A stretch of 64,000 nucleotides of DNA from Naegleria gruberi (taxonomy: Eukaryota). The stretch is taken from the NCBI GenBank assembly GCA_000004985.1, contig GG738854.1. One strand, written 5' to 3'. The position numbers and the translations under genes are program-made. A model generated the notes under the pieces. That model was not told the origin of the DNA, ran no database searches, and was given only the letters and a program-made list of their open reading frames with translations. This document shows, in pieces, positions 1-64,000 of this stretch. Within the stretch, counting starts at the first letter, position 1, and every line of letters starts with the position of its first letter.

Positions 1-20
1 GAAATACAGTAAATAGTAAA

Positions 21-3000
21 TTGACCAATAGTACTTTCTGTACTTTTAAAGAGTCACCATGCACTTCCATTCAACAAGCCATCGATCAGGTACTGGAAAT
101 GTACTATGATAAGAAAATAATTGAACAGCCAAGTGCTCGTTTCATTCTAATGCCCAATCTCTCTGCAGGCCATCATCCATCGAAAAGACTCATCTATGGA
201 AAGGATCAGTGTGATAACTCTTTCAATAGATGGTTTTACTACTTATTACTTGAATCACATTCGAATGAAGAAATAATTGAATTTCAATGTGAGGGAGAAA
301 GTCTTGTCAACCCTCAAATGTTTTTTGGATTGTACTTGATGAGACTCAAGTTGAGGAATACCTTATTGCGTATTGATGAACGCATTGTTGTCTTGTACAT
401 GTATGGAGTACATGCCACAAATTCTAGAATTGGATTTACTAGAAAGGGAGATGATGTCATTATGAAATATTCACTCCTTTACAGTTATTTTGGAGATGGG
501 GATATTCAATTGGAGGCAAGTGATATTAATATTAATGGATCTATTGTTGAGCGAGTTACAATGTACTCGACCAGTAAGACCAGTATGAACATTACCCACT
601 CAAGGATCACACAATTCAAGTTTACCTCATCATCTGGTGGGGAATTTTCTAATTTTGATATTTTAATTTCCTTTTCGAAACTTAATAATACTGAATGGTA
701 TATTAGTAACTTTGGAAATGTGCAGTTGGATCAAATTGATATTTTCAATGATTTTCAAATCTCAATATTTTACACTAGCTCTATTTCTATTAGTCAACTA
801 TACACGAGAGGGAACAATGTACGATTTTATGCAATCTTTGTGGGGATTAGTGGTGGTATCCAAATTGAAAAATCATACTTTAATTCACTCACAAATTTTG
901 GAAATTCGAAAAACATATTTGACATTACTGCTACACCTATTTTAAATATCGAAAACTCTGTATTTTCCAACAGTAATCCATTATTTGGCGTGGCTGTTTG
1001 CGGTGAATTGAGGGGATACAATTTACAATTTATTGGAAACAAGGGTCCTTGCATATATTCTGATCTTGATAAAGGATTGGGTGTGAGCAGTGTTTCTATT
1101 TCACAATCAAAATTCATCAACAATTCATGTAGTGATTGTTCTGGAGGAGCTCTATTCTTGAGAGGTGTTGGATTTTTGGGTTTAGATTCCTCTTTTGTGG
1201 GAAATACTGCTACCAATGGAGGAGCATGTTACATTTCGGCCAGCTCAATAGGATTGAGCCAAGCCCAATTCATGGACAATAGAGCAACATTGAAAGGAGG
1301 AGCTTTTTATGTTGAATTTGTGGATAGTGGTTCCATGAATGGGGCATTTAACTTTGAATGTATCAATAACGTAGCTCAATACTCTGGAGGTTGTTACTAT
1401 TCTACTAACAGGACCTTAACATTTGAATTAATTGATCCAATTTTGGAAAGAAACCGTGCAAACTCCTATGGTGAAACATTTGGATACCCATTTTTTGATT
1501 TGAACTATCTCATTACCGTAACATATGGAAACGGAACAATATATACAGGTGTTTCTAACTCTTTTCCAGAACTTTCATTATATGCAGGTCAAATTATTTC
1601 AACCATTGAAATTACATTGTGGAACAATCGAACAGATCGAGTATCCTATTTGGAGTTGCCAATGGAGATTGAAGTGAACACGTCTCTTGTATTGCTCAAT
1701 TATGAACAAAAGAAAAACCCCTTCAATTCGACAATAACAATTGAGAATATCTATTTCACTCAAATGGCTGTGCTTCCTTCTCTCCAAAATTTCTTCACTT
1801 TACAGATGAAGATTGAGAATTTCAATCTCACAGCAATGGTCACTGTGCTGGATTGCCCTCACGGCTTATCTCTAGTCCAAAGTGTTGCACAAATTGGTAC
1901 TCTTACCTGTATTTTGAATCCAACAATACCTTATCAAATCATTATACCAGTCGTTTCAGTTGTTACACTGATTATTGTTGGAATTATTGCATTTTGTACT
2001 TTTTTCATTATTAGAATGACTCTTGTCATCGTAAGAAAACTTAAATTACTCAATAGAAAACTGGAAGCTGAAAAGAAAATGGAATCCAAACTATTACAAA
2101 AGCGAGTTGCCCTCATGGATGATGACAATGATGAGATGAATGAAAAATCATCACTTTTAATCAACTCAAATGGTGAAAGCAGCAATAACTACCATTCCCT
2201 GATGGATCATTCTTCCTCATGGATCATATCTATTGATGACATTGAGATTTTGAAAAAGATTGCTGAAGGAGCAAGTGGTTGCATTTATCTTTGTGATTGG
2301 AAGGGCACTAAGGTAGCTCTTAAAACACTTAAAAATCAAATGGAAGTCGATAATGATATCCTTTTTGAACGGGAAGCAGCATTGCTCTCAACACTTAGAC
2401 ATCCCAATATTGTTCAATTTTTTGGTATCATATTTTGTTCTAGGAAATACATAGCTGTAGAATATTTGGAAAAGGGAAGTTTGGACAAGTTGATTTATGA
2501 TTCAAAAACTGGACAGGCCAAGTTGAATTTTACAAAAAAAATTGAGATTCTTTATGGGGTTGCAAAAGGAATGGCCTATCTACACACCATGAAACCAAAA
2601 CCAATCATACACAGAGACTTGAAACCTGGAAATATTTTAATAGACATCAACTTGACACCAAAGATTTGTGATTTTGGATTGAGTAGAGTTTGGAACAATT
2701 CATTTTCCAACCAATCAGCCCCAACCATGAATGTTGGAACTTTTTTCTACCTTGCCAATGTATGTTATTTCTATTTTATCACATTCTGATTATTAACATT
2801 TTCGTTTAGGAAATGATATCTGGAGATCAATATAACCACAAGGTAGATGTTTACAGTTTTGGAATAATAATGTGGGAATTGTTTTTTGAGGAGAGCCCTT
2901 ATATTAATCAACATTCTCCCAAGCTCTTTAAATATGGAGAGGCGAGAGATGATGATATTTCACACTTGGGTTTCAATGCATTAGGAAAGGTATTGAGCGG

Positions 3001-3241
3001 GGAGAGACCTACCATTCCATTCCATGATAAATCTTCAGTCAAATTATGGATTGCTGATTTCCTATTGGAACACCAATCAAATAATGACAAAATATTGGAT
3101 GCCACTACTAATGCAGTTATTCAGTATGTTGACTTGATGAAACAATGTTGGAGTGGAACTCCATCTGAAAGACCAGAATTTACAGAAATCACATTGAGTT
3201 TGTCAAATTTGTTGGATCAAGTTAGTGAATTCAAGATATAA
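21..3241 (+). CDS. Receptor-like protein kinase, 5' partial. It has an extracellular Gly-rich parallel-beta-helix-like repeat domain, one TM helix and a Ser/Thr-type (TKL-like) kinase. Exons are 21..2759 and 2810..3241.
   Basis: The ORF is open from the window edge with no signal peptide. The first in-frame ATG is at 99, so the true start is probably upstream. Repeats of the form GGA(C/L)Y.. are followed by the TM helix IIIPVVSVVTLIIVGIIAFCTFFII. Kinase motifs are GASGCIYLC..VALK, HRDLKPGNILID and DFGLSRV. The 50-nt intron 2760..2809 (gtatgt..tttag) joins in frame to ..YLAN|EMISGDQ..DVYSFGIIMWE (subdomains VIII-IX). The stop is at 3239-3241. Confidence 0.8.
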
Positions 3242-3388
3242 CTTGACAGTTTTCCAACTTGTCCAGTAGATCCAACAGCGATGCCTGACATTTCGCATTA
3301 CTAAAATTAATTTCCACTTCCACTCAACATTACGATGAAAAATAAATACATTTCATGATGATAATCCACCAATAAAAATTTAGGGCCA

Positions 3389-6300
3389 TTGGATACAGAT
3401 TCAAACCACGCCACATTTGTAGCTCAAATTAATTTACAAGATTTGAGATTTTATCATTCACCAAAAAGTTATTTACCAGAAAAGGGATGGTTATTCTTTT
3501 TTGTTGGATCTGATAATGGCATTCATTCACAAGATATGAAGCAACCATTTTCTTTCTATTGGAATGGTTCAAAGAATGATTTGAAAAGAGTGGAAAAACC
3601 TGAAGATGTCGCGATTGAGTTGGTAAATCGTTTAATTTTTGATGAATCTTGTGAGCAATTGGAATTTCAATATCCAGACAAGTATGAGTATTATTCTACT
3701 TTCTTTAAATTGTTTGGTCATTCAATTTATCATACCTATCCTGAAACTACAGTGTTATTGGCCTCAACAGGTTATGCATTCTTTTTAGAGAATGAAATTG
3801 AGATAAGAAAGAGAAAGGGAGTTCAATCTCTGATTAGTAGATATGAAAGAAGAGGAAAATCTGAATATGTTTCACCTTCTAATGTTTCAATTCTATCTCA
3901 AGATAGCAATGATAATGATGGACAACATAACATGTTTGAGACATTTTATCCTAGTGCTTTGATATTCAGGAGATATAGCTCTATACACCAGAGTAGAATC
4001 ACTGATTTGGATAATAATTCATATCTTCCATTATTTCTCAAGAATTATAAACCAAAAATCAGTGAAGAACCAACAAAATTTTGGAGAAGAACCGATTTTT
4101 TGACTCCAGGTCAAGAAATTAAAGCTCCTAAAAAGATGCTTACTGCAAATTTTGTAAAGCAAGATCCTGTAACTGATTGGGAGGATCAATCACTTCCTGA
4201 AACAGTTTCAAACAAGGATAAGTGTTTCAAAATTAGCTGTATACTCTCTCCTGATGAGTGTGCAGATTTAAGAATTTGCTCCTTACCTTTCTATACCAAT
4301 ATCCAATCAGAATATCCAACAGAATATAGAAATTGTGAAAGAGCTCTATTGAAGAGTCAAAAATTAGCTGACCTATTGTGGGATAGAATTAGCCCATACT
4401 TTAATTCAACAGATTTCAAGAATGTACAACCGTATGGATTTGACAATAGTGGTGTATGGAAACCAATGGAAATTAATCCATGTTTCCGTTTCTCAGTCTA
4501 CACAACAGATGAAACAACAGGAACCTATTTCAAACCTCACAAAGATGCTCAATTTGTTAAGAATGATAATGAAAAGAGTATTTTCACAGTTTTACTCTAT
4601 TTGAACTATGTGAGATTTGGTGGTTCCACAACTTTCCTCCAAAAAGTTAGAGATGAATCAGAAGATGGATCTGAAATGACTTTTAGAATTATTCATGATC
4701 AATCACCTGAATCAGGAGCTGTTGTTATATTCAATCATGATCTTTATCATCAGGGTTCTCCTGTTGAACGTTATGAAAAGATTATTTTGAGAACTGAGAT
4801 TATATTCAAGAGAGTTGACTCTTTGAGTGTTCCTCGTTCTGATTATAGAAATACACAAGATTATCTCAAAGTTAAACAGTTAATTGAGGAATCAAATGAA
4901 TTAGAAAGACAAGGAGATACCAAACAATCACTCCTCAAATATCTTCATGCGTTGGATGTTCAGACAAACATTTCTCCATCTCTCCAATGGTCTGATTTGA
5001 GTAATAAGAGTCATTTGGAGAGATTGCCTGAGGAAATTATTGGTGTTATTTGTTCCTTCTTAACAAGTAGTCAAATTGCAACACTAATGTTGCCACTTTC
5101 TTCTTTATTGAACTCTTACTCTAGAAATCCAACAATTTGGAAGGAAAAATATGAACAAGAATGGAAAGATGAAAACCAAGAAGAACAAGAAGAGGAAGAA
5201 GTTGAAGAAACAGATATTTTATGTTTTTATGATGAAAAACAAGTCAAATGTCAAAGAAATGAAACTATTTTCATTGAGGCATTAAAAGAATATAAGGATT
5301 GGTATGCATTATATGTTTCACGTAAGAGTATGGACAAGTTCTGGTCTCCAGTATTACTCGATACAGGTCGTAGCACCTATCGTTATTCTTTACAAAATAG
5401 TGAAACTGCAGAGAAGGATTTAATGATGTGCAGAAAACCAAATCATCCACAGTATGTATTATTCAATGGATTCAGAATTATAATATTTTAATATAGTTTC
5501 AATTTACCAGGGTTTGGATTGGAAGATATTCTTTCTGGAGCTAGAGCTGCAGATAATTTATACTTGACTCAGCCTCTTCCACTCGTTGACAGTTGTGGAA
5601 GAATTGAAGATTATAAGAATTTCAAGACTTTGTTATTCCAATTGTATGCAAATGATTTGAAAGTGAAATTTCAAATTCACCCTTTCGTGTTAGCAATTCC
5701 ATTTTCTTGGACAGAAAATGAAACTTTGCAGGTAAAGAAATTAATTTACGAACTTGGAATTCCATTATCATGCTTGGTTGACTCTTCCAAATTAATTGCA
5801 CTTAATTATTCTAAACCTAATTGCATTGTTTTGAACATTTCATCAAGTGGTGTTGGTTGTGTTCCAATAAGAAATTATGAACCTTTGAATGAATTGAAAT
5901 TATTCGAACCATTCAATATTGCCGAACAAGTTTCATCTAATATGGAAGTTGGGGATAATATCTATGGAGTGTTGAGATTGGTTCTTACCATTCCACCAAC
6001 TCCACCAGAACTTTACGAAACTCTAAAAGAAATATGGGAAGGATTCATCTATGAATCTGAAATTTCATTGGAAGTGGGTGGATATGAGAGAAGTTTTGAT
6101 GTAACTAGATTATTTGATGCTGGAAACCAATTTTATATTACTGCCTTTGAGGCATTAAGGACAAGAATTGAATCTTTGAATAAGGGTGACGCTAGTAATG
6201 CTGAGCATGATGTTTTGATTTGTGGTGGATTTTCTTCAGTAAAAGGAATGAAAGAAAGGTTAACTCGTGAGATTAGAGAAATTTATCCAAATATCAATTT

Positions 6301-6394
6301 AGAATTCAAATCTGATGATATGGAAGTTATTGGAGGTGCTAAAATATTTTGCAGTCTGCCAAGCTTTAAGGAACAACTCCAGGTTAGTCAATAG
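3389..6394 (+). CDS. Multidomain protein: an N-terminal region of unknown function, a P4H-type 2OG-Fe(II) oxygenase domain, an F-box, an acidic linker and an actin-related (Arp-like) ATPase domain. Exons are >=3389..5451 and 5497..6394. The 5' end is uncertain.
   Basis: The continuous 700-codon ORF 3389..5491 contains the oxygenase motifs FKPHKDAQF (HxD), TVLLYLNYVRFGGSTTF, VVIFNHDLYHQGSPV (distal His) and ILRTEIIF (Arg). The F-box is LERLPEEIIGVICSFLTSSQIATLMLPLSSLLNSY..TIW. The actin phosphate-1-like motif is VLLDTGRSTYRYS. The downstream ORF 5519..6394 is in the same frame and is actin-like: HPFVLAIP, ..CIVLNISSSGVGCVPI, DVLICGGFSSVKGMKERLTREIREI, VIGGAKIFCSL. A 45-nt GTATGT..TATAG segment at 5452..5496 removes the intervening TAA in frame. 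A sequence ending tttag lies immediately upstream of 3389. No ATG-containing upstream exon was found. The first in-frame ATG is at 3536. Confidence 0.6.
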
Positions 6395-6405
6395 ATGTTC
6401 TTTAT

Positions 6406-7554
6406 TTAAGCCAGGCCAATATCTAATGCCATCATGGCCACAAATCCAATAAAAAAGAATAAAATTGAAATCTTTGCCAAGATTTGACTTTTTGAAGTTT
6501 TTGACATGGTGAGTGGAACTAACTCTTCAATCACTACTACAAGCATGACTCCAGAGGCACAAGAAAGGGCATACGGTAAAATTGTAGATGAGATAAATAC
6601 CAATAAACAACCAAATAGACCTCCTAATGGTTCAGTCAATCCAGAGGCTGCTCCTAAAGCAAATGCTTTCCATATTCTTCTGGAGAGAGATCCATTAGTT
6701 TCAGATCCAAATATTGGAAAGGTTACAGAGATACCTTCTGTAATATTCTGGATAGCAATTGAAAATGAAAGAGCAATTGCACTAAACAGTGTAGCTCCAG
6801 AACTTGCAGAATTGGCTGCCGCAGCAAAGGCAACTCCCACGATAATTCCTTCTGGAATATTATGTAGAGTCATGGCTGTGAAAATAACCCAGCTCTTGTG
6901 TCTATTTTCTATTTTATGATGTTCCAAATCAATTTCATCTTGTTGATTAACATTATCAGAACTTTCAATTTGATTCATTTCCACGTTCTCTTCCACCGAA
7001 TCATTTACTTGAATTCCTCTACTTTTTTTCAATTTCTTCTCAATAAATTGTTGAATTTTGTGAACTAATCCATCAAAAATCATAATAGCAACAACTCCAA
7101 CTAGAAAACTCAATCCAACAACTAATAGCATTTCAAATTTTGTATCATCTTCTCCAAAATGATTAATGGCAGGTAATAATAAACTAAAGAATGAAGCACC
7201 TAACATGACACCAGCTCCAAATGAAATTGACAATGGAATCAAGACATCATTTGTGAATGAAACATTTTGATATTCATTACTAGTTTTCCAAAATTTACCA
7301 AAAACCAATCTTCCAAGAAGGTTAGAAAATTTAGAATTTACAGAATTTCTACTTTCGAATTTGGAACAATACGAACAAAAGATCAAACTAGCTCCGAGGG
7401 CAGTGGTGGCCGAATTGATGAGTGTGAAAATAAGAGTTTGAAACACTGGATGAATACCCAATAGAAAATCCGTAACATGTCCATTTTGAGTTGTGTTAGA
7501 ATATGATGGGAGGGAATCATTAGCAAGTAAATAGAGAGGGAACAAGTCGGACAT
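6406..7554 (-). CDS. ZIP family (ZupT/ZIP11-like) zinc/iron permease, single exon.
   Basis: The 382-aa ORF starts with ATG at 7554 in an A-rich context. It has multiple TM helices, the ZIP signature HNIPEGIIVGVAFAA and a His-rich cytoplasmic loop (DLEHHKIENRHK). Confidence 0.85.
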   Translation of the reverse strand: MSDLFPLYLLANDSLPSYSNTTQNGHVTDFLLGIHPVFQTLIFTLINSATTALGASLIFCSYCSKFESRNSVNSKFSNLLGRLVFGKFWKTSNEYQNVSFTNDVLIPLSISFGAGVMLGASFFSLLLPAINHFGEDDTKFEMLLVVGLSFLVGVVAIMIFDGLVHKIQQFIEKKLKKSRGIQVNDSVEENVEMNQIESSDNVNQQDEIDLEHHKIENRHKSWVIFTAMTLHNIPEGIIVGVAFAAAANSASSGATLFSAIALSFSIAIQNITEGISVTFPIFGSETNGSLSRRIWKAFALGAASGLTEPLGGLFGCLLVFISSTILPYALSCASGVMLVVVIEELVPLTMSKTSKSQILAKISILFFFIGFVAMMALDIGLA

Positions 7555-7846
7555 TTTTCAATGCAATGTACAACTGAACACACACTGTGTTGACAAAGAG
7601 AGAGATGGTGAGTAAAAGGTGGCAGCGTTTGATTTACTTACATTTTTTTCTATTTTGGTTTGCTCCATAATTGGCCCTCATTACATGTGACAGTAAAATG
7701 CAACAACTTTCTACAATGAAATGTTGGTAAGTTTAAATGAAATATTTATATTGTAGATATATCTGGAACAAACAATTCCAATAAAAACCATATATACTAT
7801 AAGAATAATAAGAACATTGAGGAGACGAGTTGCTCCTCCACATTTT

Positions 7847-9202
7847 TCAATCCAAATGATTATTATATTTATCAACTTGTGAACTCATATCATATAATAA
7901 TTGAGCTTGTTTATCCAAATCATCAGAAAATGAATTGGCAATTCCACCAACTTGTTGAATTTGACCAAGTAAAATATCTATTTTGATATCTTGAATAGCT
8001 TTAGCTTGTTCTATTTGTTCCAAACCTTCACTAATGTCAACTGAGGGAATTTCATTCTTTGCTTTTTGAAAACTTTCAACAGAATCAAATTTGACATTCT
8101 TTAGTTCAATATCATCATGGAGTTCTTCACCCATCATTAAGGTGTGTTTTGCTTGCACTAATTTACTGGAATCCATGAAATGTTGAATATCATTCTCTCT
8201 TTGCTTTCTCATTTGAAGCAGCATTTGAATTTCTTTCCATAATAAAGTTTTTTGAAAAGCTTGTTTATGAATTGTTATTAATTAATTCATTTCATCTTCC
8301 ATCTTTGAGATTGACTTTCTAATATCATTATTTAAACGAGCATTGCTAATTTGTCGTTCCTTTGTTTCTAATAAAGATTCGACTTTATCAATGGCAAGTT
8401 TAACATTAACTATTCAAGGTGTAAATGAAACTATAAATGTTATTATTTACCTTTTTGTTGTTCAAACTTGTCCAACTTTTTTAGTTTCTGTTGAAATTCT
8501 TTTTGTGTGTCTAATTGAGCACTTTCGACAACTTGTCCACAATCTATTCTAGGGAAGAAGGATAAATTACAGCACGCAGGGGGAGAGGGGGTCTTGGCCA
8601 AATTATTAAAATAAAAATTAAAAAATTAAAAAATAATAAATAAAATAGAATGATTTCATTTGCAAAAACCGCTACAAGATGACCGTTAAATATTCAACAA
8701 AAAAAAAACAACAATTACTCATCATGATTTCATCACCACCCTGCTAAATAACAACCTTCATCACGCTACCTTGATACCACCGGAGGAGAAGTTCTTTTGC
8801 TTCCTTCCACATCATAGCCAACATTCAACATCTGTCATTTACTTGAAGTTGTTGGTACATTGAAGTGAGGGTTCAGAACGAACACCAATCACACTTGGCC
8901 ATTGTTCAGAACCCAGAAAGTGCTTGTTGCTCGAAGAACAAGTGGTAATTGATACTTTGAACGCCCTGTTTTTCTCTTGGTCTAATAAAGACTTGTATTG
9001 TTAATAAACTTCTATCTATAACAAATCATGAAAAAAAATCATACAACACCCTCAGTTGGTAGGAGGGGGTTCCAGACGGCCAAAAAGTGTAATTTATCCT
9101 TCTTCCCCTAATCTGATAAAGTCGACGTAGTAGATCAGCCAAACCTGGTGAAGTTTGCATTAAATCTATTGTTTCTATAATGTTAGAATCTATGTCTGCC
9201 AT
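7847..9202 (-). CDS. Qc-SNARE (syntaxin-8/Tlg1-like) protein interrupted by a 546-bp TIR element. With the element removed the coding segments are 9202..9098, 8548..8451 and 8409..7847, with intron 8410..8450. This copy also has an in-frame TAA at 8282-8284.
   Basis: The C-terminal SNARE heptad motif is IEQAKAIQDIKIDILLGQIQQVGGIANSFSDDLDKQAQLLYDMSSQV. The upstream coiled-coil (Habc-like) reading NVKLAIDKVESLLETKERQISNARLNNDIRKS continues across a minus-strand gtaaat..gaatag intron. The ATG at 9202 (MADIDSNIIETIDL..LRRLYQIR) joins exactly in frame to IDCGQVVESAQLDTQKEFQQKL once 8552-9100 is deleted. No C-terminal TM segment was found. The paralogous copy at 58302-58789 has GAA instead of TAA at the equivalent position. 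Confidence 0.5.
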
Positions 9203-9706
9203 GTTATTTCTTTTTTTTAATTGTTTTGGTTCACTTGAGTTTGCTTTCGAATACAAATACTGATCTGGCCGAGTAAAAAAAAAATTGCTCCAAAGCAAAA
9301 ACCTTAAAAATAGATGGTTGTCATCAACTCGAATCTTAACAACAAATTCTTATTTGCCAGCCAACTTTCTTACCTACTAAGAGTATTAAAACCAATGTTT
9401 TTGAGTTTGGGTATAAAATATTGGAAGAACCTATGGACAACTGCCAATTCTATTTCATGTTATTGTGTTAGAGGAGAGTTTTACAAATATGGTTAGATTG
9501 AAATATCCTCAAGTAACATAATTTGTGACTGTAACCTTGGATAATAAGATTCTTTTGATAGTGGTAACCAGATCTAAAAATCTCAGAGGAAAAACAACTG
9601 AAATAAAAAATCCAACAACATGACATGGCCAACAACACAACAACAAACATGGAAACAACAAGGCTACATTGCATGTTGTATCATTCTTGTGTTATTGTGT
9701 TCAACA
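8060..9706. repeat. Copy A of a 1647-bp near-identical (about 99.7%) duplicated block. Copy B is at 58301-59947.
   Basis: The two copies sit at a constant offset of 50241 with no indels. Substitutions are seen at 8185 (g/t), 8220 (a/g), 8255 (a/t) and 8284 (a/c), plus the edge bases 8060 and 9706 next to the gaps. Confidence 0.9.
8552..9097. mobile_element. MITE-like non-autonomous DNA element, 546 bp, inserted in the SNARE coding exon. It has perfect 20-bp terminal inverted repeats (GGGAAGAAGGATAAATTACA) and a 3-bp CTA target-site duplication at 8549-8551 and 9098-9100.
   Basis: The arms at 8552-8571 and 9078-9097 are exact reverse complements. A direct CTA lies immediately outside each arm. 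The interior has a roughly 40%-GC non-coding core at about 8700-8958 that ends in a T-run, flanked by A/T-rich spacers. Excising the element plus one CTA restores a continuous ORF across the junction. Confidence 0.55.
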
Positions 9707-12700
9707 TGGCATGTAAATTCTTCAATTCAAGGACCTGTCAATTACTTTGTCAAGACAATTGAAGGCAATACATTTAATTTAGATACAGTGGAAGCAAAGT
9801 ATGCATACATGTTATCTCCATCAGGATTAAGTCTTGGACTAGATGATGATTTATTTGTTTCAGATATTGATAGACATTTAGTTTTTAGAATTTATGATAA
9901 TTTATCAACTGCTGAAGTTTATGCAGGTTTTGGAACTAGTGGATTTAATGGAGATGGTTTGTCAGCAATTGATACATTGTTTAATACACCTACAGCTATA
10001 TCAGTCAATCCACTAAATGGTGATTTGTATATTGCTGATACACTCAATAATAAGATTAGGATAGTTTCGAAAAACTCTAAAATAGTTTCATCAATTTCGC
10101 AGAGCACATTTAACAAACCGAGAGGAATTCATGTTTCTCCAAATGGATTTGTTTACATTGCTGATACTGAAAATAATTTAATTAAGAAATATGAAATTTC
10201 AACAAGACAAATTTCCATACTTGGTGGAGGTGGATATCTGAGTGGAGAATATAATGGAGTGGATGCAAAATTATTGAAATTACAATCACCAATGAATTTA
10301 TTTGTGGTTTCGAATGGAAAGAATGATATAGTTTATTTCACAGATGAAGAAAGAGTCAAGTCAATTGACGAAAATGGAATTTATAGAATGGTGGATGGTG
10401 GAATGCCTCAATCAAATTTGTAAGTTTGCTTCCAGCATGTGTTTACATTTATTCGAATTATTTCGTATAAAAATTAGATTTGGAATTTATGTTTCGGATC
10501 AAGGTGAAATATATACGTCATCACAAAAGAATCATTTCATTCAAATGAAATTAACAAAATCATCACAAACAAGTATTTTTATAGGAAGTTCTTCATCTGA
10601 AAGTGGATATAGTGGGGATAATCAGCAATTTAATTCACCCAACATCAAATTTTATGAACCATCTTCATTGGTTGTCACTCAAAATTCTATTCTAGTTGCA
10701 GATAAATCGAATAATTGTATTCGAAAGATTAATTTACAAGATATGATGGTTTCAACACTTGCAGGTGGACTTGTAAATCATGCAAATGGTGAAAATATTT
10801 CTCCGCTTAGTATGCATTCAATTGGAAATGCTCAATTTCCATTCAAGTATAAGAATGATTTGTATTTTGTGGAAAAAAACAATATTTTACGAAAGGTTTC
10901 GAATGGAAAGATGACAACTGTATTGGGATGTGAAAAATCACTAACTTATCCAGCAAACATTCCCCAACGTACCTTCGTTCTAATAATTTCATTATCTTAT
11001 GCTGGAAATGGAAATGTTATGTTTTTTGCAGGTCTAGAAAATTCACTTTACAATTTCAATCTGGATTCTCAAAACTTGACGCTTATCTCAAAACTTGATT
11101 ATTATACAACTTCATTTGCCTTAATTGGTGATTCAGTTCATAATGCAACAATTTATTATAGAACCGATTTGGGAAAAGTTTGTGTTTTTAAGAATTTAGA
11201 GGCAAATCCTTCATATTGTTTGTCCATTCCAGTAACAGGAGCTGTAGATCACATTATTGTGATTCCTGATTTTAGTTATAACGGAACAAATTCCATATTT
11301 TACTATTCAGATACTTATAATAGTATTAATGAATATATTGATTACAAGAATGGTTCAATGTCAACTCGCATAACACAATTGCCAACTGTTACATCATTTA
11401 GTGGATTTTCACACTATGATAGATATTTCTATTTTTGGAATATGGGACAAATTTATGAGATGCAAATGGACACTTACTCCATAAGAAAGTTTGCAGGAAT
11501 AGATGCCTTTAATGTTTCTAATACTTTAGTTTATGCCTTGGGTTACAATGGTGAAAATATACCTTTAAATAGTTCAGCTCTGTAAGTTTTTCATTCATGA
11601 ATAATTTCAAACATGGAAAGTTTTACACCAAGTACTACCAGAATAGGATCTGAAATATATGTCACCAGCCTTTATGGCATTAGTGAAATATCCAATGGAA
11701 GAATATTTACAATTGTTGGATTAACTCCAACCTCAAAAACGATAAGTCCACTCATCTTAATGAGAGATCCAATGAAAAAGATAATCTACTATATTGATCT
11801 TAGAACTTTAAAGCAATATGATGAGAATACAGGTATTTCAAAATCCTTGTCCACATCAATTTTCTCATCACCAGCCATTCCTTTCAATGATTCACCCTTT
11901 TTAATAATGAATACATATCCATTAAAACCGTTTGGACTATTCTCAACATTTGATAGGAAGATCTATTTTAAGGACAATTGTAGAATACTTCGAATTGATC
12001 CAGAAACATTGAATTTTGAAACTATTATTGGAAATTCTTGTTCAACTCTAGTTGCTGGAGTTAAGGTATGTTTTTGAGATTTACAATTTCTAAAATTGTT
12101 AGGGATTGGATTCAGGATGCCCTACGTTTCAAGAAATGAGTGGAATGACATTTGATCAGACCAATGGTGATATACTAATATCCTTAGAAAACTATAAGAT
12201 TTACAGATATAATTTACAAACACAAATGTTATCACTTGAATTTACATTTGCTACAAGTACTTCTTATTCTCCTGATGGCATAATAACTAATCAAACTTCT
12301 GTTGGGAAAATTACAAATATCCGACATCAAAATGGATATCTATATTTCAGTACAAGTGTTGCTATTAGAAGAATAGAAAAGTTATCTGATAATACATACT
12401 ATTTGAGAACTCTTGTTGGAAATTCAGAAAAAGGATATTCAGGAACCAATTTACCAGCACTTCAATCTTCTCTTGATACTCCTTCATCATTCTATGTGAA
12501 AAATAATGGTGATATTATAATTTTGGATGGTTCTGAAGCTTATTATGTCAGAATGTACCAGCAAAGAACTGGATTATTGATAGATATTGCAGGATCAAGA
12601 TCTATCTCTTCCAGATACAATGGAGATGGTTTTGTACCCTATCCAACCTTTTCATCTTTTTCAAAACAAGTTGATTTTGATGAAAGTAGTGGGGAAATTT

Positions 12701-14062
12701 TCCTTATTGATCTTAAATCCTATATACGTAAGATTACTCCAACTTGTAGTGGAAATTACACATTCAACATTATTAATACTACTTGTGATCTGTTAATTAG
12801 TTGTAATGGATCGATAGCAACAAGTGGATATGTTTGCAATGGTAATGGGGTCTGTTCTGATTTTGAAATCTGCCAATGTAATGATGGATTTGAAGGAAGA
12901 TATTGTGAAATTCAGAAAAGTCACCCATCAAGTGATTCTACAATTTTGATAGTCTCAATTGTAATTCCTATTATTGGATCAATATTATTGTTCACCGTTA
13001 TATTTGTGATTATTGTAATTTTAGTTTGTTTTTGCAGAAACAAAAAGAAGGAAAACTTTGAAATTGGTCAAATGGACACAAATAATATTGAGCTTTCAGA
13101 TAATACATTTCTTTCTACTAGTTCAAGAATAGTTTCATCCTCAGCCGGTTCCTCGGTAGAATCAGAGAATGATAGCCCATTTTCCAGATACTCAAATATT
13201 ACAAGAATAGGGCAAGGTGCTTTTGGAAGTGTTTTTAAAGTAACTGATACAAAGGATAGAAACAGACTGAAAGCAATCAAGCTTGTTAAATTTGAATCAT
13301 TGACTGATCTTAATACAATCATGAAAGAAGCTTCTCAATTGAGTTGTGTAAATCATCCAAACATTATCAAAATGAATGATTATTTCATCACCAATGACAA
13401 GTCGTTAATTATTGATATGGATTACTATGAAATGGGTGATTTGGCTCAGTTGAAACCAGAATATTGTACTGAGAAGCTTATCCAACAAATATTGAAGCAA
13501 TCACTAAGTGCTTTGAAATATGTACACGAGGAAATGAATATTATTCATAGGTATGTAATATTTCTCTCTTGCTTATTGAATTTAAATTTTGAAATAGAGA
13601 TATCAAACCAACCAATATTTTCATAAAGAAGTTGACTAGTGATAATATTGAGATTGTCTTGGCAGATTTTGGATTAGCCAAAAAGTATCAAGAGTCCAAA
13701 GGTCAATCATATGCTGGAACACCACTGTGTAAGTTTCAATAATTTTCATTTTCAACGAAATATGAAAAGTTATGAGTCCTGAAGTGGCTCTTGGTAGTTC
13801 ATACTCATTCAATACTGATATTTTCTCATTAGGAGTTTCCATATATCAAATTATGACGAATGATCGTGTAACTTCAATAAGCAACTTGTTGATGGGAAAT
13901 CAATCAGAAAATGCAACTAATATTTTAACGAATCAAATGAAAGAATCACCTAGTCAGGAATATTCTGATGAGTTGATTGAGATTGTTTTGAAAATGGTGG
14001 AAAAGGATTTGAATATTAGACCAAACGCCTCACAGTTACTTTCTCTCTCATATTTCAAATAA
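9620..14062 (+). CDS. NHL-repeat receptor-like Ser/Thr protein kinase: signal peptide, NHL repeats, EGF-like module, TM helix and kinase. The 6 exons are 9620..10419, 10478..11581, 11642..12065, 12103..13550, 13598..13728 and 13770..14062.
   Basis: The start is ATG at 9620 with a hydrophobic signal (ACCIILVLLCSTW). NHL-type repeats include LYIADTLNNKIRIV and VYIADTENNLIKKY. The EGF-like module is CNGNGVCSDFEICQCNDGFEGRYC and the TM helix is ILIVSIVIPIIGSILLFTVIFVIIVILVCF. The kinase motifs are GQGAFGSVFKV..AIKLV, IIHR|DIKPTNIF (split by an intron), DFGLAKK and MSPEVALG. The introns are 10420..10477, 11582..11641, 12066..12102, 13551..13597 and 13729..13769, each GTAAGT/GTATGT..AG with the frame preserved. 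Confidence 0.8.
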
Positions 14063-14859
14063 ATTGTCCAGCATTGAATATTTGGTAGAATTGAGTAAAT
14101 TTTCCCTTTGCACTCTAAAATAAATTCCTACATTATTAATACATTAAATTATTAAATTTGTAATTATTAAAGCTTTAATATATCTTTCATAAACAGGTAA
14201 GGCTTCAATGATCAACTTGTAGGAATGTAATGGTTTGGAATTGATCGGACTTTTTCAAAATTGTTGAAAATGTTGTATCTCCACTCCAAGAAAGATGTAT
14301 CGTCAAATATTAACCAAAGGCTGCTTTGCTTATTTTTTTTAAAAAATAAAATTGTAAACAATCTTAATTATTTAAATTCTAAATTAAGGACAAAATAAGA
14401 ACTCGTAATTTCTTCACTCACAATTCAATGTAATTAATCCACTTTGTAATACTGTAAAGTTTACAATAAGATTTTTCAAACCAATAAGTCCTTTAAAATT
14501 GAATGGTTTTTGTTATCCATTTCTTTATTGTGCTCATCTTTAGTTTCCCTATCACCCTCGCACTTTTTATTGGTCTTTCATTTTCATACATTCCATTCAT
14601 TACAATACTCAATTCAATACCAATTATCATTTCGCACTGTATTGTTATTTCTGCGACAATAAATTCTGGTTGAATCTTGACCATCCAATTTTACCATTGT
14701 TAGATTCTCTAAAAAAAACTGCAAAACAAAATCCAACACTAAATCGTGCCGTTACTTGTTTTTGATTACATATTTAAAAGAGAATTGTGTCGCTTCAAGC
14801 CTATACGAGAGACACTCATCAATTTTGAACAAGAAGGATATATAGTAGTAAAATTGTTC

Positions 14860-15822
14860 ATGAATAAGAATAATCAAAATGCGTCTTCTTCCTCTTCTGA
14901 TAAGAAGAAGAAGAATAAGAAGGATCCATCTTTTAAATTTGTGGATATGACTTCGGAATGGGAACCATGTATGTCAGGCATTAGAAAGGAAAAGAAATAT
15001 TTTCAATTGAGAAAACAATTAAAAACATGCGAAAACTTTCAGGATAATTACTTTGTCATTAGTATGCCAAAGAAGAGAAAAGGCTCTGGTGCAACTGATG
15101 AAGAAGATGATGAAGAACAACAACAAGATAACAATGTTGATAATAGTAATCAACAACAAATGCAATCATCAATGACACAATATGATCCATCACAACAAAT
15201 ACCTCCGAACATCAACACTAGTAATATGAATATTCCAATTATTAATACGAGAAATATTTTACGTTTTGATAATGCAACCCCAACAAGAAATCAATTCACT
15301 TTTGTTCCTCAACCTGTTAATCCTCCTGTAAAAACATTATCTAATGGTTTAGTTGAGTATAATAATGTAAAAATTAGTACGGCTTCAAATTTTGATTCTC
15401 AAAAGAAAAAGAAGAGAAAATCAAATCCTCAACAACCTCCTCAACATTCTAACATTCAAGAAAATCAACATGTACATAATAATCAACAATACCCTCCTAC
15501 AAATACACCACCACACTTTAATTCAGATTTTATTGGAAATGCATCAATTATTAGTGCTGACATTGTGAATGATGATTTTGAAAGATATCACAATTTGTCA
15601 AATGCTCAAGTTTTGGATGCTAGTTTCATTCCTTTCACTCCAATTGATAATATTTCAATGGGGTCAGTGAATATCACTGCTAACCCTTTACCAGAACTGG
15701 ATACGGTTTCGATTTCATTTTCTGAACCAATGTCCTTTAATGGTGATTTTAACTTTGAGGATTTACCTGACTTGGAATTATTTGGAAATGTGGAAATTAA
15801 CGTTTCATCTGGATCTCGGTGA
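14860..15822 (+). CDS. Hypothetical Gln/Asn-rich basic protein with NLS-like Lys clusters, probably nuclear.
   Basis: The ORF is open from 14746, with the first in-frame ATG at 14860. It contains KKKKNKK, KKRKGS and KKKKRKS clusters and an acidic C-terminus (FEDLPDLELF). No catalytic motif was recognised. Confidence 0.45.
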   Translation: MNKNNQNASSSSSDKKKKNKKDPSFKFVDMTSEWEPCMSGIRKEKKYFQLRKQLKTCENFQDNYFVISMPKKRKGSGATDEEDDEEQQQDNNVDNSNQQQMQSSMTQYDPSQQIPPNINTSNMNIPIINTRNILRFDNATPTRNQFTFVPQPVNPPVKTLSNGLVEYNNVKISTASNFDSQKKKKRKSNPQQPPQHSNIQENQHVHNNQQYPPTNTPPHFNSDFIGNASIISADIVNDDFERYHNLSNAQVLDASFIPFTPIDNISMGSVNITANPLPELDTVSISFSEPMSFNGDFNFEDLPDLELFGNVEINVSSGSR

Positions 15823-15963
15823 CAACGAATTTATTAATAAATTAATTTTATTGTAATAAGTTAAATAAGTTAATTGTGCTAATGCTAATTAGACACAATC
15901 CAAGAATACTTGGATTACGAATATGTACACGTACTATAATTCTCTACAAAACTGTTGTCAAAA

Positions 15964-17831
15964 TTAAACATTGACAGATTTCAATTCAATATCAGTAGAA
16001 ACTTTCTTTGGAGCTTGTTCTTCTTCCTCGCTTTCGTACTCCAAACTATCTTCAGGAACTTCCCAGAATGCTTCATCATTAAAGACACTCTTTTCAGGGA
16101 ACAACCATCTAATAACTAAGCCAGCAACAACACCTCCAATAATGGCAATACCAATAGTGATTGCCAAAGTAGCAAATTGATAACCCCATTGATGAGTTCC
16201 ATTAGCAAACATCTTATCATAAACAGCTCCATAAGATGATCTTTGAGCAGCAGCAACACCAGTAGCAATAATGGCACCAACACCACCAATAAAACCAGGA
16301 ACACAATGCAAGTTGAAAACTCCACAAGTGTCATGTAATTTAAGATACTTTCTCATGTTTGGAGTGAAGAATCTGAATCCGAAAACACTAATAAAACCAG
16401 AAACAACACCAACAGTCAATGCACCTCCAGGAAGAATTACAAAATCAGCAACAGCTCCAATAGCAACACCACCTGCCAATGTACCATTTTGAATATCTTC
16501 CATAGCAAATAAACCTCCTCTGACTAATCTACTGCAGAAGAAAGAGGCAACAGCTGATCCCATCAATGACAAGATTGTGTTAATAAAGGCACGATATTGA
16601 GTTGTACCCTCAGGACTATAAAAATGTGTTAAACCAATTTACAACAAATACAAAACATACCTTAAAGCAGCATTGAAGGAAGGCCAACAAAGGAACAAGA
16701 AGATTGTACCAATTAATGAGAAAAAGTCAGAAGTATAACGTGATGATTGCAAAGGATGTCCTTTCAGAGCTTTCTTATTCCATAATACGAAAGAACAGAG
16801 TAATCCGAAAACAGCTCCGAACAAGTGAATAAACATAGATCCACCAATATCTGATGCTTTCAAAACCCAAGTTCCGATATAATAATTCAAAGCATAGAAG
16901 AAAGTATGAATTAAACCAGCAATAGTCAATTGCAATGGAGTAACCTTTCCGATAATAACACCAAACTATTAAATTATTCACAATCAATTTTAAATGTCAA
17001 CTAAGAATACTTACAGAAACAAGGAATGAAGCAGCAGCAAAATGTCCTTCAACTAAATCTTGCAATTCAAAGTGAACCATCCATCTTGGATTAGAAACAC
17101 CAATTTGATCTCCAGTAATTGGGAAACCCTTATTAACACCAGCTCTCCAAAAAGCTTGATTCAAAATACCCCATTGGAAAATAAATGCTGCATTAGTTGG
17201 TGATGAATAATTGGAAATTCTCAAGTTTACTTACCTGAAATGAAAAAGTTTAGTCCAAAAGCACTGTAACCGTACTTTCTCAAGAAAGTCATCAAGAATC
17301 CGAAACCAACGAACACCATAATACCAACGTCAAGCATTGGTTTATAATAGTGAACAACATCAGCGTGTGCTTCTTCATTCAAATGGGCAAGAGTTGTCTC
17401 TGTTGAATTGGTAACAGAATGTTCATAATCAAAGAATACCCAGAATAAAACAAGGAAAATTACTTGAAAAACACCAACAACTAAACAATCACACATATTA
17501 ATATCATCATTAATAAATTATTATTATCATGACACCACCAATAGTGTTATTATAACAATAAAAGACAGAATAACATACCAACTAGAAAGGTAATATTCTC
17601 AGCACCCCAATGGGAATGATGTGCTGCTCCATGTCCTCCTGATGGAGTGGAGTGATGATTCTTTTGTTCTTGTTGTTGTTGTTCAATTTGTTCTTGTTGT
17701 CCCAAGCCATTATCAATAGAAGTAGAGGCTCTGACAACATTCTCACTAGCCTCCAAGTCAAGACTACTCGAATTGACAACAGGATTGTCGTGATTAATCA
17801 TGTGTGTTTGTGATTCATGGTGATGAAGCAT
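15964..17831 (-). CDS. Rhesus (Rh50)-type ammonium transporter. Exons are 15964..16615, 16661..16965, 17015..17187 and 17235..17480. There is a possible additional 5' exon 17579..17831 encoding a His/Gln-rich extension. Alternatively, translation starts at ATG 17496.
   Basis: The Rh family signature is PMLDVGIMVFVGFGFLMTFLRKYGYSAFGLNFFISG, with TM1 VVGVFQVIFLVLFWVFFDYEH. Downstream exons read FQWGILNQAFW, HLFGAVFGLLCSFVLW and LHCVPGFIGGVGAIIATG, with an acidic C-tail. The short introns are 16616..16660, 16966..17014 and 17188..17234, all minus-strand GTAAGT/GTATGT..AG, each required to bypass a stop. The optional intron 17481..17578 (gtatgtt..tgtttag) keeps frame with the upstream ORF MLHHHESQ..HWGAENITFLV. 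Confidence 0.8.
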
Positions 17832-18251
17832 TTTTTTAATCGGTCAACAACAAACGATTAATCTTTTAGCTTGCCCAACATGGACTTCCGGATAGGAGAA
17901 GGAAGTGGATTTTCCTCCGGGTAGAGAATGAATTGTTTTTTGCATCTCCTCTTCTGTTGTTTGCTTGGTTATAATACACACGCAAGAAATTGATTGAAAC
18001 ACATGATGCAACTTCAAAAATTTCTTGTTGGCCTTTCCGGAAAATGATGAAAATGGCTGTGAAAACAATGGCCCACACTCGTAAGGCTATGTTCCGGCGT
18101 GACCATTATTGGACGAGCTCCCACTACGGCTGGAATTGAGATTACAAAATTTCAACTGTAGATGCAAGAGTGCTTTTTAGGGAAGGTGAGTATCCTAAGG
18201 ATCCTCTGTTTGTGCATTAACGTATTTAAACTATCAAATTATAATAAGTGA

Positions 18252-21200
18252 TCATTCCTCATCAAACTCTAAAGTGCAAGATGGTACAACTTCAGTTGGA
18301 GTAATAAATTTGATAGTTTCAAGGAAATTGTGTAATTTGTCTAAATGTTGCTTTGCTTCGGAATGAGCATCTTGAATCATCGTAAATATTTCAATGGCTA
18401 TTGTACCATATTCCTTGTTATTGAGTTTGTAGCACAATTCTTCATAACAATTTCCATAATTAAATTTGATGATTGCATCCACTTGATGAATATTAACCAT
18501 TTTCAAATTTTCCAATGCAGAAGCATACTGCTGTGTAGCAATGAAACATTTTGCCATATTGATGTAGCTTTTAAAGAAGGTTGTTTTGGAGAAGTAATTG
18601 ATTGCTGCAGCATACTGACTCAATTCCAAATAGCAACATCCTAAATTGTAAAAGTAGCTTGGTGTGTCTTTTTCAAAATGAACTGCCTTCTTAAAGTTCT
18701 TTATGGCTAAATGATAGTCAATAGGGATACCAGGAAATCCTTGACTGTAGATAAGACCAATATTTGAGAAACCTGAACATTTCTCGTAATATTCAATTGC
18801 TTTCTTTCCCATTTTCATAGAAAAGGCAATGTCTGCAAAATTTCTATTGGACAAATTGTATTTCATTACCTCATCAAATATTAACTCAAATTGATGACTC
18901 TGAATTATTTGTTCTTCAATTGAGTGAGAAATAAGGGTAGATATATTGTTAGAATATTGGAAAATTGTTGAAATGTTTGGATGCTTTTGTAAATATATTT
19001 TCTTTGATATAAGTGAGTAATTGCTTTGGTGCATTCCTATTAAATATTGGACTGGTTCATAACTGTTTGTTAATATTTTTTCCAGTACTTGATCTGATGA
19101 AAATACCAATTTAGAATATTCTAATGCTTTTGAATTTCTTCCATTGATAAATAATACCCATACTAATTCTGAATAAAAGCACTTAATTGGTACATCAGTT
19201 TCATCTTGAGTATATTCTTGAAAGTTGAGCAAAAGATCATAAATTTCATTTGTTGATTTGTTGCTTATTTGCTTTAGACATGTATGAAAAACTTTCTTGT
19301 TTGGGTATGAAAGAAAAAGTGATCTTAGTAAATCTGTTTCTTTCCCTTCCCTAAGAAGTCGGATACATTCTATTGGAATGATTGATTCATCGAATTCATA
19401 ATGATCTTCCAAAGTGGAAACTAAAAATTGTTGAAAATCTATTAAATCTCTTTCAATACTATAACTAATAATCCTTTCAATAACTGGGACTGGATAGGAC
19501 ATTAAACAGGATTTACAAAGGCTCACAACTCTTTCATCGTCAATAATATTCATAGAAATAATTATTTCAAAATTTGTCAAATCAAACAAGTGCTTGCATC
19601 TTTCAAAAATGACTTTGGCCTTATTGCTATCGAAATTGAGTTTCACGTACAAATATTGGGCATACATATTAGTTTCCAAATGTTTTTCAATGACTGATAC
19701 CATATACTCAGGTATGTCATGTTCAGTAAGCCAAAGGAAAAAAAGAAGGAATTTCTCAGCTTCCTCATTACAATTCACAAGTTTCTCGTAATATTTCTTA
19801 CATTTGTTGAATTTTCCCAAGAAGAATAAGAATCTTGCCATTTGGATTGGTGTAATTTTGATTAAATCAAAATTATTATCATTAAAATTTCTGTTAACTA
19901 TTGATATCAATTTGTAATTTTTTTCAGGTGAGACAAAAGTATGAGAGAAATACTTTTTGAACAAGTCTTTACACTTTGGAAGGTTTGTTTTTGTGAGTGT
20001 GTACTCTGAAGGAAGAACAAAGCTCCAATCATATGATATTGAACTGCATAAGTGATCAGCAATGGGTTGCAGACAGTCTTGAAACTCTAATCTTGCACTT
20101 TTGACGAGAAACTTATACGACTCCTCTTGGTTGACATCTTTCAATAATATTGCCAACATACATGAAACTTCTCCGTATCGTTCAAAACTCTCATTCACTT
20201 TCCTCAACACCTTAATGGACTTTTCCTTGTCTAAATTTGAATAAATTTTACCAAGACTCAAGTTTGCCAAGTCGTCATTTTCTAGTAATAAATAGAACTG
20301 AATGGTTTTTTCTAAATTCTTTTCAAAAGAGTATAATCCATTTTCGTAAATTGATCCTAGAAAATAGATGGCCTCGTTATTTCTTCGCTTTGCTAAATCT
20401 AGTAACAGCTCTAAAGCCATGTCTTTCTTTGTGATATCTCCCTCAAGTATCGAGTATGCTAAAATAATTTTTGACTCTTCTTCAGTAAGGTCGTATTTGG
20501 AAAGGTATTCAATTGCTTTTGAATATTTTTTAAGGTGATAGCAGCAAATTCCCAGTAATTCCAATGATTTTGGAGATAACTTGGATAAAACTTTTTCAAA
20601 ATAAGTGTGAGCCATTTCAAAGCTCCCTGTTTTAAAGTAACAAATTGCAATTTCTTCACTGAATTGATTTGTTTCCAAATTTAACAGATTAAACTGTATG
20701 AAATTGGAAAGTGCATGTTCATAATTTGGAGGATTCATTTTGCTATAATATATAAATGCAATTCTATCATGTGACTTTGTGGATTTGTACTCACGAACAG
20801 CGTTTTCCCATTCCTTCTTTAATTCAAAAAGCTCCCCTCGCCTTTTTCTTGTTGTAGATGATTGTTTGAGAAGTTTGTTGATATAACAATATTTTTCAGG
20901 AATACTCTTCATTGAATCATTCGTGAAGTGATTATCAAAATAGTATTCAAGATTCGAAGAAAACACTAATCTCCTAACAGATAAGTATTCCAAATACATT
21001 CCATTCTCTAATTTAGGAAAATCAGCTCCGTTCTCTGAAATTATTGTGTTACAACTCATTTCAGTATTATGAATAAATGTTGATTTCACTTTCAGATATT
21101 TCAATTTTAAAGGTTCAGTAAAATGGAAATAGTTATTATTTTTTCCATCAATGGATAATATTCTTAATTTTTCATTTGTAAGTAATGTGAATTGTCCAGC

Positions 21201-22007
21201 ACTTGTTATCTTATTATCATCAATAATTAAAGTGTGAAAATTAATTGGAAGATTTGAAACATTTTCATTTCTAAATAGAACAGTACAATCATCTGAAAGA
21301 TAATTTGAAGTTACTGATAATGTTTCAAGTTTTGGGAAATTATTTCTATTGAGAATTAAATTAAAATTTCCATCACCTCTCAAGCGATTGTTATCTATAC
21401 AAATTGTTTTCAAATTTGATAAATGATTGGATTGAAATAAAAGTAAAGCATCAGCTCCACCCAAATTACATCTAATTAAATAAAGTGATTCCAATCTTGT
21501 GAAGGGAACATCTTTCATCAAATAACAATCAATTAAATCTTTGCCATATAAATTCATCACATTTTGAAACTTGGAATAAAATTTCAATAATTCTTGAGCT
21601 GGTGCGAATTCCACCATCACATTTGTAAAATCACAACAATAGCGAATATTATGTTGTTGTGATTTTAAAATCGGAATAAATTTACAATTTGATTCGGATA
21701 ACCATTTTGTCAAAATCAATCTATCCAAATATTTACAAACAAGCCTAATTTTTAATAATTTCCCAAGTGGTAGAAATAAAAGAATACTATGAAATAGTAC
21801 ATCATCAGGAATTAGATCTAGTATATTTACATATTCAAAAGTTTTTGTTTTCTTCGGAACAGGTGAAATTTCTTGTTCATCAAGTATACGTTTAGTTGCT
21901 TTACTTTTCTTTCGAAAATTGTTGGAATTATAGCTACTACCAATGGGGGAGTATGATTCCGATGATGAGGAATGATAACTCTCCTCACTTTCGCTATCAA
22001 AACCCAT
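18252..22007 (-). CDS. F-box / leucine-rich-repeat / Sel1(TPR)-like repeat protein, 1251 aa, single exon.
   Basis: The ATG at 22007 opens a Ser-rich N-terminus. The F-box is ILDLIPDDVLFHSILLFLPLGKLLKIRLVCKYLDRLILTKW. LRR-like units follow (LESLYLIRCNLGG.., LSNLKTICIDNNRL, LETLSVTSNYLSDD). The C-terminal half has Sel1/TPR-like repeats (AIYFLGSIYENGLY, GLIYSQGFPGIPIDYHLAIKNFKKA). Confidence 0.7.
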   Translation of the reverse strand: MGFDSESEESYHSSSSESYSPIGSSYNSNNFRKKSKATKRILDEQEISPVPKKTKTFEYVNILDLIPDDVLFHSILLFLPLGKLLKIRLVCKYLDRLILTKWLSESNCKFIPILKSQQHNIRYCCDFTNVMVEFAPAQELLKFYSKFQNVMNLYGKDLIDCYLMKDVPFTRLESLYLIRCNLGGADALLLFQSNHLSNLKTICIDNNRLRGDGNFNLILNRNNFPKLETLSVTSNYLSDDCTVLFRNENVSNLPINFHTLIIDDNKITSAGQFTLLTNEKLRILSIDGKNNNYFHFTEPLKLKYLKVKSTFIHNTEMSCNTIISENGADFPKLENGMYLEYLSVRRLVFSSNLEYYFDNHFTNDSMKSIPEKYCYINKLLKQSSTTRKRRGELFELKKEWENAVREYKSTKSHDRIAFIYYSKMNPPNYEHALSNFIQFNLLNLETNQFSEEIAICYFKTGSFEMAHTYFEKVLSKLSPKSLELLGICCYHLKKYSKAIEYLSKYDLTEEESKIILAYSILEGDITKKDMALELLLDLAKRRNNEAIYFLGSIYENGLYSFEKNLEKTIQFYLLLENDDLANLSLGKIYSNLDKEKSIKVLRKVNESFERYGEVSCMLAILLKDVNQEESYKFLVKSARLEFQDCLQPIADHLCSSISYDWSFVLPSEYTLTKTNLPKCKDLFKKYFSHTFVSPEKNYKLISIVNRNFNDNNFDLIKITPIQMARFLFFLGKFNKCKKYYEKLVNCNEEAEKFLLFFLWLTEHDIPEYMVSVIEKHLETNMYAQYLYVKLNFDSNKAKVIFERCKHLFDLTNFEIIISMNIIDDERVVSLCKSCLMSYPVPVIERIISYSIERDLIDFQQFLVSTLEDHYEFDESIIPIECIRLLREGKETDLLRSLFLSYPNKKVFHTCLKQISNKSTNEIYDLLLNFQEYTQDETDVPIKCFYSELVWVLFINGRNSKALEYSKLVFSSDQVLEKILTNSYEPVQYLIGMHQSNYSLISKKIYLQKHPNISTIFQYSNNISTLISHSIEEQIIQSHQFELIFDEVMKYNLSNRNFADIAFSMKMGKKAIEYYEKCSGFSNIGLIYSQGFPGIPIDYHLAIKNFKKAVHFEKDTPSYFYNLGCCYLELSQYAAAINYFSKTTFFKSYINMAKCFIATQQYASALENLKMVNIHQVDAIIKFNYGNCYEELCYKLNNKEYGTIAIEIFTMIQDAHSEAKQHLDKLHNFLETIKFITPTEVVPSCTLEFDEE

Positions 22008-22089
22008 TTTTTAAAAATCAAGTTAATTTTTTAGTTGATTACAAAATCCTTTACCTGTAAGAAATTTTTAAAATGACAAGTTAAAAAAA

Positions 22090-25000
22090 ATGCTTCAACA
22101 AGCCAAGAAGAGAAAGGCTGAGGATTACACATCTGCCGCGGGGGATGAAACTCTGCCACGTAGATCATCTCATGATCCGCAATATATCATCGATAGAGAA
22201 GAATTAGAGAAAGTTAGAATTGATGCACTCTATAAAATTGATGAAGAACGTAGAAAGAATCAACAAAAGAGAAGGGAACTTGAAGTATTGGAAAAGGCAG
22301 GAAAAGATAATAGTAGCAGTAGTAATAGTGCGTATCATAATAACAAGGTGAAGGAAATTTTGCAATCGGGTGAAAATATTATTAAATTGATGGTTGGAGG
22401 GAAAATGTTCATCACTTCAATGTCTACTCTCAATAAGAGAGATAACATGATCAAGACCATGTTGAATTCTGATTTTAAGGTTGACACTGATGAGAATGGA
22501 TGTATTTTGTTGAATGATAGTAATCCAGAGTATTTTCCAATAATTTTAGAACACATTCGTACAGGTATGTTTTAGAAATAGTTCTTTTTGATCTTTTTTA
22601 GGAAGTACAAATTATGTTGGTCTTTGGGAAAATTCTAATGAAGAAAATATTGAAAAGTTAAAGGAATTATTGGTGGAATCTGATTACTTTGGTACAGGCA
22701 AGTTGAGTGCCAAAATTGCAAATCTAATTAAAGAATTCAATGCTGACCAAAATAATAACAAACCTAATGAATCAAATAATGAAATGGTCGACGAAGTAGT
22801 AAAACCTAAACCAGTTTCAAAGAAAACTAATCTCGATTCTGACCAAGATGCAAGTGATGAAAAATGGTTGGAAAAGTTCAAACAACTTACTCTACAGGAA
22901 AAGACAGTTATGGATGAATTTATGAAAAAGACTGAGGATGAGATAGAAAAGGAAAGAGAAGAGCTTAGACAAAGGGAAGCCTCTCTCAAAAAAGAACCAA
23001 TTACTTTCAATGTTAGAGGTGTGAAATTTGTCTGTGGTATTGAAAAGTTACTTGTGCACACAGAAAGCATCTTTCCACAACTTGCTCTTGCAAGCTCCAA
23101 TAATGAAATTTTCCTTGACAGAGATAGTGAAATATTCTCTGTTGTCTTTGAATTTTTGGAGAGTGCCACGTTTAACTCTGTCCCAAAAGACATATCAAAG
23201 AGAAAACTTGTTTACAAGGAAGCCAGAGAGTTTAAACTTAAGGGACTTTTGGAATTTTTAGATCCTCTTCGATATCCTATTGAGGATGTTGGTGCTGAAA
23301 ATCTTAAAATCAAGAAGGACGAAGACTTTTTGAGAAATCTTTATGTCTCAGAAAGAGAAAATCCAATTTTAGCTGATCCTTACATTCATTTGGTTAATGT
23401 ATTCGGTAGCGAACACGCCACAAGAACATTGTTCGATCAATGTGATCCCCCTCAAACTGTTCCTATGATCTTTGACTTTGAAAATCCAATTGAGGTAAGT
23501 ATTTTGTATTTTTCATAATTGTAATTTTTGTATTTTTCCTTTTAGGCTTCTGAGCTTATCAATGAGTTTTCAAATTTATTGCTTCCTCCAGTCCCAAAAC
23601 TCTGCTCTACAAGAGCAGAATTTTTCACGCAATTTAATGCCTTAACATGTGGCATCTTTAAGGACATGGATTGGTCAAATGTGTTTGTTGCTGGTATGTA
23701 TCACTTCAATTCTATAATACTTAATATTTAAATTAGGTGGTGGTATTTTGGCTTGTATGTTAAAAGCTGATCTTGAAAGAGAGGACTTGATAGAATCCAA
23801 TAGGAACAGGAGGTTTAGAAGCAGATTCTCCACACCTATTAGCATAGAAAAGCCAAAAAAAAAGATATTATATGAAGAAGATGATGGTTCTGAATCTGAT
23901 CAAGATCAAGTAGATACAGATGGTTATTTTACATCTTCATCTTCTGAAGAAAGTGAGCCAGTTTCCCATTACTCATTCTTCGGCAATGTAACACAAGAAA
24001 AAGAAAAAGATTTAGACAAACAACTTTTCGAATATTTCCAAAAATCATATTGGAAAAATAGTGATATTGATTTATTCCTCTATGGATTAAATGAAAAGGA
24101 AGCTGAAAACAAAATAGTCTACCTTTATAATTTATTTAAAAAGAATTTAGCTGACATTCCAAATTACGCAAGAAAAACAGGAGAAGAGAGCCATGAAGAT
24201 ATCTTGTTGCTTAGAACTGAAAATGCTATTACATTTAAATTTATTAGCTCTGTAAGAACAGTGCAAGTGATTTTGAGAATTTACAAAGCTCCAGTAAGTT
24301 TTAATAATTTTGAGAATTTACAAATCTTTTGGTAAACAAAAGGCTGAAGTGTTAATGGGTTTTGATGTGAATTGCTGTTGTGTTGGCTTTGATGGCTCTC
24401 AAGTCTATGCGTTACCAAGAGCCATTCAAGCAATCAAAACAAGATGTAATATTGTGGATCCAGATCGTCAATCAACTACGTAAGTATCATTATAATTGTA
24501 CTATGTAACATTGTCAATTTAGATACGAACTAAGACTCGCAAAATATGCACTAAGAGGTTTTAGAATAGGTGTGGCTGGGTTTGATGAAAAACGTATCCA
24601 GAACGATCTTTTAATTACGGATTGCTTTTATAAACCAAATAGAAGAAGATATGTTCAACCAAAAACGGTGGCAAAGCTTAGCAATGTGACTGGTCTTGCA
24701 AAAATTCTCCTTCTCAGACACTCTTATAAGCATTCAAAATTTAGAGCTGGCCTTAAAAGTATTGGAGGAGGAAAGGATGTTGACTCTGCTGAAAAAATGA
24801 TCTCCAAGTCCAAATACCATGACTATGTGCAAGTCAATGTTTCACGTCGTTACTTCTTTGGTTCAAATGAACAACAGTTTGTTACAGCTAGTCAATATTT
24901 CGAACATATTAACAGCAGGACAGAATATCTTATTGAAGAAGCCAAAAAGAAATTATTCTTTGAATATTCGTTAAATAACATTAATGAAATAATTTCAACA

Positions 25001-25447
25001 ACACAACCAAAAAGTGACCTGCCACTACACTTGGAATGGATAACCTATGACCCAGGTCGTCAATATGTTGTAGGAAGTTTCCATCCACACAAACTGAACT
25101 TTTTCAAAGATGCATATACTCATGCTGAAACTGAGTGCAAAGCACAAGGAAAGAAAAAGATGAGTAAATATATTTGGCATATATCAGGAAGAGGATATAG
25201 AACAACTCTGAATGCAGAAGAATCCAAAAAAGTCGAAACTGCTTACAGACTCTATAATAAGGGAGGTCAGGAAGAATATGTGTTAAATAATGGTAAAATC
25301 ATTAATTTCGATACAATGCAGGTACCTTCAGGCAGTGGATGGCGTCGTTATAGAGTATTCAGAACTTCTGATTCTTCAATTTACGTCAAGTCGACTTCAG
25401 ACACAGTCACAGATATACACGAAGTTTTGGATGTAGAAGAAAAATAA
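22090..25447 (+). CDS. Double BTB/POZ (KCTD/T1-type) domain protein with a conserved-looking C-terminal domain. The 6 exons are 22090..22564, 22602..23494, 23546..23693, 23737..24293, 24343..24479 and 24523..25447.
   Basis: The start is ATG at 22090. BTB 1 is IIKLMVGGKMFITSMSTLNKRDNMI..NPEYFPIILEHIRTG, split by intron 22565..22601. BTB 2 is ITFNVRGVKFVCGIEKLLVHTESIF..FLDRDSEIFSVVFEFLESATF. The C-terminal region contains DIDLFLYGL and GFDVNCCCVGFDGSQVYALPRAI. The introns 23495..23545, 23694..23736, 24294..24342 and 24480..24522 are all GT..AG and each is needed to bypass a stop. The last acceptor could instead be at 24564 (an 85-nt intron), which is also in frame. Confidence 0.7.
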
Positions 25448-25640
25448 AAAACTCGAGTATCAAATTGAAAGTGAATCCGAATTGAAGAAGTGGTGTATTT
25501 TGTAAATATTAAGATGTGCCATCTTGTGAAGGTTTGTGATGGTATGGATTAATTTCCAAAGAAGATGAAGAACCTGGACCACTCCCAGCACTACTCAAGG
25601 TCACAAACTCCTTCTTTTTATTGATTGTATTAAGATGAAT

Positions 25641-25760
25641 GGCTACGGCCATATCACGATGAATACACCTCATCCCGTCCGATTTGAGAAGTTAAGCATC
25701 GTCTAGCCATATCAGTACTGAGGTTGGAGACAACTTGGGAACCTGTGGTGCTGTAGTCTT
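25641..25760 (+). rRNA. 5S ribosomal RNA gene, about 119 nt, followed by a T4 Pol III terminator.
   Basis: The sequence is GGCTACGGCCATATCACGATGAATACACCTCATCCCGTCCGATTTGAGAAGTTAAGCATCGTCTAGCCATATCAGTACTGAGGTTGGAGACAACTTGGGAACCTGTGGTGCTGTAGTC. It matches the universal 5S architecture: the 5' GGCUACGGCCAUA pairs with the 3' GCUGUAGUC (helix I); the loop C/box C-like segment is CCGTCCGAT..GAAGTTAAGC; the run GUACU..GGUUGGAGACAAC..GGGAAC..GGUGCUGUA is conserved. The TTTT follows at 25759-25762. Confidence 0.8.
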
Positions 25761-26608
25761 TTAGATTTAAGAGGAAGTTGATGATAAATATTTCTAATTT
25801 CTTTTGTTGACTTGATTGAGTATTGGAAGAGATGTGGTTTGAGAAAAAAAATGAGAGTGTTGGGATTCAATCCTTTTTAAGAAGTGTTCATAGTTCCAAT
25901 ATTTTTGTTTGTTGGTTTAGTGACCGGGGATCAATTTGTTTGTAAAAGTGTACCCAAGGTATGAACGAGAGTTTTGCCTGTGATTGAAAAACCACCAGTG
26001 AATGATGACTGTAACATTACATTACATTCATATTGAAAAAATTCCTTAATTCACCTTAGACCAATGTCCTTTCTGAATAAGTGGAAATGATTTCAAGTCT
26101 GTTTTAAAAAAAAGAATTAACCATAAGGCAGTGAACATTACCTGTGTTTAAACAATCTGAAGGTTAGAGAGATTGTGAACACTTACTAAATTTGAGCGTG
26201 TAGTGTAATTCTAACATCACTATCAGCTCATTTATCTGAAGTGTTGGTGAAACCCATGCCTTTTTACCTCTGTAAAAATTTTAATTTGCACTTCACTTCC
26301 TAATATTCTTAAGAGCAATGTTTGCCATATGAAGAGGTTGGATCATACGTAGAAAGTGTTTTTAAAGTTCACATAATGTTTTCATGGTTCATTTTACAAT
26401 TCTTCTATCTATTTTTAAGCATGATGACGAAATTTTCATCATCATTACAAAAAGTATGATGTCAACATCTCCGAAATTAAAATGCTGATAATGAAGACAC
26501 ATTTTCATTCAAATAATGCACATTGAATGATATTCTTGGAAAAAAAAGACAATTTGCAAACAAGCAATTCAACTAACAACTTATAACAATTCTAACAACT
26601 CAAACAAA

Positions 26609-27157
26609 ATGGACTTTTTCAAAAAGATTGGTCAATTCTTCTCTGGATGGCTCAGAGGTTTATTCGAAAATAAGGAAGCCAAGATTCTATTCCTTGGTTT
26701 GGATGCAGCTGGTAAAACTTCAGCTCTATATAAGATTCAATTAGATGAAAATGTCAGCACCATTCCAACCATTGGTTTCAATGCTGAAGTGTTACAATAT
26801 AAGAAGGTAACTTTTAGAGTGTTTGATATTGGTGGTCAGGATAAGATTAGAAAGTTATGGAGACACTATTATCAATCGACGAATGCTATCATTTTCATTG
26901 TCGATTCCAATGATAATGAGAGATTTAAAGAAGCTGCCGAAACCTTACGGGAAGTTATGCAGGATGATCTGTTGAAAGATGCCAAGTTATTGGTGTGGGC
27001 TAATAAGCAAGATTTGCCAAGAGCTGCCAATGTTAAAGATATGGTCAATACTTTGAAATTACACGAGATTAAGCAAGAATGGTTTATACAACCATGTAGT
27101 GCCCTGTCTGGCACTGGATTATTCGAAGGTTTGGATTGGTTATCCAGTAAATTATAA
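26609..27157 (+). CDS. ARF-like (Arl/Arf family) small GTPase, 182 aa, single exon.
   Basis: The start is ATG at 26609. G1 is [11 protein letters not shown]3 is DIGGQ and G4 is NKQD. An N-terminal amphipathic helix ([14 protein letters not shown]) is typical of Arf/Arl proteins. Confidence 0.9.
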
Positions 27158-27275
27158 ATGAAAACATTGATATCTCATAATTCAAACTTGTCAAATAGGA
27201 TTGTCATCATATTAGCCTCCTTCAATTCGAATCCATTATTGCACAACAATTCCCACAATGCAAATGTAGAATTGG

Positions 27276-27500
27276 TCAAAAATCATCAGCACTTTGACTC
27301 GAATTTAAGACAACTTGAGAAATTTGTTGTCCTACGGCTTCTCTTACATCAATGCATTCCTTGGTTGGTTTCTTGGCGGTAACCTTGGCACCCAATGGAA
27401 TTCCTTTAATTTCACCTTGAACCATAGCAGAAACTGCCGAAAGTTGTGCTAGTTCATAGGCAGAGAATTGTTGCTCTTCTACACTTCTTGATTGGAACAA
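27276..27500 (-). CDS. Small ORF of 74 codons, unknown function, relatively GC-rich. Probably the 3' exon of a small gene. There is no ATG at its 5' end.
   Basis: The frame is open with non-low-complexity sequence (SAYELAQLSAVSAMVQGEIKGIPLGAKVTAKKPTKE). The codon composition resembles highly expressed dictyostelid genes. A ccaccag acceptor-like site lies just upstream. No start exon was located. Confidence 0.25.
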   Translation of the reverse strand: MFQSRSVEEQQFSAYELAQLSAVSAMVQGEIKGIPLGAKVTAKKPTKECIDVREAVGQQISQVVLNSSQSADDF

Positions 27501-28039
27501 TGTTAGCTGGTGGAGGTGGAGTTGGTATTTTGATTATTGTTAAAATTGTTTTTTTGTTTTGGATAAATTTGATCGTTTATTTATCAACCACAAGTTTCTC
27601 TTTCTAAATAGATAAAATTCAAAGATGATAAATAAATGGTCACGTAGCAAGCTTTTCAAAACAACAAACTTACTGAACCAACAATCAATAGATTCGTTGC
27701 CTTCACCGTTCATACAGTCAAAGACTGTAGCGGGATTGTCGCCATATTCCTGGCAGGCTTCCCGTCTAAAATTACAAAATGAAAAACTATTTCCAAGATT
27801 TCAAATTTTTTCTCCATTGATTTTCTTAAGAAGAATATTCTAATTATTGTTTCTTCACTTATCAGTATTCTTCATTGTAATTGAACGCGAAGAAAAATTG
27901 TCAAAAAATAAAATTTATGTTCTCCATTCTCTAGATAGATGTTTTGAATTCAACCTTTTCATTGAGGCTATATTCTACATCATCAGTACCAACTGTTTCA
28001 AAATTATTCCAAGCCAATAACTTATTCTAATCTCTTCAT

Positions 28040-29244
28040 TCAATCAATTGGTCTTAAGGCAGATGATTTTCTTCCATTATTATTATTTGAACCTTTTGGC
28101 ATGAGATATTTCTTAATCTCAATAATGTCATCTTTCAATTCTTTCAAATCTCTAGCTTGTTTGTCCTGTCTTTGAAGTACCATACATATTAAATTACCCA
28201 AATGAGTAATATCATTATTATTATTATGATGAATTGAAGGATTTGACTTGTATGGTTGAAGCTCCATAGCTGTGGAATTGTCAACTAAACTTGTACTATC
28301 AGCTTGATTAATTTCCTCATCATCTTTAACCAATTCAGAAGCAACAATGGATTCGTCAATACCTTCATCATTAATAATTGAACGATGATTAAATCCAGTT
28401 GAGTTATGACCAGAATTATGATGAGGAAGTGGAGAAGTTGAAAAAAGGTCATCATTCATGCTATGTTCATTGAAAAACAATCCAGGTGAATGTTTAGAAA
28501 GGAATGGTGAATCATCTCCAACATTTCCATCCATCATCATTAAATCAGCACCACCACTATTATTTTGATGATAATGATGATAATTATTTAATAAATTTGA
28601 TGATGATGAAGAAGGTGTAGTGACCAATGATGTTGTAGTATGATGGTTGTTATTTATTGAATCGGTTACATCAACAATTTGATTGAAACTTGCTGCTGCC
28701 AAAGAAGAGGCAGGATAACCATTCACAAAATTTGTAGATGAGCCTGTACTAGTACTAGTGGTTGTTGTTGGTTGAAGTGCAAGTGCAGCTGGATTAGAAC
28801 CAGCTCCTGTTGTTGTTGGCATTACTAAATTATGATGATGAAACATGGCTGCTGCATTAAAAGCACCAACTCCTCCAGCTGTTGTTGGAAGTAAAATCAT
28901 GGGACAAAATTGGTGATTAGGAATCAAGGCTAATTGTTGTTGTGTTGTTGATGTTGTTGTTGCTGCTGTTGCTGTTGCTGTTGAACAGGAACATAATCAA
29001 CACATTCAATATGTTTGGTAATACATCTCTGACATGGTCTCTCATGAGAACATTTAACTTTAGCCTTGTGGCAACTTATACAGGCTCTTTTAGTATAGGG
29101 TGTTTTAACGACACGTTTGTTTTTTGTATTGTTGGTATCATTATCGGGAGGTGAAGTTGTTGTTGTTGATTGCTCTGAATCATCTGATTGTTGTTGTTGC
29201 TGCAGTGTATTTGTGCTACCACCACGTGATGTGCTTTTGGGCAT
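28040..29244 (-). CDS. Zn(II)2Cys6 (Gal4-type) binuclear-cluster transcription factor with poly-Gln and poly-Thr tracts. There is a reading-frame discontinuity inside the (CAA/CAG)n tract at about 28930-28990.
   Basis: ATG is at 29244. The zinc cluster is CISCHKAKVKCSHERPCQRCITKHIEC (Cx2Cx6Cx6Cx2Cx6C). The first frame stops (TAG) at 28930 right after QQQQQQQQQQHQQHNNN. A second frame stays open through the same CAA repeat and continues 295 codons to 28040. The two frames are offset by one nucleotide. Confidence 0.65.
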
Positions 29245-29551
29245 TTGTTTTTTTGAGTTGTTGGTTGAATTTGAACGAATTCACTTTTTGAACAGAATAT
29301 TTATTATTAGAATAGGAAATTGGTTTCCTATACTTCCGAAAGATTCCTTCGAGCTCAACTTCCGAAATTTTATTGTTTTTCAAATACTGCTAATTTCATT
29401 GTTCCTTAAAGATTACATTGTATTGAAACACACAATTAAATATTTTAATATTTTAATATATTTACTTTTGACTTGATGTGTTTAATAAATTTTCGTTAGG
29501 ATTTTATCTGTTAATTGATTGGATGGAAATGAAAAATTTAAAAGAAAAAAA

Positions 29552-30559
29552 ATGAGAAGATCCACTGCACAGTTATTTCAATTCATGGCTAGGCAATCAT
29601 CATGCCTCAATAAGAAGCCTTCCAATATTTTAAATAATTACATGATGAATAATAACTTGTTAATTACAAGAGTAGTTGTACAACAACAACATTTTGCTAC
29701 TCATAATAGTAAATTATTTGCATCGGATAATTCCGAAATTAATGATATGGAAATTAAATCTTGGGAAATTATTAGAAATAAAGTGCCATCTCATCTTCCA
29801 AAAGGATCAAGTAAATACTTGAAAGAATTAGATAGACTAATCTATCAATATGTATCCAAGACTAGAAGAGGATCAACAAAGAATACAATTCATGATGTCA
29901 CTCTTATTAATTCACTTGCTAAACTATCGGAAACTTTAAAGAAAGGAGAAGAGAAGAATAATTTAGGAGTTTATTTGGAATTAATTAATATTTCATGTTA
30001 TTTTGGCTATTTACCATTTGCTTTACATTTGGTTAACAGTGTTCATAGTCAATTTAAATTTACATTAGATTACAAAACATATAGAGATATTGTGAATTGT
30101 TTTATTGAAAATGAGAAATTTGATGAATGTTTCAATTTTATTGTTGACTTGGAGGATAAACATGGATTAAGACCAAATTATCAACTTTACTTACCTTTAT
30201 ATTTGTCAATGAAAGAAATTCTTTCTGAAAATGACAAGAAGGCTCAAAACTACATGATTTCAACTGCAATTCTTAATCAAATGATTCCAAGATTATCAGA
30301 AGACCAAAAATTATTAAACGACGTTTTAAGTCGTGATAAGTTCACAACAGGATTGTTGGGAAGAAATGTAGCATCTCATGAAGATGATCCTCGTTCTGGT
30401 CTTGGATATTACCAAGAGTACGATCAATTAGGGGATCACCACCATCATTATCATTGTGGTGATGAATCTTGTGCAGCTCCTCATTCAGAATTAAATTGGT
30501 GGGAACCAAATGAAAGAGATTTACTCACTTTCAAAAATGAGTGGGAACACAAACATTAA
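29552..30559 (+). CDS. Hypothetical protein. It has a basic N-terminus (possible mitochondrial presequence), helical repeat-like middle region and a His-rich C-terminus.
   Basis: The ORF is open from 29519, with the first ATG at 29552 (MRRSTAQLFQFMARQSS). It contains the HHHHYHCGDESC cluster. No confident domain was assigned. Confidence 0.45.
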   Translation: MRRSTAQLFQFMARQSSCLNKKPSNILNNYMMNNNLLITRVVVQQQHFATHNSKLFASDNSEINDMEIKSWEIIRNKVPSHLPKGSSKYLKELDRLIYQYVSKTRRGSTKNTIHDVTLINSLAKLSETLKKGEEKNNLGVYLELINISCYFGYLPFALHLVNSVHSQFKFTLDYKTYRDIVNCFIENEKFDECFNFIVDLEDKHGLRPNYQLYLPLYLSMKEILSENDKKAQNYMISTAILNQMIPRLSEDQKLLNDVLSRDKFTTGLLGRNVASHEDDPRSGLGYYQEYDQLGDHHHHYHCGDESCAAPHSELNWWEPNERDLLTFKNEWEHKH

Positions 30560-30585
30560 AGCAAATACTTTAACAATAACATAAT

Positions 30586-32688
30586 TTACTTTACATTTAG
30601 AAAATAGTCAATTCGTTTTTGTTTCTTATTTGGTTTTTCGTAGGGGTTGATTCTATACCACTTTTCGTTTACAACAATTTCGTTCCTCTCCATAATATGT
30701 GAAATAAATTTTTGTCCTGCTCCTGATACTTCACTCGGCATTTGTCCTTCATTATTGCAAATACTCAATAAATTTGGATAGCATTCCAATATTTCTTCTA
30801 CAACCTCATAATCCAAATCAAATTTATCACTTGCAAACTGATGAAGAAGTGTTGAACCATGTTCATCTTGATAGGCAAGCTCTTCTTCTTCCATGCAATC
30901 TATTCCAAAATCATCCCCTGTGATATGAGAAAAAAGTTGATAAGTATTCAAAAAGGACAAATAGGGTCTAAAGAAATAACTTCTCAAGTTATTGTTATCC
31001 TTAAAAATTATCCAAGCCTTATCCAATATTATGATACAATAATCTTCAGCATTGTTTTTGTTGAAGGAGAGAGAGTTTCTAAGTACATCAATAGCTCTAT
31101 ATTTTTCCATTTTAGTAATTGGGTCGAAATTAAAATCCAAACATGGTTTAAAATCAAGAGTATATTTTTGAAAAGTACTTCGAAGATAATTAGTGTAAGG
31201 TTGTAAGAATGTTGGAGCTTCAAAAGCAGTATAAAAATAATGCAATTCAGGTATATAACATTCAAATAAGGAATGTCCATGTTTGAAAATAGAGTCCAAC
31301 ATTTTTTTCATATTTGAAAGATCTAAACGGTAAAACGAATGTTCACTGGTCATTTGTGAGAACATTAGTGGATGATATTCAGTCAATTCAAACAAATTCA
31401 CTTCAATAACGGGTTTGCCCTCTTCCTCATAGCTAATTCTCTTACAAAAATCTCTTTTGTGAAGAGTAATTTGGTAGCTCTCTGAATTGTTGAAATACTC
31501 AACAAATCTAAGAGTAATTCTTGCATCAACAAATAAACAGTAGATATCCAATTTTTGTTCGAATAATCCTCTTAAGTCTACTAAATCTTGTATCATTACT
31601 GTTGGTCTATAAATTTTCAATTCTTTTCTATTGTCACAAAAATCAATTCTATTCATCAATGGAATTCGTACTTCTTTCAATCCAAAAGCTGAGAAATGGT
31701 TGAGAGAATATACCTCGCTTATTTCATTCAAAATTGGAGCACATCGAATGTATCTAAGTTTGTTATAATTAGTAAGGCAAAGATCTTTTCTATTAATTTT
31801 AGGATGCATAATGTACAATGAATCAGTTAAGGGATTTTTCATAAATTCTCTTTTTGATAATTCTAAACTAGCTCTAACATATTTTCTTTCTCCAAAATCA
31901 TCATCATAAATATATAGAGTATCCAATTGTAAAATTCGTTTTTTCATCATTAAAGCATATTCTCTATTAATCAATCTCATCTTGACACAAGTCATAAATT
32001 CATTATCCACTCTTTTCATACAGGCTGGATTTAATTTCTTTTCCCATAGTCTAGTATTACAATCATCATCACAATGTTTTTCATAAAATTCATCTTGGCT
32101 AATGCCCATTTGCTCACAAGTTATTTTCACATTTCTTTCCATCATTTTGATTCTTTCTGGTTTTGAATAAGTTGGAATGAATGTGATTATTTCATATTTG
32201 ATTTCAATTGGTAAATCTACCAACATTTCACTCTTTGTAATCTCAAGTTGATCATATTTCTGATTTGAAAGTGTTTTTATATCCATAGTTATCCAATGGG
32301 TGGTTACATTATTCAACATTCTATTAATCCTCTCTAATCCTAAACAATCACTTCGAATATTAGTTGACTGCCAAGCTCGAATCTGATTCTTACTGTTAAT
32401 ATCAACAAAATCAATTTGACTAATCTCTAAAACACTTCCTTTTGCACATTGATCAAATAAAAATATCTGAATAGGACTATAATATCTAATTTCATCATTA
32501 GAATATCTATCATAATTTTTTAAATTATAGGAAGGATGATTTGATAATGGACGACTAACAAGACATTCACTAGAATAAAGATGTCTCTCATCTAATACTA
32601 ATACTTCAAATTTATGTGCACTCGGGAAGGAATTTGCTGCATAGTATAACTCTGCCACCAACGATTCTTTGCTTTGGTGTCTTGTCAT
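30586..32688 (-). CDS. Hypothetical 700-aa protein, single exon, no recognisable domain.
   Basis: This is a long uninterrupted ORF beginning with ATG at 32688. Its composition is non-repetitive. The AT-rich genome context makes a chance 2.1-kb ORF very unlikely. Confidence 0.6.
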   Translation of the reverse strand: MTRHQSKESLVAELYYAANSFPSAHKFEVLVLDERHLYSSECLVSRPLSNHPSYNLKNYDRYSNDEIRYYSPIQIFLFDQCAKGSVLEISQIDFVDINSKNQIRAWQSTNIRSDCLGLERINRMLNNVTTHWITMDIKTLSNQKYDQLEITKSEMLVDLPIEIKYEIITFIPTYSKPERIKMMERNVKITCEQMGISQDEFYEKHCDDDCNTRLWEKKLNPACMKRVDNEFMTCVKMRLINREYALMMKKRILQLDTLYIYDDDFGERKYVRASLELSKREFMKNPLTDSLYIMHPKINRKDLCLTNYNKLRYIRCAPILNEISEVYSLNHFSAFGLKEVRIPLMNRIDFCDNRKELKIYRPTVMIQDLVDLRGLFEQKLDIYCLFVDARITLRFVEYFNNSESYQITLHKRDFCKRISYEEEGKPVIEVNLFELTEYHPLMFSQMTSEHSFYRLDLSNMKKMLDSIFKHGHSLFECYIPELHYFYTAFEAPTFLQPYTNYLRSTFQKYTLDFKPCLDFNFDPITKMEKYRAIDVLRNSLSFNKNNAEDYCIIILDKAWIIFKDNNNLRSYFFRPYLSFLNTYQLFSHITGDDFGIDCMEEEELAYQDEHGSTLLHQFASDKFDLDYEVVEEILECYPNLLSICNNEGQMPSEVSGAGQKFISHIMERNEIVVNEKWYRINPYEKPNKKQKRIDYFLNVK

Positions 32689-32900
32689 TTTTTTGATTTT
32701 TAGTTTCCACTTTTATATGGAAATTCGTTGCATTGTCAACTTGGCTTATTAGAATGTGGCTATTAATCAAAATCCAGCCCAGAAAATTGTTGGATAATCT
32801 CATGCAGTTCTTAAAAACCCCAAATGTTTCTTAAAAAATGGTTCATCAGAGAGATTTCAAAAGTTCATAAAAATTGGTTTAAGAAATTACATAAAATAAA

Positions 32901-33560
32901 ATGCTTGAATTGCCTGATGAAATTCTTCTCACCATCTTTTTAATGATTGAAGATGATGACAAGACATGGAGATCATTGATGCTAACCTGTAAATCTCTGA
33001 AAACAATTTGTTATGACTACAGATATCAAATGGTCAACTTTCCGAAAGCTACTATTAAATTATATCAAGGAAAACCAAATCAATACTACATAAGCCTTGT
33101 CCAATTTGATACAAACTATTCAACATACAAAATACCACATAGGATGGATTGGCCTCATCCTGGGAATACAGACGTGATTACTAGATGGTTTAAATTGAGG
33201 GTTGATCCAAAGACAATGCTTATCCATACATCTGATTATCGTTTCACTAGATCAACAGGAAGATGTTCCCACCACCCTGAAAGTGAGACTCAAATACCTT
33301 ATGCAAGTTGTTTTGGATGCGAATCACCTGGATGTGATGATGCTAAAGCTTGTTGTGATCTAACTGGCACAAGATTTAAATTCAATGCTAAATTCCATCA
33401 TGATGGCTGTGCAAGCAACGGATCATGGAAATTTGAGAAACATAATAAGAAAATTAAATTGACAGGTGGTGGTTATTGTGGTTGGACAACTCCTTTAGCA
33501 GCCAAAACAGAAATAGATGCTGTGCTTGGTGGTTGGTATGTTGGTATTGAGCTTGATTAA
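32901..33560 (+). CDS. F-box-like protein with a Cys-rich C-terminal domain, 219 aa.
   Basis: ATG is at 32901. The F-box-like segment is MLELPDEILLTIFLMI..WRSLMLTCKSLKTICYDY. The C-terminal half has many Cys and His residues (CSHHPESETQIPYASCFGCESPGCDDAKACCD, HHDGCASNG). Confidence 0.6.
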   Translation: MLELPDEILLTIFLMIEDDDKTWRSLMLTCKSLKTICYDYRYQMVNFPKATIKLYQGKPNQYYISLVQFDTNYSTYKIPHRMDWPHPGNTDVITRWFKLRVDPKTMLIHTSDYRFTRSTGRCSHHPESETQIPYASCFGCESPGCDDAKACCDLTGTRFKFNAKFHHDGCASNGSWKFEKHNKKIKLTGGGYCGWTTPLAAKTEIDAVLGGWYVGIELD

Positions 33561-33909
33561 ACTCCCTTATTAATGTTAATATTCAATTGATTTAGCTTTA
33601 CAAATTAAATAGCCAAATATGATGCCGTCCTTAACACCTACTGAACTCCTCACCACTTGATTTAGAAAATTAAACATGGTTGTGCGCCTTTAATGGTGCT
33701 TGTTCTTCTAGTTCCCCTTACACTCTAAAGCCTTTTTGTAATGATCAGACCGTTTTTCTTGCCTTTTGGCGCCAATCACCTAAAACAGCCGTAGCATCGT
33801 ATCATCCTTGAAAATGCCGCAAAGTTTGAAACAAAAAAATTGAACTAAGCGTCGTTCACGTTCTCTTTTTCATCCCAAGTGAAGACTACTTTGAAATAAA
33901 CAGGGCACG

Positions 33910-35921
33910 ATGAGCTCGTCTAATACTACTATTGCTTCGTTGGAAGCAGCGATTGCACAAACACACACAGACATGGATACCTTGTGGGTGTTGGTATGTA
34001 CCATGATGGTCTTCCTTATGCAGACTGGTTTTTCTTTTTTGGAAGCCGGGTCTGTTAGAAGCACCTCTGTGGTTAATATTTTAACAAAGGTTAGTAAATA
34101 ACAATGAAATAATGGCATACTAACCAATTCAGAATTTATTAGGAACTTGTATGGTCACTATTGCTTGGTGGATTCTAGGATATGGTTTGGCGTAAGTAAT
34201 AATAATTATTTGATGAAGAAATTGTAATCCACTTGCTGATGATTGATGCCATCCACTATAACAGTTTTGGTGACGATACCACATCAGGAACAAGAAACGG
34301 TTTTATAGGCAATGCGTAAGTTTTTAAAAGTCCTCATCAAAATTCTGAAATAATTACTCCTATTTGATATAATATTTTCATTAATATTAATAATATGTGA
34401 TTTCGTTACTGCTTGGTAAGTGTTTTTCAAACCACAAGGCTTGTGATATTAATTATTATTTAGGAGTTCATATAAATCATGGCATATTTGGGTCTTTGAA
34501 TGGGCCTTCGTTGCTGATACTACAACAATTTTATCAGGTGCTATTTCTGAAAGAACCACTACTCATGGTTATTTGATTTATGCTGCCATCTTTGCTGGTT
34601 GGATTTATCCAGTTGTTGCTCACTGGTTCTGGTCTACTTCTGGTTGGTTGTCTCCATTAAAGAAGGATATTGAAGGACCTGGATCATTGGGAGTTATTGA
34701 TTTTGCTGGTTGTGCTGTTGTTCACCTTTTGGGAGGTGTTGCCTCTCTCTGTGGTGCTGTTATTATGGGTCCAAGAAAGGGAAGATGGGTTAAGAAGAAT
34801 GAAAATTACTTCAAGCCTCACAATATTCCTTTCCAATTCTTGGGTACCTTGTTATTGTTCTTGGGTTGGTTTGGTTTCAATCCGTAAGTATTTCCCTTAA
34901 TTACCTTAATTCATTTAACCAATTAATGATAATAATATTAATTTTATAATAATAATTCATTCACAGAGGTTCTACTACTGCCATTTCTAATGGAATGTCT
35001 ATTGTTGCTGCTAAGGCTACAGTAAATACTGTTTTAGCTGCTGCATCTGCTGGTCTTACTGGTGCTTTCATTAGATTGTGTATTCCAAAATTCCTAGTAT
35101 GGGATGCTGGTAATCTTCAAAATTGTGTTTTGGCTGGTCTCGTTGCTGTTACAGCTGGTTGTGCTACTGTTGAACCTTGGGGAGCTGTTTGTATTGGTAT
35201 TATTGCTGCTCCTATTTATATTGGACTTTCATTCCTTTTGAGAAAATTAAAGATTGATGATCCTTTGGATGCTGTTCCAGTCCATGGTGGTTGTGGTTTG
35301 TGGGGTTTAATTGCTGCTGGTATCTTCTCATCACCACGTGGTGTTTCTGCTGCTTATAATGTTGTTTCAACTGGTTCATTGTTCTGGGGTAACGGTGAAC
35401 AATTTGGTATGCAATTCTTGGGTGCTGTTGTTGTTATTGCTTGGGGTGCTGCTTGGTGTATTCCATTGTTCATTATTATGAGATTCATTCCAAGAGGTTT
35501 TGGTTTCAGAATTTCTGAAAAACAAGAAAAGGCTGGAATAGATGTTGCTTTGCATGATGTTGATGGTTATGCTAATATTAATCAAGAAGATTTGGATGAA
35601 AGTTTCAAGAATTGGGTTGAATTTGTTGAATTCCAAAAGGAAAAGAAAAAGCAAAAGATTGCTGAAGAATTGAAGGGTGCTACACCAAAGAAGTCTGAAT
35701 CAACCCAAGATAAGAATGATGTTGAATTGAAGGAAAATAAGCCAATTGAAGCACAAACTGTTGCTACTGCCACTCCAGTTGAAACCACCAATAACGCTAC
35801 TACCCAAGAAACTCCTGTTGCTACTGAAGATAAGGATGTCGCTACCGAAAAGGATGTTGAATTGAAAGAAAATATCACTGCTGAAAACATTAATGTTGAA
35901 ACACCACAAACTAATGTTTAA
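33910..35921 (+). CDS. Amt/MEP-family ammonium transporter. The 5 exons are 33910..34089, 34132..34190, 34264..34314, 34464..34883 and 34967..35921.
   Basis: Exon 1 reads MSSSN..LWVLVCTMMVFLMQTGFSFLEAGSVRSTSVVNILTK. Exon 2 reads NLLGTCMVTIAWWILGYGL. Exon 3 reads AFGDDTTSGTRNGFIGNA. Exon 4 contains AISERTTTHGYLIYAAIFAGWIYPVVAHWFWS and DFAGCAVVHLLGG and ends FLGWFGFNP. Exon 5 reads GSTTAISNGMS..VHGGCGLWGLIAAGIF, followed by a repetitive Thr/Glu-rich tail. The introns are 34090..34131, 34191..34263, 34315..34463 and 34884..34966, all GT..AG and in phase. Confidence 0.9.
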
Positions 35922-35971
35922 GTAGAAATTATGTGTTTAATTTCAAACATTATAAAAAATAAACTAACTGA

Positions 35972-36925
35972 TTAATTAAAGATTTGAGCTGATCCATCAA
36001 CTATTGGTAGAATTAATTGACCTGTTTTTTCATCAATAGCAATTGCATAATGATAAATAGTATCGAGTGGAAATGATAAATCTACACGAATTAATTTTTC
36101 AAATTGTTTTTGAAACATGTTAACTCTCTTTGCTTTTCTGTCAACTTGATAAATTAAATCTGTTGATTTTTCATAGAAAATTCCATAAGAACCTCTATCC
36201 ATTAAAGTTGTGTCTGGCTTATTAATAAGGTACCACTTTCCATCTTGTTCATTAATTTTATACATTTCTAGTGGACTCGATGCTTCTAATGCAAAGAATG
36301 ATGTTCTAGATAATACCATTTCTCTTTCTGGTGTGAAAACAATTCCAAAACCACTTCCAATATCCATTTCAGGTACAAATATTGGATCGCTTACTCTTTC
36401 ACCATTTTCAATATCAAATGCAAAAATAGATAAATCAACAACATAAACCAAATTATCCAAAACTGATACGCCCCAAGAACTTTGTAAAATACCAACTTGA
36501 GTTTTCCAAATTAATCCATCATCTTCCTCATTCGTTAATAAAATATTTAAATCAAATTTAAAACACTTTGAATGACCATCTGTATCAACACCTGTCATTA
36601 ATAGAAATGATTCATATATATGCATACCATGTGTCGATATTAAAGTATTAATTGATTTTTTATATTTACTAGTAAATCTATTAAATAAATGTAATTTTCT
36701 ATTTCCTCCTAAAATTATTAAATCTTTATAAATTACAATATCATAACATGTGTAGAGCTTTAGTGATGAATGTAAAAGTGTTTGAATTTTATGATATTGT
36801 TTTGAAAATGATTTTAAATTCATTCCGATTTTATTTTTTAAATAATTAAATAAATATTGTGATGGTGATTGATTTTCACTCTTATCATCATTAGTATGAA
36901 AATCAATCAGATAAAGAGTTGTCAT
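35972..36925 (-). CDS. Hypothetical 317-aa protein, single exon, unknown function.
   Basis: ATG is at 36925 in an A-rich context. The ORF is uninterrupted. No motif was recognised. Confidence 0.5.
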   Translation of the reverse strand: MTTLYLIDFHTNDDKSENQSPSQYLFNYLKNKIGMNLKSFSKQYHKIQTLLHSSLKLYTCYDIVIYKDLIILGGNRKLHLFNRFTSKYKKSINTLISTHGMHIYESFLLMTGVDTDGHSKCFKFDLNILLTNEEDDGLIWKTQVGILQSSWGVSVLDNLVYVVDLSIFAFDIENGERVSDPIFVPEMDIGSGFGIVFTPEREMVLSRTSFFALEASSPLEMYKINEQDGKWYLINKPDTTLMDRGSYGIFYEKSTDLIYQVDRKAKRVNMFQKQFEKLIRVDLSFPLDTIYHYAIAIDEKTGQLILPIVDGSAQIFN

Positions 36926-37154
36926 TTTTTTCGTATTTTCAAACTATTTGCTCTTAAATACGAATATTTAAATACTAATTGACTATTTTTACAATGACAA
37001 TTACCAAAAAATAGACCATCTTGAGAATCTCATAACTCCATAGCTATATGATCCAAGCATATGATGTCAAGCAAAGCATGTTCTTGGTCTTCCTCAACAG
37101 TAGTATAATTCGTAGTGTTATCAAGCTTAAATTACCGTTATTTCTTTAAAAAAA

Positions 37155-37986
37155 ATGGCACAAAATAATCCAACGAGAGAATTATATGAAGCCGCTACTA
37201 AGGGAGATTTTTTTGCAGTGAAAAGATTAGTGGAGGGTAGTATTGCTGATGTTAATGCTTACTCACAAGTAGGATTAATAGAAACTGAGGTAAGTTTAAC
37301 ATTCCGATCATGATTAATAAGATGTTTTTAGTGGGTATGTTTTAAAATAGTTGTAATGATGATCATCATCAATAATAGACACCTCTATTTTCAGCAGCTT
37401 TTAAAGGAAATAAGGATATTGTAAATTATTTAATAACTAGGACTTCTATTAATTTAGATATAGGAGATGTAAGTCTATTCAAATGATGATCTAATGCTTA
37501 CAACAATATTAAGAAAGTATGTATTATAACATTTCATTGGAAGAAACAAATATATGTGACATGACACTAGCATGTTGAAGTATGTAGTAATTGAAAGAGT
37601 TTGATAATTTTCATTCTCACAGTGGAATCCACTTCATGGAGCTTCATCAAAGGGTAATTCAGAAATCATTCCAATATTAGTGAAAGCAGGAATTAATGTT
37701 AATAGTACAAGTGTATGTTTATTAATAATTAAATTATTTACTACTCATATTAATAGTATGTAAGTATCACCAAAAGATCATCAACCAATGAATAATAATA
37801 ATGAAATTTCAATAGTTTAATGATACACCACTTCATATTGCAGCATATTTTGGTAGAAGTAATAGTATTGAAGAATTAATTAAATTAGGAGCTGATAAAA
37901 CATTAAAGAATAGTAAAGGACAAACACCACTTGAAGTTGCAGAAATGAGAGGTCATCCAACAAAATTTTTACAACTTTTAAAATAA
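37155..37986 (+). CDS. Small ankyrin-repeat protein, about 161 aa, absent from the ORF track. The 4 exons are 37155..37289, 37379..37468, 37623..37712 and 37816..37986.
   Basis: Exon 1 reads MAQNNPTRELYEAATKGDFFAVKRLVEGS..VGLIETE. Exon 2 reads TPLFSAAFKGNKDIVNYLI..LDIGD. Exon 3 reads WNPLHGASSKGNSEIIPILVKAGINVNSTS. Exon 4 reads FNDTPLHIAAYFGRSNSIEELIKLGADKTLKNSKGQTPLEVA..LK*. Three exons are exactly 90 nt, which is one ANK repeat each. The introns have GTAAGT/GTATGT donors. Confidence 0.75.
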
Positions 37987-38009
37987 ATTGAATATAATGT
38001 TGTAATAAT

Positions 38010-41000
38010 TTATGCAACATAATGTAATATTGAATTATTTTGTTCATCTCTTTTCAAAAAATCTCTTTCAAGTAAAGATTCAATTCTCTTCTTAATTTGT
38101 TTAACATCAGGAGTAAATATTGGAATTAATTGTGAACTAACTTCATTAAATAATGATTGAATATTCATTGTCTTTCTTGTTTTCATAATTCTAACAACAC
38201 ATGCATCTAAAATATGAACTCTATCTGTACTAACACTTGTTTGTGTACCTTGTGTATCTTTTTGTGTTATTCTTGGTAATGGAATTTTAAGTTTAAATGA
38301 TCGAGATGTAAAATTTTCATTCAATGAAAGTGTCATTTCCTTCTGATTAAATATTAAAATTGGAAATTTTGTTGATGATAATGAAATTATTGATTGTTTC
38401 AAATCAATATCTGAATTATTATTCAAATCAACTGTAGTATTACTTCCAAATGAACTTGATCTTTGATTCATTCCATTATTGGTACTATTATTATTATTGC
38501 TACTATTACTACTATTATTCTGATTAATTGTACCATCAAAATTTAAACCAGTTAAATCTTCAATTTGTTTAACAGATAATTGTAATTGATCATTAAAAAG
38601 TAATAAAATTGAAGCTTGTAAAGTAGAAAGTTCAAATAAATGATTACCATTAATATAATGAGCATGAATTTGAGCCATACTCTTTGAATAAACCCATTTT
38701 AAAACTCTTTTACCATTTCTAGAATCATAAAATTGTTTAAATAAATGTTGTGATTCTAAAAATTCCTTTGGAAGTAACATGTGTTCTTTTGCTTTTAAAG
38801 GCCACATTCCCATAGTTAAAACTGTAACATTAACATCATATGAAAGTTGTAATTGATTTGTTGTAATATAATTTTGAAATTCTAATTTCATATCATTGGC
38901 CATTGTTTTATCTGTTAACATTTTCTCTAATTTATAAGTATCAGCAACACCTCTATAATGATATTTTAATTTAGAAATCATCATTCTTTCTTCTAATTCT
39001 TGATAATCAGTTACTAATAATCTTATAGCAAATAATTTACGATGTTCTTCAATAAACATATCTCTATCTGAAAAGAATTGAATAAAATCAACAATACAAT
39101 CTAATTTCTTTTCATCACTCTTCTTTCTTAATACATCATCTGTATAATAGGCAAATAATTGTACAATTCTAATTTCAAATTGACCAAGTGTTATATTCTT
39201 ATTAACAAATTGTTTAAATCCTTCTGACATGGCCTTATGAAATATTACATTTCTTGAAAATGATCCATTTGTTATATTTTTCATCTTTTGATGAAGTTCT
39301 AATAAATCTTGAACATAGGAATCAATTAAAAATCTAACTACTTTACTATATACTTCATTAGATATTATATGAATATTATTATTAGATGTATTATTAGATG
39401 TATTATTATTATTTGATGTATTAGATGTACTACCATTATTATTACCATTATTATTATTATTATTTAAATTATTATCATTAGATTTAATCATTTCAGATGA
39501 AGCATTTTCATACTTGACAAATAATTCATTTCCAACAAAAATTAAATATTGTTTAAATAAATCAGCAATTGGATCTAAACCACCTTCTAATCTATTCATT
39601 AAACGATATAATCTTTTCAAATCATCAAATTTTTCATCTCTAATTAAAATTTTAACACCACTTCCACTCATTTCTAATAAACGTTTTTGCATATTTTTCA
39701 ATAATTCCAAATCACATAATTTCATTAACTTGTTTTGTGAAAAACTAGTTGGAAATATTGCTTGAATTCTAGTTTGTTCTTGTTGAATACATTCTTCAGC
39801 AAATAATAAATATTCTGTTAAATTATACTTTTCAATCCATTCATTAGCAATTTTATGATAAAATTCACTTGTTTCCTTCTCTGCATATTTTTCAAATTCA
39901 TCAACATAGACCTCACTTGTTGAATGTTGTTGTTGTTGTTGTTGTGTAGATGATGATGATAATTGATTTGATGTTGAATCAATAATCATATTATCATTAT
40001 TACTGCTTGTACCACCACTGCTTGTACCAATATTATTACTTTGTGTAGTATTAGTATTAGTAGTATTATTATTATTATTATTAGCATGATGAAGACCACC
40101 TGTATTTAAAGTAATATTTGGATCATCCATTTCAGAAAATAATTGTAAAGTTTGTTTTAATAATTGTCTTTGTGAAATGTAATAAGAATTATCGGAATTA
40201 TAAAATTTACGATCTTGTGTAATTTTATCAAGTAAAATTTGTCTTAATTGAACTTTACAATGATCAAATATACTTGTTTTAAATAAATAATAAGCTTCAT
40301 ATTTTAAAGTTCTTTTAGTATTTGAAGCAACATAAAATTGATCTAAATATTTAAATATATAGGAACAAAATTTTACAAAAATGTCTCTAAAATTAATCCA
40401 AATAAAAACAATTTCATTTAATAAATCTTCTCCATATTTATCTTTTAATTTTGGTAATATTGTTGTTTGTAAATATTTTTTAATATAAATTGAATATAAA
40501 TTATATAATTGTTCTTCATAATAAACTGAATCAGGTAAAATACATAAATTATATATAGTTGTAAATAATAATACATGTTCATCATTCTCCCATGGTTTTA
40601 ATTCATTCAAATTTTGACTTTCTCTTTTACCATTTACAAATGTTTCTAATTTTTTTAAACTTTTATAAATTTCATACCAAGTTTCACGTAATTTTTGACT
40701 TCTTGTTTGATCATTTGTATTATTAGTTGTAGTATTATTAGTATTATTACCATTATTAATAGTGGATGGAGTTGTTGAACTTGTTCCACCACTACTACTA
40801 CTAGTAGCAGTGATAGTATTATTATTATTATTAGAATTATTATTAGAATTATGATTAATTTGATGAGAATTGGTTGGAGTATGATGAAGATGACTATTTG
40901 GAGTTGAAGAATTTGGTTGAATGGGTGGTTTCTTTTGAGGAGTAGAAGGATTTGAATTAATTGATTGATTTCCTAGATTAGTTGGTGGTTGTTGTAAAAA

Positions 41001-41990
41001 GAAAGGAGGTAAATTTGATGAAGAATTTGATCTTAATCTATTTTGTAAAGTATTTTGTAAATTTGGATTTGTAATAGGAATAGGTGGTATTGGTAAATTA
41101 TTAGAAGAAGAATTTGATCTCAATCTTTGATTTGGAATTAAATTACTAGGTGTTGGAATAAATAAATTAGGAGTTATAGTTGGATTAGGATAAGGAATAT
41201 TTCCACTATTAGAAGTATTTGAATTTGATCGATTTCTTTGAGCTGCAGCTGCTGCTTGTAAAAAAGGTGGAGTTGTAAATAAGAAATTATTCATTGATAG
41301 AGGTGGTAAATTTGAAATATTTGGAATTCCATTAATTGTTGGAATAAGTGGAAGATTTGGATGATTCAAGTTTGGTTGTGGATTTAAAGTTGGTTGACTA
41401 GTTGTTGGTAATTGAGTTGAATTATTATTAGGTATTATTGAGGTAGAAGTTATTGGATTGGTCATGTGAAGAAGATTTGGAATTGTTGGATTAATAGTAT
41501 TAATTGGAATATTTGTTGAAGTAGTACCATTAGCATTGATATGATTTGGAATTTGACTTGTTGATTGTTGTTGTTGTTGAGGATTAATTTTAGGCTTTTT
41601 TAATGCTTGTTCAAAATTTTGTTGCTGAAGTCTGATAGAGGAGTTATTTATAGATTGTGAGGGTTGTGCTTGATTATTAATTAATGATGAAGTAATCCCA
41701 GCATTTGATTGAATTCGGTTATGATGACTATTAGATGGTATCGTACTATTAGTATTGTTGTTATTATTGATTGGTATCATCATTGGATTACTGTTGACAG
41801 TTGCTTGATGAGAAGGTTGATGGAAGGCATGTTGTTGGGTCAAAATTTGAGTTGATGTTGAATTTATAGTATTATTACTAGTATTATTTACTGTTCCTAT
41901 AGGAGGTTCATCGGTTTGATGTGATGAATTGGTTGACGATGATGATGTTTGTTGCTGATCCTTTAGATGATCTTCGTAGGTTCTCTTCAT
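38010..41990 (-). CDS. Cullin-family protein, 1326 aa, with a 600-700-aa low-complexity (Asn/Gln/Ser/Thr/Pro-rich) N-terminal extension. Single exon.
   Basis: ATG is at 41990. The C-terminal cullin-homology and neddylation region is VVRIMKTRKTMNIQSLFNEVSSQL..IKKRIESLLERDFLKRDEQNNSILHYVA. Cullin-repeat-like segments occur in the middle (KLEKMLTDKTMANDMKLEFQNY). Confidence 0.8.
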   Translation of the reverse strand: MKRTYEDHLKDQQQTSSSSTNSSHQTDEPPIGTVNNTSNNTINSTSTQILTQQHAFHQPSHQATVNSNPMMIPINNNNNTNSTIPSNSHHNRIQSNAGITSSLINNQAQPSQSINNSSIRLQQQNFEQALKKPKINPQQQQQSTSQIPNHINANGTTSTNIPINTINPTIPNLLHMTNPITSTSIIPNNNSTQLPTTSQPTLNPQPNLNHPNLPLIPTINGIPNISNLPPLSMNNFLFTTPPFLQAAAAAQRNRSNSNTSNSGNIPYPNPTITPNLFIPTPSNLIPNQRLRSNSSSNNLPIPPIPITNPNLQNTLQNRLRSNSSSNLPPFFLQQPPTNLGNQSINSNPSTPQKKPPIQPNSSTPNSHLHHTPTNSHQINHNSNNNSNNNNNTITATSSSSGGTSSTTPSTINNGNNTNNTTTNNTNDQTRSQKLRETWYEIYKSLKKLETFVNGKRESQNLNELKPWENDEHVLLFTTIYNLCILPDSVYYEEQLYNLYSIYIKKYLQTTILPKLKDKYGEDLLNEIVFIWINFRDIFVKFCSYIFKYLDQFYVASNTKRTLKYEAYYLFKTSIFDHCKVQLRQILLDKITQDRKFYNSDNSYYISQRQLLKQTLQLFSEMDDPNITLNTGGLHHANNNNNNTTNTNTTQSNNIGTSSGGTSSNNDNMIIDSTSNQLSSSSTQQQQQQHSTSEVYVDEFEKYAEKETSEFYHKIANEWIEKYNLTEYLLFAEECIQQEQTRIQAIFPTSFSQNKLMKLCDLELLKNMQKRLLEMSGSGVKILIRDEKFDDLKRLYRLMNRLEGGLDPIADLFKQYLIFVGNELFVKYENASSEMIKSNDNNLNNNNNNGNNNGSTSNTSNNNNTSNNTSNNNIHIISNEVYSKVVRFLIDSYVQDLLELHQKMKNITNGSFSRNVIFHKAMSEGFKQFVNKNITLGQFEIRIVQLFAYYTDDVLRKKSDEKKLDCIVDFIQFFSDRDMFIEEHRKLFAIRLLVTDYQELEERMMISKLKYHYRGVADTYKLEKMLTDKTMANDMKLEFQNYITTNQLQLSYDVNVTVLTMGMWPLKAKEHMLLPKEFLESQHLFKQFYDSRNGKRVLKWVYSKSMAQIHAHYINGNHLFELSTLQASILLLFNDQLQLSVKQIEDLTGLNFDGTINQNNSSNSSNNNNSTNNGMNQRSSSFGSNTTVDLNNNSDIDLKQSIISLSSTKFPILIFNQKEMTLSLNENFTSRSFKLKIPLPRITQKDTQGTQTSVSTDRVHILDACVVRIMKTRKTMNIQSLFNEVSSQLIPIFTPDVKQIKKRIESLLERDFLKRDEQNNSILHYVA

Positions 41991-42411
41991 TTTTAATCAA
42001 GAAATCCAAGAGGGTTTAGCTGAGGTTTTTTTTGTTCAAAATATTTCTACACCAGCAAAAGAAGGCGGATTTGAGAGGTGTGGACTGATGATATGATATA
42101 AAAAGAGCATGGCACTTCTCAAAAGAATCTACACTATGAAAAGACATTTAAAAAAGAAACAGTGAGGAGGTTATTAGCTGACTAACACAAGATGATGATG
42201 TGGTAACATGGTATTAATTACCCATGTTGAACAATGAAGAGACAAGAGATGAAGAAGTGGCTGGTGTGTGAAAAATATCTCACTGTTCACCAAATTACTT
42301 GAAAATAAATTATTTTAATAGAGAGAAAGTTATGTGTGGTTAGTACATTCAAATCCATTGAATGTAATGAGTGTATTTCATCTTCTTTGGAAGTTGTGTG
42401 TATTTGTACAA

Positions 42412-44883
42412 TTAAGCAACGTAATGGTAAATACAATTTGCACTACCTGCTTGTGAATTATTATCTCTTTCTAAATATTCTCTGTCAATTAAACTTTCAA
42501 TTCTCTTCTTTACATCTTGACCTTGAATTGAAAAACGAACTTGAGATAAAACTTCAGTTAATAATTGTTGATGTGTTAATTGTTTTCTTGTTTTCATAAT
42601 TCTAACAATTGCTGCATCAATAACATAGGAACGATCCAATAAAACTTTTTCAGTTGTTTCTTCTCTTTCTTTCTTTGTTTCTTTCAATTGGAATGAATCA
42701 ATTTTAATCTTTGTTTTTGATTGTGAATAATCTTCATTAACAAAGAAAATATCATTCTCTTCAACTTGAGTTCCTTTAGTTTCTTTCTTAAGAATTTTTT
42801 CCTTATGGAATGCTAATGATTGTAAAGTTAAAATTAATTGTTTTTCATCTTGAATTCCTGTTGATTGTTTAAGTTCTCGTACAGAAATCTTTTCTTTAGA
42901 ATTGAATTGTAATAATACAACTGCTTGATAGAATGATATTATCAATTCCTTTTTACCACATGGGAATAAGGCTTTCATTGAACATTGTCCCAAGTTTGAA
43001 ACCCATTTCAAAATACGTCCAGAATATTTGTGTGTATAAAAATCTCTAAATGAATCTTGTAATAATGAAAGTTCCATTGGTAAATTTAAAGTATCAGGTG
43101 TATAATTTGGCCAATAACTCAATGTTAATACTTTAACACCGAGGGAGGATGCAATTTGAAGTGCTCTATCCTTTTCTTCACCTACTTCATTGATAAATTT
43201 CTTAAATTCTGCACTAGTTTCATATCCTTTCATTAATTCCGCTGAAATATCAATATCTTTAAACATTCCTTCTAATTTGTTTGAGAATTGTGTACCACAT
43301 TCTGCTCTCAATTTAGAAATCATTGTCTTTTCTGCATCATATGATGAAGTCTTTCCAAATAATAATCTTTTACCCAAATCCTTCTTATAAAATGCTTCAA
43401 ATATATCTTTACCATTAATATATTTGAAAATTGTTAGAGCATTATCCATACATCTTTCTAATTCATCATCTGTTAAACCCTTACTATTCTTTAATTTTCC
43501 ATCAATATATTTTGCAATAAGTTCACTTGGTTTGTTAGGAACAATATTTAAGAAATATTCAAAGGCTTTTCTTATAGCATGTTTAAATTCTTCATTCTTA
43601 TGGAAAGATTGTTCATGTAATTGATCAATTTTACTCTTAAATTGAAGAGTATCTTGAACCATATTTTTATCATTTTGATCATCATCAACAATTCTTTTAC
43701 CTCTAATCTTTAAATAGACTGTAAATGCTTCTTTAATTGCATCAAGTTCATTGACTAATTTAAATAATCCATACATTCTATTAAGATCCATAATACGATT
43801 AAGATCCATTAATTCTTCAAATCCTTTATCTAAAATTGTTTTAACATGTTTCTTTATCAATTCATTTTCTACTATTTGTATAAGAGGTTTCTTTGTTAAT
43901 TTACTTAAATAATTTGTAACTCTATCAACTTCTTGTCTTAATCTAGATTCAACATATTGTAAATATTCTGGTACATTTAATTTATCAATATTATTTAAAC
44001 CATCATTAGAATAAAATGATCTAGTTTCTTCTAAAAATGATTTTTCAAATTCATCTTCATATAAATGTAAAGATGTTAACATTCTAATTAAACGTTGAAC
44101 AACTGATTTATCAATACTTTCTCCACTTCTTTCATGTTTAATTAAAATTAAAATCCCAGATATTATTTTTTTAAGTAAATGTTCATTAATCTTTAAATTT
44201 TGTTTAAATATTTGTAAATTCATATCCCAAATAGATTTATCTGGTATTGTCATTACATAAGACCTATCTAAATATAAGAAAATAGATCTTATCATATTAA
44301 TTTGATCAGTGAATTCTTCCCAACTTTTAACTACAATATTTAAAAATGTTGTGTGATCTGTTGTTGCTTTATGTCCTAAATCATAAATTACATTTTCAAT
44401 ATGTTTAGAACAAAGTAATTTCAATTTGGAATAGGTACTTTCTGATTTTTTATGTCTTGCCAAATCGGAACAAAGTTGATAAAGTTCTTCTTGTCCAGTA
44501 CAAATTTTCTCCTTTTTTTGAATGGCAACAACAGCGTTATTTAACTTGTTCCATGTTTCTTCTTCAAAGTTAGATACTGTCGGTTTTAAAGACAGAGGTT
44601 TGATTTTAAGACAAGTTATCTTTTTCTTTGTTGGTGTAACTGAAGGTGATGGATTTGTTAAACCTCCTCCTGTTGATGCTGTTGTATTGTTTTTAGTAAA
44701 TCCACTTGTTGATGGTATTGTTGTAGTCATTTTAGGCTTTGGAATTTCGACAACTTCTTCTTCGTCCTCAATTATAATGGTATGATGATAGGCTTTGGTT
44801 TTTTTAGTTTGATCGGATTGTAAGTCAAGATTAGCTTGAGGTTGTTTTCTTTTCTTTGATGATGATATGGCGAAGGTAGACAT
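42412..44883 (-). CDS. Canonical cullin (Cul1/Cul3-like), about 823 aa, single exon. It lies tandem to the preceding cullin.
   Basis: The ATG at 44883 is preceded by an in-frame TTG. Cullin motifs include LEGMFKDIDISAELMKGY, IDAAIVRIMKTRKQLTHQQLLTEVLSQVRF and KKRIESLIDREYLERD..IYHYVA. Confidence 0.85.
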   Translation of the reverse strand: MSTFAISSSKKRKQPQANLDLQSDQTKKTKAYHHTIIIEDEEEVVEIPKPKMTTTIPSTSGFTKNNTTASTGGGLTNPSPSVTPTKKKITCLKIKPLSLKPTVSNFEEETWNKLNNAVVAIQKKEKICTGQEELYQLCSDLARHKKSESTYSKLKLLCSKHIENVIYDLGHKATTDHTTFLNIVVKSWEEFTDQINMIRSIFLYLDRSYVMTIPDKSIWDMNLQIFKQNLKINEHLLKKIISGILILIKHERSGESIDKSVVQRLIRMLTSLHLYEDEFEKSFLEETRSFYSNDGLNNIDKLNVPEYLQYVESRLRQEVDRVTNYLSKLTKKPLIQIVENELIKKHVKTILDKGFEELMDLNRIMDLNRMYGLFKLVNELDAIKEAFTVYLKIRGKRIVDDDQNDKNMVQDTLQFKSKIDQLHEQSFHKNEEFKHAIRKAFEYFLNIVPNKPSELIAKYIDGKLKNSKGLTDDELERCMDNALTIFKYINGKDIFEAFYKKDLGKRLLFGKTSSYDAEKTMISKLRAECGTQFSNKLEGMFKDIDISAELMKGYETSAEFKKFINEVGEEKDRALQIASSLGVKVLTLSYWPNYTPDTLNLPMELSLLQDSFRDFYTHKYSGRILKWVSNLGQCSMKALFPCGKKELIISFYQAVVLLQFNSKEKISVRELKQSTGIQDEKQLILTLQSLAFHKEKILKKETKGTQVEENDIFFVNEDYSQSKTKIKIDSFQLKETKKEREETTEKVLLDRSYVIDAAIVRIMKTRKQLTHQQLLTEVLSQVRFSIQGQDVKKRIESLIDREYLERDNNSQAGSANCIYHYVA

Positions 44884-45300
44884 CAAAAACTATTACTATT
44901 AGATTTTCTAGAATGGACTAAATTGGTTTAACAACATCAAAATCCTAACTAGTAAAACTATTGAAAAATAACCCTAATAATAATAACAATAATATAATAC
45001 TACTATGGTAGGGTACAGAGAATGTGTTTCCTGTTGTTGTTGATGTATTTTTTTAAATAAGTTTTTCTTCGGAAGTAATTTTAGAGTGCATGTTATTCCG
45101 CCCTCACTTTGGATTTTAAAGCCTTCAATTCAATTGAGGATCTTTGAATAATATTATTATAAAATTGATAATTTAAAATTGATAAAGAACTCTTTTTAAT
45201 TGAAATATAACATTATTAATTGATAAAGAACTCTAAAATTGAAATATTATAATAAACATTAAAATAACATATATTTATAAACAAATTAAAACAATAATAT

Positions 45301-46424
45301 TTAATAATAAACTGAAAGAGTTCTATGATGAGGTCTAATTGTCTTTCTATTAGCTTCACCAATTTGCCATAACATCCAATCAATCTCAATACTTAAACAT
45401 TTAATAGAATGTTCTTCTAAAAGTACTTTTCTCATTTCTTCAACAGCTTGAATTGTAAAAGCTCTAATTTCAACTTCCATTTGTGAACTATATTCTAAAA
45501 CTGTTAAATTTGAAATTTTTTCTTTCAATTCATCAGAATAAACCAATACTAAATTTTCATTACTATTAATATCATCATTATTAGCAATAACATTATCACT
45601 ACCACCAATAATACCACCTTCTGTAACACTAATTGTATTTGCATTAATAAAATTAGTTGAACTATTCAATAATTGTGGAACTCTATAATCAGCAAACATT
45701 GTTAAATCATTAATATCATCAAATTGACCAATTCCTTGGCCTTTAAAACAACCATAAATATCAGCACAGAAAATTTGAGCTCTCTTATAGAAATGAATTT
45801 GATGACCTGTTTTAGAATAAATACAATGATCTCTAAATCCAGGAAAATGTTGAGTAACAAGTGAAACTAATTTGTTAACACTCTTATTTGCTGATTTAAT
45901 TAAATTAAAAGCTTTTCCATCAAAATGTTCTTCAAGTGCAAAACCAACTTCTCTAATTAATCTAACACGTTCACTTAATAATGGAACTTTGGCACCATTA
46001 AACCATTCTGTTAATTTTTCACTTGTTAATTGTTTTAATTCTTCTGATGAAAATGCATTTGGATTATTTTGTAAAACACTTCTAAGACCAGATGCTAAAT
46101 GACCATATTCAAATTCATCCTTTTCATCTTTAACAGAATCATTTAATGGCCAAAAACAAAAATTAATACTTGAAAGTACAAGTATATATTGACAAGTTAA
46201 TTCAGGTTCATTTAAATTTCTATAATGAAGTGTATCATTGTCCCATTCAATAAATAATGATTCAATTAATGATGTTGAATTGGATGTTTTACATTTTTGT
46301 TTAATAGTTTCCGCAATAACTGAACATGTTTTAATTAAAGCCTTCCTATTTAATGATACATGAGTAGCATTTTCAATAACATGTTGTGTTGTTGTTTTTA
46401 CGAGAGAAATTGGTGATGATGACA
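45301..46424 (-). CDS. Queuosine-salvage protein (DUF2419 / Qng1 / C9orf64-like), about 374 aa.
   Basis: ATG is at 46424 (MSSSPISLV). The ORF track extends to 46488 via a TTG. Family-typical segments include LSSINFCFWP, IFCADIYGCF, FADYRVPQLL and the C-terminal HHRTLSVYY. Confidence 0.7.
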
Positions 46425-46762
46425 TTTTTTTTAAAAATTCTTTATGATTTTGAGGAAACAATAATAACGCACAAGGCTTTTTGTGCAATTTTATTGATGA
46501 AGTGTGTCAAAGCCTCCATAGACTGGAGAATTTTCATCTCATTACAACCTGTCTTTGTACTATTACAACCTACTAATAATAATTTTTATAATGAAAGTAA
46601 AAAGCCTTGAAAGTTTATTATGAAACAATCAAATGTTATTATTCATTGTGAGTATCGCAGATCAAATTGTGTGGGAGAACGACGACAAACCATTTCTGCT
46701 TTCAACTGTCATTACACAAATCAAAAAAATTTCAACAACACACAAGTAACATTAAACCTATC

Positions 46763-49700
46763 ATGTCTCAGTGGGTTTCTGTTAACAAGTATGGTATTGG
46801 TATGTTTATTATTATTATCTATTTCTCATCTTTAATTTGCGCCTTTACAATTCTAATAACAACAACAACAACAACAATTTATAAACTACAAAATCATCAC
46901 TATATAACTTCATCAACATCAACATTATACCATCAATCAAACACTCTATATTAATGCTCTGTTATTATTATTAACAACAATAATAATAATAATTATCAAA
47001 ATCTAGTTGTTGATTCATTCAATAGCAAACAATATCAACAACATCAACATTTATTAGATTTAAATGTTGGTGATCTTGTGTATATTAAAGCAGAGAGAGA
47101 TGGATGGTGTAAAGGAAGTGTATTTAGAAATCGTTACATTCTCAAATATAAGAATTCACTACTTGGATATTCTACATTAGATAATAATTCATCATCATCA
47201 TCCAACACATCCGCATCAACAACATCAACAGAGAATGATGGTGCTAATTTAAACAATGATCAAGATGATCAACAATCAAGAACATCAAATAATGCTCAAC
47301 TCAATGCAGGATCAACTGAAGGTATTAAAACAGCATTGGATTTTAATGTGAGTGGAATGAATACATTTCCAATAGCTAAGGGTTTCTTTCCATCTGGTTG
47401 TATTAAGAGGATAGAAGAGAAGAGTGATAAACAATCTATTCTACCAGGTGGCTCAAGTACAGGTACAACATCATCAGGTCTGAGTTCTGGTTCATTGGTT
47501 GGTGGTAGTTCATTGATTGGTGTTGGAGGTGGTATTGGTAGTGGTATTGGTGGTGGTGGTATTGGTATTGGAGGTGGTATTGGAGGTGGTGGTGGTTCAT
47601 TAACTTCTGGTAATTCTGGTAATTCACAAAATAATTATCTTCAAGGTTTAACCAATGATAAGAATAGAGGTGGTGATAAAACACTTGTTGATTCAACACC
47701 ATTGGCAGGTATTATTTCTAGGGCAGGTAAAGCAAATAATTTAACATTTATCGATGAAATTGATTCAAGAGAATTTGAAGAATCTAAATATGGATTCTTT
47801 GAAGAGAAGGATTTTGAAGTTGAACATTGTTTTGATTTAATACAAGTAACAGAGGAATGGTTAGCATTCTTTGATGGATCTAGAGAGAGAATGGAAATTG
47901 TTGATAGAGATCAATTTGATAGAATTTATGAAATTTTAACAAGAATATTCTTTGATATTAAAGAATATGCAAGACATTGTGATTTATTAAAGGTAATGAA
48001 AGAGAAGGGTGGAAGTGATGGTATTGCAAAGATTGAATCAAAATTACTTAAATTTCAAAATAATGATATCAAACTTGTAGAAGAAGGTTGTAATGTACTT
48101 TTATATGATATTATTATTAGAAAGAAGGGTAAAATTTTAGATGATTTAATGCAAATGGATCAATTTGTTACCAATAATAATTTAGATTCTTCTCAACAAT
48201 CCAAACAACAAACTACAAGTACTACTACACAAACTAAATCTGCTACTTCAACTACTACTTTAACAAATGTAAATTCAACAAACAATTCACAAGAAGTATC
48301 CTCAACAAAAACACTCAAATCCAGATTGAGTTTTACACTTGTTGAACAAGTTAGAAAGGTAGTTGATGCCAAAACAGGTGGATTTTCCTCTACATTATTA
48401 TCAACCTCATCAACAGTAACAACCATTGTTAAGGTATTTAGAAATTATGTTCAAACTTGTGAGAGAGAACTTGAAGCACTTCAAGAGAGAAGACAAAAGA
48501 GAGTTAAAAATCATGCCAAGAAGGAAACAACAGTTAGTGGTAAAATGGGTGGTGCATTGGGAAGATTGGGATTTCCATTTCATTTGAATGATGTTCTCGA
48601 TGATACAACACATACAGCCAGTGGTGATGATAGTAAACAATTTTATCATTTACCAGATGGTAATACACAATTAATGGTTGCACTTGAAAATTGTGTCATT
48701 GATTCAGAACATCGATTTGAATTGGAAATTTCACTCTACAGTAAGAAGGCAGAACAAATTATTAGTGAAAATTTTATTTTACAAATGTCATCTGCCTCTG
48801 AAAAGAATTTAAATCCATCATCTAAAACCAATCTAGAAAGAAGATGTATCATTAAGGATATAACAAGTAGTGATATTAAGGAAGATTTGTACTTTGTTTT
48901 CAGATTGTACAGAGTTGGACCTGTTTTAATCGATGAAAAAAATAAGAAGGCAACTGCATCAGCTGATGTAGGTGATGTTAAAAGACCATTCGGTGTTGCC
49001 ATTGCAGATATTAATCCAAATGTAATTAATAATATTGTAACAGGTGAAAATGTTAATCTTCCTAAAATTAGTGCATTTGCAACAACAAAGGAAGAAAATT
49101 TCTATTCACTCCATCAATTATTAATCAAATTAACAAATGAACATGGTGGTCAAATTCCTTCAGATTTACCAAAAGATGTTTCAAAAATTCAGGAAATTAA
49201 GGATTTAACAATTTCACTTGGAATGTTAATTGGTGATTATGAACAACAAGTTTTTTCAAAGGAAAATTTAAAATCAAGACCAGTCATTCAAATGTTAAGA
49301 TTTCCAAGTGCTGTTTCACCTGGTGATAGACGTAATGATATTTATATTACATTAGAAGGTTTAGCTTCATCTGTTAAAGAATTGAAAAATGTTCTAGTTG
49401 AAGCTGAATTGTATCAAGTACCACAATCAATTTCAATCAAAAATCCACCAATTCATTCTGAAACACGTCCAATGATACCTCTCTCTACAAATCCAAATGA
49501 ATTTAATAGTGGTAATTTACCTTCTTCACTTCCACAAGAAAAGAGAAAATTATTCACCTCCACTGTTTTATATCACATCAAAAATCCAAAATGGAAAGAA
49601 ACATTTAGAGTTAGTGTTGAACCTGATTTAATTGATAGATCTATTGTTGTATTTAAATTATTTAATTGTAGATCACGTCATGCAACGAAGGAACTTGTTG

Positions 49701-52700
49701 GTTTTGCCTATTGGAAAATGACCAATTCAAGTGGTTTATTAGATGTTACATGTAAAAGTGAACAAGATTCTTCATCCTCTTCATCATCTGATAAACAATC
49801 GGCTGTTGAAATTTCAGTCTACAAGGTAACAAAGAAATTCAAGGGAGGTGATTTTGCAGGTATTTTTGATTTCCATAAAAATCCAGAAGAAAGAGAAACT
49901 CATAGAACAAAGGGTCAAAAATTGAACATTTCATTCAATGTAGTTTCAACAAGAATTACACAAAATCCTGAAATGAAAAATTTACTTGATTGGAAATTAC
50001 AAAGAAGTGTTTCAGATGTTGTTAATCAATTTACATTCAATATGGGTGATGTTATGGGTATTGCTATTTTTATTAGAGAAATATTTGGTGCATTGTTTGA
50101 TATTTTGAGTGCTAATGAAGATCAAGCAGGTGTACCTGAAAAGATATTTGAAGTTACCTATAAGGCTATTAACAATATTTTATCACAAAAACAATTTTGG
50201 CCATTCTTGAGAGTTATTGATGAATATATTACAAATTATTTCCAATCTGTCAATGCATACAAATGGTTATTGAAATTTTTAATTAGAGATTTAGCTAAAA
50301 TTCAAGCCATTAAATCAGAAGATGAATTATTAAGAGAAGATCCATATGATAAGATTATGCCATTCGAATTGGAAAATCAACAATTTGATGATTTTAATGA
50401 TAATACTACTAATAATACTACTGGTAATACTGGTAATAATACTAATAATAATAATACTACTGGTAATACTACTACCACTGGTAATACACCACCTCCAGTT
50501 CCACCTAGAAAAGTTGACGATTCTCAACAACAACAACAACAACAATTAGTACCATCAGCATCACTTGCTAAAATTGTACCAGTTCTTTCACAATCTATCA
50601 AGTGTATTGATTATTGGGCCAAATTTATTGTAAAATCTAGAGAAAATTATACAGAAAGATTTGGTTTAAATGATAAGGATGAAAGTGAATTTGAAAAACA
50701 AGTTTCAGTTTTAATGAAACAAATTACAATTCTCCTTCAACATCCACAAAAAGAAATGTTAGGTGTTAAGGCTAATTGTTTAAAATTCCTGAGTTCATCC
50801 TTCTTTGATGAAATGAATAGAGTATTCAAGGATGATAAGAAACTTGGTAGAGCAGTTGTTGATTTCATTCTAGCAATGAATAATTGTTCAGCTGCTGTTG
50901 ATACAGGCAAAACTGATACAAAGAAAACAAAGGAACAAAAATCCTATTCAAACAGAATACTTGCAATGAGTTGTGTTTTAAAGTCAAATGTTTTCAAGAG
51001 AGATGGATGTAGAAAAGTTTTACTTCCATTCATTATTGATGTTATCAGAGATGGTATTATTGAAAATAATGGTGGTGATATTGAATCAGGTGTAATTTTA
51101 TTGAATGATTTACTTCATGCCACTCAAAAATTAATGGTACAATCAAATAGAAAACAATCACTTTTATATCAATCATTACATACCAATAATTCAAATAATT
51201 CAAATAATTCAAATAATAATAATAATAATAGTGGTGGTAATAATAATAATGGAATTGGTAATACAAAGAATAATTCACAATTATTAGCTAGTTTCTCTGA
51301 GAATACCAATTCACAAGATTATTCATTCCAAAAGAAGAGAAGACAACACTTTACATGGATTTCACAACAAGAACCACAAGAAGGTGAAAATTATTCAGAT
51401 GGACTTGTTAAAACTATTTATGAAATATTCCAATTATTCCAAACTGTTAAAGATCGTTATGAATCATTAACATCAGATGTTCAATCACTTCGTAAAGATA
51501 TTGATGATAAGAGAAGATTATTAGCTGAAACTCAAAATGAAGTTGATCAATCAAAACAAAATTTGAGAAGAGGTGGTAATAATGCAACATCTAATAATTC
51601 ATCTTCTGCTGGTAATTCATCAGGAGGAGTTACAACACAACGTGCTACCAATATTAATCAAGCCAATACTCAGAAGGAAATTGATGAAAATGAAAAGAAA
51701 CTTCTCCCATTAGAAAATATCAGAAGAGAATTAATGTGTTCCATTATTAGTTTTGTTAAAATGTACAGTGGTAGTTCAATTTTATTATTATCACATTTAA
51801 TTAATGATGAAAAGGTAGCAACAGGTTTAGCACAACAATCATTGAGAAATTTAATGTATTTACATGAATTGATTACTTCTAAAACTAATAGTATACCTAG
51901 AGAATGGATTGGATTTAGATCATTCCAATTAAATACTTTATTTAGAAGTTTAATTTCAATTTCAAATGTAATGATTCATCATTTCACTATTGAAAAGGAT
52001 AGTTTAACAAGTATTGTACAATCTAATTTTATTGATAATGTAGATTTTATTAATAGTAATACTAATAGTAATACTAATATTTCTACTAATAATTCTAACA
52101 ATAATAGTAATACATCCAATAATGGTAATAATAATAATAATAATACATCTAATAATAATAATAATAATAATAATAATATAATTGGTGGTGGAGAAGAACA
52201 AACACCAATTGAATATAAAGAATTATGGGATATGTTATTTAAACATTTCTTTGGATTTATAAATTATATGGATTTGGAGAATAATAGGGCCTTTGAAAGA
52301 GTGATCATGTTATCTAAACATGAAGATTATCGTTACATGTTATTAAAACACATTTATGATAATATTTATAATCATTCCAATATGAGAAAAGATATTAAAT
52401 TAATATTTGTACCTAAATTAGTACATCAAATTATGACATTATTTAATATTGATAATAGATTATTACATGGACCTGCTATTAAATTATATTATGCTCTATT
52501 AGAAACTGAATTTGAAAATCATAAGAGATTGGCACAATGTGAAGCTGTTACACAAAGTAGATTGGTTCGATCTAAAATTGGTCGTTTATTTAAACAATCA
52601 TTTACAGATTGTTTAAAATCAATGTTTGAAAAGGACATTAATAATACCAATAATAATACAAATACAAATAATACCAATACTACAAATAATAATACTACAA

Positions 52701-54193
52701 ATACAAATACAAATCAACAACAACAACTTGGTAAAGAAGGATTATTATTATTAAATAGATTGGAAACATTAATTTCTCAAGTTGAACAAATTCAAACCTT
52801 TGAAGATAAGGATGAACATAAATTCTGTGAAGCATGTATTGATGTGATGAGATCATTTAAAATTAATCACAATTATGATTTATATTATCAATATGTTGAT
52901 AAATTATCAGCCGTACATGAAAGATATGGTAATTATATTGAAGCAGCCTTAGTATTATATAAACATGCTAAGAGATTACAATGGAATGATGAAAGAAAAT
53001 TACCCTATCATTCAGATGAATATCCAGAACAATCTGAAGCTGATAGAAAGATTAAACTCTATGAAAAGATGATTGATTTATTTGATAAAGGTAAAGATTG
53101 GGAGAGAGCAATTGAACTTTCAAGACAATTAAGAAATTACTATTTACACAATTACAAATATGCCAAAACACAAAATTTGTTAAAGAGAGAGGGTGAATTT
53201 TATAATTTAATCATGACAAAGAGAAGATTCTTTGCCTCCTATTATTATGTTAATTTTATGGGAAGAGGATTTTTAAAGATGGGTCTACAGGGACCATACA
53301 TTTATAAATCGGTGGAAGGTGAAAATTTTATGGATTTTTTAAATGGCTTAAAAGATAAATATCAAGCACAATTATTTCAAAAGACACCAACCGATCCAGA
53401 ACAATACAGAGAACAAGAAGGTAGATTCTTTGTTGCCTATCACGTTGATCAAAGTTCAGAATTTGAATGGGAAAATATATTCCAACATCGTGATAAGAGA
53501 ATTTCACCTAAAATTCTATGTTATAGAAAATTACATAATATTAATCATTTTAAATCTGAATCACGTTATAGAGAATCAAAAGAAAAAACCAATAATGAAT
53601 ATAAGGATATGCATAGAGAAATTACATTCTTTATCACTCCAAAGAAATTCCCAACCATTTGTAGACGTCAGAGAATTTTATGTGGTGATTCATTGAAAAT
53701 CTATCAAGATAAATTATCATTGAATGAGAAATTGAAATATAGAGACTATTCACAATGTATTGATTTATCAAATATTAGTTATATTGCCAATGATAAATTA
53801 TTACATTTATGTCCATTAGAGAATGCTACTAAAGATATTGAAGATAAAGTTAATGAATTGGAAGAATTGGTTATTAATCACCATTTAGATCAACAACCAG
53901 ATACTAATGCATTATCAATGTCATTGAATGGTACTATTGATGCAGCTGTTAATGGTGGTCAGGAGAAGTATATTTCTGCATTCTTCACAGAACAATATGT
54001 TTCAACACATCCAGAACATGATTTATTATTGAAGAGATTTAAAATTGCTCTACAAAATCAAATTTTCATTTTAGAAGAAGGTTTGAGACAGAGAAGATTA
54101 TTTGTTGAAGGTAAAGCTGTTGCATTGAATGAATATTTAGAAACACGTTTACAAGAAATGAAAAAGAAATTAGAAGAATTATTATTTAAATAA
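46763..54193 (+). CDS. DOCK-family Rho/Rac GEF, about 2400 aa: N-terminal SH3, DHR-1 (C2-like) and C-terminal DHR-2. The exons are 46763..46799 and 47007..54193.
   Basis: Mini-exon 1 (ATG 46763, MSQWVSVNKYGI) is joined by a 207-nt intron (gtatgt..atctag) to VVDSFNSKQYQQHQHLLDLNVGDLVYIKAERDGWCKGSVF, which together form an SH3 domain. The DHR-1-like segment is DLYFVFRLYRVGPV..KRPFGVAIADI. The DHR-2-like segment is YIEAALVLYKHAKRLQW..KIKLYEKMIDLFDKGKDWERAIEL. The protein has many Gly-rich, Asn-rich and Thr-rich low-complexity inserts. Confidence 0.85.
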
Positions 54194-54418
54194 ATATATA
54201 AAAAATTACAATTGTATTATATATTAATATTTAATTTTTAAATTCACTATTTCATTCATATTAATAATATTACCAGTTCCAAGATTAGATCTTCATGTAA
54301 TGCATGTGCTCGAATTGTTCAAACTGTGAAACTTCATATACTATGACATCTCCCATTTCTAGATGTTATCAGTTCTAAAAACCATGATTGCATTTTCTAA
54401 CGAATTCGTTCACACTAT

Positions 54419-55657
54419 TCAAATATTATGGCAGTAAATCCTGAGAAAGTACATCATTATTCTAAAACATGAAGAAACAATTAAAATATCATAATAAGTA
54501 TTAATTATTGCACATATCAAAACAATAATCAAACTTATTTCAATAATATAAGAAATGATATCTTGTCTAATATGAAATGGATCTTCAAATGAACTGAAGA
54601 AATTTCCACTCTTCCTAATTGTTTTCCAATTCATTATAAAATCAAATGATATAACTAAAAGTCCTATTTGTATGACCATTATACTTAAAAAGAGATAGAT
54701 GGCTTGATTTGAATAAAATCTTTGAATATCTCAAATAAGGTATTAAAATACATAACCAAATGAATGAATAATGAATGATAATAATTGACAAGTTATTAAT
54801 CTAAACTTGTCAGAAGTTTGAATTTTATGAATTTTAATTTGATTTTCTGGTATTCTCTGTAAAATAAAATAAATATATTTAATATAATATAATAGTAGTA
54901 AATGCAATAGTAAAAGTTGAATAAGAACAAATAAAAATCATTAAAATCATTCTTAAAAAGGAAATGAAATCAGCAATAATAGGTGAAAATAATAGACCAC
55001 ATATAATGATTAAAATAGGAATAATATATGGAGTTGATAATCTTCTTTTAATTGATTTAGTTTTAAATACTGTTATTAATGATATATAATTTAAAATACC
55101 AATGATCATTACAATATAATTAAATATTTGTGAGAATGCTAATAATTCTGAATTATATTCACATCTATAATAGGTTGTAGCAAGTGATGAATAACAAAAT
55201 ACTTGTTTTAATTCAATTAATTCTTCATTAAAAATATAAAATTTATATGAAATATTTCTAATCATGTCTAAATTTGTAATTTCATTTCCATATCCATCTG
55301 ATAAATAGTAATTTAAAATTTAGTTTCTATATCATTGTATGTTAATGTAACATTATATATTAACCTTGCATAATTATAGAAATACTTAACATTAGTATTA
55401 TTATTATTAATAATATTGTAATCAGTTTGTGAATAAATAATTATTAAAAAATCATCCTTATTTATATTTGAAAATTTGAATGGTTTATCTTTAAATGTTC
55501 TAATAAAAGTAGGTACAATAAATTCCTTCAATATATTTAAATCAGACCATTTAAATGTTCTCATAATACTCAATTTCCATAGAATAATTTGTATTTCTGA
55601 ACTGTCACATCCAAAAAAATCAAATCTATCCACTAAATCACTTAAATCACTGCCCAA
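54419..55657 (-). CDS. Putative multi-exon gene for a small membrane protein. It is seen as three minus-strand ORFs (55313..55657, 54879..55265, 54419..54679) in an extremely AT-rich region. Low confidence.
   Basis: Three consecutive same-strand ORFs of 86-128 codons. The middle and last ORFs encode multiple hydrophobic helices (ILIIICGLLFSPIIADFISFL, LLVISFDFIMNW..). No ATG-initiated join was resolved. This could be spurious in a region of about 85% AT. Confidence 0.25.
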
Positions 55658-56316
55658 AAAACATCATGAGCTATATAATCTATTTTAGTTTTAATCGGTT
55701 TTATCATATTTAATGATTGATTTTCATTATTATTCATCATCATCATTTCAAGAACAATTTGAAACACATTTTAATCAATTATGTTGAATTTCCAATAAGA
55801 AGAATTTTCTTATCATGTAAAGATTCAATTCTTGTTAGTGAGGCATTGAATGAAAATACTATTAGATATTAATAATAACAACACAACAACAATATATCCT
55901 CATGATAATAAAACACTTTGTACAGTTTTTTTAATAAATGATAGAATAGTATGATGACAGTGTCAGTTTATTATTTCAAAATGATTAAACATCTCACTTC
56001 AGAGCTACAAAACAGGAAGTAAAACTTCTAATTATCAAAAAAACATCATAATGGCTACAAGTTCTTTGCTTAGAGCATAAAGAACATCTTTTAACCAATT
56101 TCCAATTATCTCTCTTATCAAGATATAGTGAATGCTTGAGGATTTTGAAGCAATTTCAGTTGTGTACTCAACTTTAGTGCCCACAATTTATTTACATCTA
56201 TCTTGGTATTTCTGTGAAATAAATGTCATTTCACAAATAAATTCTGTATGAAATGTTATTAAACTCCTAGGTAGTTAGGACTTGGGAGTTTTTATTAAAC
56301 AAAAAGTAAAAAAAAA

Positions 56317-58250
56317 ATGTCATTACATCATCATCATGAACAACAACAACAATATGTAATGACAATAACAAGAAGGAGGAAGAAGAATACTCTCAATTTA
56401 TTTAACATATTATTACTATTATTTATTATTACTACTAATAGTATTATTAATGTTCATTCACAATCAACAACACAATCATCATCATTAAAAATTCCAACAT
56501 TTTATTCATGTCCATTATATTCATTATCTATTAATAATACTATTTATAAATCATTTAATTATTTACATCCAAATTTTAAATTAAATTATAATCTCACTGC
56601 TGAATGTACTTTATTTAATTTACCTTTAAATAATTTAAATAATTCTAATATTAATTTAAATAGTGATAATTTAAATAATTTTAATAATTTTAATGATAAT
56701 AATATAAATGATAATAATAATAATTTAAATAATGATAATAATATAAATGATAATAATATAAATATTCTAGTTAAAAGAATTAAAACACAATCTAATAATA
56801 TATTAAAAAATAATACAGTATTATGGATAATACCAGGTATATCACCAACATTTTCTATTAATTTTAAAAATATTTATAATGAAACCTATTTTTTAGATTC
56901 ACAATCACCATCAACATCTTCATTAATATATTATGAACCATTAATAGATAGATTATTAAATTTAATAAATGAAAATTCATTACCAATTGAATATATATAT
57001 ATATTAAATCATAGAGGAAATGGAAATTCAAGATTAGGATGTGAAAATATTCAATCTGAAAGTAAAGGTTCAATTACATCAAGTATTATTGATATTAATT
57101 ATGAATTAAAATATTGTAAATTTAAAAATAATTTTAATTCTATTAATGCTGCTATTGATTTAATTAATATTTTAAATATTTTAAATAATAATAATTATAT
57201 ATATGGTAATTCATATGGTACTTTATGGATAAATAAAATGTTAAAATATATTGAAATTAATAATTTAAATAATTTAAATATAAAAGGTATTATTTTAGAT
57301 GGAATAATGTCAAATAATTTTACATTTGATAAAACTATTAAAATTCAATCAAATATAATTAAAAAATATTTAAATTATTGTAATAATTCAACTTTATGTT
57401 ATAATAAATTAAATAATTATTTAATAAATAATGAAAATATATTAAATAATTTAGATAATATTATTAAATCTATTTATAGAGATGGTGATAAATGTCCAAA
57501 TATAGTAAAAATAATAGATAATGAAGAATATTTTAGACAATTATTAACAAGATTATTAAATAATCAATATGAAAGAGTATTTATACCTGCAATATTATAT
57601 AGATTAAATAGATGTGATTATGATTTAGATTTACCTACTTTGGAAAGAATATTTAAATTTTTATTAAATAGAAGAAATGAAAATTTAAATAATTTTATTA
57701 ATTATCCAATTTCACAATCTCCTATTTTGGGTTATCAAATTATTTATAATGAATTATGGAATCATTCAATTACTGAAAATGATTTATTACAACAATATAA
57801 TCAATCTATTTTATCTACAAATGATCCAATTAATTATTTTAATGCTTTTAAAAATTTAAATAATAATTTAAATAATAATAATTGGAATTTTAATAATTTT
57901 AATAATAATTTTAATAATAATTTTAATAATTTAAATAATTTTAATAATAATGATAATAATATTAAAACAAACATTCCAATTTTAATTTTAAATGGAGAAT
58001 TAGATTCAATTACACCAATTGAAAATGCTATTGAATTATATAATTCCTTAAAAGGAAATTCTATTAAATTAATTAAAATACCATATGCAACACATTTTAG
58101 TTTAATTAATACACCAATTATAAATTCAACAATGGATTGTGGATTAGAATTATTTAATAATTTTATATTAAATAATGGTAATTTAACAAATATGGAATGT
58201 TTAGATAAATTAAGTTTTAATTTTACAGGATCAGATTATATTAATTTAGA
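56317..58250 (+). CDS. Secreted or membrane alpha/beta-hydrolase-fold serine hydrolase (TAP/prolyl-aminopeptidase-like) with extreme Asn/Ile/Leu low complexity. 3' partial, because it runs into the gap.
   Basis: ATG is at 56317. An N-terminal hydrophobic segment is LNLFNILLLLFIITTNSIINVHS. The nucleophile elbow is GNSYG (IYGNSYGTLW). The acid and His region is LILNGELDSITPIENA and YATHFSLINTP. Long N-rich tracts include NNFNNNFNNNFNNLNN. The ORF is truncated by Ns at 58251. Confidence 0.5.
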
Positions 58251-58300
58251 NNNNNNNNNNNNNNNNNNNNNNNNNNNNNNNNNNNNNNNNNNNNNNNNNN
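58251..58300. other. Assembly gap (50 N).
   Basis: A run of n characters. Confidence 1.
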
Positions 58301-59947
58301 GGCTTTTTGAAAACTTTCAACAGAATCAAATTTGACATTCTTTAGTTCAATATCATCATGGAGTTCTTCACCCATCATTAAGGTGTGTTTTGCTTGCACT
58401 AATTTACTGGAATCCATGAAATGTTTAATATCATTCTCTCTTTGCTTTCTCATTTGAAGCGGCATTTGAATTTCTTTCCATAATAAAGTTTTTTGTAAAG
58501 CTTGTTTATGAATTGTTATTAATTCATTCATTTCATCTTCCATCTTTGAGATTGACTTTCTAATATCATTATTTAAACGAGCATTGCTAATTTGTCGTTC
58601 CTTTGTTTCTAATAAAGATTCGACTTTATCAATGGCAAGTTTAACATTAACTATTCAAGGTGTAAATGAAACTATAAATGTTATTATTTACCTTTTTGTT
58701 GTTCAAACTTGTCCAACTTTTTTAGTTTCTGTTGAAATTCTTTTTGTGTGTCTAATTGAGCACTTTCGACAACTTGTCCACAATCTATTCTAGGGAAGAA
58801 GGATAAATTACAGCACGCAGGGGGAGAGGGGGTCTTGGCCAAATTATTAAAATAAAAATTAAAAAATTAAAAAATAATAAATAAAATAGAATGATTTCAT
58901 TTGCAAAAACCGCTACAAGATGACCGTTAAATATTCAACAAAAAAAAAACAACAATTACTCATCATGATTTCATCACCACCCTGCTAAATAACAACCTTC
59001 ATCACGCTACCTTGATACCACCGGAGGAGAAGTTCTTTTGCTTCCTTCCACATCATAGCCAACATTCAACATCTGTCATTTACTTGAAGTTGTTGGTACA
59101 TTGAAGTGAGGGTTCAGAACGAACACCAATCACACTTGGCCATTGTTCAGAACCCAGAAAGTGCTTGTTGCTCGAAGAACAAGTGGTAATTGATACTTTG
59201 AACGCCCTGTTTTTCTCTTGGTCTAATAAAGACTTGTATTGTTAATAAACTTCTATCTATAACAAATCATGAAAAAAAATCATACAACACCCTCAGTTGG
59301 TAGGAGGGGGTTCCAGACGGCCAAAAAGTGTAATTTATCCTTCTTCCCCTAATCTGATAAAGTCGACGTAGTAGATCAGCCAAACCTGGTGAAGTTTGCA
59401 TTAAATCTATTGTTTCTATAATGTTAGAATCTATGTCTGCCATGTTATTTCTTTTTTTTAATTGTTTTGGTTCACTTGAGTTTGCTTTCGAATACAAATA
59501 CTGATCTGGCCGAGTAAAAAAAAAATTGCTCCAAAGCAAAAACCTTAAAAATAGATGGTTGTCATCAACTCGAATCTTAACAACAAATTCTTATTTGCCA
59601 GCCAACTTTCTTACCTACTAAGAGTATTAAAACCAATGTTTTTGAGTTTGGGTATAAAATATTGGAAGAACCTATGGACAACTGCCAATTCTATTTCATG
59701 TTATTGTGTTAGAGGAGAGTTTTACAAATATGGTTAGATTGAAATATCCTCAAGTAACATAATTTGTGACTGTAACCTTGGATAATAAGATTCTTTTGAT
59801 AGTGGTAACCAGATCTAAAAATCTCAGAGGAAAAACAACTGAAATAAAAAATCCAACAACATGACATGGCCAACAACACAACAACAAACATGGAAACAAC
59901 AAGGCTACATTGCATGTTGTATCATTCTTGTGTTATTGTGTTCAACC
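58301..59947. repeat. Copy B of the 1647-bp duplicated block (equals 8060-9706), bounded by gaps on both sides.
   Basis: Base-for-base collinear with copy A at an offset of 50241, apart from 4 internal substitutions and 2 edge bases. It includes the 3' part of the SNARE gene, the TIR element (arms 58793-58812 and 59319-59338) and the first 87 nt of the NHL-kinase CDS (ATG 59861). Confidence 0.9.
58302..58789 (-). CDS. Copy B of the Qc-SNARE gene, partial. Exons are 58692..58789 and 58302..58650 (3' end lost in the gap). It lacks the premature stop of copy A.
   Basis: The ORF 58241..58543 reads MEDEMNELITIHKQALQKTLLWKEIQMPLQMRKQREND.. straight through the position where copy A has TAA. Intron 58651..58691 is as in copy A. 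Confidence 0.45.
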
Positions 59948-62900
59948 NNNNNNNNNNNNNNNNNNNNNNNNNNNNNNNNNNNNNNNNNNNNNNNNNNNNN
60001 NNNNNNNNNNNNNNNNNNNNNNNNNNNNNNNNNNNNNNNNNNNNNNNNNNNNNNNNNNNNNNNNNNNNNNNNNNNNNNNNNNNNNNNNNNNNNNNNNNNN
60101 NNNNNNNNNNNNNNNNNNNNNNNNNNNNNNNNNNNNNNNNNNNNNNNNNNNNNNNNNNNNNNNNNNNNNNNNNNNNNNNNNNNNNNNNNNNNNNNNNNNN
60201 NNNNNNNNNNNNNNNNNNNNNNNNNNNNNNNNNNNNNNNNNNNNNNNNNNNNNNNNNNNNNNNNNNNNNNNNNNNNNNNNNNNNNNNNNNNNNNNNNNNN
60301 NNNNNNNNNNNNNNNNNNNNNNNNNNNNNNNNNNNNNNNNNNNNNNNNNNNNNNNNNNNNNNNNNNNNNNNNNNNNNNNNNNNNNNNNNNNNNNNNNNNN
60401 NNNNNNNNNNNNNNNNNNNNNNNNNNNNNNNNNNNNNNNNNNNNNNNNNNNNNNNNNNNNNNNNNNNNNNNNNNNNNNNNNNNNNNNNNNNNNNNNNNNN
60501 NNNNNNNNNNNNNNNNNNNNNNNNNNNNNNNNNNNNNNNNNNNNNNNNNNNNNNNNNNNNNNNNNNNNNNNNNNNNNNNNNNNNNNNNNNNNNNNNNNNN
60601 NNNNNNNNNNNNNNNNNNNNNNNNNNNNNNNNNNNNNNNNNNNNNNNNNNNNNNNNNNNNNNNNNNNNNNNNNNNNNNNNNNNNNNNNNNNNNNNNNNNN
60701 NNNNNNNNNNNNNNNNNNNNNNNNNNNNNNNNNNNNNNNNNNNNNNNNNNNNNNNNNNNNNNNNNNNNNNNNNNNNNNNNNNNNNNNNNNNNNNNNNNNN
60801 NNNNNNNNNNNNNNNNNNNNNNNNNNNNNNNNNNNNNNNNNNNNNNNNNNNNNNNNNNNNNNNNNNNNNNNNNNNNNNNNNNNNNNNNNNNNNNNNNNNN
60901 NNNNNNNNNNNNNNNNNNNNNNNNNNNNNNNNNNNNNNNNNNNNNNNNNNNNNNNNNNNNNNNNNNNNNNNNNNNNNNNNNNNNNNNNNNNNNNNNNNNN
61001 NNNNNNNNNNNNNNNNNNNNNNNNNNNNNNNNNNNNNNNNNNNNNNNNNNNNNNNNNNNNNNNNNNNNNNNNNNNNNNNNNNNNNNNNNNNNNNNNNNNN
61101 NNNNNNNNNNNNNNNNNNNNNNNNNNNNNNNNNNNNNNNNNNNNNNNNNNNNNNNNNNNNNNNNNNNNNNNNNNNNNNNNNNNNNNNNNNNNNNNNNNNN
61201 NNNNNNNNNNNNNNNNNNNNNNNNNNNNNNNNNNNNNNNNNNNNNNNNNNNNNNNNNNNNNNNNNNNNNNNNNNNNNNNNNNNNNNNNNNNNNNNNNNNN
61301 NNNNNNNNNNNNNNNNNNNNNNNNNNNNNNNNNNNNNNNNNNNNNNNNNNNNNNNNNNNNNNNNNNNNNNNNNNNNNNNNNNNNNNNNNNNNNNNNNNNN
61401 NNNNNNNNNNNNNNNNNNNNNNNNNNNNNNNNNNNNNNNNNNNNNNNNNNNNNNNNNNNNNNNNNNNNNNNNNNNNNNNNNNNNNNNNNNNNNNNNNNNN
61501 NNNNNNNNNNNNNNNNNNNNNNNNNNNNNNNNNNNNNNNNNNNNNNNNNNNNNNNNNNNNNNNNNNNNNNNNNNNNNNNNNNNNNNNNNNNNNNNNNNNN
61601 NNNNNNNNNNNNNNNNNNNNNNNNNNNNNNNNNNNNNNNNNNNNNNNNNNNNNNNNNNNNNNNNNNNNNNNNNNNNNNNNNNNNNNNNNNNNNNNNNNNN
61701 NNNNNNNNNNNNNNNNNNNNNNNNNNNNNNNNNNNNNNNNNNNNNNNNNNNNNNNNNNNNNNNNNNNNNNNNNNNNNNNNNNNNNNNNNNNNNNNNNNNN
61801 NNNNNNNNNNNNNNNNNNNNNNNNNNNNNNNNNNNNNNNNNNNNNNNNNNNNNNNNNNNNNNNNNNNNNNNNNNNNNNNNNNNNNNNNNNNNNNNNNNNN
61901 NNNNNNNNNNNNNNNNNNNNNNNNNNNNNNNNNNNNNNNNNNNNNNNNNNNNNNNNNNNNNNNNNNNNNNNNNNNNNNNNNNNNNNNNNNNNNNNNNNNN
62001 NNNNNNNNNNNNNNNNNNNNNNNNNNNNNNNNNNNNNNNNNNNNNNNNNNNNNNNNNNNNNNNNNNNNNNNNNNNNNNNNNNNNNNNNNNNNNNNNNNNN
62101 NNNNNNNNNNNNNNNNNNNNNNNNNNNNNNNNNNNNNNNNNNNNNNNNNNNNNNNNNNNNNNNNNNNNNNNNNNNNNNNNNNNNNNNNNNNNNNNNNNNN
62201 NNNNNNNNNNNNNNNNNNNNNNNNNNNNNNNNNNNNNNNNNNNNNNNNNNNNNNNNNNNNNNNNNNNNNNNNNNNNNNNNNNNNNNNNNNNNNNNNNNNN
62301 NNNNNNNNNNNNNNNNNNNNNNNNNNNNNNNNNNNNNNNNNNNNNNNNNNNNNNNNNNNNNNNNNNNNNNNNNNNNNNNNNNNNNNNNNNNNNNNNNNNN
62401 NNNNNNNNNNNNNNNNNNNNNNNNNNNNNNNNNNNNNNNNNNNNNNNNNNNNNNNNNNNNNNNNNNNNNNNNNNNNNNNNNNNNNNNNNNNNNNNNNNNN
62501 NNNNNNNNNNNNNNNNNNNNNNNNNNNNNNNNNNNNNNNNNNNNNNNNNNNNNNNNNNNNNNNNNNNNNNNNNNNNNNNNNNNNNNNNNNNNNNNNNNNN
62601 NNNNNNNNNNNNNNNNNNNNNNNNNNNNNNNNNNNNNNNNNNNNNNNNNNNNNNNNNNNNNNNNNNNNNNNNNNNNNNNNNNNNNNNNNNNNNNNNNNNN
62701 NNNNNNNNNNNNNNNNNNNNNNNNNNNNNNNNNNNNNNNNNNNNNNNNNNNNNNNNNNNNNNNNNNNNNNNNNNNNNNNNNNNNNNNNNNNNNNNNNNNN
62801 NNNNNNNNNNNNNNNNNNNNNNNNNNNNNNNNNNNNNNNNNNNNNNNNNNNNNNNNNNNNNNNNNNNNNNNNNNNNNNNNNNNNNNNNNNNNNNNNNNNN

Positions 62901-64000
62901 NNNNNNNNNNNNNNNNNNNNNNNNNNNNNNNNNNNNNNNNNNNNNNNNNNNNNNNNNNNNNNNNNNNNNNNNNNNNNNNNNNNNNNNNNNNNNNNNNNNN
63001 NNNNNNNNNNNNNNNNNNNNNNNNNNNNNNNNNNNNNNNNNNNNNNNNNNNNNNNNNNNNNNNNNNNNNNNNNNNNNNNNNNNNNNNNNNNNNNNNNNNN
63101 NNNNNNNNNNNNNNNNNNNNNNNNNNNNNNNNNNNNNNNNNNNNNNNNNNNNNNNNNNNNNNNNNNNNNNNNNNNNNNNNNNNNNNNNNNNNNNNNNNNN
63201 NNNNNNNNNNNNNNNNNNNNNNNNNNNNNNNNNNNNNNNNNNNNNNNNNNNNNNNNNNNNNNNNNNNNNNNNNNNNNNNNNNNNNNNNNNNNNNNNNNNN
63301 NNNNNNNNNNNNNNNNNNNNNNNNNNNNNNNNNNNNNNNNNNNNNNNNNNNNNNNNNNNNNNNNNNNNNNNNNNNNNNNNNNNNNNNNNNNNNNNNNNNN
63401 NNNNNNNNNNNNNNNNNNNNNNNNNNNNNNNNNNNNNNNNNNNNNNNNNNNNNNNNNNNNNNNNNNNNNNNNNNNNNNNNNNNNNNNNNNNNNNNNNNNN
63501 NNNNNNNNNNNNNNNNNNNNNNNNNNNNNNNNNNNNNNNNNNNNNNNNNNNNNNNNNNNNNNNNNNNNNNNNNNNNNNNNNNNNNNNNNNNNNNNNNNNN
63601 NNNNNNNNNNNNNNNNNNNNNNNNNNNNNNNNNNNNNNNNNNNNNNNNNNNNNNNNNNNNNNNNNNNNNNNNNNNNNNNNNNNNNNNNNNNNNNNNNNNN
63701 NNNNNNNNNNNNNNNNNNNNNNNNNNNNNNNNNNNNNNNNNNNNNNNNNNNNNNNNNNNNNNNNNNNNNNNNNNNNNNNNNNNNNNNNNNNNNNNNNNNN
63801 NNNNNNNNNNNNNNNNNNNNNNNNNNNNNNNNNNNNNNNNNNNNNNNNNNNNNNNNNNNNNNNNNNNNNNNNNNNNNNNNNNNNNNNNNNNNNNNNNNNN
63901 NNNNNNNNNNNNNNNNNNNNNNNNNNNNNNNNNNNNNNNNNNNNNNNNNNNNNNNNNNNNNNNNNNNNNNNNNNNNNNNNNNNNNNNNNNNNNNNNNNNN
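59948..64000. other. Assembly gap (N run to the window end).
   Basis: A run of n characters. Confidence 1.

What the first reader, a model, noticed from the sequence alone, without database searches (positions are those of the whole stretch)
3389..6394. One reading frame fuses a prolyl-4-hydroxylase-type 2OG-Fe(II) oxygenase, an F-box and an actin-related ATPase domain
Seen in sequence: a single 700-codon ORF carries three things in order. First, the HxD...H...R iron/2-oxoglutarate triad in the characteristic P4H/PF13640 context (FKPHKDAQF, TVLLYLNYVRFGGSTTF, FNHDLYHQGSPV, ILRTEIIF). Second, a well-formed F-box (LERLPEEIIGVICSFLTSSQIATLMLPLSSLLNSY..W). Third, the phosphate-1 motif of the actin fold (VLLDTGRSTYRYS). 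The actin fold then continues in the same frame after a 45-nt intron-like segment, through HPFVLAIP, DVLICGGFSSVKGMKERLTREIREI and IGGAKIFCSL. From established knowledge, F-box proteins are the substrate adaptors of SCF ligases. In dictyostelids the SCF subunit Skp1 is itself regulated by a cytoplasmic P4H-type prolyl hydroxylase followed by glycosylation. An adaptor that physically carries such a hydroxylase domain, plus an Arp module, is not an architecture I recognise. It could be a self-contained oxygen-sensing module or a hydroxylating ubiquitin-ligase adaptor, possibly targeted to actin structures. That last part is inference.
Basis: partly seen in the sequence, partly recalled or inferred. 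Interest (0 to 1): 0.8.

Follow-up and report, generated by a model that had tools for sequence, protein, structure and literature searches.

The report
Hydroxylase–F-box–actin-fold fusion protein gene

Summary
Window 3384-5451 plus 5497-6394 (+), joined across a 45-nt GTATGT..TAG intron, encodes about 990 aa. Domain order is DUF1963-like, P4H-type 2OG/Fe(II) oxygenase (H392, D394, H462, K472), helical hairpin, F-box-like motif, complete actin fold.

The organism is a Naegleria-type heterolobosean, not a dictyostelid. The N. gruberi predicted protein XP_002674260.1 is 67% identical over the full length, including the DUF1963 part.

The oxygenase/F-box/actin order recurs in Naegleria, Willaertia, Physarum, dictyostelids and chytrids, and less securely in a centrohelid. 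Three members come from transcript assemblies; the Physarum one shows all three domains. The architecture is therefore not an assembly chimera and not unique.

I found no paper describing the family. Both halves have characterised precedents: JcdI and KDM2 (oxygenase plus F-box) and plant ARP8/SUSA2 (F-box plus actin domain).

The actin fold lacks actin's catalytic residues, so it is probably not an ATPase.

The 5' end in this window is unresolved. Homology to a 99%-identical metagenome contig and to the ortholog stops exactly at 3383|3384, and no start-codon exon was found.

Most likely function, inferred: a Skp1-binding F-box protein whose actin fold is the receptor domain and whose oxygenase adds O2/2OG-dependent hydroxylation. 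Interest is moderate.

The parts
3384..5451 (+). Long exon. It encodes the DUF1963-like domain, linker, oxygenase, helical hairpin, F-box and the first strands of the actin fold. The 5' boundary is the point where homology to the ortholog and to contig L002 begins.
   Evidence: The frame is open from 3365. The region is 99.1% identical to L002 from 3384 onward and 67% identical in protein to N. gruberi P0161 from aa 8.
3242..3383 (+). Unresolved 5' region. It runs from the stop codon of the upstream kinase gene to an acceptor-like AAAAATTTAG|G. It has no GT dinucleotide from 3268 to 3383 and no counterpart of the conserved N-terminal ~42 codons.
   Evidence: Sequence reading. L002's first 35 nt encode GGCPDLPDSIQW but do not match 3349-3383 or any other place in the window. 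tblastn with the N. gruberi N-terminus finds only 3386-3466.
3386..3712 (+). DUF1963 (YwqG-like) domain, lacking its first ~15 profile positions. The first in-frame ATG is at 3536.
   Evidence: PF09234 at 29.1 bits, aa 8-116, profile positions 16-115 of 216. The ortholog P0161 scores 52.2 bits from profile position 1.
4070..4834 (+). P4H/PHD-type 2OG-Fe(II) oxygenase domain. Codons: H392 at 4538-4540, D394 at 4544-4546, H462 at 4748-4750, K472 at 4778-4780, R476 at 4790-4792. The Pfam core is 4490-4786.
   Evidence: PF13640, E = 2.3e-7. The listed residues are invariant in the 7-sequence alignment. H, D, H and K are invariant, and R nearly so, across 62 family members. The AlphaFold model of window 4070-5179 matches prolyl 4-hydroxylases at E = 3e-8 to 1e-5.
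4835..5008 (+). Conserved helical hairpin between the oxygenase and the F-box (Y..VK.L..ES.ELE.QG......YL.A...Q).
   Evidence: Conserved in alignments A1 and A5. Predicted as helices 263-298 of the model.
5009..5173 (+). F-box-like motif (LERLPEEIIGVICSFLTSSQIATLMLPLSSLLNSYSRNPTIWKEKYEQEW).
   Evidence: PF12937 at 17 bits, below threshold. The family profile finds FBXL5, Cdc4, FBXW proteins and KDM2B. 46 of 62 relatives match Pfam F-box-like at E <= 0.01.
5327..5451 (+). Start of the actin-fold domain. It includes the phosphate-1 strand VLLDTGRSTYRYS (D666 at 5360-5362, G668 at 5366-5368) and KPNHP.
   Evidence: Alignment to beta-actin residues 1-40. The family profile matches PDB actins from actin residue 1.
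5452..5496 (+). 45-nt intron, GTATGT...ATATAG, phase 2.
   Evidence: The junction is validated by homologues. Divergence from L002 is higher here than in the exons.
5497..6394 (+). Second exon. It encodes the rest of the actin fold (HPFVLAIP, degenerate phosphate-2 IVLNISSSGVG, adenosine motif LICGGFS, IGGAKIF) and the TAG stop at 6392-6394.
   Evidence: PF00022 at 37.1 bits on this exon alone. PDB actins are matched at E about 1e-13. The model of paralogue P0002 superposes on actin at a target-normalised TM-score of about 0.8 over about 375 columns.

Best explanation
What it is (shown). The locus is the Naegleria-lineage ortholog of N. gruberi XP_002674260.1. It belongs to a conserved eukaryotic family of multidomain proteins. 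The domain order is: variable N-terminal module (here DUF1963), P4H-type 2OG/Fe(II) dioxygenase, helical hairpin, F-box, actin-fold domain.

How it probably works (inferred). The F-box docks the protein on Skp1, and so on Cul1-Rbx1. The C-terminal actin fold sits where F-box proteins carry their substrate-receptor domain. It has lost actin's hydrolytic residues, so it probably serves as a binding scaffold rather than an ATPase or a filament subunit. The N-terminal dioxygenase keeps its full iron and 2OG-binding set. It would hydroxylate a protein held in the complex, whether a substrate, a partner or the protein itself. That would make the output depend on O2, 2OG and Fe.

In this particular window the start-codon exon is not found. 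Whether this copy is intact is open.
For: Shown:
- One exon carries DUF1963, the oxygenase, the F-box and the first actin strands. A validated 45-nt intron joins the rest of the actin fold.
- The N. gruberi ortholog is 67% identical over the full length, including the inter-domain linkers.
- An independent metagenome contig is 99.1% identical.
- Pfam hits for three domains are above threshold.
- The family F-box profile finds FBXL5, Cdc4, FBXW proteins and KDM2B.
- The actin profile matches actins at about 1e-13, and the paralogue model has a target-normalised TM-score of about 0.8 to actin.
- The oxygenase model matches P4Hs from B. anthracis, P. putida and Chlamydomonas, plus P4H-TM, PHD2 and DdPhyA.
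- H, D, H and K are invariant across 62 family members.
- The same domain order occurs in Physarum (a transcript assembly), Tieghemostelium and a chytrid, with taxa. A centrohelid transcript member shows it too, but its Actin hit is below threshold at 20.3 bits against 27.
- The positions of actin Q137, H161, S14 and G15 are never conserved, and D154 in only 4 members, among the 10-24 members (of 34) that aligned at each position.

Precedent:
- JcdI, a dioxygenase with an F-box, binds Skp1 through that F-box and has a Km for O2 of about 22% (PMC9485057).
- SUSA2/ARP8, an F-box protein with an actin domain, binds ASK1. Its authors propose the actin domain as the substrate receptor. Four of its predicted nucleotide-binding residues (G258, K313, G399, G400) were dispensable for the tested phenotype (PMC7562919).
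Against: - No binding or activity was tested.
- The window's own F-box is below Pfam threshold (17 against 24.3 bits). The family replaces the usual helix-3 motif (VCKRW in Skp2, from my own knowledge) with L..N..IN.Y. This region has low confidence in both models (pLDDT about 45-60).
- The structural matches to P4Hs are moderate: target-normalised TM-score about 0.5, model pLDDT 69.6.
- Prolyl specificity is not established.
- For JcdI, the F-box was not needed for the O2 phenotype. A canonical substrate-receptor role therefore does not follow from having an F-box.
- In this window the N-terminal exon is missing.
Confidence: 0.5

Rival explanations
1. Skp1-tethered hydroxylase rather than an E3 substrate receptor. 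In this reading the F-box only recruits Skp1 as a stabilising or regulatory partner, and as a route to the protein's own turnover, as proposed for Dictyostelium JcdI. The biologically relevant output is hydroxylation of targets bound by the actin fold or the N-terminal module, not their ubiquitination.
For: JcdI needs Skp1 for solubility. Its O2 sensitisation needed dioxygenase activity but not the F-box, and its level is lowered when it is bound to modified Skp1 (PMC9485057). The catalytic residues of this family are invariant. N-terminal modules vary between members: DUF1963, ankyrin, NADAR, Macro, FYVE, Rhodanese.
Against: The domain order (F-box followed by a large C-terminal domain) is the usual receptor layout. 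SUSA2 appears to act within an SCF complex (PMC7562919). Nothing here separates the two readings.
Confidence: 0.25
2. The F-box is vestigial. The protein is a hydroxylase delivered to actin or Arp-containing structures by an Arp-like domain that co-assembles with actin or Arps.
For: The C-terminal domain is a complete four-subdomain actin fold, closest to conventional actin. The segment matching actin's D-loop region (KPNHPHF..GYG.DD..GD) is strongly conserved. The window's F-box is below threshold.
Against: F-box key positions (LPEE, I, L and two Trp) are invariant across the heterolobosean paralogues. 46 of 62 family members match Pfam F-box-like at E <= 0.01, which argues for selection on the F-box. 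Identity to actin is only about 16% and the nucleotide-site residues are lost, so co-polymerisation is not implied.
Confidence: 0.12
3. This particular copy is 5'-truncated, or the assembly is broken at 3383|3384. Either a rearrangement or deletion removed the start-codon exon, or the contig is mis-joined there. The locus as it stands may then not make the full protein.
For: Homology to the 99%-identical contig L002 and to the N. gruberi ortholog stops exactly at 3383|3384. There is no GT donor in 3268-3383. Only 142 nt separate this point from the upstream gene's stop. The first in-frame ATG is at 3536, inside the DUF1963 domain.
Against: The left side of the break looks like a genuine acceptor in this genome: TTTAG|G, compare the intron ends. 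The frame 3384-3535 is intact and only 2 nt different from L002, so any truncation is very recent. An exon beyond the window's start cannot be excluded. L002 is itself a metagenome contig end.
Confidence: 0.3
4. Gene-model artefact: the oxygenase, the F-box and the actin part belong to separate genes that merely abut.
For: No transcript data exist for this organism. Prokaryote-style gene callers split the locus at the intron.
Against: DUF1963, the oxygenase, the F-box and the first actin strands lie in one uninterrupted exon. The intron is in phase and the junction peptide is conserved. The same order is seen in a transcript-derived Physarum protein with all three domains, and in a centrohelid transcript with a below-threshold Actin hit. 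It is also seen in many independent annotations.
Confidence: 0.02

Closest known systems
Naegleria gruberi predicted protein NAEGRDRAFT_51124 (XP_002674260.1, UniProt D2VP08; 1036 aa)
   Same: It is the ortholog: 67% identity over window aa 8-994, with the same four domains in the same order.
   Different: It has about 42 extra N-terminal residues (MNEDV...SKFGGCPDLPDSINW) that complete the DUF1963 domain. These have no counterpart in the window. It is uncharacterised; the name is automatic.
Plant ARP8 / SUSA2 (At5g56180)
   Same: An F-box followed by a C-terminal actin-fold domain. It binds the Skp1 homologue ASK1. Its authors propose the actin domain as the substrate-recognition domain. Alanine substitutions at four of its predicted nucleotide-binding residues (G258, K313, G399, G400) did not affect the tested phenotype (PMC7562919).
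   Different: It has no oxygenase domain and no DUF1963. It was reported as plant-specific. Whether it is homologous to the F-box/actin half of this family was not tested, because no sequence was obtainable with the tools.
Dictyostelium JcdI/Fbxo13 (a JmjD6 relative) and human KDM2B
   Same: JcdI is a non-haem Fe/2OG dioxygenase with an F-box in one polypeptide. It binds Skp1 through that F-box and is O2-dependent (PMC9485057). A PDB chain of human KDM2B ('Lysine-specific demethylase 2B') is among the matches of the family F-box profile. From my own knowledge, KDM2A and KDM2B combine a JmjC oxygenase with an F-box.
   Different: In JcdI the oxygenase is JmjC-type, not P4H-type, and lies C-terminal to the F-box. 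From my own knowledge, KDM2 proteins use LRRs, not an actin fold, as the C-terminal domain.
Prolyl 4-hydroxylases (B. anthracis P4H, P. putida PPHD, Chlamydomonas P4H-1, P4H-TM, PHD2, Dictyostelium PhyA)
   Same: Same predicted fold, HxD...H triad and a basic residue 10 positions after the distal His. They are the best structural matches, and B. anthracis P4H is the only significant PDB sequence match.
   Different: Identity is only 12-20%. There is no orthology to PhyA or PHD2: they rank below the bacterial and algal P4Hs, and (from my own knowledge) use Arg rather than Lys. None of them carries an F-box or an actin fold. The substrate here is unknown.
Conventional actin and orphan actin-related proteins
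   Same: A full actin fold. The segments equivalent to actin residues 1-330 align, and the adenosine-motif GG is conserved.
   Different: Identity is about 16%. Q137, H161, S14, G15 and D154 are not conserved. It is not assignable to Arp1-11 on present evidence. It is embedded at the C-terminus of a ~1000-aa protein.

Membership tests
P4H/PHD-type 2OG-Fe(II) oxygenases (Pfam PF13640) | Profile match above the curated threshold | tested here: met
   32.1 bits against a cut-off of 27, E = 2.3e-7, aa 376-474.
P4H/PHD-type 2OG-Fe(II) oxygenases (Pfam PF13640) | HxD...H iron triad plus a basic 2OG-binding residue on the last core strand | tested here: met
   H392, D394, H462 and K472 (distal His + 10) and R476 are invariant in 7 sequences. 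H, D, H and K are invariant in 62 sequences. Assigning K472 as the 2OG ligand is by analogy with collagen-type P4Hs (established knowledge).
P4H/PHD-type 2OG-Fe(II) oxygenases (Pfam PF13640) | Double-stranded beta-helix fold closest to prolyl hydroxylases | tested here: met
   The AlphaFold model of window 4070-5179 (pLDDT 69.6) gives P4Hs as its top Foldseek PDB hits, E = 3e-8 to 1e-5 and target-normalised TM-score about 0.5. Model quality is moderate.
P4H/PHD-type 2OG-Fe(II) oxygenases (Pfam PF13640) | 2OG-dependent hydroxylation of peptidyl proline | not testable with these tools
   Needs an enzyme assay. Substrate specificity cannot be read from the fold.
F-box proteins (SCF substrate receptors) | F-box profile match above the curated threshold in the window's protein | tested here: not met
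   PF12937 scores 17 bits against 24.3, E = 0.005, although it is aligned over 45 of 47 profile positions. There was no hit on the whole protein at E <= 1.
F-box proteins (SCF substrate receptors) | Homology of the segment to bona fide F-boxes at family level | tested here: met
   The profile of 8 family segments finds FBXL5 at 3.1e-5, Cdc4 at 9.4e-4, and FBXW21/12 and KDM2B, all at their F-box positions. 46 of 62 relatives match Pfam F-box-like at E <= 0.01.
F-box proteins (SCF substrate receptors) | Direct binding to Skp1 and assembly with Cul1 | not testable with these tools
   Needs a pull-down or complex modelling. The F-box region of both models has low confidence.
Actin / actin-related proteins (Pfam PF00022) | Profile match above threshold and a full four-subdomain fold | tested here: met
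   32.5 bits on the whole protein and 37.1 bits on exon 2, against a cut-off of 27. The family profile matches actins at about 1e-13 over actin residues 1-326/357. The fold was tested on paralogue P0002, not on the window protein: target-normalised TM-score about 0.8.
Actin / actin-related proteins (Pfam PF00022) | Intact nucleotide-binding and hydrolysis residues (D11, S14, G15, K18, Q137, D154, G156, D157, H161, G301, G302) | tested here: not met
   The window protein has D, R, S, R, S, N, S, S, G, G, G at these positions. Q137, H161, S14 and G15 are never conserved among the family members that aligned. Nucleotide binding as such is not excluded.
Actin / actin-related proteins (Pfam PF00022) | Assignment to a named Arp class (Arp1-11) | not tested
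   No phylogeny was run. The best sequence and structure matches are conventional actins, with Arp9 and Arp4 complexes further down.
DUF1963 / YwqG-like (Pfam PF09234) | Profile match above threshold | tested here: met
   23.7 bits on the whole protein and 29.1 bits on the N-terminal part alone, against a cut-off of 23. The ortholog scores 52.2 bits.
DUF1963 / YwqG-like (Pfam PF09234) | Complete domain including the N-terminal GG.PdlP...WP segment | tested here: not met
   The window matches only profile positions 16-115 of 216. The GGCPDLPDSI(N/Q)W segment present in P0161 and L002 is absent from the window.
Skp1 prolyl 4-hydroxylase PhyA | Orthology to PhyA and activity on Skp1 | tested here: inconclusive
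   DdPhyA (6t8m) is only rank 31 of the structural matches, at E = 7e-6. No reciprocal or phylogenetic test was run, and activity is not testable. Not filed as PhyA.

The most novel reading that the evidence does not exclude
The family is an ancient, single-polypeptide 'hydroxylate-and-ubiquitinate' module. A P4H-type O2/2OG sensor is hard-wired to an SCF receptor whose recognition domain is an actin fold. It would act alongside the PhyA-Skp1 pathway in protists and chytrids. Plant ARP8/SUSA2 would then be a derived remnant that lost the oxygenase.
Probability: 0.15. Interest if true: 0.8.

Novelty: new variant of a known kind. Interest (0 to 1): 0.55.

Why it matters
Oxygen sensing in protists is known to run through a prolyl hydroxylase acting on Skp1. 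One other F-box dioxygenase, JcdI, has been characterised, and its authors note that further O2 sensors must exist (PMC9485057).

This family would be a second F-box dioxygenase lineage, of P4H type. It is conserved from Naegleria to Dictyostelium, Physarum and chytrids. It is physically linked to an actin-fold domain, a layout otherwise reported only for plant SUSA2/ARP8 and described there as plant-specific (PMC7562919).

A member exists in a Dictyostelium cf. discoideum assembly and in other dictyostelids. The hypothesis may therefore be testable by knockout and O2-dependent development assays in D. discoideum, if the laboratory strains carry it.

If the protein proves not to bind Skp1, or to be inactive, it is just another uncharacterised multidomain protist protein.

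Tried and rejected
- **Word-indexed protein search with the N-terminal 190 aa:** no hits. The ortholog surfaced only later, as a cluster member of a hit from the exhaustive profile search.
- **Word-indexed searches with the whole protein and with the alignment:** they returned only 6-7 heterolobosean paralogues and missed both the ortholog and the wider family.
- **Spliced conceptual protein:** it could not be handed to the structure or representative tools. I therefore modelled paralogue P0002 at full length and the window segment 4070-5179.
- **afdb50 fold library:** unavailable.
- **Exact look-ups of the window's ZIP protein and of P0161:** nothing on record. The species could not be named.
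- **Search for the 5' exon:**
  - L002's 35 nt, allowing up to 5 mismatches on both strands, found nothing.
  - tblastn with the N. gruberi N-terminus found nothing upstream of 3386.
  - Candidate GT donors at 3221 and 3266 do not give the right frame with the acceptor at 3383. A donor at 3225 (GTGAAT) would keep the frame but would join the kinase's C-terminus to this gene, which I judged implausible.
  - A model starting at ATG 3281, 'MPDISHY-W-PLD', resembles LPDSINWPQGID. It needs a non-canonical AA..AG 81-nt intron, so it is recorded only as a curiosity.
- **PDB sequence search with the DUF1963 part:** nothing.
- **Literature:** searches for the tri-domain architecture and for locus tags of family members found no description. 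The Dictyostelium actinome paper returned no match for 'hydroxylase', 'oxygenase' or 'additional domain', so I found no sign of the family there.
- **Plant ARP8:** I did not type its sequence from memory to test homology, because that would not be evidence.
the assumption that this is a dictyostelid locus was rejected.


Full report
**1. What is in the sequence**

The window is eukaryotic and about 33% G+C.

- On the + strand a frame is open from 3365. The tool lists ORF 3389..5491, followed by ORF 5519..6394.
- A 709-codon open frame at this composition is expected by chance about 2e-26 of the time.
- The 45 nt between the two ORFs (5452-5496) begin GTATGT and end ATATAG, in phase 2.
- The kinase gene just upstream has a comparable 50-nt GTATGT..TTTAG intron at 2760-2809.
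- Splicing gives a 994-codon reading frame counted from 3365.
- The junction peptide KPNHP-H-FNLPGFGLED aligns without a gap to PNHPHFYLPSYGFDD in every homologue.
- Against a 99%-identical contig, the 45 nt hold 2 substitutions plus a 2-nt indel. About 3 kb of exon holds 8 substitutions.

**2. Domains**

Pfam on the conceptual protein gives three hits:

| Family | Bits (cut-off) | E-value |
|---|---|---|
| Actin PF00022 | 32.5 (27) | 4.6e-8 |
| 2OG-FeII_Oxy_3 PF13640 | 32.1 (27) | 2.3e-7 |
| DUF1963 PF09234 | 23.7 (23) | 6.9e-5 |

It rises to 29.1 bits when the N-terminal part is scanned alone.

*F-box.* The window's own F-box segment is below threshold: PF12937, 17 bits against 24.3. A profile of the eight family F-box segments finds F-box proteins as its best PDB matches, all at their F-box positions: FBXL5 3.1e-5, Cdc4 9.4e-4, FBXW21/12 and KDM2B.

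*Actin fold.* The family profile matches PDB actins at about 1e-13, over actin residues 1-326 or 1-357. An AlphaFold model of paralogue P0002 (pLDDT 64.9) superposes on actins. The target-normalised TM-score is about 0.8 over about 375 columns at 16% identity.

*Oxygenase.* A model of window 4070-5179 (pLDDT 69.6) has prolyl 4-hydroxylases as its best PDB matches. These include B. anthracis 5v7y at 3e-8, then P. putida PPHD, Chlamydomonas P4H-1, PiuC, P4H-TM, PHD2 and Dictyostelium PhyA. By sequence, the B. anthracis P4H (E about 1e-3) is the only significant PDB match.

*Catalytic residues.* H392, D394, H462, K472 and R476 are invariant among the heterolobosean sequences. The H, D, H and K positions are invariant, and R nearly so, across 62 wider family members.

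*Actin nucleotide site.* This site is degenerate. At the positions of actin D11, S14, G15, K18, Q137, D154, G156, D157, H161, G301 and G302 the window protein has D, R, S, R, S, N, S, S, G, G, G. Q137, H161, S14 and G15 are never conserved among the family members that aligned.

**3. Whose gene is it**

The first word-indexed searches returned only 33-40% identical paralogues from Naegleria lovaniensis, N. gruberi, Willaertia magna and one metagenome contig.

The exhaustive profile search changed the picture. 300 representatives score E <= 1e-30 and 2,710 score E <= 1e-10.

One hit's cluster contains N. gruberi NAEGRDRAFT_51124 (XP_002674260.1, 1036 aa).

- It is 67% identical to the window protein from aa 8 to the end, including the DUF1963 part and all linkers.
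- Pfam finds DUF1963 (52 bits), 2OG-FeII_Oxy_3 and Actin in it.

The window therefore comes from a Naegleria-type heterolobosean, not a dictyostelid. Its gene is the ortholog of an already deposited but uncharacterised protein.

A metagenome contig, L002 (ENA ERZ929261), is 99.1% identical to window 3384-7431. That is independent assembly support for the locus.

**4. How widespread is the architecture**

Of 62 long family members, 62 have PF13640, 46 have F-box-like and 32 have Actin at E <= 0.01. Some carry other N-terminal add-ons: ankyrin, NADAR, Macro, FYVE or Rhodanese.

Named members:

- Heterolobosea: N. fowleri, N. lovaniensis, N. gruberi, Willaertia.
- Amoebozoa: Physarum polycephalum, Dictyostelium cf. 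discoideum, D. purpureum, Cavenderia fasciculata, Tieghemostelium lacteum, Pyxidicula.
- Centrohelid: Pterocystis.
- Chytrids: Nowakowskiella, Rhizophlyctis.

Members checked individually for the three domains:

| Member | Source | Result |
|---|---|---|
| Physarum | transcript assembly | all three domains |
| Tieghemostelium | genome annotation | all three domains |
| Nowakowskiella sp. | genome annotation | all three domains |
| Pterocystis | transcript assembly | oxygenase and F-box; Actin below threshold (20.3 bits against 27) |
| Pyxidicula | transcript assembly | NADAR, oxygenase and F-box; no Actin hit |

The Physarum transcript is evidence for a single mRNA carrying all three domains in that species.

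**5. The 5' end is not resolved**

L002 begins with 35 nt encoding GGCPDLPDSIQW. These run straight into ...PLDIDSNHATFVAQ, just like N. gruberi's GGCPDLPDSINWPQGIDSNPAKF.

Those 35 nt do not match window 3349-3383 or any other place in the window. tblastn with the N. gruberi N-terminus finds nothing upstream of 3386. Homology therefore breaks exactly at 3383|3384.

On the window's left side lies AAAAATTTAG|G, which looks like an intron end in this genome. But there is no GT between 3268 and 3383, and the upstream kinase gene's stop is only 142 nt away. The first in-frame ATG, at 3536, lies inside the DUF1963 domain.

Possible explanations, none settled:

- an exon beyond the window's start;
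- a recent rearrangement or truncation;
- an assembly join.

**6. What it most likely does**

*Shown:* a conserved protein with an apparently competent P4H-type active site, an F-box-like motif and a non-catalytic actin fold, in that order.

*Inferred:* the F-box binds Skp1. The actin fold sits where F-box proteins carry their receptor domain, so it probably binds the partner or substrate. The oxygenase hydroxylates something held in the complex, which would make the output depend on O2, 2OG and Fe.

Two characterised systems make each half plausible.

- Dictyostelium JcdI is a dioxygenase with an F-box. It binds Skp1 through that F-box and has a Km for O2 of about 22% (PMC9485057).
- Arabidopsis SUSA2/ARP8 has an F-box plus an actin domain and binds ASK1. 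Its authors predict the actin domain to be the substrate-recognition domain. Alanine substitutions at four predicted nucleotide-binding residues did not affect the tested phenotype (PMC7562919).

The main rival is a JcdI-like reading. There, Skp1 binding regulates or stabilises the enzyme rather than delivering substrates to ubiquitination. A weaker rival is a vestigial F-box, with the actin fold targeting the enzyme to cytoskeletal assemblies.

**7. Comparison and novelty**

The oxygenase is P4H-like but is not an ortholog of PhyA or PHD2. Those rank below the bacterial and algal P4Hs. The conserved Lys at distal His + 10 is the collagen-type arrangement (established knowledge).

The actin fold cannot be placed in a named Arp class on present evidence.

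I found no paper describing a P4H/F-box/actin protein or any of six locus tags of family members. The Dictyostelium actinome paper returned no match for 'hydroxylase', 'oxygenase' or 'additional domain', so I found no sign of the family there. The SUSA2 paper calls the F-box/actin combination plant-only.

The sequences are public and automatically labelled, but the family appears undescribed. I rate it a new variant of known kinds: oxygenase-bearing F-box proteins and actin-fold F-box proteins. Interest is moderate, 0.55.

Noticed in passing
window 8061-9705 and 58302-59946: A 1,645-bp direct repeat, 99.76% identical (4 mismatches, no gaps), with the copies 50,241 bp apart. It could be a segmental duplication or a mobile or repeated gene segment.
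   Followed up: partly
window 21-3241 (+): The upstream gene encodes a transmembrane receptor-like protein kinase with a 50-nt GTATGT..TTTAG intron at 2760-2809. Its N-terminus probably lies beyond the window start. Its stop (3239-3241) is only 142 nt from the homology break at 3383|3384 and is in the same frame as the downstream ORF.
   Followed up: partly
window 6406-7554 (-): A ZIP-family metal transporter gene converges on the finding's gene, with only 11 nt between the two stop codons. The 3' UTRs must overlap.
   Followed up: no
window 3281-3302 with 3384 onward: ATG CCT GAC ATT TCG CAT TAC T, joined to GG CCA TTG GAT, would read MPDISHY-W-PLD. This resembles the ortholog's LPDSINWPQGID. 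It would need an 81-nt intron (3303-3383) with a non-canonical AA donor, so it may be a coincidence or a decayed exon.
   Followed up: partly
L002 relative to window 4794-4800 and 6389: The 99%-identical metagenome contig has a 7-nt deletion inside the oxygenase's last core strand. This is a frameshift and explains why its gene calls are split. It also has a 6-nt insertion just before the stop codon. These are either assembly errors or strain differences.
   Followed up: no
L001 (ENA ERZ929261, k127_281704) 1000-3706: The same metagenome sample holds a 40%-identical paralogue with the same oxygenase/F-box/actin order. It is split by introns into three called ORFs and has no DUF1963 N-terminus.
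   Followed up: partly
family members P0012, P0022, P0025, P0026, P0030, P0171: The oxygenase domains also give weak hits to Pfam Pox_C4_C10 (17 of 62 members). The Vaccinia C16 N-terminal domain appears among the structural matches (8ag3, E = 8e-6).
   Followed up: no
Naegleria genomes (P0001-P0006, P0008, P0009, P0012, P0014, P0161, P0163, P0171): The family is expanded in Naegleria: at least 6 paralogues in N. lovaniensis and 4-5 in N. gruberi. Among the sequences I examined, only the ortholog pair described here carries a DUF1963 N-terminus.
   Followed up: partly

What the first reader, a model, noticed from the sequence alone, without database searches (positions are those of the whole stretch)
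3389..44886. The window is dense in cullin-RING ligase components
In about 42 kb there are two tandem cullin genes (38010..41990 and 42412..44883). There are three F-box proteins: the oxygenase-Arp fusion at 3389..6394, the F-box/LRR/Sel1-like protein at 18252..22007, and the F-box/Cys-rich protein at 32901..33560. There is also a double-BTB KCTD-like protein (22090..25447), the domain class that adapts Cul3 ligases. The individual calls rest on motifs seen in the sequence. Whether they act together is inference. Dictyostelids have many F-box genes, so enrichment could be chance. The tandem cullin pair with one member carrying a 650-aa low-complexity extension is unusual, however.
Basis: inference. 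Interest (0 to 1): 0.5.

Follow-up and report, generated by a model that had tools for sequence, protein, structure and literature searches.

The report
Conserved cullin gene pair, unrelated adaptor neighbours
This stretch of the Naegleria gruberi genome holds two ubiquitin-ligase scaffold (cullin) genes that have stayed side by side across related amoebae, but the nearby F-box and BTB adaptor genes are species-specific neighbours, and nothing shows they work with those scaffolds.

Summary
All six reading frames exist at the stated coordinates, but the window is Naegleria gruberi NEG-M (Heterolobosea), not a dictyostelid. Gene 42412-44883 is a clear Cul4 orthologue. Gene 38010-41990 ("CulX") is a complete cullin that can be neddylated. 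It belongs to a fast-evolving family found across Heterolobosea, and its nearest relatives are Cul1-type cullins. It is not a recent copy of the neighbouring Cul4.

The head-to-tail pair Cul4 then CulX is conserved in N. lovaniensis, N. fowleri and Willaertia magna, together with neighbouring DOCK, Q_salvage and ankyrin genes. It is absent in Acrasis kona.

The low-complexity N-terminal extension is about 430 aa, not 650. It is open in all three Naegleria species and carries conserved short motifs.

Only one of the three F-box calls passes Pfam's cut-off. The double BTB_2 call is confirmed.

The three adaptor genes near the cullins lie in two blocks that are missing from the otherwise collinear N. 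lovaniensis region. Relatives of the BTB gene sit on other contigs, and the F-box/TPR gene has no detectable orthologue. Cul4 uses DDB1-DCAF receptors, not F-box or BTB proteins.

A functional cullin-RING ligase cluster is therefore not supported. Whether the adaptor count exceeds chance remains open, because no genome-wide family counts were available. Overall the finding is ordinary, apart from a modest synteny curiosity.

The parts
42412..44883 (-). Cul4 orthologue, 823 aa from the ATG. Full cullin fold, with the neddylation motif IVRIMKTRK near the C-terminus.
   Evidence: Pfam Cullin 602 bits over profile positions 1-620, and Cullin_Nedd8 90 bits. Best solved structures are CUL4B at 643 bits and CUL4A at 639 bits, against CUL3 at 388 bits. 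It falls inside the Cul4 clade with 94% neighbour-joining (NJ) bootstrap. It is 61-63% identical to the upstream cullin in L001, L002 and L006.
41991..42411 (.). 421-bp spacer between the Cul4 stop codon and the CulX start codon. The two genes are head to tail on the minus strand.
   Evidence: Coordinates. The equivalent spacer is 298 bp in N. lovaniensis, 375 bp in N. fowleri and 221 bp in Willaertia.
38010..41990 (-). CulX, 1326 aa. A heterolobosean Cul1-type cullin made of an N-terminal disordered extension, a cullin core with three low-complexity inserts, and the neddylation motif VVRIMKTRK.
   Evidence: Pfam Cullin 317 bits and Cullin_Nedd8 84 bits. Identical, in the aligned blocks, to an N. 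gruberi partial predicted protein. Orthologues exist in N. fowleri, N. lovaniensis, Willaertia, Acrasis and Pharyngomonas. Its sister group consists only of bikont Cul1-type sequences in 92% of NJ bootstraps, and of Cul4 in 0.3%.
40701..41990 (-). N-terminal extension of CulX, aa 1-430, rich in N/S/T/P/Q. It contains the conserved block PNLP..LPPLS..NFLFT.PPFLQA and two to three RxRSNS motifs.
   Evidence: It is stop-free, with a chance probability of 4e-13 given the local base composition. The other two frames have 22 and 63 stops. The block and motifs are conserved in three Naegleria species. A Willaertia isoform has an extension of about 205 aa that also starts MKRS. The Acrasis (803 aa) and Pharyngomonas (783 aa) proteins lack a long extension.
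32901..33560 (+). F-box plus GON-domain protein, 219 aa. It is NAEGRDRAFT_64523 / XP_002680224.1.
   Evidence: F-box-like 31.1 bits (cut-off 24.3), F-box 23.6 bits and GON 31.5 bits. The exact sequence is in NCBI and UniProt as an F-box domain-containing protein. No match in L001 or L006.
18252..22007 (-). 1251-aa protein with a probable N-terminal F-box (aa about 62-105), LRR-like repeats and TPR/Sel1-like repeats.
   Evidence: TPR_1 55 bits. LRR_4 at 20.2 bits and Sel1 at 22 bits are below their cut-offs. F-box-like at 18.9 bits is below the 24.3 cut-off. No homologue at E<=1e-5. The AlphaFold model was unusable, with pLDDT 36.7.
22090..25447 (+). Six-exon gene: 22090-22564, 22602-23494, 23546-23693, 23737-24293, 24343-24479, 24523-25447. 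It encodes 1044 aa with two BTB_2 domains, a central Gad2-type region and a WWE-like C-terminus.
   Evidence: Splice model. BTB_2 44.6 bits in two stretches. Relatives carry BTB_2, Gad2 (PF26128) and WWE (39.4 bits in the N. fowleri protein P0014). There are at least four paralogues in N. lovaniensis, on other contigs.
3389..6394 (+). 2OG-Fe(II) oxygenase, then a probable F-box, then an actin-like (Arp) region. The two ORFs are joined by a 45-nt in-frame intron at 5452-5496.
   Evidence: 2OG-FeII_Oxy_3 33.1 bits and Actin 37.2 bits. F-box-like at 17.1 bits is below the cut-off. Intron.
30586..36925 (.). Block A, present in N. gruberi but absent from the collinear N. lovaniensis region. It holds a 700-aa ORF, the F-box/GON gene, a second ammonium transporter and a 317-aa ORF.
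   Evidence: It lies between the conserved ankyrin gene (36926-38009) and the conserved gene at 29519-30559. tblastn against L001 finds no match.
18252..27157 (.). Block B, present in N. gruberi but absent from the collinear N. lovaniensis region. It holds the F-box/TPR gene, the BTB gene and an Arf GTPase gene.
   Evidence: It lies between the conserved Zn_clus gene (28040-29244; 63% identical to L001 16263-16469) and the conserved ammonium transporter (15964-about 18100). tblastn against L001 finds no match.

Best explanation
The window is an ordinary chromosomal segment of Naegleria gruberi.

Its one real feature is a head-to-tail pair of two anciently diverged cullin paralogues that has been kept together within Naegleria and Willaertia. 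The upstream gene is the Cul4 orthologue. By established knowledge of CRL4 ligases, it should act as a neddylated scaffold that binds Rbx1 at its C-terminus and DDB1-DCAF receptors at its N-terminus (inferred).

The downstream gene, CulX, belongs to a fast-evolving cullin family found across Heterolobosea. Its nearest relatives are Cul1-type cullins. It keeps the complete cullin fold and the neddylation lysine. It most likely scaffolds an SCF-like ligase through Skp1 and F-box proteins in general (inferred, not shown). In Naegleria it has gained an N-terminal disordered extension of about 430 aa. The conserved RxRSNS motifs and hydrophobic block in that extension suggest phosphorylation or docking control (speculative).

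The neighbouring F-box and BTB genes have four unrelated architectures, and the literature describes both families as diversified in N. gruberi. The three nearest ones lie in blocks missing from the collinear region of N. lovaniensis. Their closeness to the cullins is best read as lineage-specific gene gain or rearrangement, not as a selected functional cluster.
For: - Species identity.
- Cul4 orthology.
- CulX has a complete cullin fold and the VVRIMKTRK motif.
- CulX family occurs in Acrasis and Pharyngomonas. The next-nearest proteins are named 'cullin 1' by IMG.
- NJ tree of the C-terminal domain: the heterolobosean CulX clade has 100% support. Its sister group is only Cul1-type in 92% of bootstraps and Cul4 in 0.3%.
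- Pair conserved with its DOCK, Q_salvage and ankyrin neighbours in N. lovaniensis, N. fowleri and Willaertia.
- Pair absent in Acrasis.
- Adaptor genes lie in N. gruberi-only blocks between conserved anchor genes.
- BTB relatives elsewhere, with no cullin nearby.
- No F-box/TPR orthologue found.
- The supplement of PMC4327156 names N. gruberi as a case of BTB and F-box diversification.
- The extension is stop-free and has conserved motifs.
Against: - If all four adaptor calls are accepted, the local density is nominally high. It is 4 of 15 non-cullin genes here against 0 of 54 genes in the control loci I fetched (Fisher p about 0.002). The binomial P(>=4) stays below 2e-4 unless F-box plus BTB genes exceed about 300 genome-wide. 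I could not get the genome-wide counts, so chance is not demonstrated.
- If CulX is Cul1-like, F-box proteins are its expected partners, so a link is not excluded.
- The Cul1-type placement rests on an NJ tree of the C-terminal domain only, with long branches, and the strict sister node has 66% support.
- The adaptor-binding first repeat gives no class signal. Its best match is Cul3 at E=0.02. The whole N-terminal-domain profile scores Cul3 at 80.7 bits, above Cul1 at 66 and Cul4 at 52.
- Synteny was checked only within 10 kb of the cullins in the other species.
Confidence: 0.75

Rival explanations
1. The six genes form a functional cullin-RING ligase neighbourhood. The F-box and BTB proteins are dedicated substrate receptors of the adjacent cullins, kept close for co-regulation.
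For: - Nominal enrichment if the sub-threshold F-boxes are counted.
- CulX is Cul1-like, the cullin class that uses F-box receptors.
- The BTB protein ends in a WWE-like domain, which is typical of ubiquitin-system proteins.
- The F-box/TPR and BTB genes are transcribed divergently, with 82 bp between their start codons.
Against: - None of the three nearby adaptor genes is present in the collinear N. lovaniensis region, or within 10 kb downstream of CulX in Willaertia.
- BTB relatives are on other contigs with no cullin nearby.
- The F-box/TPR gene has no detectable orthologue.
- Cul4 does not use F-box or BTB receptors (established knowledge).
- No Cul3, Skp1, Rbx1, DDB1 or Nedd8 gene was found in the window.
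- Two of the three F-box calls are below Pfam's cut-off.
Confidence: 0.07
2. The cullin pair is a tandem duplication of Cul4. CulX is a runaway copy whose true origin is hidden by fast evolution and long-branch effects.
For: - The two genes are adjacent, on the same strand and 421 bp apart, and two cullins adjacent by chance is unlikely (0.1-0.5%).
- With the whole protein as query, the best single solved-structure match is CUL4B at 165 bits, marginally above CUL1 at 159 bits.
Against: - CulX groups with Cul4 in only 0.3% of NJ bootstraps, and with Cul1-type sequences in 92%.
- CulX-type cullins exist in Acrasis and Pharyngomonas.
- In Acrasis the CulX gene is not next to a Cul4 gene. The family therefore predates the adjacency as far as sampled.
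- CulX is nearer to Cul1-type proteins such as P0005 (375 bits) than to its own neighbour (137-149 bits).
Confidence: 0.08
3. CulX is functionally Cul3-like and scaffolds BTB adaptors, possibly including the neighbouring double-BTB protein.
For: A profile of the CulX N-terminal domain scores highest against solved Cul3 N-terminal domains: 80.7 bits, against 66 for Cul1 and 52 for Cul4. The first repeat alone also has Cul3 as its only weak hit, at E=0.02.
Against: - The alignment to Cul3 starts after helix H2, so it does not cover the main adaptor-contact helix, and the first-repeat match is not significant.
- The C-terminal-domain tree places CulX with Cul1-type cullins and away from the Cul3 clade, which has 91% support.
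- The BTB gene is not syntenic with CulX in other species.
Confidence: 0.1

Closest known systems
CUL4A/CUL4B, the scaffold of CRL4 (DDB1-DCAF) ligases
   Same: Gene 42412-44883 matches full length (643 bits to CUL4B). It has the cullin repeats, the cullin homology domain and the IVRIMKTRK neddylation motif, and it falls in the Cul4 clade.
   Different: Its 100-aa N-terminal lead-in is not alignable to the human proteins. Binding to DDB1 was not tested.
Cul1-type cullins of plants, stramenopiles and other protists (SCF scaffold)
   Same: CulX's C-terminal domain groups with these sequences. The nearest proteins outside Heterolobosea are labelled 'cullin 1' by IMG. CulX has the same overall fold and neddylation motif.
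   Different: - Very long branch: 33-38% identity in the C-terminal domain.
- The first cullin repeat is diverged beyond class recognition.
- It has a 430-aa disordered N-terminal extension and three low-complexity inserts.
- Binding to Skp1 is untested.
Dictyostelium cullins CulB, CulC and CulD, which carry homopolymer inserts
   Same: Poly-N/S/T inserts interrupt the cullin homology domain (loop before the FNxxF motif in the Marin 2009 alignment). This is apparently the same region as the CulX insert at aa 1153-1190, by eye only, since no alignment placing the CulX insert was printed.
   Different: The Dictyostelium proteins are a different lineage and belong to different cullin classes. As far as the C-terminal alignment shows, they have no long N-terminal extension.
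KCTD-type (T1/BTB_2) Cul3 adaptors
   Same: Gene 22090-25447 carries BTB_2-type domains (44.6 bits), the BTB subtype found in KCTD proteins. Several KCTD proteins bind Cul3 (established knowledge).
   Different: It has two BTB_2 domains, a Gad2-type region and a WWE-like C-terminus in 1044 aa. That is not the KCTD architecture. Binding to Cul3 is untested, and no Cul3 gene is nearby.
FBXL-type F-box/LRR receptors of SCF ligases
   Same: Gene 18252-22007 has an N-terminal LPxxVL...VCK motif followed by LRR-like repeats.
   Different: The F-box (18.9 bits) and LRR (20.2 bits) scores are below Pfam's cut-offs. It has a long TPR/Sel1-like tail and no detectable homologues.

Membership tests
Cullin family (both genes) | Cullin repeats plus cullin homology domain recognised by the Pfam Cullin model above its gathering score | tested here: met
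   602 bits and 317 bits against a cut-off of 33.2.
Cullin family (both genes) | C-terminal neddylation domain with the conserved lysine in the VRIMK motif | tested here: met
   Cullin_Nedd8 at 90 and 84 bits. IVRIMKTRK and VVRIMKTRK are visible in the translations and are invariant in the CulX orthologues.
Cul4 class (gene 42412-44883) | Orthology to CUL4A/B rather than to other cullin classes | tested here: met
   CUL4B at 643 bits against CUL3 at 388 and CUL1 at 252. Inside the Cul4 clade with 94% bootstrap.
Cul4 class (gene 42412-44883) | N-terminal domain binds DDB1 | not testable with these tools
   This needs a binding assay or complex prediction. Only single-chain prediction was available.
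Cul1 class / SCF scaffold (CulX, 38010-41990) | Phylogenetic placement with Cul1-type cullins | tested here: inconclusive
   The sister group is only Cul1-type in 92% of NJ bootstraps, but the strict sister node has 66% support. The tree uses the C-terminal domain only and has long branches. Whole-protein scores against solved structures are ambiguous: CUL4B 165 bits, CUL1 159 bits.
Cul1 class / SCF scaffold (CulX, 38010-41990) | Skp1-binding surface on helices H2 and H5 of the first cullin repeat | tested here: inconclusive
   A profile of the first repeat has no significant match to any solved cullin. The best is Cul3 at E=0.02 and 17.9 bits.
Recent tandem duplicates (the cullin pair) | The two neighbours are each other's closest paralogues | tested here: not met
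   They share 26-27% identity, and CulX is nearer to Cul1-type proteins. CulX is sister to Cul4 in 0.3% of bootstraps.
F-box proteins | F-box motif scoring above Pfam's gathering cut-off | tested here: met
   Gene 32901-33560: F-box-like 31.1 bits (cut-off 24.3) and F-box 23.6 bits (cut-off 20.5).
F-box proteins | F-box motif scoring above Pfam's gathering cut-off (genes 18252-22007 and 3389-6394) | tested here: not met
   18.9 and 17.1 bits against a cut-off of 24.3. The only weak hits are F-box families or the F-box-related PRANC domain, so these are probable divergent F-boxes. The structure check failed, with pLDDT 36.7.
BTB (T1/KCTD-type) Cul3 adaptors | BTB_2 domain present | tested here: met
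   44.6 bits in two stretches on the spliced 1044-aa product. Relatives score 69-86 bits.
BTB (T1/KCTD-type) Cul3 adaptors | KCTD architecture (a single BTB plus a short C-terminal domain) and binding to Cul3 | tested here: not met
   The architecture is two BTB_2 domains, Gad2 and WWE-like in 1044 aa. Cul3 binding is not testable here.
Functional gene cluster of ligase components | Gene neighbourhood conserved in related species | tested here: not met
   Only the cullin pair and its non-ligase neighbours are conserved. The adaptor genes are absent from L001 and L006, and BTB relatives are on other contigs.
Functional gene cluster of ligase components | Co-expression or physical interaction of the members | not testable with these tools
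   No expression or interaction data were available.

The most novel reading that the evidence does not exclude
The Cul4-CulX pair, kept head to tail with a spacer of 220-420 bp since before Naegleria and Willaertia split, is a co-regulated unit. In addition, the Naegleria-specific 430-aa disordered extension of CulX acts as a built-in regulatory or docking module that changes how this Cul1-like ligase is switched on or recruits substrates. The extension has conserved RxRSNS motifs, which resemble basophilic-kinase sites, and the LPPLS..NFLFT.PPFLQA block. This would be a cullin regulated through its own N-terminus rather than only through exchangeable adaptors.
Probability: 0.1. Interest if true: 0.4.

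Novelty: new member of a known kind. Interest (0 to 1): 0.15.

Why it matters
It matters little for ligase biology as it stands. All the parts are ordinary members of known families in a published genome, and the apparent cluster is not conserved.

There are three modest points of value:
- It corrects the source organism and the N. gruberi gene model for CulX. The public model is partial and splices out coding low-complexity segments.
- It identifies a cullin lineage found across Heterolobosea, probably the group's Cul1, with a Naegleria-specific disordered extension.
- It records a cullin-cullin adjacency conserved across Naegleria and Willaertia, which could be used to ask whether the two scaffolds are co-regulated.

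Tried and rejected
- **Genome-wide F-box and BTB counts for N. gruberi.** Eight literature searches and several papers gave only a qualitative statement of BTB and F-box diversification (PMC4327156 supplement) and "9 cullin-family genes" in the Naegleria pangenome (PMC9928731). The genome paper is not held.
- **Exact-sequence look-ups in N. gruberi.** These found no indexed contig, so no official gene models could be read.
- **AlphaFold model of the putative F-box/LRR region of gene 18252-22007.** Mean pLDDT was 36.7, which is unusable.
- **Sequence searches against solved structures.** The F-box/LRR region gave only one non-significant match (E = 0.32, unrelated endonuclease) and the oxygenase domain gave no match at all.
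- **Homologue search for the F-box/TPR protein.** No hits.
- **Were the two ammonium-transporter genes recent inverted duplicates flanking a mobile segment?** Rejected. They show no blastn or tblastx similarity at the thresholds used, and only the copy at 15964-18100 is orthologous to the N. lovaniensis gene.
- **Could the N. gruberi-only blocks be giant-virus insertions?** No viral relatives were found for the F-box/TPR protein or the 700-aa ORF. The BTB gene has spliceosomal introns and cellular paralogues.
- **Assigning CulX's adaptor class from its first cullin repeat.** No significant class signal.
- **ORF 30586-32688.** It has a motif resembling LPIEI, but Pfam gives no hit even at E<=1. 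It was not counted as an F-box protein.
Full report
**Source of the window.** The sequence is about 30% G+C. The downstream cullin ORF is identical, block for block, to an NCBI "predicted protein, partial [Naegleria gruberi]".

**Checking the calls.**
- Both cullins are solid. Gene 42412-44883(-) scores Pfam Cullin 602 bits and Cullin_Nedd8 90 bits. Gene 38010-41990(-) scores 317 and 84 bits.
- The BTB gene needed a splice model. Five GT-AG introns of 37-51 nt, with GTATGT or GTAAGT donors, join six exons into a 1044-aa product. It scores 44.6 bits on BTB_2 in two stretches.
- Only the F-box in 32901-33560 passes Pfam's cut-off (31.1 bits against 24.3). That protein also has a GON domain at 31.5 bits.
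- The motifs in 18252-22007 and 3389-6394 reach 18.9 and 17.1 bits. The only weak hits they give are F-box families or the F-box-related PRANC domain, so they are probable divergent F-boxes, but they are unproven.
- An AlphaFold model of the first of these was unusable, with pLDDT 36.7. Searches against solved structures found no significant match.
- The oxygenase-Arp fusion is plausible. A 45-nt in-frame intron at 5452-5496 removes the single stop codon.

**The two cullins.**
- Gene 42412-44883 is the Cul4 orthologue. Its best solved relatives are CUL4B and CUL4A at 643 and 639 bits, against 388 bits for CUL3. In a neighbour-joining (NJ) tree of the cullin homology domain it falls inside the Cul4 clade with 94% bootstrap. 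Reference sequences for that tree came from the supplement of Marin 2009 (PMC2785787).
- The other gene, which I call CulX, could not be assigned to a class by simple similarity. With the whole protein as query, CUL4B scores 165 bits and CUL1 159 bits. A profile of the N-terminal domain scores Cul3 at 80.7 bits, Cul1 at 66 and Cul4 at 52. The adaptor-binding first repeat alone has no significant match.
- An exhaustive HMMER search showed a sharp family boundary. Relatives scoring 463-839 bits include Acrasis kona "cullin" (803 aa) and a Pharyngomonas kirbyi protein (783 aa). Scores then drop to 339 bits or less, for proteins that IMG labels "cullin 1".
- In the tree, the heterolobosean CulX clade has 100% support. 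Its sister group consists only of Cul1-type sequences from bikonts in 92% of bootstraps. It is Cul4 in 0.3%.
- CulX keeps the VVRIMKTRK neddylation motif in every orthologue.
- I conclude that CulX is a fast-evolving cullin found across Heterolobosea, most probably the group's Cul1-type scaffold, and not a recent copy of its neighbour. The caveats are that the tree is NJ only, uses the C-terminal domain only and has long branches.

**The extension.** Alignment with orthologues places the start of the cullin fold at about residue 430 (RSQKLRETW...), so the extension is about 430 aa, not 650. Three further N/S/T-rich inserts total about 145 aa.
- The extension is stop-free, with a chance probability of 4e-13 at the local composition. 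The other two frames carry 22 and 63 stops.
- N. fowleri and N. lovaniensis encode similar lengths, 1302 and 1283 aa.
- The three species share the block PNLP..LPPLS..NFLFT.PPFLQA and two to three RxRSNS motifs.
- A Willaertia isoform has an extension of about 205 aa with the same MKRS start. The Acrasis and Pharyngomonas proteins are of normal length.
- The public N. gruberi model is partial and splices out coding low-complexity segments.

**Synteny.** The order DOCK, Q_salvage, Cul4, CulX, ankyrin gene is conserved in N. lovaniensis (L001), N. fowleri (L002, where the contig ends at CulX) and Willaertia magna (L006). In Acrasis kona the CulX gene is flanked by a P4-ATPase gene and no Cul4, so the adjacency is not ancestral to Heterolobosea as far as sampled.

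Downstream of CulX, N. gruberi and N. lovaniensis share this gene order:
- the ankyrin gene (window 36926-38009);
- the gene at 29519-30559;
- a Zn_clus gene (28040-29244; 63% identical in its zinc-cluster exon);
- the ammonium transporter at 15964-about 18100;
- the gene at 14746-15822.

N. gruberi has two extra blocks between these anchors. Block A (30586-36925) contains the F-box/GON gene. Block B (18252-27157) contains the F-box/TPR gene, the BTB gene and an Arf gene. None of these has a match in L001 or L006. The BTB gene has at least four relatives in N. lovaniensis, all on other contigs. The two loci I read have no cullin or F-box gene. The F-box/TPR protein has no detectable homologue.

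**Is the density more than chance?**
- For the cullin pair, yes. With 5-9 cullin-family genes (nine in the Naegleria pangenome; PMC9928731) among about 15,700 genes (my recollection of the genome paper), some pair being adjacent has probability 0.1-0.5%. The pair is also conserved.
- For the adaptors I could not obtain genome-wide counts. The literature says only that N. gruberi shows BTB and F-box diversification (PMC4327156 supplement).
- A sensitivity calculation gives P(>=4 adaptors in 15 genes) below 2e-4 unless the two families together exceed about 300 genes. With only the two firm calls, P(>=2) is 0.4-3%, which means 4-34 such windows per genome.
- As a crude control, the 54 non-target genes in the loci I fetched have no F-box or BTB annotation. 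Fisher p is 0.002-0.008 with four adaptor calls and 0.04-0.10 with two.
- A local excess is therefore possible. However, it is post hoc, rests on sub-threshold motifs, and lies exactly in the non-syntenic blocks. That pattern fits lineage-specific gene gain or rearrangement at least as well as a selected cluster.

**Mechanism.**
- By established knowledge, Cul4 scaffolds use DDB1-DCAF receptors, so none of the neighbouring adaptors fits Cul4.
- BTB adaptors need Cul3, and no Cul3 gene is in the window.
- F-box proteins would fit a Cul1-like CulX, but so would every other F-box protein in the genome.
- No Skp1, Rbx1, DDB1 or Nedd8 gene is in the window.
- The best-supported picture is two independent neddylated scaffolds whose genes happen to be linked in Naegleria and Willaertia, next to unrelated, lineage-specific adaptor genes.

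**Verdict.** All components are members of known families in a published genome. What remains of interest is the conserved cullin pair and the Naegleria-specific extension of a Cul1-like cullin. Interest is low.

Noticed in passing
window 59898-64000: The last 4103 bases are a run of N, and composition falls to zero from 60 kb. This is probably padding or the end of the scaffold.
   Followed up: partly
window 22090-25447; P0011-P0015: The BTB gene belongs to a Naegleria multigene family with the architecture two BTB_2 domains, Gad2 (PF26128) and WWE. The central region has a G-G...D-x-D pattern resembling a nucleotidyltransferase, with only a faint Pol-beta hit (E=0.07). BTB joined to WWE is an unusual combination.
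   Followed up: partly
window 22007-22090: The F-box/TPR gene (minus strand) and the BTB gene (plus strand) are head to head, with only 82 bp between their start codons. This suggests a shared bidirectional promoter. The arrangement is not conserved at the N. lovaniensis BTB loci L003 and L004.
   Followed up: partly
window 3389-6394: One gene appears to combine a prolyl-hydroxylase-type 2OG-Fe(II) oxygenase, a probable F-box and an actin-related domain. Its N-terminus starts only 147 bp after the upstream kinase gene's stop codon and lacks an early ATG, so the true 5' end is unclear. An oxygenase tethered to an F-box is intriguing, because Skp1 is prolyl-hydroxylated in other protists (my own knowledge, not tested here).
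   Followed up: partly
window 32901-33560: A GON domain (31.5 bits; known from animal ADAMTS-9/20 and GON-1 proteases) follows the F-box in a 219-aa protein. This is an unexpected pairing in a protist.
   Followed up: no
window 22565-24522 and 5452-5496: Introns are very short (37-51 nt), with GTATGT or GTAAGT donors and T-rich TAG acceptors. Some are multiples of three, so they can pass as in-frame sequence interrupted by a single stop.
   Followed up: partly
window 38010-41990 versus P0001: The public N. gruberi gene model for CulX is partial. It starts at residue 455 and treats four coding stretches as introns: three low-complexity inserts and the conserved segment around aa 877-921. The N. 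fowleri and N. lovaniensis models keep them.
   Followed up: yes
window 9620-14062: ORFs with NHL repeats, an EGF-like module, a probable transmembrane segment and a protein kinase domain lie in a row on the plus strand. They are probably one receptor-kinase-like gene. A second kinase gene is at 21-3241.
   Followed up: no
window 15964-18100 and about 33870-35921: There are two ammonium-transporter genes on opposite strands. They are divergent paralogues with no nucleotide or tblastx match. Only the first is orthologous to the N. lovaniensis gene at the syntenic position.
   Followed up: yes
window 54000-58000: G+C content falls to 17-22%, the lowest in the window, partly over an ORF (56317-58335) with an alpha/beta-hydrolase match.
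   Followed up: no
L006 (Willaertia magna JBEGDK010000163.1) 2065-7170: In Willaertia, a SIMPL-domain gene and a stretch of about 4.4 kb with no called gene sit between Q_salvage and Cul4. These are absent in the Naegleria species.
   Followed up: no

What the first reader, a model, noticed from the sequence alone, without database searches (positions are those of the whole stretch)
7847..9298. A 546-bp TIR element with a CTA target duplication sits inside the coding exon of a Qc-SNARE gene, and deleting it restores a continuous ORF
Seen in sequence: a perfect 20-bp inverted repeat, GGGAAGAAGGATAAATTACA at 8552-8571 and its reverse complement at 9078-9097, is flanked directly by CTA on both sides (8549-8551 and 9098-9100). 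In a genome of about 25% GC a 20-bp perfect inverted repeat 500 bp apart cannot be chance. On the minus strand, ATG 9202 opens MADIDSNIIETIDLMQTSPGLADLLRRLYQI(R). Removing 8552-9100, that is the element plus one CTA copy, joins this exactly in frame to IDCGQVVESAQLDTQKEFQQKL... and onward to the SNARE motif. That is the signature of a cut-and-paste DNA transposon (a MITE, with a PIF/Harbinger- or Tc1-like 3-bp or TA duplication) landing in an exon. The element also brings a pyrimidine tract plus AG (ccttcttccctag) at one end and a GTATGA at 9044 near the other. It could therefore be removed as a 496-nt intron with in-frame exonisation of 21 codons (GRRINYTFWPSGTPSYQLRVL). In that case the gene may still be functional. 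The interior contains a 260-nt core of about 40% GC that ends in a T-run. That is atypical for dictyostelid non-coding DNA and might be a captured Pol III-type transcription unit. Dictyostelid DNA-transposon/MITE families are poorly catalogued, so this may be an undescribed family.
Basis: partly seen in the sequence, partly recalled or inferred. Interest (0 to 1): 0.75.

Follow-up and report, generated by a model that had tools for sequence, protein, structure and literature searches.

The report
Small transposon inside decaying SNARE gene
A 556-bp non-coding cut-and-paste transposon, with perfect 20-bp inverted ends and a 3-bp target duplication, sits in the first coding exon of a Naegleria-type SNARE gene copy that also carries a frameshifting 29-bp deletion, so this is a clearly documented but ordinary insertion into a gene that is probably already dead.

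Summary
The arms are 8552-8571 and 9088-9107, the element is 556 bp (not 546), and CTA lies at 8549-8551 and 9108-9110. Removing 8552-9110 restores ...RRLYQIR|IDCGQVV.... This motif is uninterrupted in Naegleria gruberi, N. lovaniensis, N. fowleri and Willaertia proteins. It is also uninterrupted in N. lovaniensis DNA (ATTAGAAT against the reconstructed ATTAGAAT). It is therefore a genuine insertion of a non-autonomous TIR element with a target-site duplication.

The host is a heterolobosean of the Naegleria lineage, not a dictyostelid. Window GC is 30%.

The second copy at 58793-59348 is not an independent insertion. It lies in a redundant 1647-bp contig that repeats 8061-9705, flanks included.

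The SNARE gene is a fast-evolving paralogue. It has a 29-nt frameshifting deletion that cuts off the end of the SNARE motif and the membrane anchor. The main scaffold also has a TAA codon. Rescue by splicing is therefore unlikely to matter, although the in-frame GTATGA...CCCTAG option does exist.

Nothing supports a Pol III unit: there are no tRNA, Rfam or protein matches. Copy number and superfamily could not be tested.

Verdict: a new member of a known kind, of low interest.

The parts
8549..8551 (.). Left copy of the target-site duplication, CTA (TAG on the gene strand).
   Evidence: Read directly. The orthologous empty site in N. lovaniensis has a single TAG (ATTAGAAT).
8552..9107 (.). 556-bp non-coding TIR element (MITE-like). 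GC is 36.5% overall, with an AT-rich stretch at 8600-8700 (17% GC) and a core at 8700-8980 of 40.6% GC.
   Evidence: No ORF exceeds 57 codons. No Rfam or tRNA hit. No protein hit for any frame.
8552..8571 (+). Left terminal inverted repeat, GGGAAGAAGGATAAATTACA.
   Evidence: 100% complementary to 9088-9107.
9088..9107 (-). Right terminal inverted repeat.
9108..9110 (.). Right copy of the target-site duplication, CTA.
9111..9202 (-). 5' part of SNARE exon 1. ATG is at 9202-9200, and it encodes MADIDSNIIETIDLMQTSPGLADLLRRLYQI(R).
   Evidence: It aligns to the conserved PGMADLFRRLYQIR of the Naegleria proteins.
8451..8548 (-). 3' part of SNARE exon 1, encoding IDCGQVVESAQLDTQKEFQQKLKKLDKFEQQK.
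8410..8450 (-). 41-nt GT..AG intron at a position shared with N. lovaniensis, where the intron is about 340 nt.
7847..8409 (-). SNARE exon 2, running up to the premature TGA at 7847-7849. It contains the SNARE motif but lacks its last layers.
8282..8284 (-). In-frame TAA in the main scaffold. The redundant contig reads GAA (Glu), which is the conserved residue.
   Evidence: Orthologues have E here.
7851..7852 (-). Junction of a 29-nt deletion relative to the orthologues (position good to 1-2 nt). It shifts the frame and creates the TGA immediately after HLD.
   Evidence: DNA alignment, protein alignment.
7711..7848 (-). Out-of-frame remnant of the linker and transmembrane anchor (EKCGGATRLLNVLIILIVYMVFIGIV...). 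It is still recognisably conserved.
9039..9044 (-). Cryptic 5' splice-site candidate GTATGA inside the element. Paired with the acceptor AG at 8549-8550 it gives an in-frame 496-nt intron.
   Evidence: The local 5' splice-site consensus is GTAAGT/GTATGT. Use of this site is not demonstrated.
58301..59947 (.). Redundant 1647-bp contig between N runs. It is 99.76% identical to 8061-9705 and includes the element (58793-59348), the same flanks and the same CTA copies. It is not an independent insertion.

Best explanation
The 556-bp segment at 8552-9107 is a non-autonomous class II (TIR, cut-and-paste) transposon of MITE size. A transposase supplied in trans, and not present in this window, would bind the two perfect 20-bp terminal inverted repeats. 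It would make a staggered cut at the target 5'-CTA-3' (TAG on the gene strand) and integrate the element. Repair of the stagger then duplicated the 3 bp.

The landing site is codon 32/33 of the first coding exon of a Qc-type SNARE gene in a heterolobosean of the Naegleria lineage. It lies inside the most conserved N-terminal motif, RRLYQIR|IDCG.

An unspliced transcript would read from Arg32 through 26 element-encoded codons to a stop. The host gene copy is a fast-evolving paralogue that is probably already non-functional, because a separate 29-nt deletion shifts the frame before the end of the SNARE motif and cuts off the membrane anchor.

Shown here: the TIRs, the duplication, the uninterrupted site in related species, the lack of coding capacity and the frameshift.

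Inferred: the transposase class (a 3-bp duplication fits PIF/Harbinger-like elements best, and Zator or Academ are also possible), mobilisation in trans, multi-copy status, and the order in which the gene's lesions arose.
For: - The 20/20 inverted repeat is far beyond chance: 0.01 matches are expected in shuffles even when 3 mismatches are allowed.
- CTA directly flanks both ends.
- Removing the element plus one CTA gives a continuous ORF.
- The restored junction lies inside a motif that is contiguous in all six full-length homologues from N. gruberi, N. lovaniensis, N. fowleri and Willaertia.
- N. lovaniensis and N. fowleri-like DNA is uninterrupted at the site. It reads TATCAAATTAGAATTGATTGCGG against the reconstructed TATCAGATTAGAATAGATTGTGG, and there is no intron there.
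- The downstream intron position is shared, which confirms the homology.
- The element has no long ORF, no protein match in any frame, and no Rfam or tRNA match.
- It is not E. coli or plasmid DNA.
- It was assembled twice, in two contigs.
- Gene decay: a clean 29-nt gap in the DNA alignment; the window protein fails Pfam SNARE while its homologues hit it; 55 of 165 columns invariant in the homologues are changed or missing; it sits on a long branch next to N. gruberi P0001; and the main copy has a TAA.
Against: - Only one independent insertion is visible. The second copy shares its flanks, so it is a redundant contig or a segmental duplicate. Repetitiveness, a defining property of a transposon family, is therefore not shown.
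- No related autonomous element or transposase was found. The neighbouring ORFs scanned encode ordinary cellular domains.
- The duplication could be read as TA with a one-base asymmetry at the ends, so the 3-bp call is only the more parsimonious reading.
- CTA/TAG is not the usual TWA target of PIF/Harbinger elements (from established knowledge, not tested here).
- The TAA codon, and conceivably part of the frameshift, could be assembly errors. All four differences between the two contigs cluster within 100 bp, and the redundant contig always carries the conserved residue.
Confidence: 0.75

Rival explanations
1. The element behaves as a new spliceosomal intron, an introner-like outcome. The polypyrimidine end of the TIR plus the TAG duplication gives a 3' splice site (CCTTCTTCCCTAG|). 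An internal GTATGA, 63 nt inside the element, serves as the 5' site. A 496-nt intron is removed, 21 extra codons are kept, and the SNARE remains expressed.
For: The combination of donor at 9044 and acceptor at 8549 is in frame and free of stops. Its donor is the closest of the 18 in-frame options to the local consensus GTAAGT/GTATGT. Non-autonomous TIR/TSD transposons are known to become introns in other eukaryotes (PMC9860276).
Against: - No GT lies at or next to the 5' boundary (AG|GGGAAG), so precise removal is impossible.
- The 21 added residues would sit inside the most conserved N-terminal motif.
- The six introns seen in the window, five read and the 41-nt intron of this gene, are about 35-55 nt, so 496 nt is roughly tenfold longer.
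- With 18 in-frame GT..AG pairs available, finding one with a decent donor is not surprising.
- The gene has an independent 29-nt frameshift that removes the membrane anchor. Splicing would therefore not restore a normal SNARE.
- No other copies are known to sit in introns.
Confidence: 0.1
2. The same kind of element, but mobilised by a Tc1/mariner- or pogo-type transposase with a TA duplication. The ends would then be GGGAAG...CTTCCCC, with one extra base on one side, and it would be a Stowaway-like rather than a Tourist-like MITE.
For: The flanks are ...TTC[TA]GGGAAG...CTTCCCC[TA]ATC. A TA duplication gives the same empty site as a CTA duplication. TA is the commonest MITE target (established knowledge).
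Against: This reading makes the otherwise perfect termini asymmetric by one base. With CTA, the 20-bp arms end flush against the duplication. No transposase is available to decide between the two.
Confidence: 0.2
3. An artefact. The segment is an assembly chimera or a bacterial insertion sequence acquired during cloning, not part of the organism's genome.
For: The region shows signs of assembly trouble: a redundant 1647-bp contig at the scaffold end and four clustered base differences.
Against: - The element with identical junctions occurs in two separately assembled contigs.
- It has no similarity to 5,426 E. coli genomes or 72,556 plasmids.
- It has no transposase and is AT-rich, like its host.
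- A perfect duplication of a target that is single-copy in orthologues is the footprint of real transposition.
Confidence: 0.03
4. The interior is a captured Pol III-type small RNA gene, carried by the TIRs.
For: The core is 40.6% GC against a 30% background and is followed by a T5 run.
Against: ARAGORN finds no tRNA-like structure. No Rfam family scores better than E=0.2, and all hits fall far below their gathering scores. The fold z-score of -2.7 is driven by the TIR stem. T5 runs are common in 30% GC DNA.
Confidence: 0.03

Closest known systems
Tourist-like MITEs, the non-autonomous derivatives of PIF/Harbinger transposons
   Same: Short (under 800 bp), non-coding, with perfect terminal inverted repeats that begin with GG, a 3-bp target-site duplication, and insertion in or near genes.
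   Different: The target here is CTA/TAG rather than the usual TAA/TTA. No autonomous partner with a DDE transposase and a Myb-like ORF has been identified. Copy number is unknown. The host is a heterolobosean.
Stowaway-like MITEs, the non-autonomous derivatives of Tc1/mariner transposons
   Same: Small TIR element. The insertion site contains TA, and a TA duplication is formally compatible with the flanks.
   Different: A TA reading requires a one-base asymmetry of the termini. The ends do not resemble the CTCCCTCC-type Stowaway ends (from memory, not tested).
Introners: TIR/TSD transposons that create spliceosomal introns on insertion (Gozashti et al. 2022, PMC9860276)
   Same: A non-autonomous TIR/TSD element inside a coding exon. 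One end plus the duplication forms a good 3' splice site, and an in-frame donor exists.
   Different: There is no splice donor at the 5' terminus. Removal would leave 21 foreign codons. No evidence exists for splicing or for sister copies that act as introns. The host gene is frameshifted elsewhere.
Qc-SNAREs of the syntaxin 6 / syntaxin 8 / SNAP-29 C-helix type (the host gene)
   Same: A profile of the Naegleria family matches the syntaxin 6, SNAP-29 and syntaxin 8 SNARE helices best. Gln occupies the zero layer (DKQAQLL). The homologues are tail-anchored.
   Different: The window's copy lacks 29 nt that encode the last layers, ends at a premature TGA, has its anchor out of frame, and fails the Pfam SNARE model.

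Membership tests
Non-autonomous TIR DNA transposon (MITE) | Terminal inverted repeats at both ends | tested here: met
   20/20 complementary arms at 8552-8571 and 9088-9107.
Non-autonomous TIR DNA transposon (MITE) | Target-site duplication that flanks the TIRs and is single-copy at an empty site | tested here: met
   CTA lies on both sides. Orthologous DNA in N. lovaniensis and N. fowleri-like contigs has a single TAG in ATTAGAAT.
Non-autonomous TIR DNA transposon (MITE) | Small size and no coding capacity | tested here: met
   556 bp. The longest stop-free stretch is 57 codons. No protein hit in six frames.
Non-autonomous TIR DNA transposon (MITE) | Multiple dispersed copies with different flanks in the same genome | not testable with these tools
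   The only second copy shares its flanks. The source genome is not searchable. The TIR 20-mer gave 3 isolated single-arm hits in metagenomes and none in viral or prokaryotic collections.
PIF/Harbinger-derived (Tourist-like) | 3-bp target-site duplication | tested here: inconclusive
   CTA (3 bp) is the most parsimonious reading. TA with asymmetric ends cannot be excluded from one copy.
PIF/Harbinger-derived (Tourist-like) | Target preference TWA (TAA/TTA) | tested here: not met
   The duplicated triplet is CTA/TAG. The TWA rule comes from general knowledge of the superfamily.
PIF/Harbinger-derived (Tourist-like) | An autonomous relative with matching TIRs that encodes a DDE transposase and a Myb-like protein | not testable with these tools
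   None is in the window. Ten of the larger ORFs were scanned against Pfam and none encodes a transposase domain (six carry ordinary cellular domains, four have no match); the others were judged only by eye from their translations. The genome is not searchable.
Introner (intron-generating transposon) | Splice donor and acceptor at or created by the element termini, so that insertion yields a removable intron | tested here: not met
   The 3' end gives CCTTCTTCCCTAG|, but the 5' junction is AG|GGGAAG with no GT. The nearest usable donor is 63 nt inside the element.
Introner (intron-generating transposon) | Many near-identical copies annotated as introns, with transcript evidence of splicing | not testable with these tools
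   No genome or RNA data are available for the source organism.
Qc-SNARE (host gene) | SNARE heptad motif with Gln at the zero layer and closest similarity to Qc helices | tested here: inconclusive
   The family profile hits syntaxin 6 (E=0.0014), SNAP-29 and syntaxin 8. Homologues hit PF05739 around its threshold. The window copy itself gives no PF05739 hit.
Qc-SNARE (host gene) | Intact motif followed in frame by a C-terminal transmembrane anchor | tested here: not met
   A 29-nt deletion is followed by TGA straight after HLD, and the anchor is in the +1 frame.

The most novel reading that the evidence does not exclude
The element belongs to an uncatalogued MITE family of a Naegleria-lineage amoeboflagellate. 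Its pyrimidine-rich TIR end plus a TAG target creates a ready-made 3' splice site, and this copy is in fact spliced out (9044 to 8549). That would be a transposon-born intron caught at birth in Heterolobosea, a group in which no introners were found in the literature searched here.
Probability: 0.06. Interest if true: 0.55.

Novelty: new member of a known kind. Interest (0 to 1): 0.22.

Why it matters
The locus gives an exact, orthologue-verified example of a DNA-transposon insertion in a heterolobosean genome, with boundaries, target and empty site all defined. The 20-bp TIR can seed a genome-wide search for the family and for its transposase. It also flags this SNARE locus as a likely pseudogene or mis-assembled region that should not be annotated as a functional trafficking gene. 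Beyond that it is an ordinary event. Transposon insertions into decaying gene copies are expected, and nothing here points to a new mechanism.

Tried and rejected
- The second copy in the window (58793-59348) looked like family evidence. I rejected it because it sits in a 1647-bp contig between N runs that repeats 8061-9705, flanks included.
- The TIR 20-mer was scanned against metagenome, viral and prokaryote-genome collections. It gave three isolated single-arm hits with no further similarity and no partner arm, which is about what chance predicts, and zero hits elsewhere. Two core 22-24-mers also gave nothing.
- A sensitive BLASTN of the element against the window and the fetched Naegleria loci found no diverged copies.
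- Rfam at a permissive E-value and ARAGORN found nothing credible.
- All six-frame stop-free peptides of the element were searched against 5.8 billion proteins, with no hit at E<=1.
- E. coli genomes and plasmids were searched to exclude a cloning artefact, with no match.
- Exact-protein look-ups to name the source genome failed.
- A scan for other TIR pairs in the window returned only AAT-type low-complexity repeats.
- Literature searches for Naegleria MITEs, Harbinger elements or introners found nothing specific.
- The dictyostelid attribution was rejected on the homology evidence.
Full report
**1. The observation**

Reading 7600-9500 and the repeat finder show a perfect 20-bp inverted repeat, GGGAAGAAGGATAAATTACA. 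It lies at 8552-8571, with its reverse complement at 9088-9107. The correct values are CTA at 9108-9110, an element of 556 bp, and a frame-restoring deletion of 8552-9110.

CTA directly abuts both arms, at 8549-8551 and 9108-9110. With up to three mismatches allowed, the 20-mer is expected 0.01 times in dinucleotide shuffles of the window and occurs four times. The repeat is not chance.

Removing the element plus one CTA gives a single open frame, MADIDSNIIETIDLMQTSPGLADLLRRLYQIRIDCGQVVESAQLDTQKEFQQKLKKLDKFEQQK. The window is 30.1% GC, not about 25%.

**2. The second copy is not independent**

Two of the four TIR matches lie at 58793-58812 and 59329-59348. A self-BLAST shows that 58302-59946 is 99.76% identical to 8061-9705. 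This stretch sits in a 1647-bp contig bounded by a 50-N gap (58251-58300) and the terminal N run (59948-64000). The 756 bp around the element are 100% identical, flanks and CTA copies included.

This is therefore either a redundant contig (an allele or a read-error contig) or a very recent segmental duplicate. It gives no second target site. It does show that the junctions were assembled twice.

**3. The host is not a dictyostelid**

The reconstructed protein finds only eight relatives in 5.8 billion proteins. Every hit that carries an organism name is heterolobosean:
- N. gruberi, 61% identity;
- N. lovaniensis, two paralogues;
- N. fowleri;
- Willaertia magna.

The other three hits are unnamed Logan or ENA contigs. 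Two of them, P0002 and P0007, are 77-100% identical to the Naegleria proteins. The adjacent ZIP transporter ORF also has N. lovaniensis as its best hit, at 49%.

Exact-sequence look-ups for two window ORFs and for N. gruberi P0001 returned nothing, so I cannot name the species. A neighbour-joining tree puts the window protein beside the N. gruberi-type sequences on a very long branch.

**4. Orthologues give the empty site**

In the alignment, the junction falls inside PG(M/L)ADL(F/L)RRLYQIR|IDCG. This motif is contiguous in all six full-length homologues.

At the DNA level, N. lovaniensis (L004) encodes this stretch in one exon and has no intron there. Its sequence, TATCAAATTAGAATTGATTGCGG, matches the reconstructed empty site, TATCAGATTAGAATAGATTGTGG, almost base for base. 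It contains one TAG where the window has two TAGs separated by the element. The next intron, after FE(R/Q)QK, is at the same position in both genomes: 41 nt here and about 340 nt in N. lovaniensis.

This is direct comparative evidence for an insertion with a target-site duplication.

**5. Anatomy of the element**

- It has no ORF longer than 57 codons.
- A concatenate of every stop-free peptide from all six frames finds no protein at E<=1.
- Rfam at a permissive threshold gives only noise, far below gathering scores, and ARAGORN finds no tRNA.
- The single-strand fold is dominated by the TIR stem.
- GC is 17% at 8600-8700 and about 40% at 8700-8980.

A richer core followed by T5 is not evidence for a Pol III gene, and I reject that idea.

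The element does not match E. coli genomes or plasmids, so it is not a cloning-host insertion sequence or vector DNA. No diverged copy is present elsewhere in the window or in about 46 kb of Naegleria loci. No other non-trivial TIR pair exists in the window. Ten of the larger ORFs were scanned against Pfam and none shows a transposase domain; the others were only read by eye.

**6. State of the host gene**

Compared with its homologues, the window copy shows these differences:
- It lacks about 40 N-terminal residues and 5 residues after the insertion site.
- It shows a clean 29-nt gap in a DNA alignment with N. lovaniensis and N. fowleri-like sequences...CATTTGG[29 nt]ATTGAAAAA....

Because 29 is not a multiple of three, the frame shifts. 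A TGA follows HLD immediately (7847-7849). The still-recognisable anchor, EKCGGATRLLNVLIILIVYMVFIGIV, is left in the +1 frame at 7711-7848. A single deletion explains both the missing residues and the shift, so a real mutation is more likely than a sequencing error.

The window protein fails the Pfam SNARE model, while its homologues score 19.5-27.1 bits against a 26.8-bit threshold. It differs from or lacks 55 of 165 columns that are invariant in six homologues. By the same leave-one-out test, Willaertia, a different genus, changes 28 of 193.

The main scaffold also has an in-frame TAA at 8282-8284. The two contigs differ at four positions (8185, 8220, 8255, 8284), all within 100 bp and all non-synonymous. 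At each one the redundant contig carries the residue conserved in the orthologues. That pattern fits either low-quality consensus in the main scaffold or a decaying allele. I cannot decide which.

Overall the gene looks like a rapidly diverging paralogue that lost function recently. Long stretches are still open, and the anchor is still conserved although out of frame.

**7. Can splicing rescue it?**

I enumerated every GT..AG pair that restores the frame without stops and found 18. Its donor is the closest to the local consensus. Six introns are visible in the window, five read and the 41-nt intron of this gene. The five use GTAAGT or GTATGT, this gene's own intron starts GTAAAT, and all are only about 35-55 nt long.

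Several points argue against functional rescue:
- There is no GT at the element boundary.
- The intron would be about tenfold longer than local introns.
- The 21 foreign residues would lie in the most conserved N-terminal motif.
- The independent frameshift lies downstream.

Introners built from TIR/TSD elements are known in other eukaryotes (PMC9860276). Searches linking Naegleria with introners or MITEs found nothing specific. I keep this as a low-probability rival.

**8. Mechanism and classification**

The best-supported reading is a non-autonomous cut-and-paste element mobilised in trans.

The TIRs, the duplication, the empty site and the lack of coding capacity are shown. The transposase class is inferred. 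A 3-bp duplication points to PIF/Harbinger-like elements, with Zator or Academ as alternatives. CACTA is excluded because the termini are GGG rather than CACTA. The CTA/TAG triplet is not the usual TWA target. A TA duplication with a one-base terminal asymmetry would give the same empty site. One copy cannot settle this.

Family membership in the sense of multiple dispersed copies could not be tested, because none of the DNA collections available covers the source genome. The TIR 20-mer gave only three isolated hits in metagenomes, with no partner arm or internal similarity, and none in viral or prokaryotic collections.

**9. Verdict**

This is a correct and careful observation with a 10-bp coordinate slip, a wrong taxon and an over-optimistic functional reading. 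What is there is a MITE-like transposon insertion, verified against orthologous empty sites, in a SNARE gene copy that carries a second inactivating lesion of its own. It is a new member of a known kind. It is useful for annotation and as a seed for transposon discovery in this genome, but not surprising.

Noticed in passing
window 58251-58300, 58301-59947, 59948-64000: The scaffold ends with a 50-N gap, a 1647-bp contig that duplicates 8061-9705 at 99.76% identity, and then 4053 N. It could be a haplotig, a read-error contig or a true 50-kb-distant segmental duplicate, and this is unresolved.
   Followed up: partly
window 8185, 8220, 8255, 8284: The only four differences between the two copies are spaced 29-35 bp apart within 100 bp. 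All are non-synonymous. In every case the main scaffold carries the non-conserved residue (one is a TAA stop), and the small contig carries the residue conserved in Naegleria orthologues.
   Followed up: yes
window 8410-8450 and L004 about 8290-8630: The intron after FE(Q/R)QK is at the same position in the window gene and in N. lovaniensis, but it is 41 nt here against about 340 nt there. The other introns seen in the window are also very short (35-55 nt, GTAAGT/GTATGT).
   Followed up: partly
window 36000-58250: GC falls from about 33% in the left half to 17-28% in the right half. The large ORFs there (38010-41990, 47078-54193, 56317-58250) are full of AAT-encoded poly-Asn and poly-Gln tracts. 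I did not check whether both halves come from the same genome.
   Followed up: no
window 38010-41990 and 42412-44886, minus strand: Two adjacent, same-strand ORFs whose C-terminal stretches resemble each other (...VRIMKTRK...KKRIESL..., both ending in HYVA). They look like a tandem pair of diverged paralogues; by eye they resemble cullins, but no domain search was run on them. The first is much expanded by low-complexity inserts.
   Followed up: no
window 9620-13626, plus strand: Four consecutive ORFs separated by gaps of about 30 nt. The first contains NHL repeats. The last has a hydrophobic stretch followed by what looks by eye like a kinase-type sequence. They appear to form one long gene, possibly for a receptor-kinase-like protein, transcribed divergently from the SNARE gene.
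   Followed up: no
window 8572-8600 and 9060-9087: Just inside both TIRs, the plus strand carries a similar G-rich motif in direct rather than inverted orientation (GGGGGTCTTGGCC and GGGGGTTCCAGACGGCC). It could be a subterminal binding site or coincidence.
   Followed up: no
L002 640-662 (metagenome contig Ga0115846_102799, 33% GC): An exact 20-mer TIR match extends to 23 of 24 bases in an AT-rich metagenome contig. There is no partner arm and no internal similarity, so it is probably chance.
   Followed up: partly

What the first reader, a model, noticed from the sequence alone, without database searches (positions are those of the whole stretch)
8060..9706. A 1.65-kb near-identical block is repeated 50 kb downstream between two gaps, with a nonsense difference in the SNARE ORF
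Seen in sequence: 8060-9706 and 58301-59947 are collinear with no indels and about 4 internal substitutions (8185, 8220, 8255, 8284). The block spans the SNARE 3' exon, the TIR element and the first 87 nt of the NHL-kinase gene. The 8284 a/c difference makes TAA in copy A (MEDEMN*) but GAA in copy B. Copy B is the whole of a 1647-bp contig bounded by N runs, and its two terminal bases also mismatch. That pattern fits a scaffolding or haplotig artefact, that is an allelic contig mis-placed. It also fits a very recent segmental duplication whose junctions are hidden in the gaps. Either way, one allele or copy of the SNARE gene carries a premature stop.
Basis: seen in the sequence. Interest (0 to 1): 0.5.

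Follow-up and report, generated by a model that had tools for sequence, protein, structure and literature searches.

The report
Redundant small contig in draft assembly
A 1.65-kb stretch of the Naegleria gruberi draft genome appears twice, most likely because a small leftover contig of one locus was placed 50 kb away by the scaffolder; the "nonsense difference" lies in a SNARE gene copy that is already dead, so the finding is ordinary.

Summary
Blocks 8060-9706 and 58301-59947 are collinear without indels and differ at six positions: 8185, 8220, 8255, 8284 and the two terminal bases. Copy B is a whole 1647-bp contig between a 50-N run and an N run of at least 4053.

The window is Naegleria gruberi (two ORFs are 100% identical to proteins annotated on one 665-kb scaffold), so both N runs are most likely real scaffold gaps.

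The SNARE gene is an unannotated, fast-diverged paralogue that is broken regardless of position 8284:
- a 556-bp TIR element sits inside its first coding exon, in both copies;
- its 3' end has nine missing codons and two frameshifts.

At all four internal differences copy B keeps the residue conserved in homologues, and copy A, on the main contig, is derived. The four sites fall within 100 bp (P about 8e-4) next to 1421 identical bases.

Best reading (about 0.55): one locus is represented twice, either as an allelic contig or as an error-split one, and was mis-scaffolded. A real, very recent partial duplication (about 0.3) cannot be excluded without reads. Interest is low.

The parts
8060..9706 (.). 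Copy A of the 1647-bp block, internal to the 58,250-bp main contig
   Evidence: gap-free alignment to 58301-59947 with 6 mismatches. family D3.
58301..59947 (.). Copy B: an entire 1647-bp contig in the same orientation as A
   Evidence: bounded by N runs on both sides. Its first and last bases mismatch A.
58251..58300 (.). 50-N scaffold gap between the main contig and copy B. The main contig breaks off inside an extremely AT-rich hydrolase-like ORF.
   Evidence: GC 0.17-0.22 over 54-58 kb; Abhydrolase_1 match for 56317-58250.
59948..64000 (.). N run of at least 4053 bases after copy B. It is most likely a real scaffold gap, not padding.
   Evidence: The genes of the window lie on a 665,159-bp N. 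gruberi scaffold.
8185..8284 (-). Cluster of the four internal differences (8185, 8220, 8255, 8284). A/B residues are Q/K, L/P, F/L and stop/E. Copy B carries the conserved state each time.
   Evidence: E, P and K are the same in all 7 homologues; L/V at the fourth site; clustering P = 8e-4.
7749..9202 (-). Unannotated, decayed SNARE paralogue (pseudogene). ATG at 9202; exon 1 at 9111-9202 plus 8451-8548, split by the TIR element; intron 8410-8450; exon 2 from 8409 to 7850; then out-of-frame remnants.
8552..9107 (.). 556-bp non-autonomous TIR element (MITE-like) with 20-nt perfect TIRs. It is flanked by CTA (8549-8551 and 9108-9110) and inserted in the coding exon. It is present in both copies (B: 58793-59348).
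   Evidence: Removing the element plus one CTA restores ...LYQIRIDCG..., which is contiguous in the N. lovaniensis gene.
7749..7851 (-). 3' end of the SNARE pseudogene. Nine codons are missing and the frame shifts before IEKCGGATRLL (7851-7774). A second shift precedes WFLLELFVPDISTI (7790-7749). This part lies outside the duplicated block.
   Evidence: tblastn of N. gruberi P0001 gives three segments in frames -3, -1 and -2, with P0001 residues 297-305 unmatched.
9620..10423 (+). First exon of the NHL-repeat / EGF / TM / protein-kinase gene. Only its first 87 nt are in the block.
   Evidence: NHL, Pkinase, EGF; downstream junctions are clean GTAAGT...AG introns.

Best explanation
Copy B is most likely not a second genomic locus. 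It is a small leftover contig of the same locus as 8060-9706 in the Sanger-era draft assembly of Naegleria gruberi NEG-M. Reads carrying the B version of the 100-bp patch 8185-8284 were not merged into the main contig and formed their own 1.65-kb contig. Its mate links all point into the large main contig, so the scaffolder parked it in the next available gap, which is the AT-rich break at 58,250. The two versions are either the two alleles of a heterozygous diploid (about 0.3) or one true sequence (B) plus a poorly supported consensus patch in A (about 0.25). Shown: the identity, the gap-bounded contig, the organism, the direction of the differences and the dead state of the gene. Inferred: the read behaviour and the scaffolding mechanism. 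Under any reading the TAA at 8284 has no functional weight, because the SNARE copy is a pseudogene. It is interrupted by a TIR element in both versions and frameshifted twice at its 3' end.
For: Copy B is a whole 1647-bp contig bounded by Ns, and its first and last bases are the only other mismatches, which is typical of ragged contig ends. The window is the N. gruberi draft, which has 1977 contigs in 784 scaffolds (PMC6125883 Table 1). The main contig ends in 17-22% GC low-complexity sequence, so a gap is expected there without any duplication. The differences are not spread as in two independently evolving copies: 4 lie in 100 bp and 0 in the adjacent 1421 bp. All four are derived on the main contig, all are non-synonymous and 3 of 4 are transversions, while B matches the homologues. 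Neither end of the block coincides with any repeat, TSD or gene boundary. Naegleria is regarded as a heterozygous diploid (PMC9928731, citing the genome paper). From my memory of JGI practice, not checked here: stand-alone redundant scaffolds were filtered out, so only redundant contigs that got scaffolded survive.
Against: A contig allelic to 8-9.7 kb should have mate pairs pointing to about 0-18 kb or about 45-50 kb, not beyond 58 kb. Its placement 50 kb downstream, in the same orientation and with a minimal gap, therefore needs a scaffolder quirk that I could not verify. The large gap right after B is also what a collapsed true duplicate would leave. An isolated four-SNP patch in an otherwise identical 1.6 kb is odd for alleles. 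If the A patch is a base-call error, it is odd that the assembler kept it in the main contig.
Confidence: 0.55

Rival explanations
1. There is a real, very recent intrachromosomal partial duplication. A segment starting near 8060, inside the SNARE pseudogene, and running rightwards through the TIR element and promoter into the NHL-kinase gene was copied about 50 kb downstream in direct orientation. Only the part near the four distinguishing sites assembled separately. The rest of the copy collapsed onto 9.7 kb onwards, leaving the gap of at least 4 kb.
For: The scaffolder placed B after 58,250 in the same orientation with a minimal 50-N gap, followed by at least 4053 N, as expected if the remainder of the copy was collapsed. 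B extends only 125 bp to the left of the SNP cluster but 1422 bp to the right, which is compatible with a left junction close to 8060.
Against: No junction is visible. Both ends stop one mismatching base after the identity, instead of running into unique flank. Divergence is 0 in 1421 bp but 4% in 100 bp. The truncated, presumably younger copy B carries the ancestral states while the full-context copy A carries all four changes. Non-TE duplicates at 99.8% identity are uncommon in a compact 41-Mb genome (my own judgement, not tested). The contig break at 58,250 is explained by 17-22% GC sequence alone.
Confidence: 0.3
2. A fragment was captured and moved by a transposon. The block, or a larger piece including it, was carried to the second site by a Pack-MULE- or Helitron-like element whose ends are hidden in the gaps.
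For: The block joins parts of two genes and an intergenic region, as captured fragments do. A DNA transposon relic lies inside it.
Against: No TIRs, TSDs or Helitron termini occur at the block ends, and the only TIR pair is internal and short. No other copy of the TIR or of the element's sequence was found elsewhere in the window. Nothing specific supports this beyond the generic duplication case.
Confidence: 0.03

Closest known systems
Haplotigs or redundant allelic contigs in draft assemblies of heterozygous diploids (the class removed by tools such as purge_haplotigs or purge_dups; named from my own knowledge)
   Same: A small contig, bounded by gaps, nearly identical and collinear to an interior part of a large contig. 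The few differences are concentrated in a patch that would block read merging, and the contig ends are ragged.
   Different: It sits 50 kb from its counterpart, not beside it or on its own scaffold. Apart from one 100-bp patch the two versions are identical, so the surrounding region shows no heterozygosity.
Recent segmental (intrachromosomal) duplication partly collapsed in a whole-genome shotgun assembly
   Same: Direct orientation, tens of kb apart, more than 99.5% identity, followed by a large gap.
   Different: No junction sequence is present, divergence is non-uniform, and the truncated copy is the one with ancestral states.
Unitary or duplicated pseudogene disrupted by a MITE insertion
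   Same: The SNARE paralogue has TIR plus TSD insertion in a coding exon, frameshifts, an internal deletion and accelerated divergence. It is 49-62% identical to homologues that are 65-82% identical to each other, with one 98-100% species pair.
   Different: Nothing unusual. This is the ordinary decay path of a redundant paralogue, and the intact paralogue P0001 is annotated on another N. gruberi scaffold.

Membership tests
Redundant/allelic contig (assembly artefact) | Near-identical, collinear, gap-free match to another part of the same assembly | tested here: met
   1641 of 1647 bases identical, no indels, same strand.
Redundant/allelic contig (assembly artefact) | The copy is a complete small contig delimited by gaps, with no unique flank | tested here: met
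   N runs 58251-58300 and 59948-64000. Only the terminal bases differ at the ends.
Redundant/allelic contig (assembly artefact) | Combined read depth of the two copies equals single-copy depth, and variants behave as phased heterozygous sites or as errors | not testable with these tools
   No reads are available. N. gruberi loci are not in the contig index.
Recent segmental duplication | Each copy is joined to different unique flanking sequence (junctions) | tested here: inconclusive
   B's flanks are Ns. The end of the main contig (58,200-58,250) is unrelated to the sequence left of 8060, so any junction would lie in the 50-N gap.
Recent segmental duplication | Differences scattered along the copies in proportion to age | tested here: not met
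   4 differences in 100 bp and none in 1421 bp; P = 8e-4 for the clustering.
Recent segmental duplication | Doubled read depth over the collapsed part, and spanning long reads | not testable with these tools
   Needs the JGI traces or the public NEG-M Nanopore reads (EBI S-BSST1363, cited in PMC12344493).
Functional SNARE gene | Sequence homology to SNARE proteins | tested here: met
   E = 5e-81 to N. gruberi P0001. The relatives are named t-SNARE coiled-coil homology proteins, and P0005 and P0007 carry PF05739. Alignment.
Functional SNARE gene | Uninterrupted reading frame through the SNARE motif and C-terminal membrane anchor | tested here: not met
   TIR element in exon 1, 9 codons missing, two frameshifts. 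TAA in copy A. The repaired protein gives no Pfam hit at E <= 0.01.
MITE (non-autonomous DNA transposon) | Terminal inverted repeats and a target-site duplication; short, with no transposase ORF | tested here: met
   20-nt perfect TIRs, CTA on both sides (also readable as TA with one extra G), 556 bp. Excision restores the conserved reading frame. One search shows no ORF confined to the element.
MITE (non-autonomous DNA transposon) | Multiple dispersed copies in the genome | not testable with these tools
   Only the A/B pair occurs in the window. The three 20-mer hits in metagenome contigs are single, unrelated chance matches.

The most novel reading that the evidence does not exclude
Copy B is a genuine, extremely young partial duplicate inserted about 50 kb downstream, and the four clustered changes record a single localised mutational event (for example error-prone repair synthesis) in the parental copy next to the duplication breakpoint. 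That would give a dated example of duplication-associated clustered mutation in a heterolobosean.
Probability: 0.12. Interest if true: 0.25.

Novelty: not a real feature. Interest (0 to 1): 0.08.

Why it matters
It matters little for biology. For users of the N. gruberi draft it flags three things: a probably redundant 1.65-kb contig inside a 665-kb scaffold; a 100-bp patch (8185-8284) of the main contig whose consensus should not be trusted without reads; and an unannotated SNARE pseudogene that should not be counted as a heterozygous loss-of-function allele. If the duplication were real, it would be an ordinary young segmental duplicate of non-functional sequence plus a promoter and 87 nt of a receptor-kinase gene.

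Tried and rejected
- **Trailing N run as padding, with B at a scaffold end.** Rejected: ORFs of the window are exact N. gruberi proteins on a 665,159-bp scaffold.
- **A different heterolobosean as the source.** I first suspected this because the SNARE and ZIP ORFs had only 62% and 49% best hits. Rejected; those two genes are simply unannotated.
- **A chimeric scaffold, suggested by the GC drop after 36 kb.** Rejected: 1-58,250 is one gap-free contig, and genes at 30.6 kb and 42.4 kb belong to the same N. gruberi scaffold.
- **A circular or tandem 50,241-bp unit.** Rejected: the sequence before the gap does not match the sequence before 8060.
- **TAA as a sense codon (ciliate-type code).** Rejected: long standard ORFs occur throughout the window, and two are identical to annotated proteins.
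- **The TIR element acting as an intron.** Rejected: no GT at its 5' end on the coding strand; the nearest upstream GT would break the frame and delete conserved residues; the N. lovaniensis gene has no intron at that site.
- **A gene-conversion patch from the intact paralogue as the source of B's conserved states.** Rejected: at 62% protein identity a 100-bp tract would bring many more than four differences.
- **Independent sequence of the locus.** None found. Exact-protein look-ups failed. A metagenome scan for the 8284 region found nothing. A scan for the TIR 20-mer gave three unrelated chance hits; one of them looks like an organelle-type contig.
- **RNA families.** Rfam gave no hit in 7500-10000.
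- **Literature.** The N. gruberi genome paper and its review are not held. A search on JAZZ haplotype behaviour was unproductive.

Full report
Blocks 8060-9706 and 58301-59947 are each 1647 bp and align base for base without indels. They differ at six positions: 8060 T/G, 8185 G/T, 8220 A/G, 8255 A/T, 8284 A/C and 9706 A/C. The window has two N runs, 58251-58300 (50 N) and 59948-64000 (4053 N, to the window end), so copy B is a complete contig. The repeat finder recovers the pair independently, and it is the only long repeat linking these two regions. The sequences next to the two copies are unrelated.

**2. Where the window comes from.** The ORF 42412-44886(-) is 100% identical to the annotated Naegleria gruberi cullin-4 (EFC47621.1). 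The ORF 30586-32688(-) is exactly EFC47619.1. Both are on one record of 665,159 bp.
- The window is therefore part of the N. gruberi draft genome, which has 40.9 Mb and 1977 contigs in 784 scaffolds (PMC6125883, Table 1).
- The trailing N run is most likely a real gap of at least 4 kb, not padding.
- My memory is that this is a roughly 8x Sanger assembly made at JGI with JAZZ. I could not read the genome paper here.
- Positions 1-58,250 form one gap-free contig. It breaks off in very AT-rich, Asn-codon-rich sequence (GC 0.17-0.22) inside a hydrolase-like ORF.

**3. What the block contains.**
- On the plus strand it holds the first 87 nt of a receptor-like gene with NHL repeats, an EGF-like domain, a membrane span and a protein kinase domain. 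That gene's later exon junctions are clean GTAAGT...AG introns.
- On the minus strand it holds a SNARE homologue with ATG at 9202.
- The first SNARE exon is interrupted by a 556-bp element (8552-9107) with 20-nt perfect terminal inverted repeats, flanked by CTA on both sides.
- Removing the element plus one CTA gives ...LYQIRIDCGQVV..., a motif conserved in all homologues. In the N. lovaniensis gene this motif is contiguous in one exon.
- The N. lovaniensis gene's only intron lies at KFERQK|V. The window has a 41-nt GTAAAT...AG intron at the same place, 8410-8450.
- The element is therefore an insertion into coding sequence, not an intron. It has no GT at its 5' end on the coding strand. It is present in both copies A and B.

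**4. The SNARE copy is a pseudogene whatever base is at 8284.** A tblastn search with N. gruberi P0001 splits the 3' part into three frames:
- 8410-7850, which contains the TAA;
- 7851-7774 (IEKCGGATRLL..., the conserved juxtamembrane motif and anchor);
- 7790-7749 (WFLLELFVPDISTI).

P0001 residues 297-305 have no counterpart. That makes nine missing codons and two frameshifts, all to the left of the duplicated block. The repaired protein is 49-62% identical to homologues. Those homologues are 65-82% identical to each other (one 98-100% species pair), even across genera. The repaired protein is closest to the N. gruberi paralogue P0001, which lies on another scaffold. This is a long branch typical of a redundant duplicate under relaxed constraint. 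No identical protein is in the databases, so the locus is unannotated.

**5. Direction and pattern of the differences.** All four internal differences are non-synonymous. The A/B residues are stop/E, F/L, L/P and Q/K.
- In the alignment with seven homologues, B has the conserved residue each time. E, P and K are the same in all seven, and the fourth site is L or V. All four changes are therefore derived on the main contig.
- Three of the four are transversions.
- They span 100 bp, at intervals of 35, 35 and 29 bp, and are followed by 1421 identical bases. The probability of such clustering is 8e-4.
- The two terminal mismatches are synonymous and sit exactly at the contig ends.

**6. Interpretation.** Two independently evolving loci should differ along their whole length, and these do not. 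Three single-step pictures remain.
- (a) Alleles of one locus. The A allele carries a local multi-base change, which kept the B-type reads out of the main contig.
- (b) One sequence. B is correct and the main-contig consensus over 8185-8284 is poorly supported, for example resting on a low-quality read tail with about 3-4% error.
- (c) A very young true duplicate. Only the part next to the distinguishing patch assembled separately, and the rest collapsed.

Pictures (a) and (b) both mean B is redundant and misplaced. I give them about 0.3 and 0.25.
- For them: B is a gap-bounded contig with ragged ends; the contig break at 58,250 is explained by composition alone; such contigs are common in draft assemblies of heterozygous diploids. 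Naegleria is considered a heterozygous diploid (PMC9928731).
- Against them: mate pairs of a contig allelic to 8-9.7 kb would not point beyond 58 kb. The placement therefore needs the scaffolder to have pushed a contig whose estimated position fell inside a large contig into the next gap. That is plausible, but I could not verify it.

Picture (c) gets about 0.3.
- For it: it fits the placement, the shared orientation, the minimal 50-N gap and the large following gap.
- Against it: it shows no junction, and it has the truncated copy carrying the ancestral states.

**7. The premature stop.** The TAA at 8282-8284 is a real feature of the deposited sequence. It is either a fourth or fifth lesion in one allele or copy of a dead gene, or a consensus error. 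It is not a heterozygous loss-of-function of a working SNARE.

**8. What led nowhere.**
- Exact-protein look-ups for window ORFs and N. gruberi proteins in the contig index failed.
- A metagenome scan for the 8284 region found nothing.
- The TIR 20-mer hit three unrelated contigs once each, with no further similarity.
- Rfam found nothing in 7500-10000.
- I considered and rejected a circular or tandem unit, a ciliate-type genetic code, a chimeric scaffold, intron function for the element, and gene conversion from the paralogue. The reasons are in the tried-and-rejected field.

**9. Verdict.** The most likely answer is a redundant contig in a draft assembly, and the gene affected is a pseudogene. 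Public Nanopore reads of the same strain (cited in PMC12344493) would settle placement, copy number and the bases at 8185-8284 in an afternoon. Interest is low.

Noticed in passing
window 8552-9107 (and 58793-59348): A 556-bp MITE-like element with 20-nt perfect TIRs (GGGAAGAAGGATAAATTACA) and a CTA (or TA) target duplication is inserted in a coding exon. Precise excision restores the conserved LYQIRIDCG frame. No other copy occurs in the window.
   Followed up: yes
window 7749-7851: The 3' end of the SNARE paralogue has nine missing codons and two frameshifts, yet the conserved IEKxGGATRLL motif and the anchor are still readable. The decay is therefore fairly recent.
   Followed up: yes
window 6406-7554 (-): An intact 382-aa ZIP zinc-transporter ORF (Pfam Zip, E = 9e-25) has no N. 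gruberi protein among its database hits. The best hit is N. lovaniensis at 49%. It appears to be a gene missed by the annotation.
   Followed up: partly
window 36000-58250: GC falls from about 0.33 (1-36 kb) to 0.17-0.30. Coding regions here are full of AAT/Asn-rich 9-15-nt periodic repeats, in a DOCK-family ORF of 2278 aa at 47357-54193 and a hydrolase-like ORF at 56317-58250. The main contig ends in this sequence.
   Followed up: partly
window 38010-41990 and 42412-44886 (both -): Two cullin genes lie in tandem. The downstream one is annotated cullin-4. The upstream one (1326 aa) has a roughly 600-aa N-terminal extension (with a weak, sub-threshold DUF7381 match) before the cullin domain. 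An 86-nt stretch is 72% identical between the two genes.
   Followed up: no
window 8410-8450 versus L001 10247-10574: The conserved intron position (KFE.QK|V) holds a 41-nt intron in the N. gruberi pseudogene but a roughly 330-nt intron in the N. lovaniensis gene.
   Followed up: no
window 8185, 8220, 8255, 8284: The four differences are almost evenly spaced (35, 35 and 29 nt). I have no explanation for this. It would fit a steady error rate of about 3% along a read tail as well as it fits coincidence.
   Followed up: partly
window 99-2789 and 9620-14000 (+): Two receptor-like kinases lie within 14 kb. One has Chlam_PMP-like repeats plus a kinase domain; the other has NHL repeats, EGF, TM and a kinase domain.
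   Followed up: no

Follow-up and report, generated by a model that had tools for sequence, protein, structure and literature searches.

Naegleria gruberi is reported to carry 279 putative nuclear 5S rRNA genes, which lie apart from the rDNA units (Feng et al. 2012, PLoS One 7:e36878, PMC3369914). These genes are described as having an internal control region (ICR), a TATA box upstream, and T runs as terminators (PMC3369914). TFIIIA was not identified in N. gruberi (PMC3369914), which leaves in doubt how this control region is recognized. The Naegleria rDNA plasmid, a circular, multicopy, extrachromosomal element, bears single copies of the 18S, 5.8S, and 28S genes only, and these three genes are found nowhere else in Naegleria (PMC12482156); functional 5S rRNA is therefore expected to come from genes on the chromosomes.

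The coordinates in Table S1 of PMC3369914, which we parsed, place the 279 entries on 117 scaffolds, with a median nearest-neighbor distance of 22.8 kb and with a neighbor within 2 kb for only 18 of the 279 copies. Table 1 of that paper scores the N. gruberi 5S genes as "tandem", whereas its own Table S1 coordinates are mostly scattered; the arrangement is dispersed, with some loose clusters. A second literature search on Naegleria 5S genes, beyond PMC3369914, returned only unrelated papers on 5S rDNA.

We analyzed a single 5S gene within a 64,000-bp stretch of N. gruberi DNA (contig GG738854.1 of assembly GCA_000004985.1), hereafter called the window. A lone chromosomal 5S gene is an ordinary and already known feature of N. 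gruberi, and 151 of the 279 entries in Table S1 (PMC3369914) would each be the sole copy in a window of this geometry.

The 5S rRNA Gene

25641..25759, plus strand: 5S rRNA gene, 119 nt, full length (Rfam RF00001, 5S_rRNA)

A cmscan search against Rfam aligned this interval, untruncated, to positions 1-120 of the RF00001 model with a score of 98.0 bits (E 4e-20), the gathering score of the model being 38. At the gathering threshold this was the sole Rfam match in the window; a scan of the first 60 kb at E<=1 produced one further match, which lies elsewhere and is sub-threshold noise. No tRNA genes were found in the window by ARAGORN. The original prediction had described a solitary 119-nt 5S gene followed by TTTT and situated between protein-coding genes, and these results bear it out. 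Its interval of 25641-25760 holds for the start, and the gene is on the plus strand; the end, which Rfam places at 25759, was off by one base.

When the Rfam consensus structure was mapped onto the sequence, 33 of the 34 consensus pairs were standard, the sole exception being C15.U64 at the foot of helix II. Helix I is formed by GGCUACGGC and GCUGUAGUC, with nine pairs, two of them G.U; the loop C region reads CCGUCCGAUUUGAGAAGUUAAGCAUCG, and the run GUACUGAGGUUGGAGACAACUUGGGAAC is present in the gene. All of these strings had been singled out in the earlier reading and were found again. The minimum-free-energy fold recovers helix I and both arms, and from the consensus mapping helices I-V of the three-way junction are predicted to be able to form. 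The interval 25641-25759 is a genuine, intact-looking 5S rRNA gene.

Genomic Context and Host

24572..25447, plus strand: last ORF or exon of a protein-coding gene, no Pfam domain (upstream neighbor)
26609..27157, plus strand: Arf/Sar family small GTPase, 182 aa (Pfam Arf, E 1.3e-64; downstream neighbor)
30586-32688, minus strand: 700-aa protein, exactly matching N. gruberi NEG-M NAEGRDRAFT_47111

The 5S gene begins 193 bp after the stop codon of the upstream ORF and ends 850 bp before the Arf GTPase coding sequence, and all ORFs within these two flanks are of 54 aa or fewer. The GTPase is identical to N. gruberi NEG-M XP_002680223.1, which is on the same 665,159-bp NEG-M scaffold as NAEGRDRAFT_47111. 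The G+C content of the window, about 30-35%, agrees with the 33-37% of Naegleria genomes (PMC12482156). N. gruberi belongs to the Heterolobosea (Discoba) and is unrelated to the Amoebozoa. The dictyostelid frame in which the gene had been viewed at the outset is thus overturned by the two exact protein matches to NEG-M, and the reason then given for interest in a chromosomal copy falls with it, having rested on this wrong taxonomic assumption.

The 27 largest ORFs of the window include genes for TPR, BTB, Arf, Zn2Cys6, kinase, cullin, DOCK, ammonium transporter, ZIP, and queuosine salvage proteins, and are ordinary cellular genes. Two adjacent minus-strand genes of the cullin family (Cullin plus Cullin_Nedd8; 38010-41990 and 42412-44886) are probably tandem paralogs, the first of which encodes a protein with a long N-terminal extension. 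Within this long minus-strand cullin ORF, at 40-42 kb (40001-42000), GC skew rises to +0.40. Matches to the ammonium transporter family (PF00909), covering its C-terminal half, occur in two further ORFs (15964-16572, minus strand, and 34995-35921, plus strand), which are probably exons of two paralogous ammonium transporter genes. G+C falls to 17-22% at 54-58 kb (54001-58000). Runs of N marking assembly gaps occupy 58251-58300 (50 bases) and 59948-64000 (4,053 bases), so that the last 4 kb of the window are without sequence.

The window copy can be related to the published set by coordinate arithmetic. Entry R33668 of Table S1 (scaffold_10:377644-377760) corresponds to window 25644-25760 on the assumption that the first base of the window is scaffold position 352,001 (352,001 = 11 x 32,000 + 1). 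None of the other 278 entries agrees with a round offset, here 352,000, and the chance expectation for such a coincidence is about 0.14. In the same table scaffold_14 reaches 722 kb, which, if scaffolds are strictly sorted by size, conflicts with a scaffold_10 of 665 kb. The window copy is probably R33668. The similarity value of R33668 in Table S1 is 0.758, which differs from the majority value of 0.75, so that the window copy, if it is R33668, is a minor sequence variant.

Candidate Transcription Signals

25615..25623, plus strand: A/T-rich TATA-like element at -26..-18, TTTTTATTG, read from sequence; candidate upstream promoter element
25690..25704, plus strand: box A of the internal control region at +50..+64, AGTTAAGCATCGTCT; exact consensus match at the canonical position
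25720..25737, plus strand: box C of the internal control region at +80..+97, GAGGTTGGAGACAACTTG; 2 mismatches, at the canonical position
25759..25762, plus strand: TTTT run, presumed RNA polymerase III terminator, read from sequence

The consensus patterns used were those quoted in PMC3369914, N(G/C)(C/T)(C/T)AANCNNNNNNN for box A and NNG(G/A)TGGGNG(T/A)CCN(C/T)NNG for box C. The box A pattern is weak by itself, with 111 matches across the window. Box C departs from its consensus at two of the 11 specified positions, and with up to two mismatches allowed this pattern has only three matches in the whole window, both strands included. A loose consensus for the intermediate element (IE) had no match at +67..72.

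Upstream of the gene, the A/T-rich element has a counterpart, AAATTATAG, at an equal distance from the heterolobosean copy L002 described below, and we infer that it may act as an upstream promoter element. At the 3' end, the first T of the TTTT run is the last base of the Rfam match, and the run is conserved in both related copies (L001 and L002).

Related Copies in Other Heteroloboseans

The protein encoded by the upstream ORF has one database relative only, 100% identical, on a 3,283-bp ENA metagenome contig (L001; ERZ929261, project PRJEB11402) from a near-identical Naegleria. L001 is 99.4% identical to window 22561-25453 and runs on through 5S-derived sequence into about 95 bp of the downstream sequence of the window, homology ending about 95 bp past the 5S gene (window ~25855). 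Its orthologous 5S copy (L001 2962-3056) carries a 24-nt internal deletion and seven substitutions, scores 34 bits, under the gathering score of 38, and is a decayed pseudogene. Decay of the ortholog in a contig 99.4% identical to the window shows that single 5S copies are dispensable.

Two further differences between L001 and the window were observed. A small tandem duplication of TTGATTGAGTATT is present in L001 just before the downstream homology ends. In addition, L001 lacks, around 2877-2900, a 106-bp segment of the window (25454-25559) that follows the stop codon of the upstream ORF and precedes the 5S gene, with breakpoints in the imperfect direct repeats AAGAAAAATAAAAAACT and AAGAAGATGAAGAACCT; this suggests a deletion by slippage or microhomology, or else an insertion. 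The segment has no second copy in the window and no resemblance to the 5S gene. A 10-nt repeat, TATTAAGATG, at 25507 and 25628 had raised the possibility of a partial duplication of the 5S 5' end, which was rejected by a shuffle test: in local alignment of the 106-bp segment with the 5S region, 39 of 500 shuffles reached the observed score.

Searching JGI metagenomes for a 23-nt 5S pattern yielded the second copy and nothing else; 5S-pattern scans of genome contigs and of viral contigs gave no match.

L002 539-657, minus strand: intact 5S gene on a JGI metagenome contig (106 bits; 34 of 34 pairs standard)

Four of its 119 positions (24, 25, 64, and 70) differ from the window copy, and it has C-G where the window copy has C15.U64. 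The gene and an alpha/beta-hydrolase gene are divergently oriented, the 5S gene being 166 bp upstream of the hydrolase, whose closest named relatives are proteins of Willaertia magna (52%) and N. lovaniensis (58%). Since the hydrolase is only 52-58% identical to its named relatives, L002 comes from another, uncultured heterolobosean, and four differences in 119 positions at this level of neighbor-protein identity show strong constraint on the 5S sequence. Polarized against L002, the seven substitutions that separate the two orthologs divide into six derived in L001, which carries the 24-nt deletion besides, and one derived in the window copy. The small number of derived changes in the window copy compared with L001 would fit continued constraint or homogenization.

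The orthologous hydrolase loci on L003-L006 (N. lovaniensis, W. magna, and two further contigs) have neither a 5S gene nor a trace of one in the intergenic region, so the position of the 5S gene at this one locus is not conserved between heterolobosean species. Together, the two loci, which are all that this comparison covers, suggest birth-and-death turnover of individual 5S copies. As a tentative extension, which we regard as possible but doubtful, turnover in the dispersed 5S family of Naegleria may be rapid at individual loci, with the family sequence itself remaining almost unchanged. If so, an active mechanism, either ectopic gene conversion or repeated re-insertion, would be maintaining some 279 scattered copies without tandem arrays, and would be doing so in an organism in which TFIIIA was not found.

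Interpretation of the Locus

The gene is very probably one of the approximately 279 dispersed 5S genes of N. gruberi, transcribed by RNA polymerase III (Pol III) and contributing its RNA to the large ribosomal subunit. What the analysis establishes is that the gene belongs to the 5S family and is structurally intact, where its motifs lie, and which host and genomic setting it has; that it is transcribed, that the motifs act as promoter elements, and that the product is built into the ribosome are predicted from sequence. Pol III initiation would be directed by an internal type 1 promoter made up of box A at +50..64 and box C at +80..97, probably assisted by the A/T-rich TATA-like element near -25, and transcription would stop at the TTTT run where the gene ends. 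The resulting 119-nt RNA would adopt the canonical three-way-junction 5S fold and enter the large subunit, and scattered chromosomal copies of this kind would be the normal source of 5S rRNA for the cell.

The alternative that survives best, although we consider it rather improbable, is a silent or mildly defective family member on its way to becoming a pseudogene, which would look full length while yielding little or no 5S rRNA. Such a status would accord with the C15.U64 mismatch in helix II, with a score 8 bits under that of the L002 copy (98 versus 106), and with the probable standing of this gene as a minority variant in Table S1 of PMC3369914; the L001 ortholog, which is clearly dead, also shows that the locus is dispensable. 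Against this reading, the window copy retains both ICR boxes, its T run, and the upstream A/T-rich element intact, just one of its pairs is disturbed, and its derived changes are far fewer than those of L001.

The original prediction had also entertained a retroposed copy, and a landing pad for retroelements that target tRNA or 5S genes; that the locus is either of these, the pad bearing remnants of Pol III-targeting elements, is very unlikely. The dispersal of the copies, the loss of similarity between the window and L002 a few bases beyond the gene ends, as if the transcript were the mobile unit, and the lack of synteny of the 5S gene between heterolobosean species at the one locus tested would each be compatible with retroposition. 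Yet the gene is followed by TTTTAGATTTAAG and not by an A-rich tail, and no target-site duplication was found; direct repeats bracketing the gene are absent, as had been noted at the outset. No reverse transcriptase, integrase, or transposase domain was found by Pfam among the 27 largest ORFs, the flanks of 193 bp and 850 bp hold only the short ORFs mentioned above and are not repeated at any other place in the window, and the TRE elements are dictyostelid (PMC5911963), which the host is not.

That the gene is instead a fragment of an extrachromosomal rDNA element, such as the D. discoideum palindrome with which the locus was first contrasted, misplaced in a chromosomal scaffold is scarcely credible: we found no support for it, the N-run gaps of the scaffold lying more than 32 kb off, the whole window gave no 18S, 5.8S, or 28S match, the rDNA plasmids of Naegleria have no 5S gene (PMC12482156), and misassembly is ruled out by the reproduction of both 5S flanks on the independent contig L001, where the 5S-derived sequence is likewise preceded by this upstream gene and followed by about 95 bp of the downstream sequence of the window.

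Comparison with Known Systems

In Naegleria an "unexpected chromosomal 5S" is the normal arrangement, and the finding carries little weight beyond annotation. What is mildly new is the pair formed by the intact window copy and its decayed ortholog on L001, along with the lack of 5S synteny among relatives; this pair and the second locus could seed a study of how homogeneity is kept in a dispersed, non-tandem 5S family.

In both Dictyostelium discoideum and Naegleria, which belong to different eukaryotic supergroups, the large rRNA genes reside on an extrachromosomal element present in many copies (PMC5391098; PMC12482156). The D. discoideum element also carries the 5S gene, which serves as a target for TRE5-A, a retroelement found upstream of it, whereas the Naegleria element is a circle of ~13-15 kb without a 5S gene, the 5S genes being chromosomal and dispersed. 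With the type 1 Pol III 5S genes of Xenopus and yeast, the window copy shares the canonical positions of boxes A and C, a T-run terminator, and the five-helix three-way junction. The N. gruberi copies differ from these in lying outside long head-to-tail arrays, in belonging to an organism where TFIIIA was not identified (PMC3369914), and in the probable involvement of an upstream TATA-like element. The closest counterpart is the dispersed N. gruberi set itself (PMC3369914), from which nothing substantive separates the window copy: the organism is the same, the length falls in the class of 117-120 nt, and the ICR, the TATA box, the T-run terminator, and the lack of linkage to an rDNA unit are held in common.
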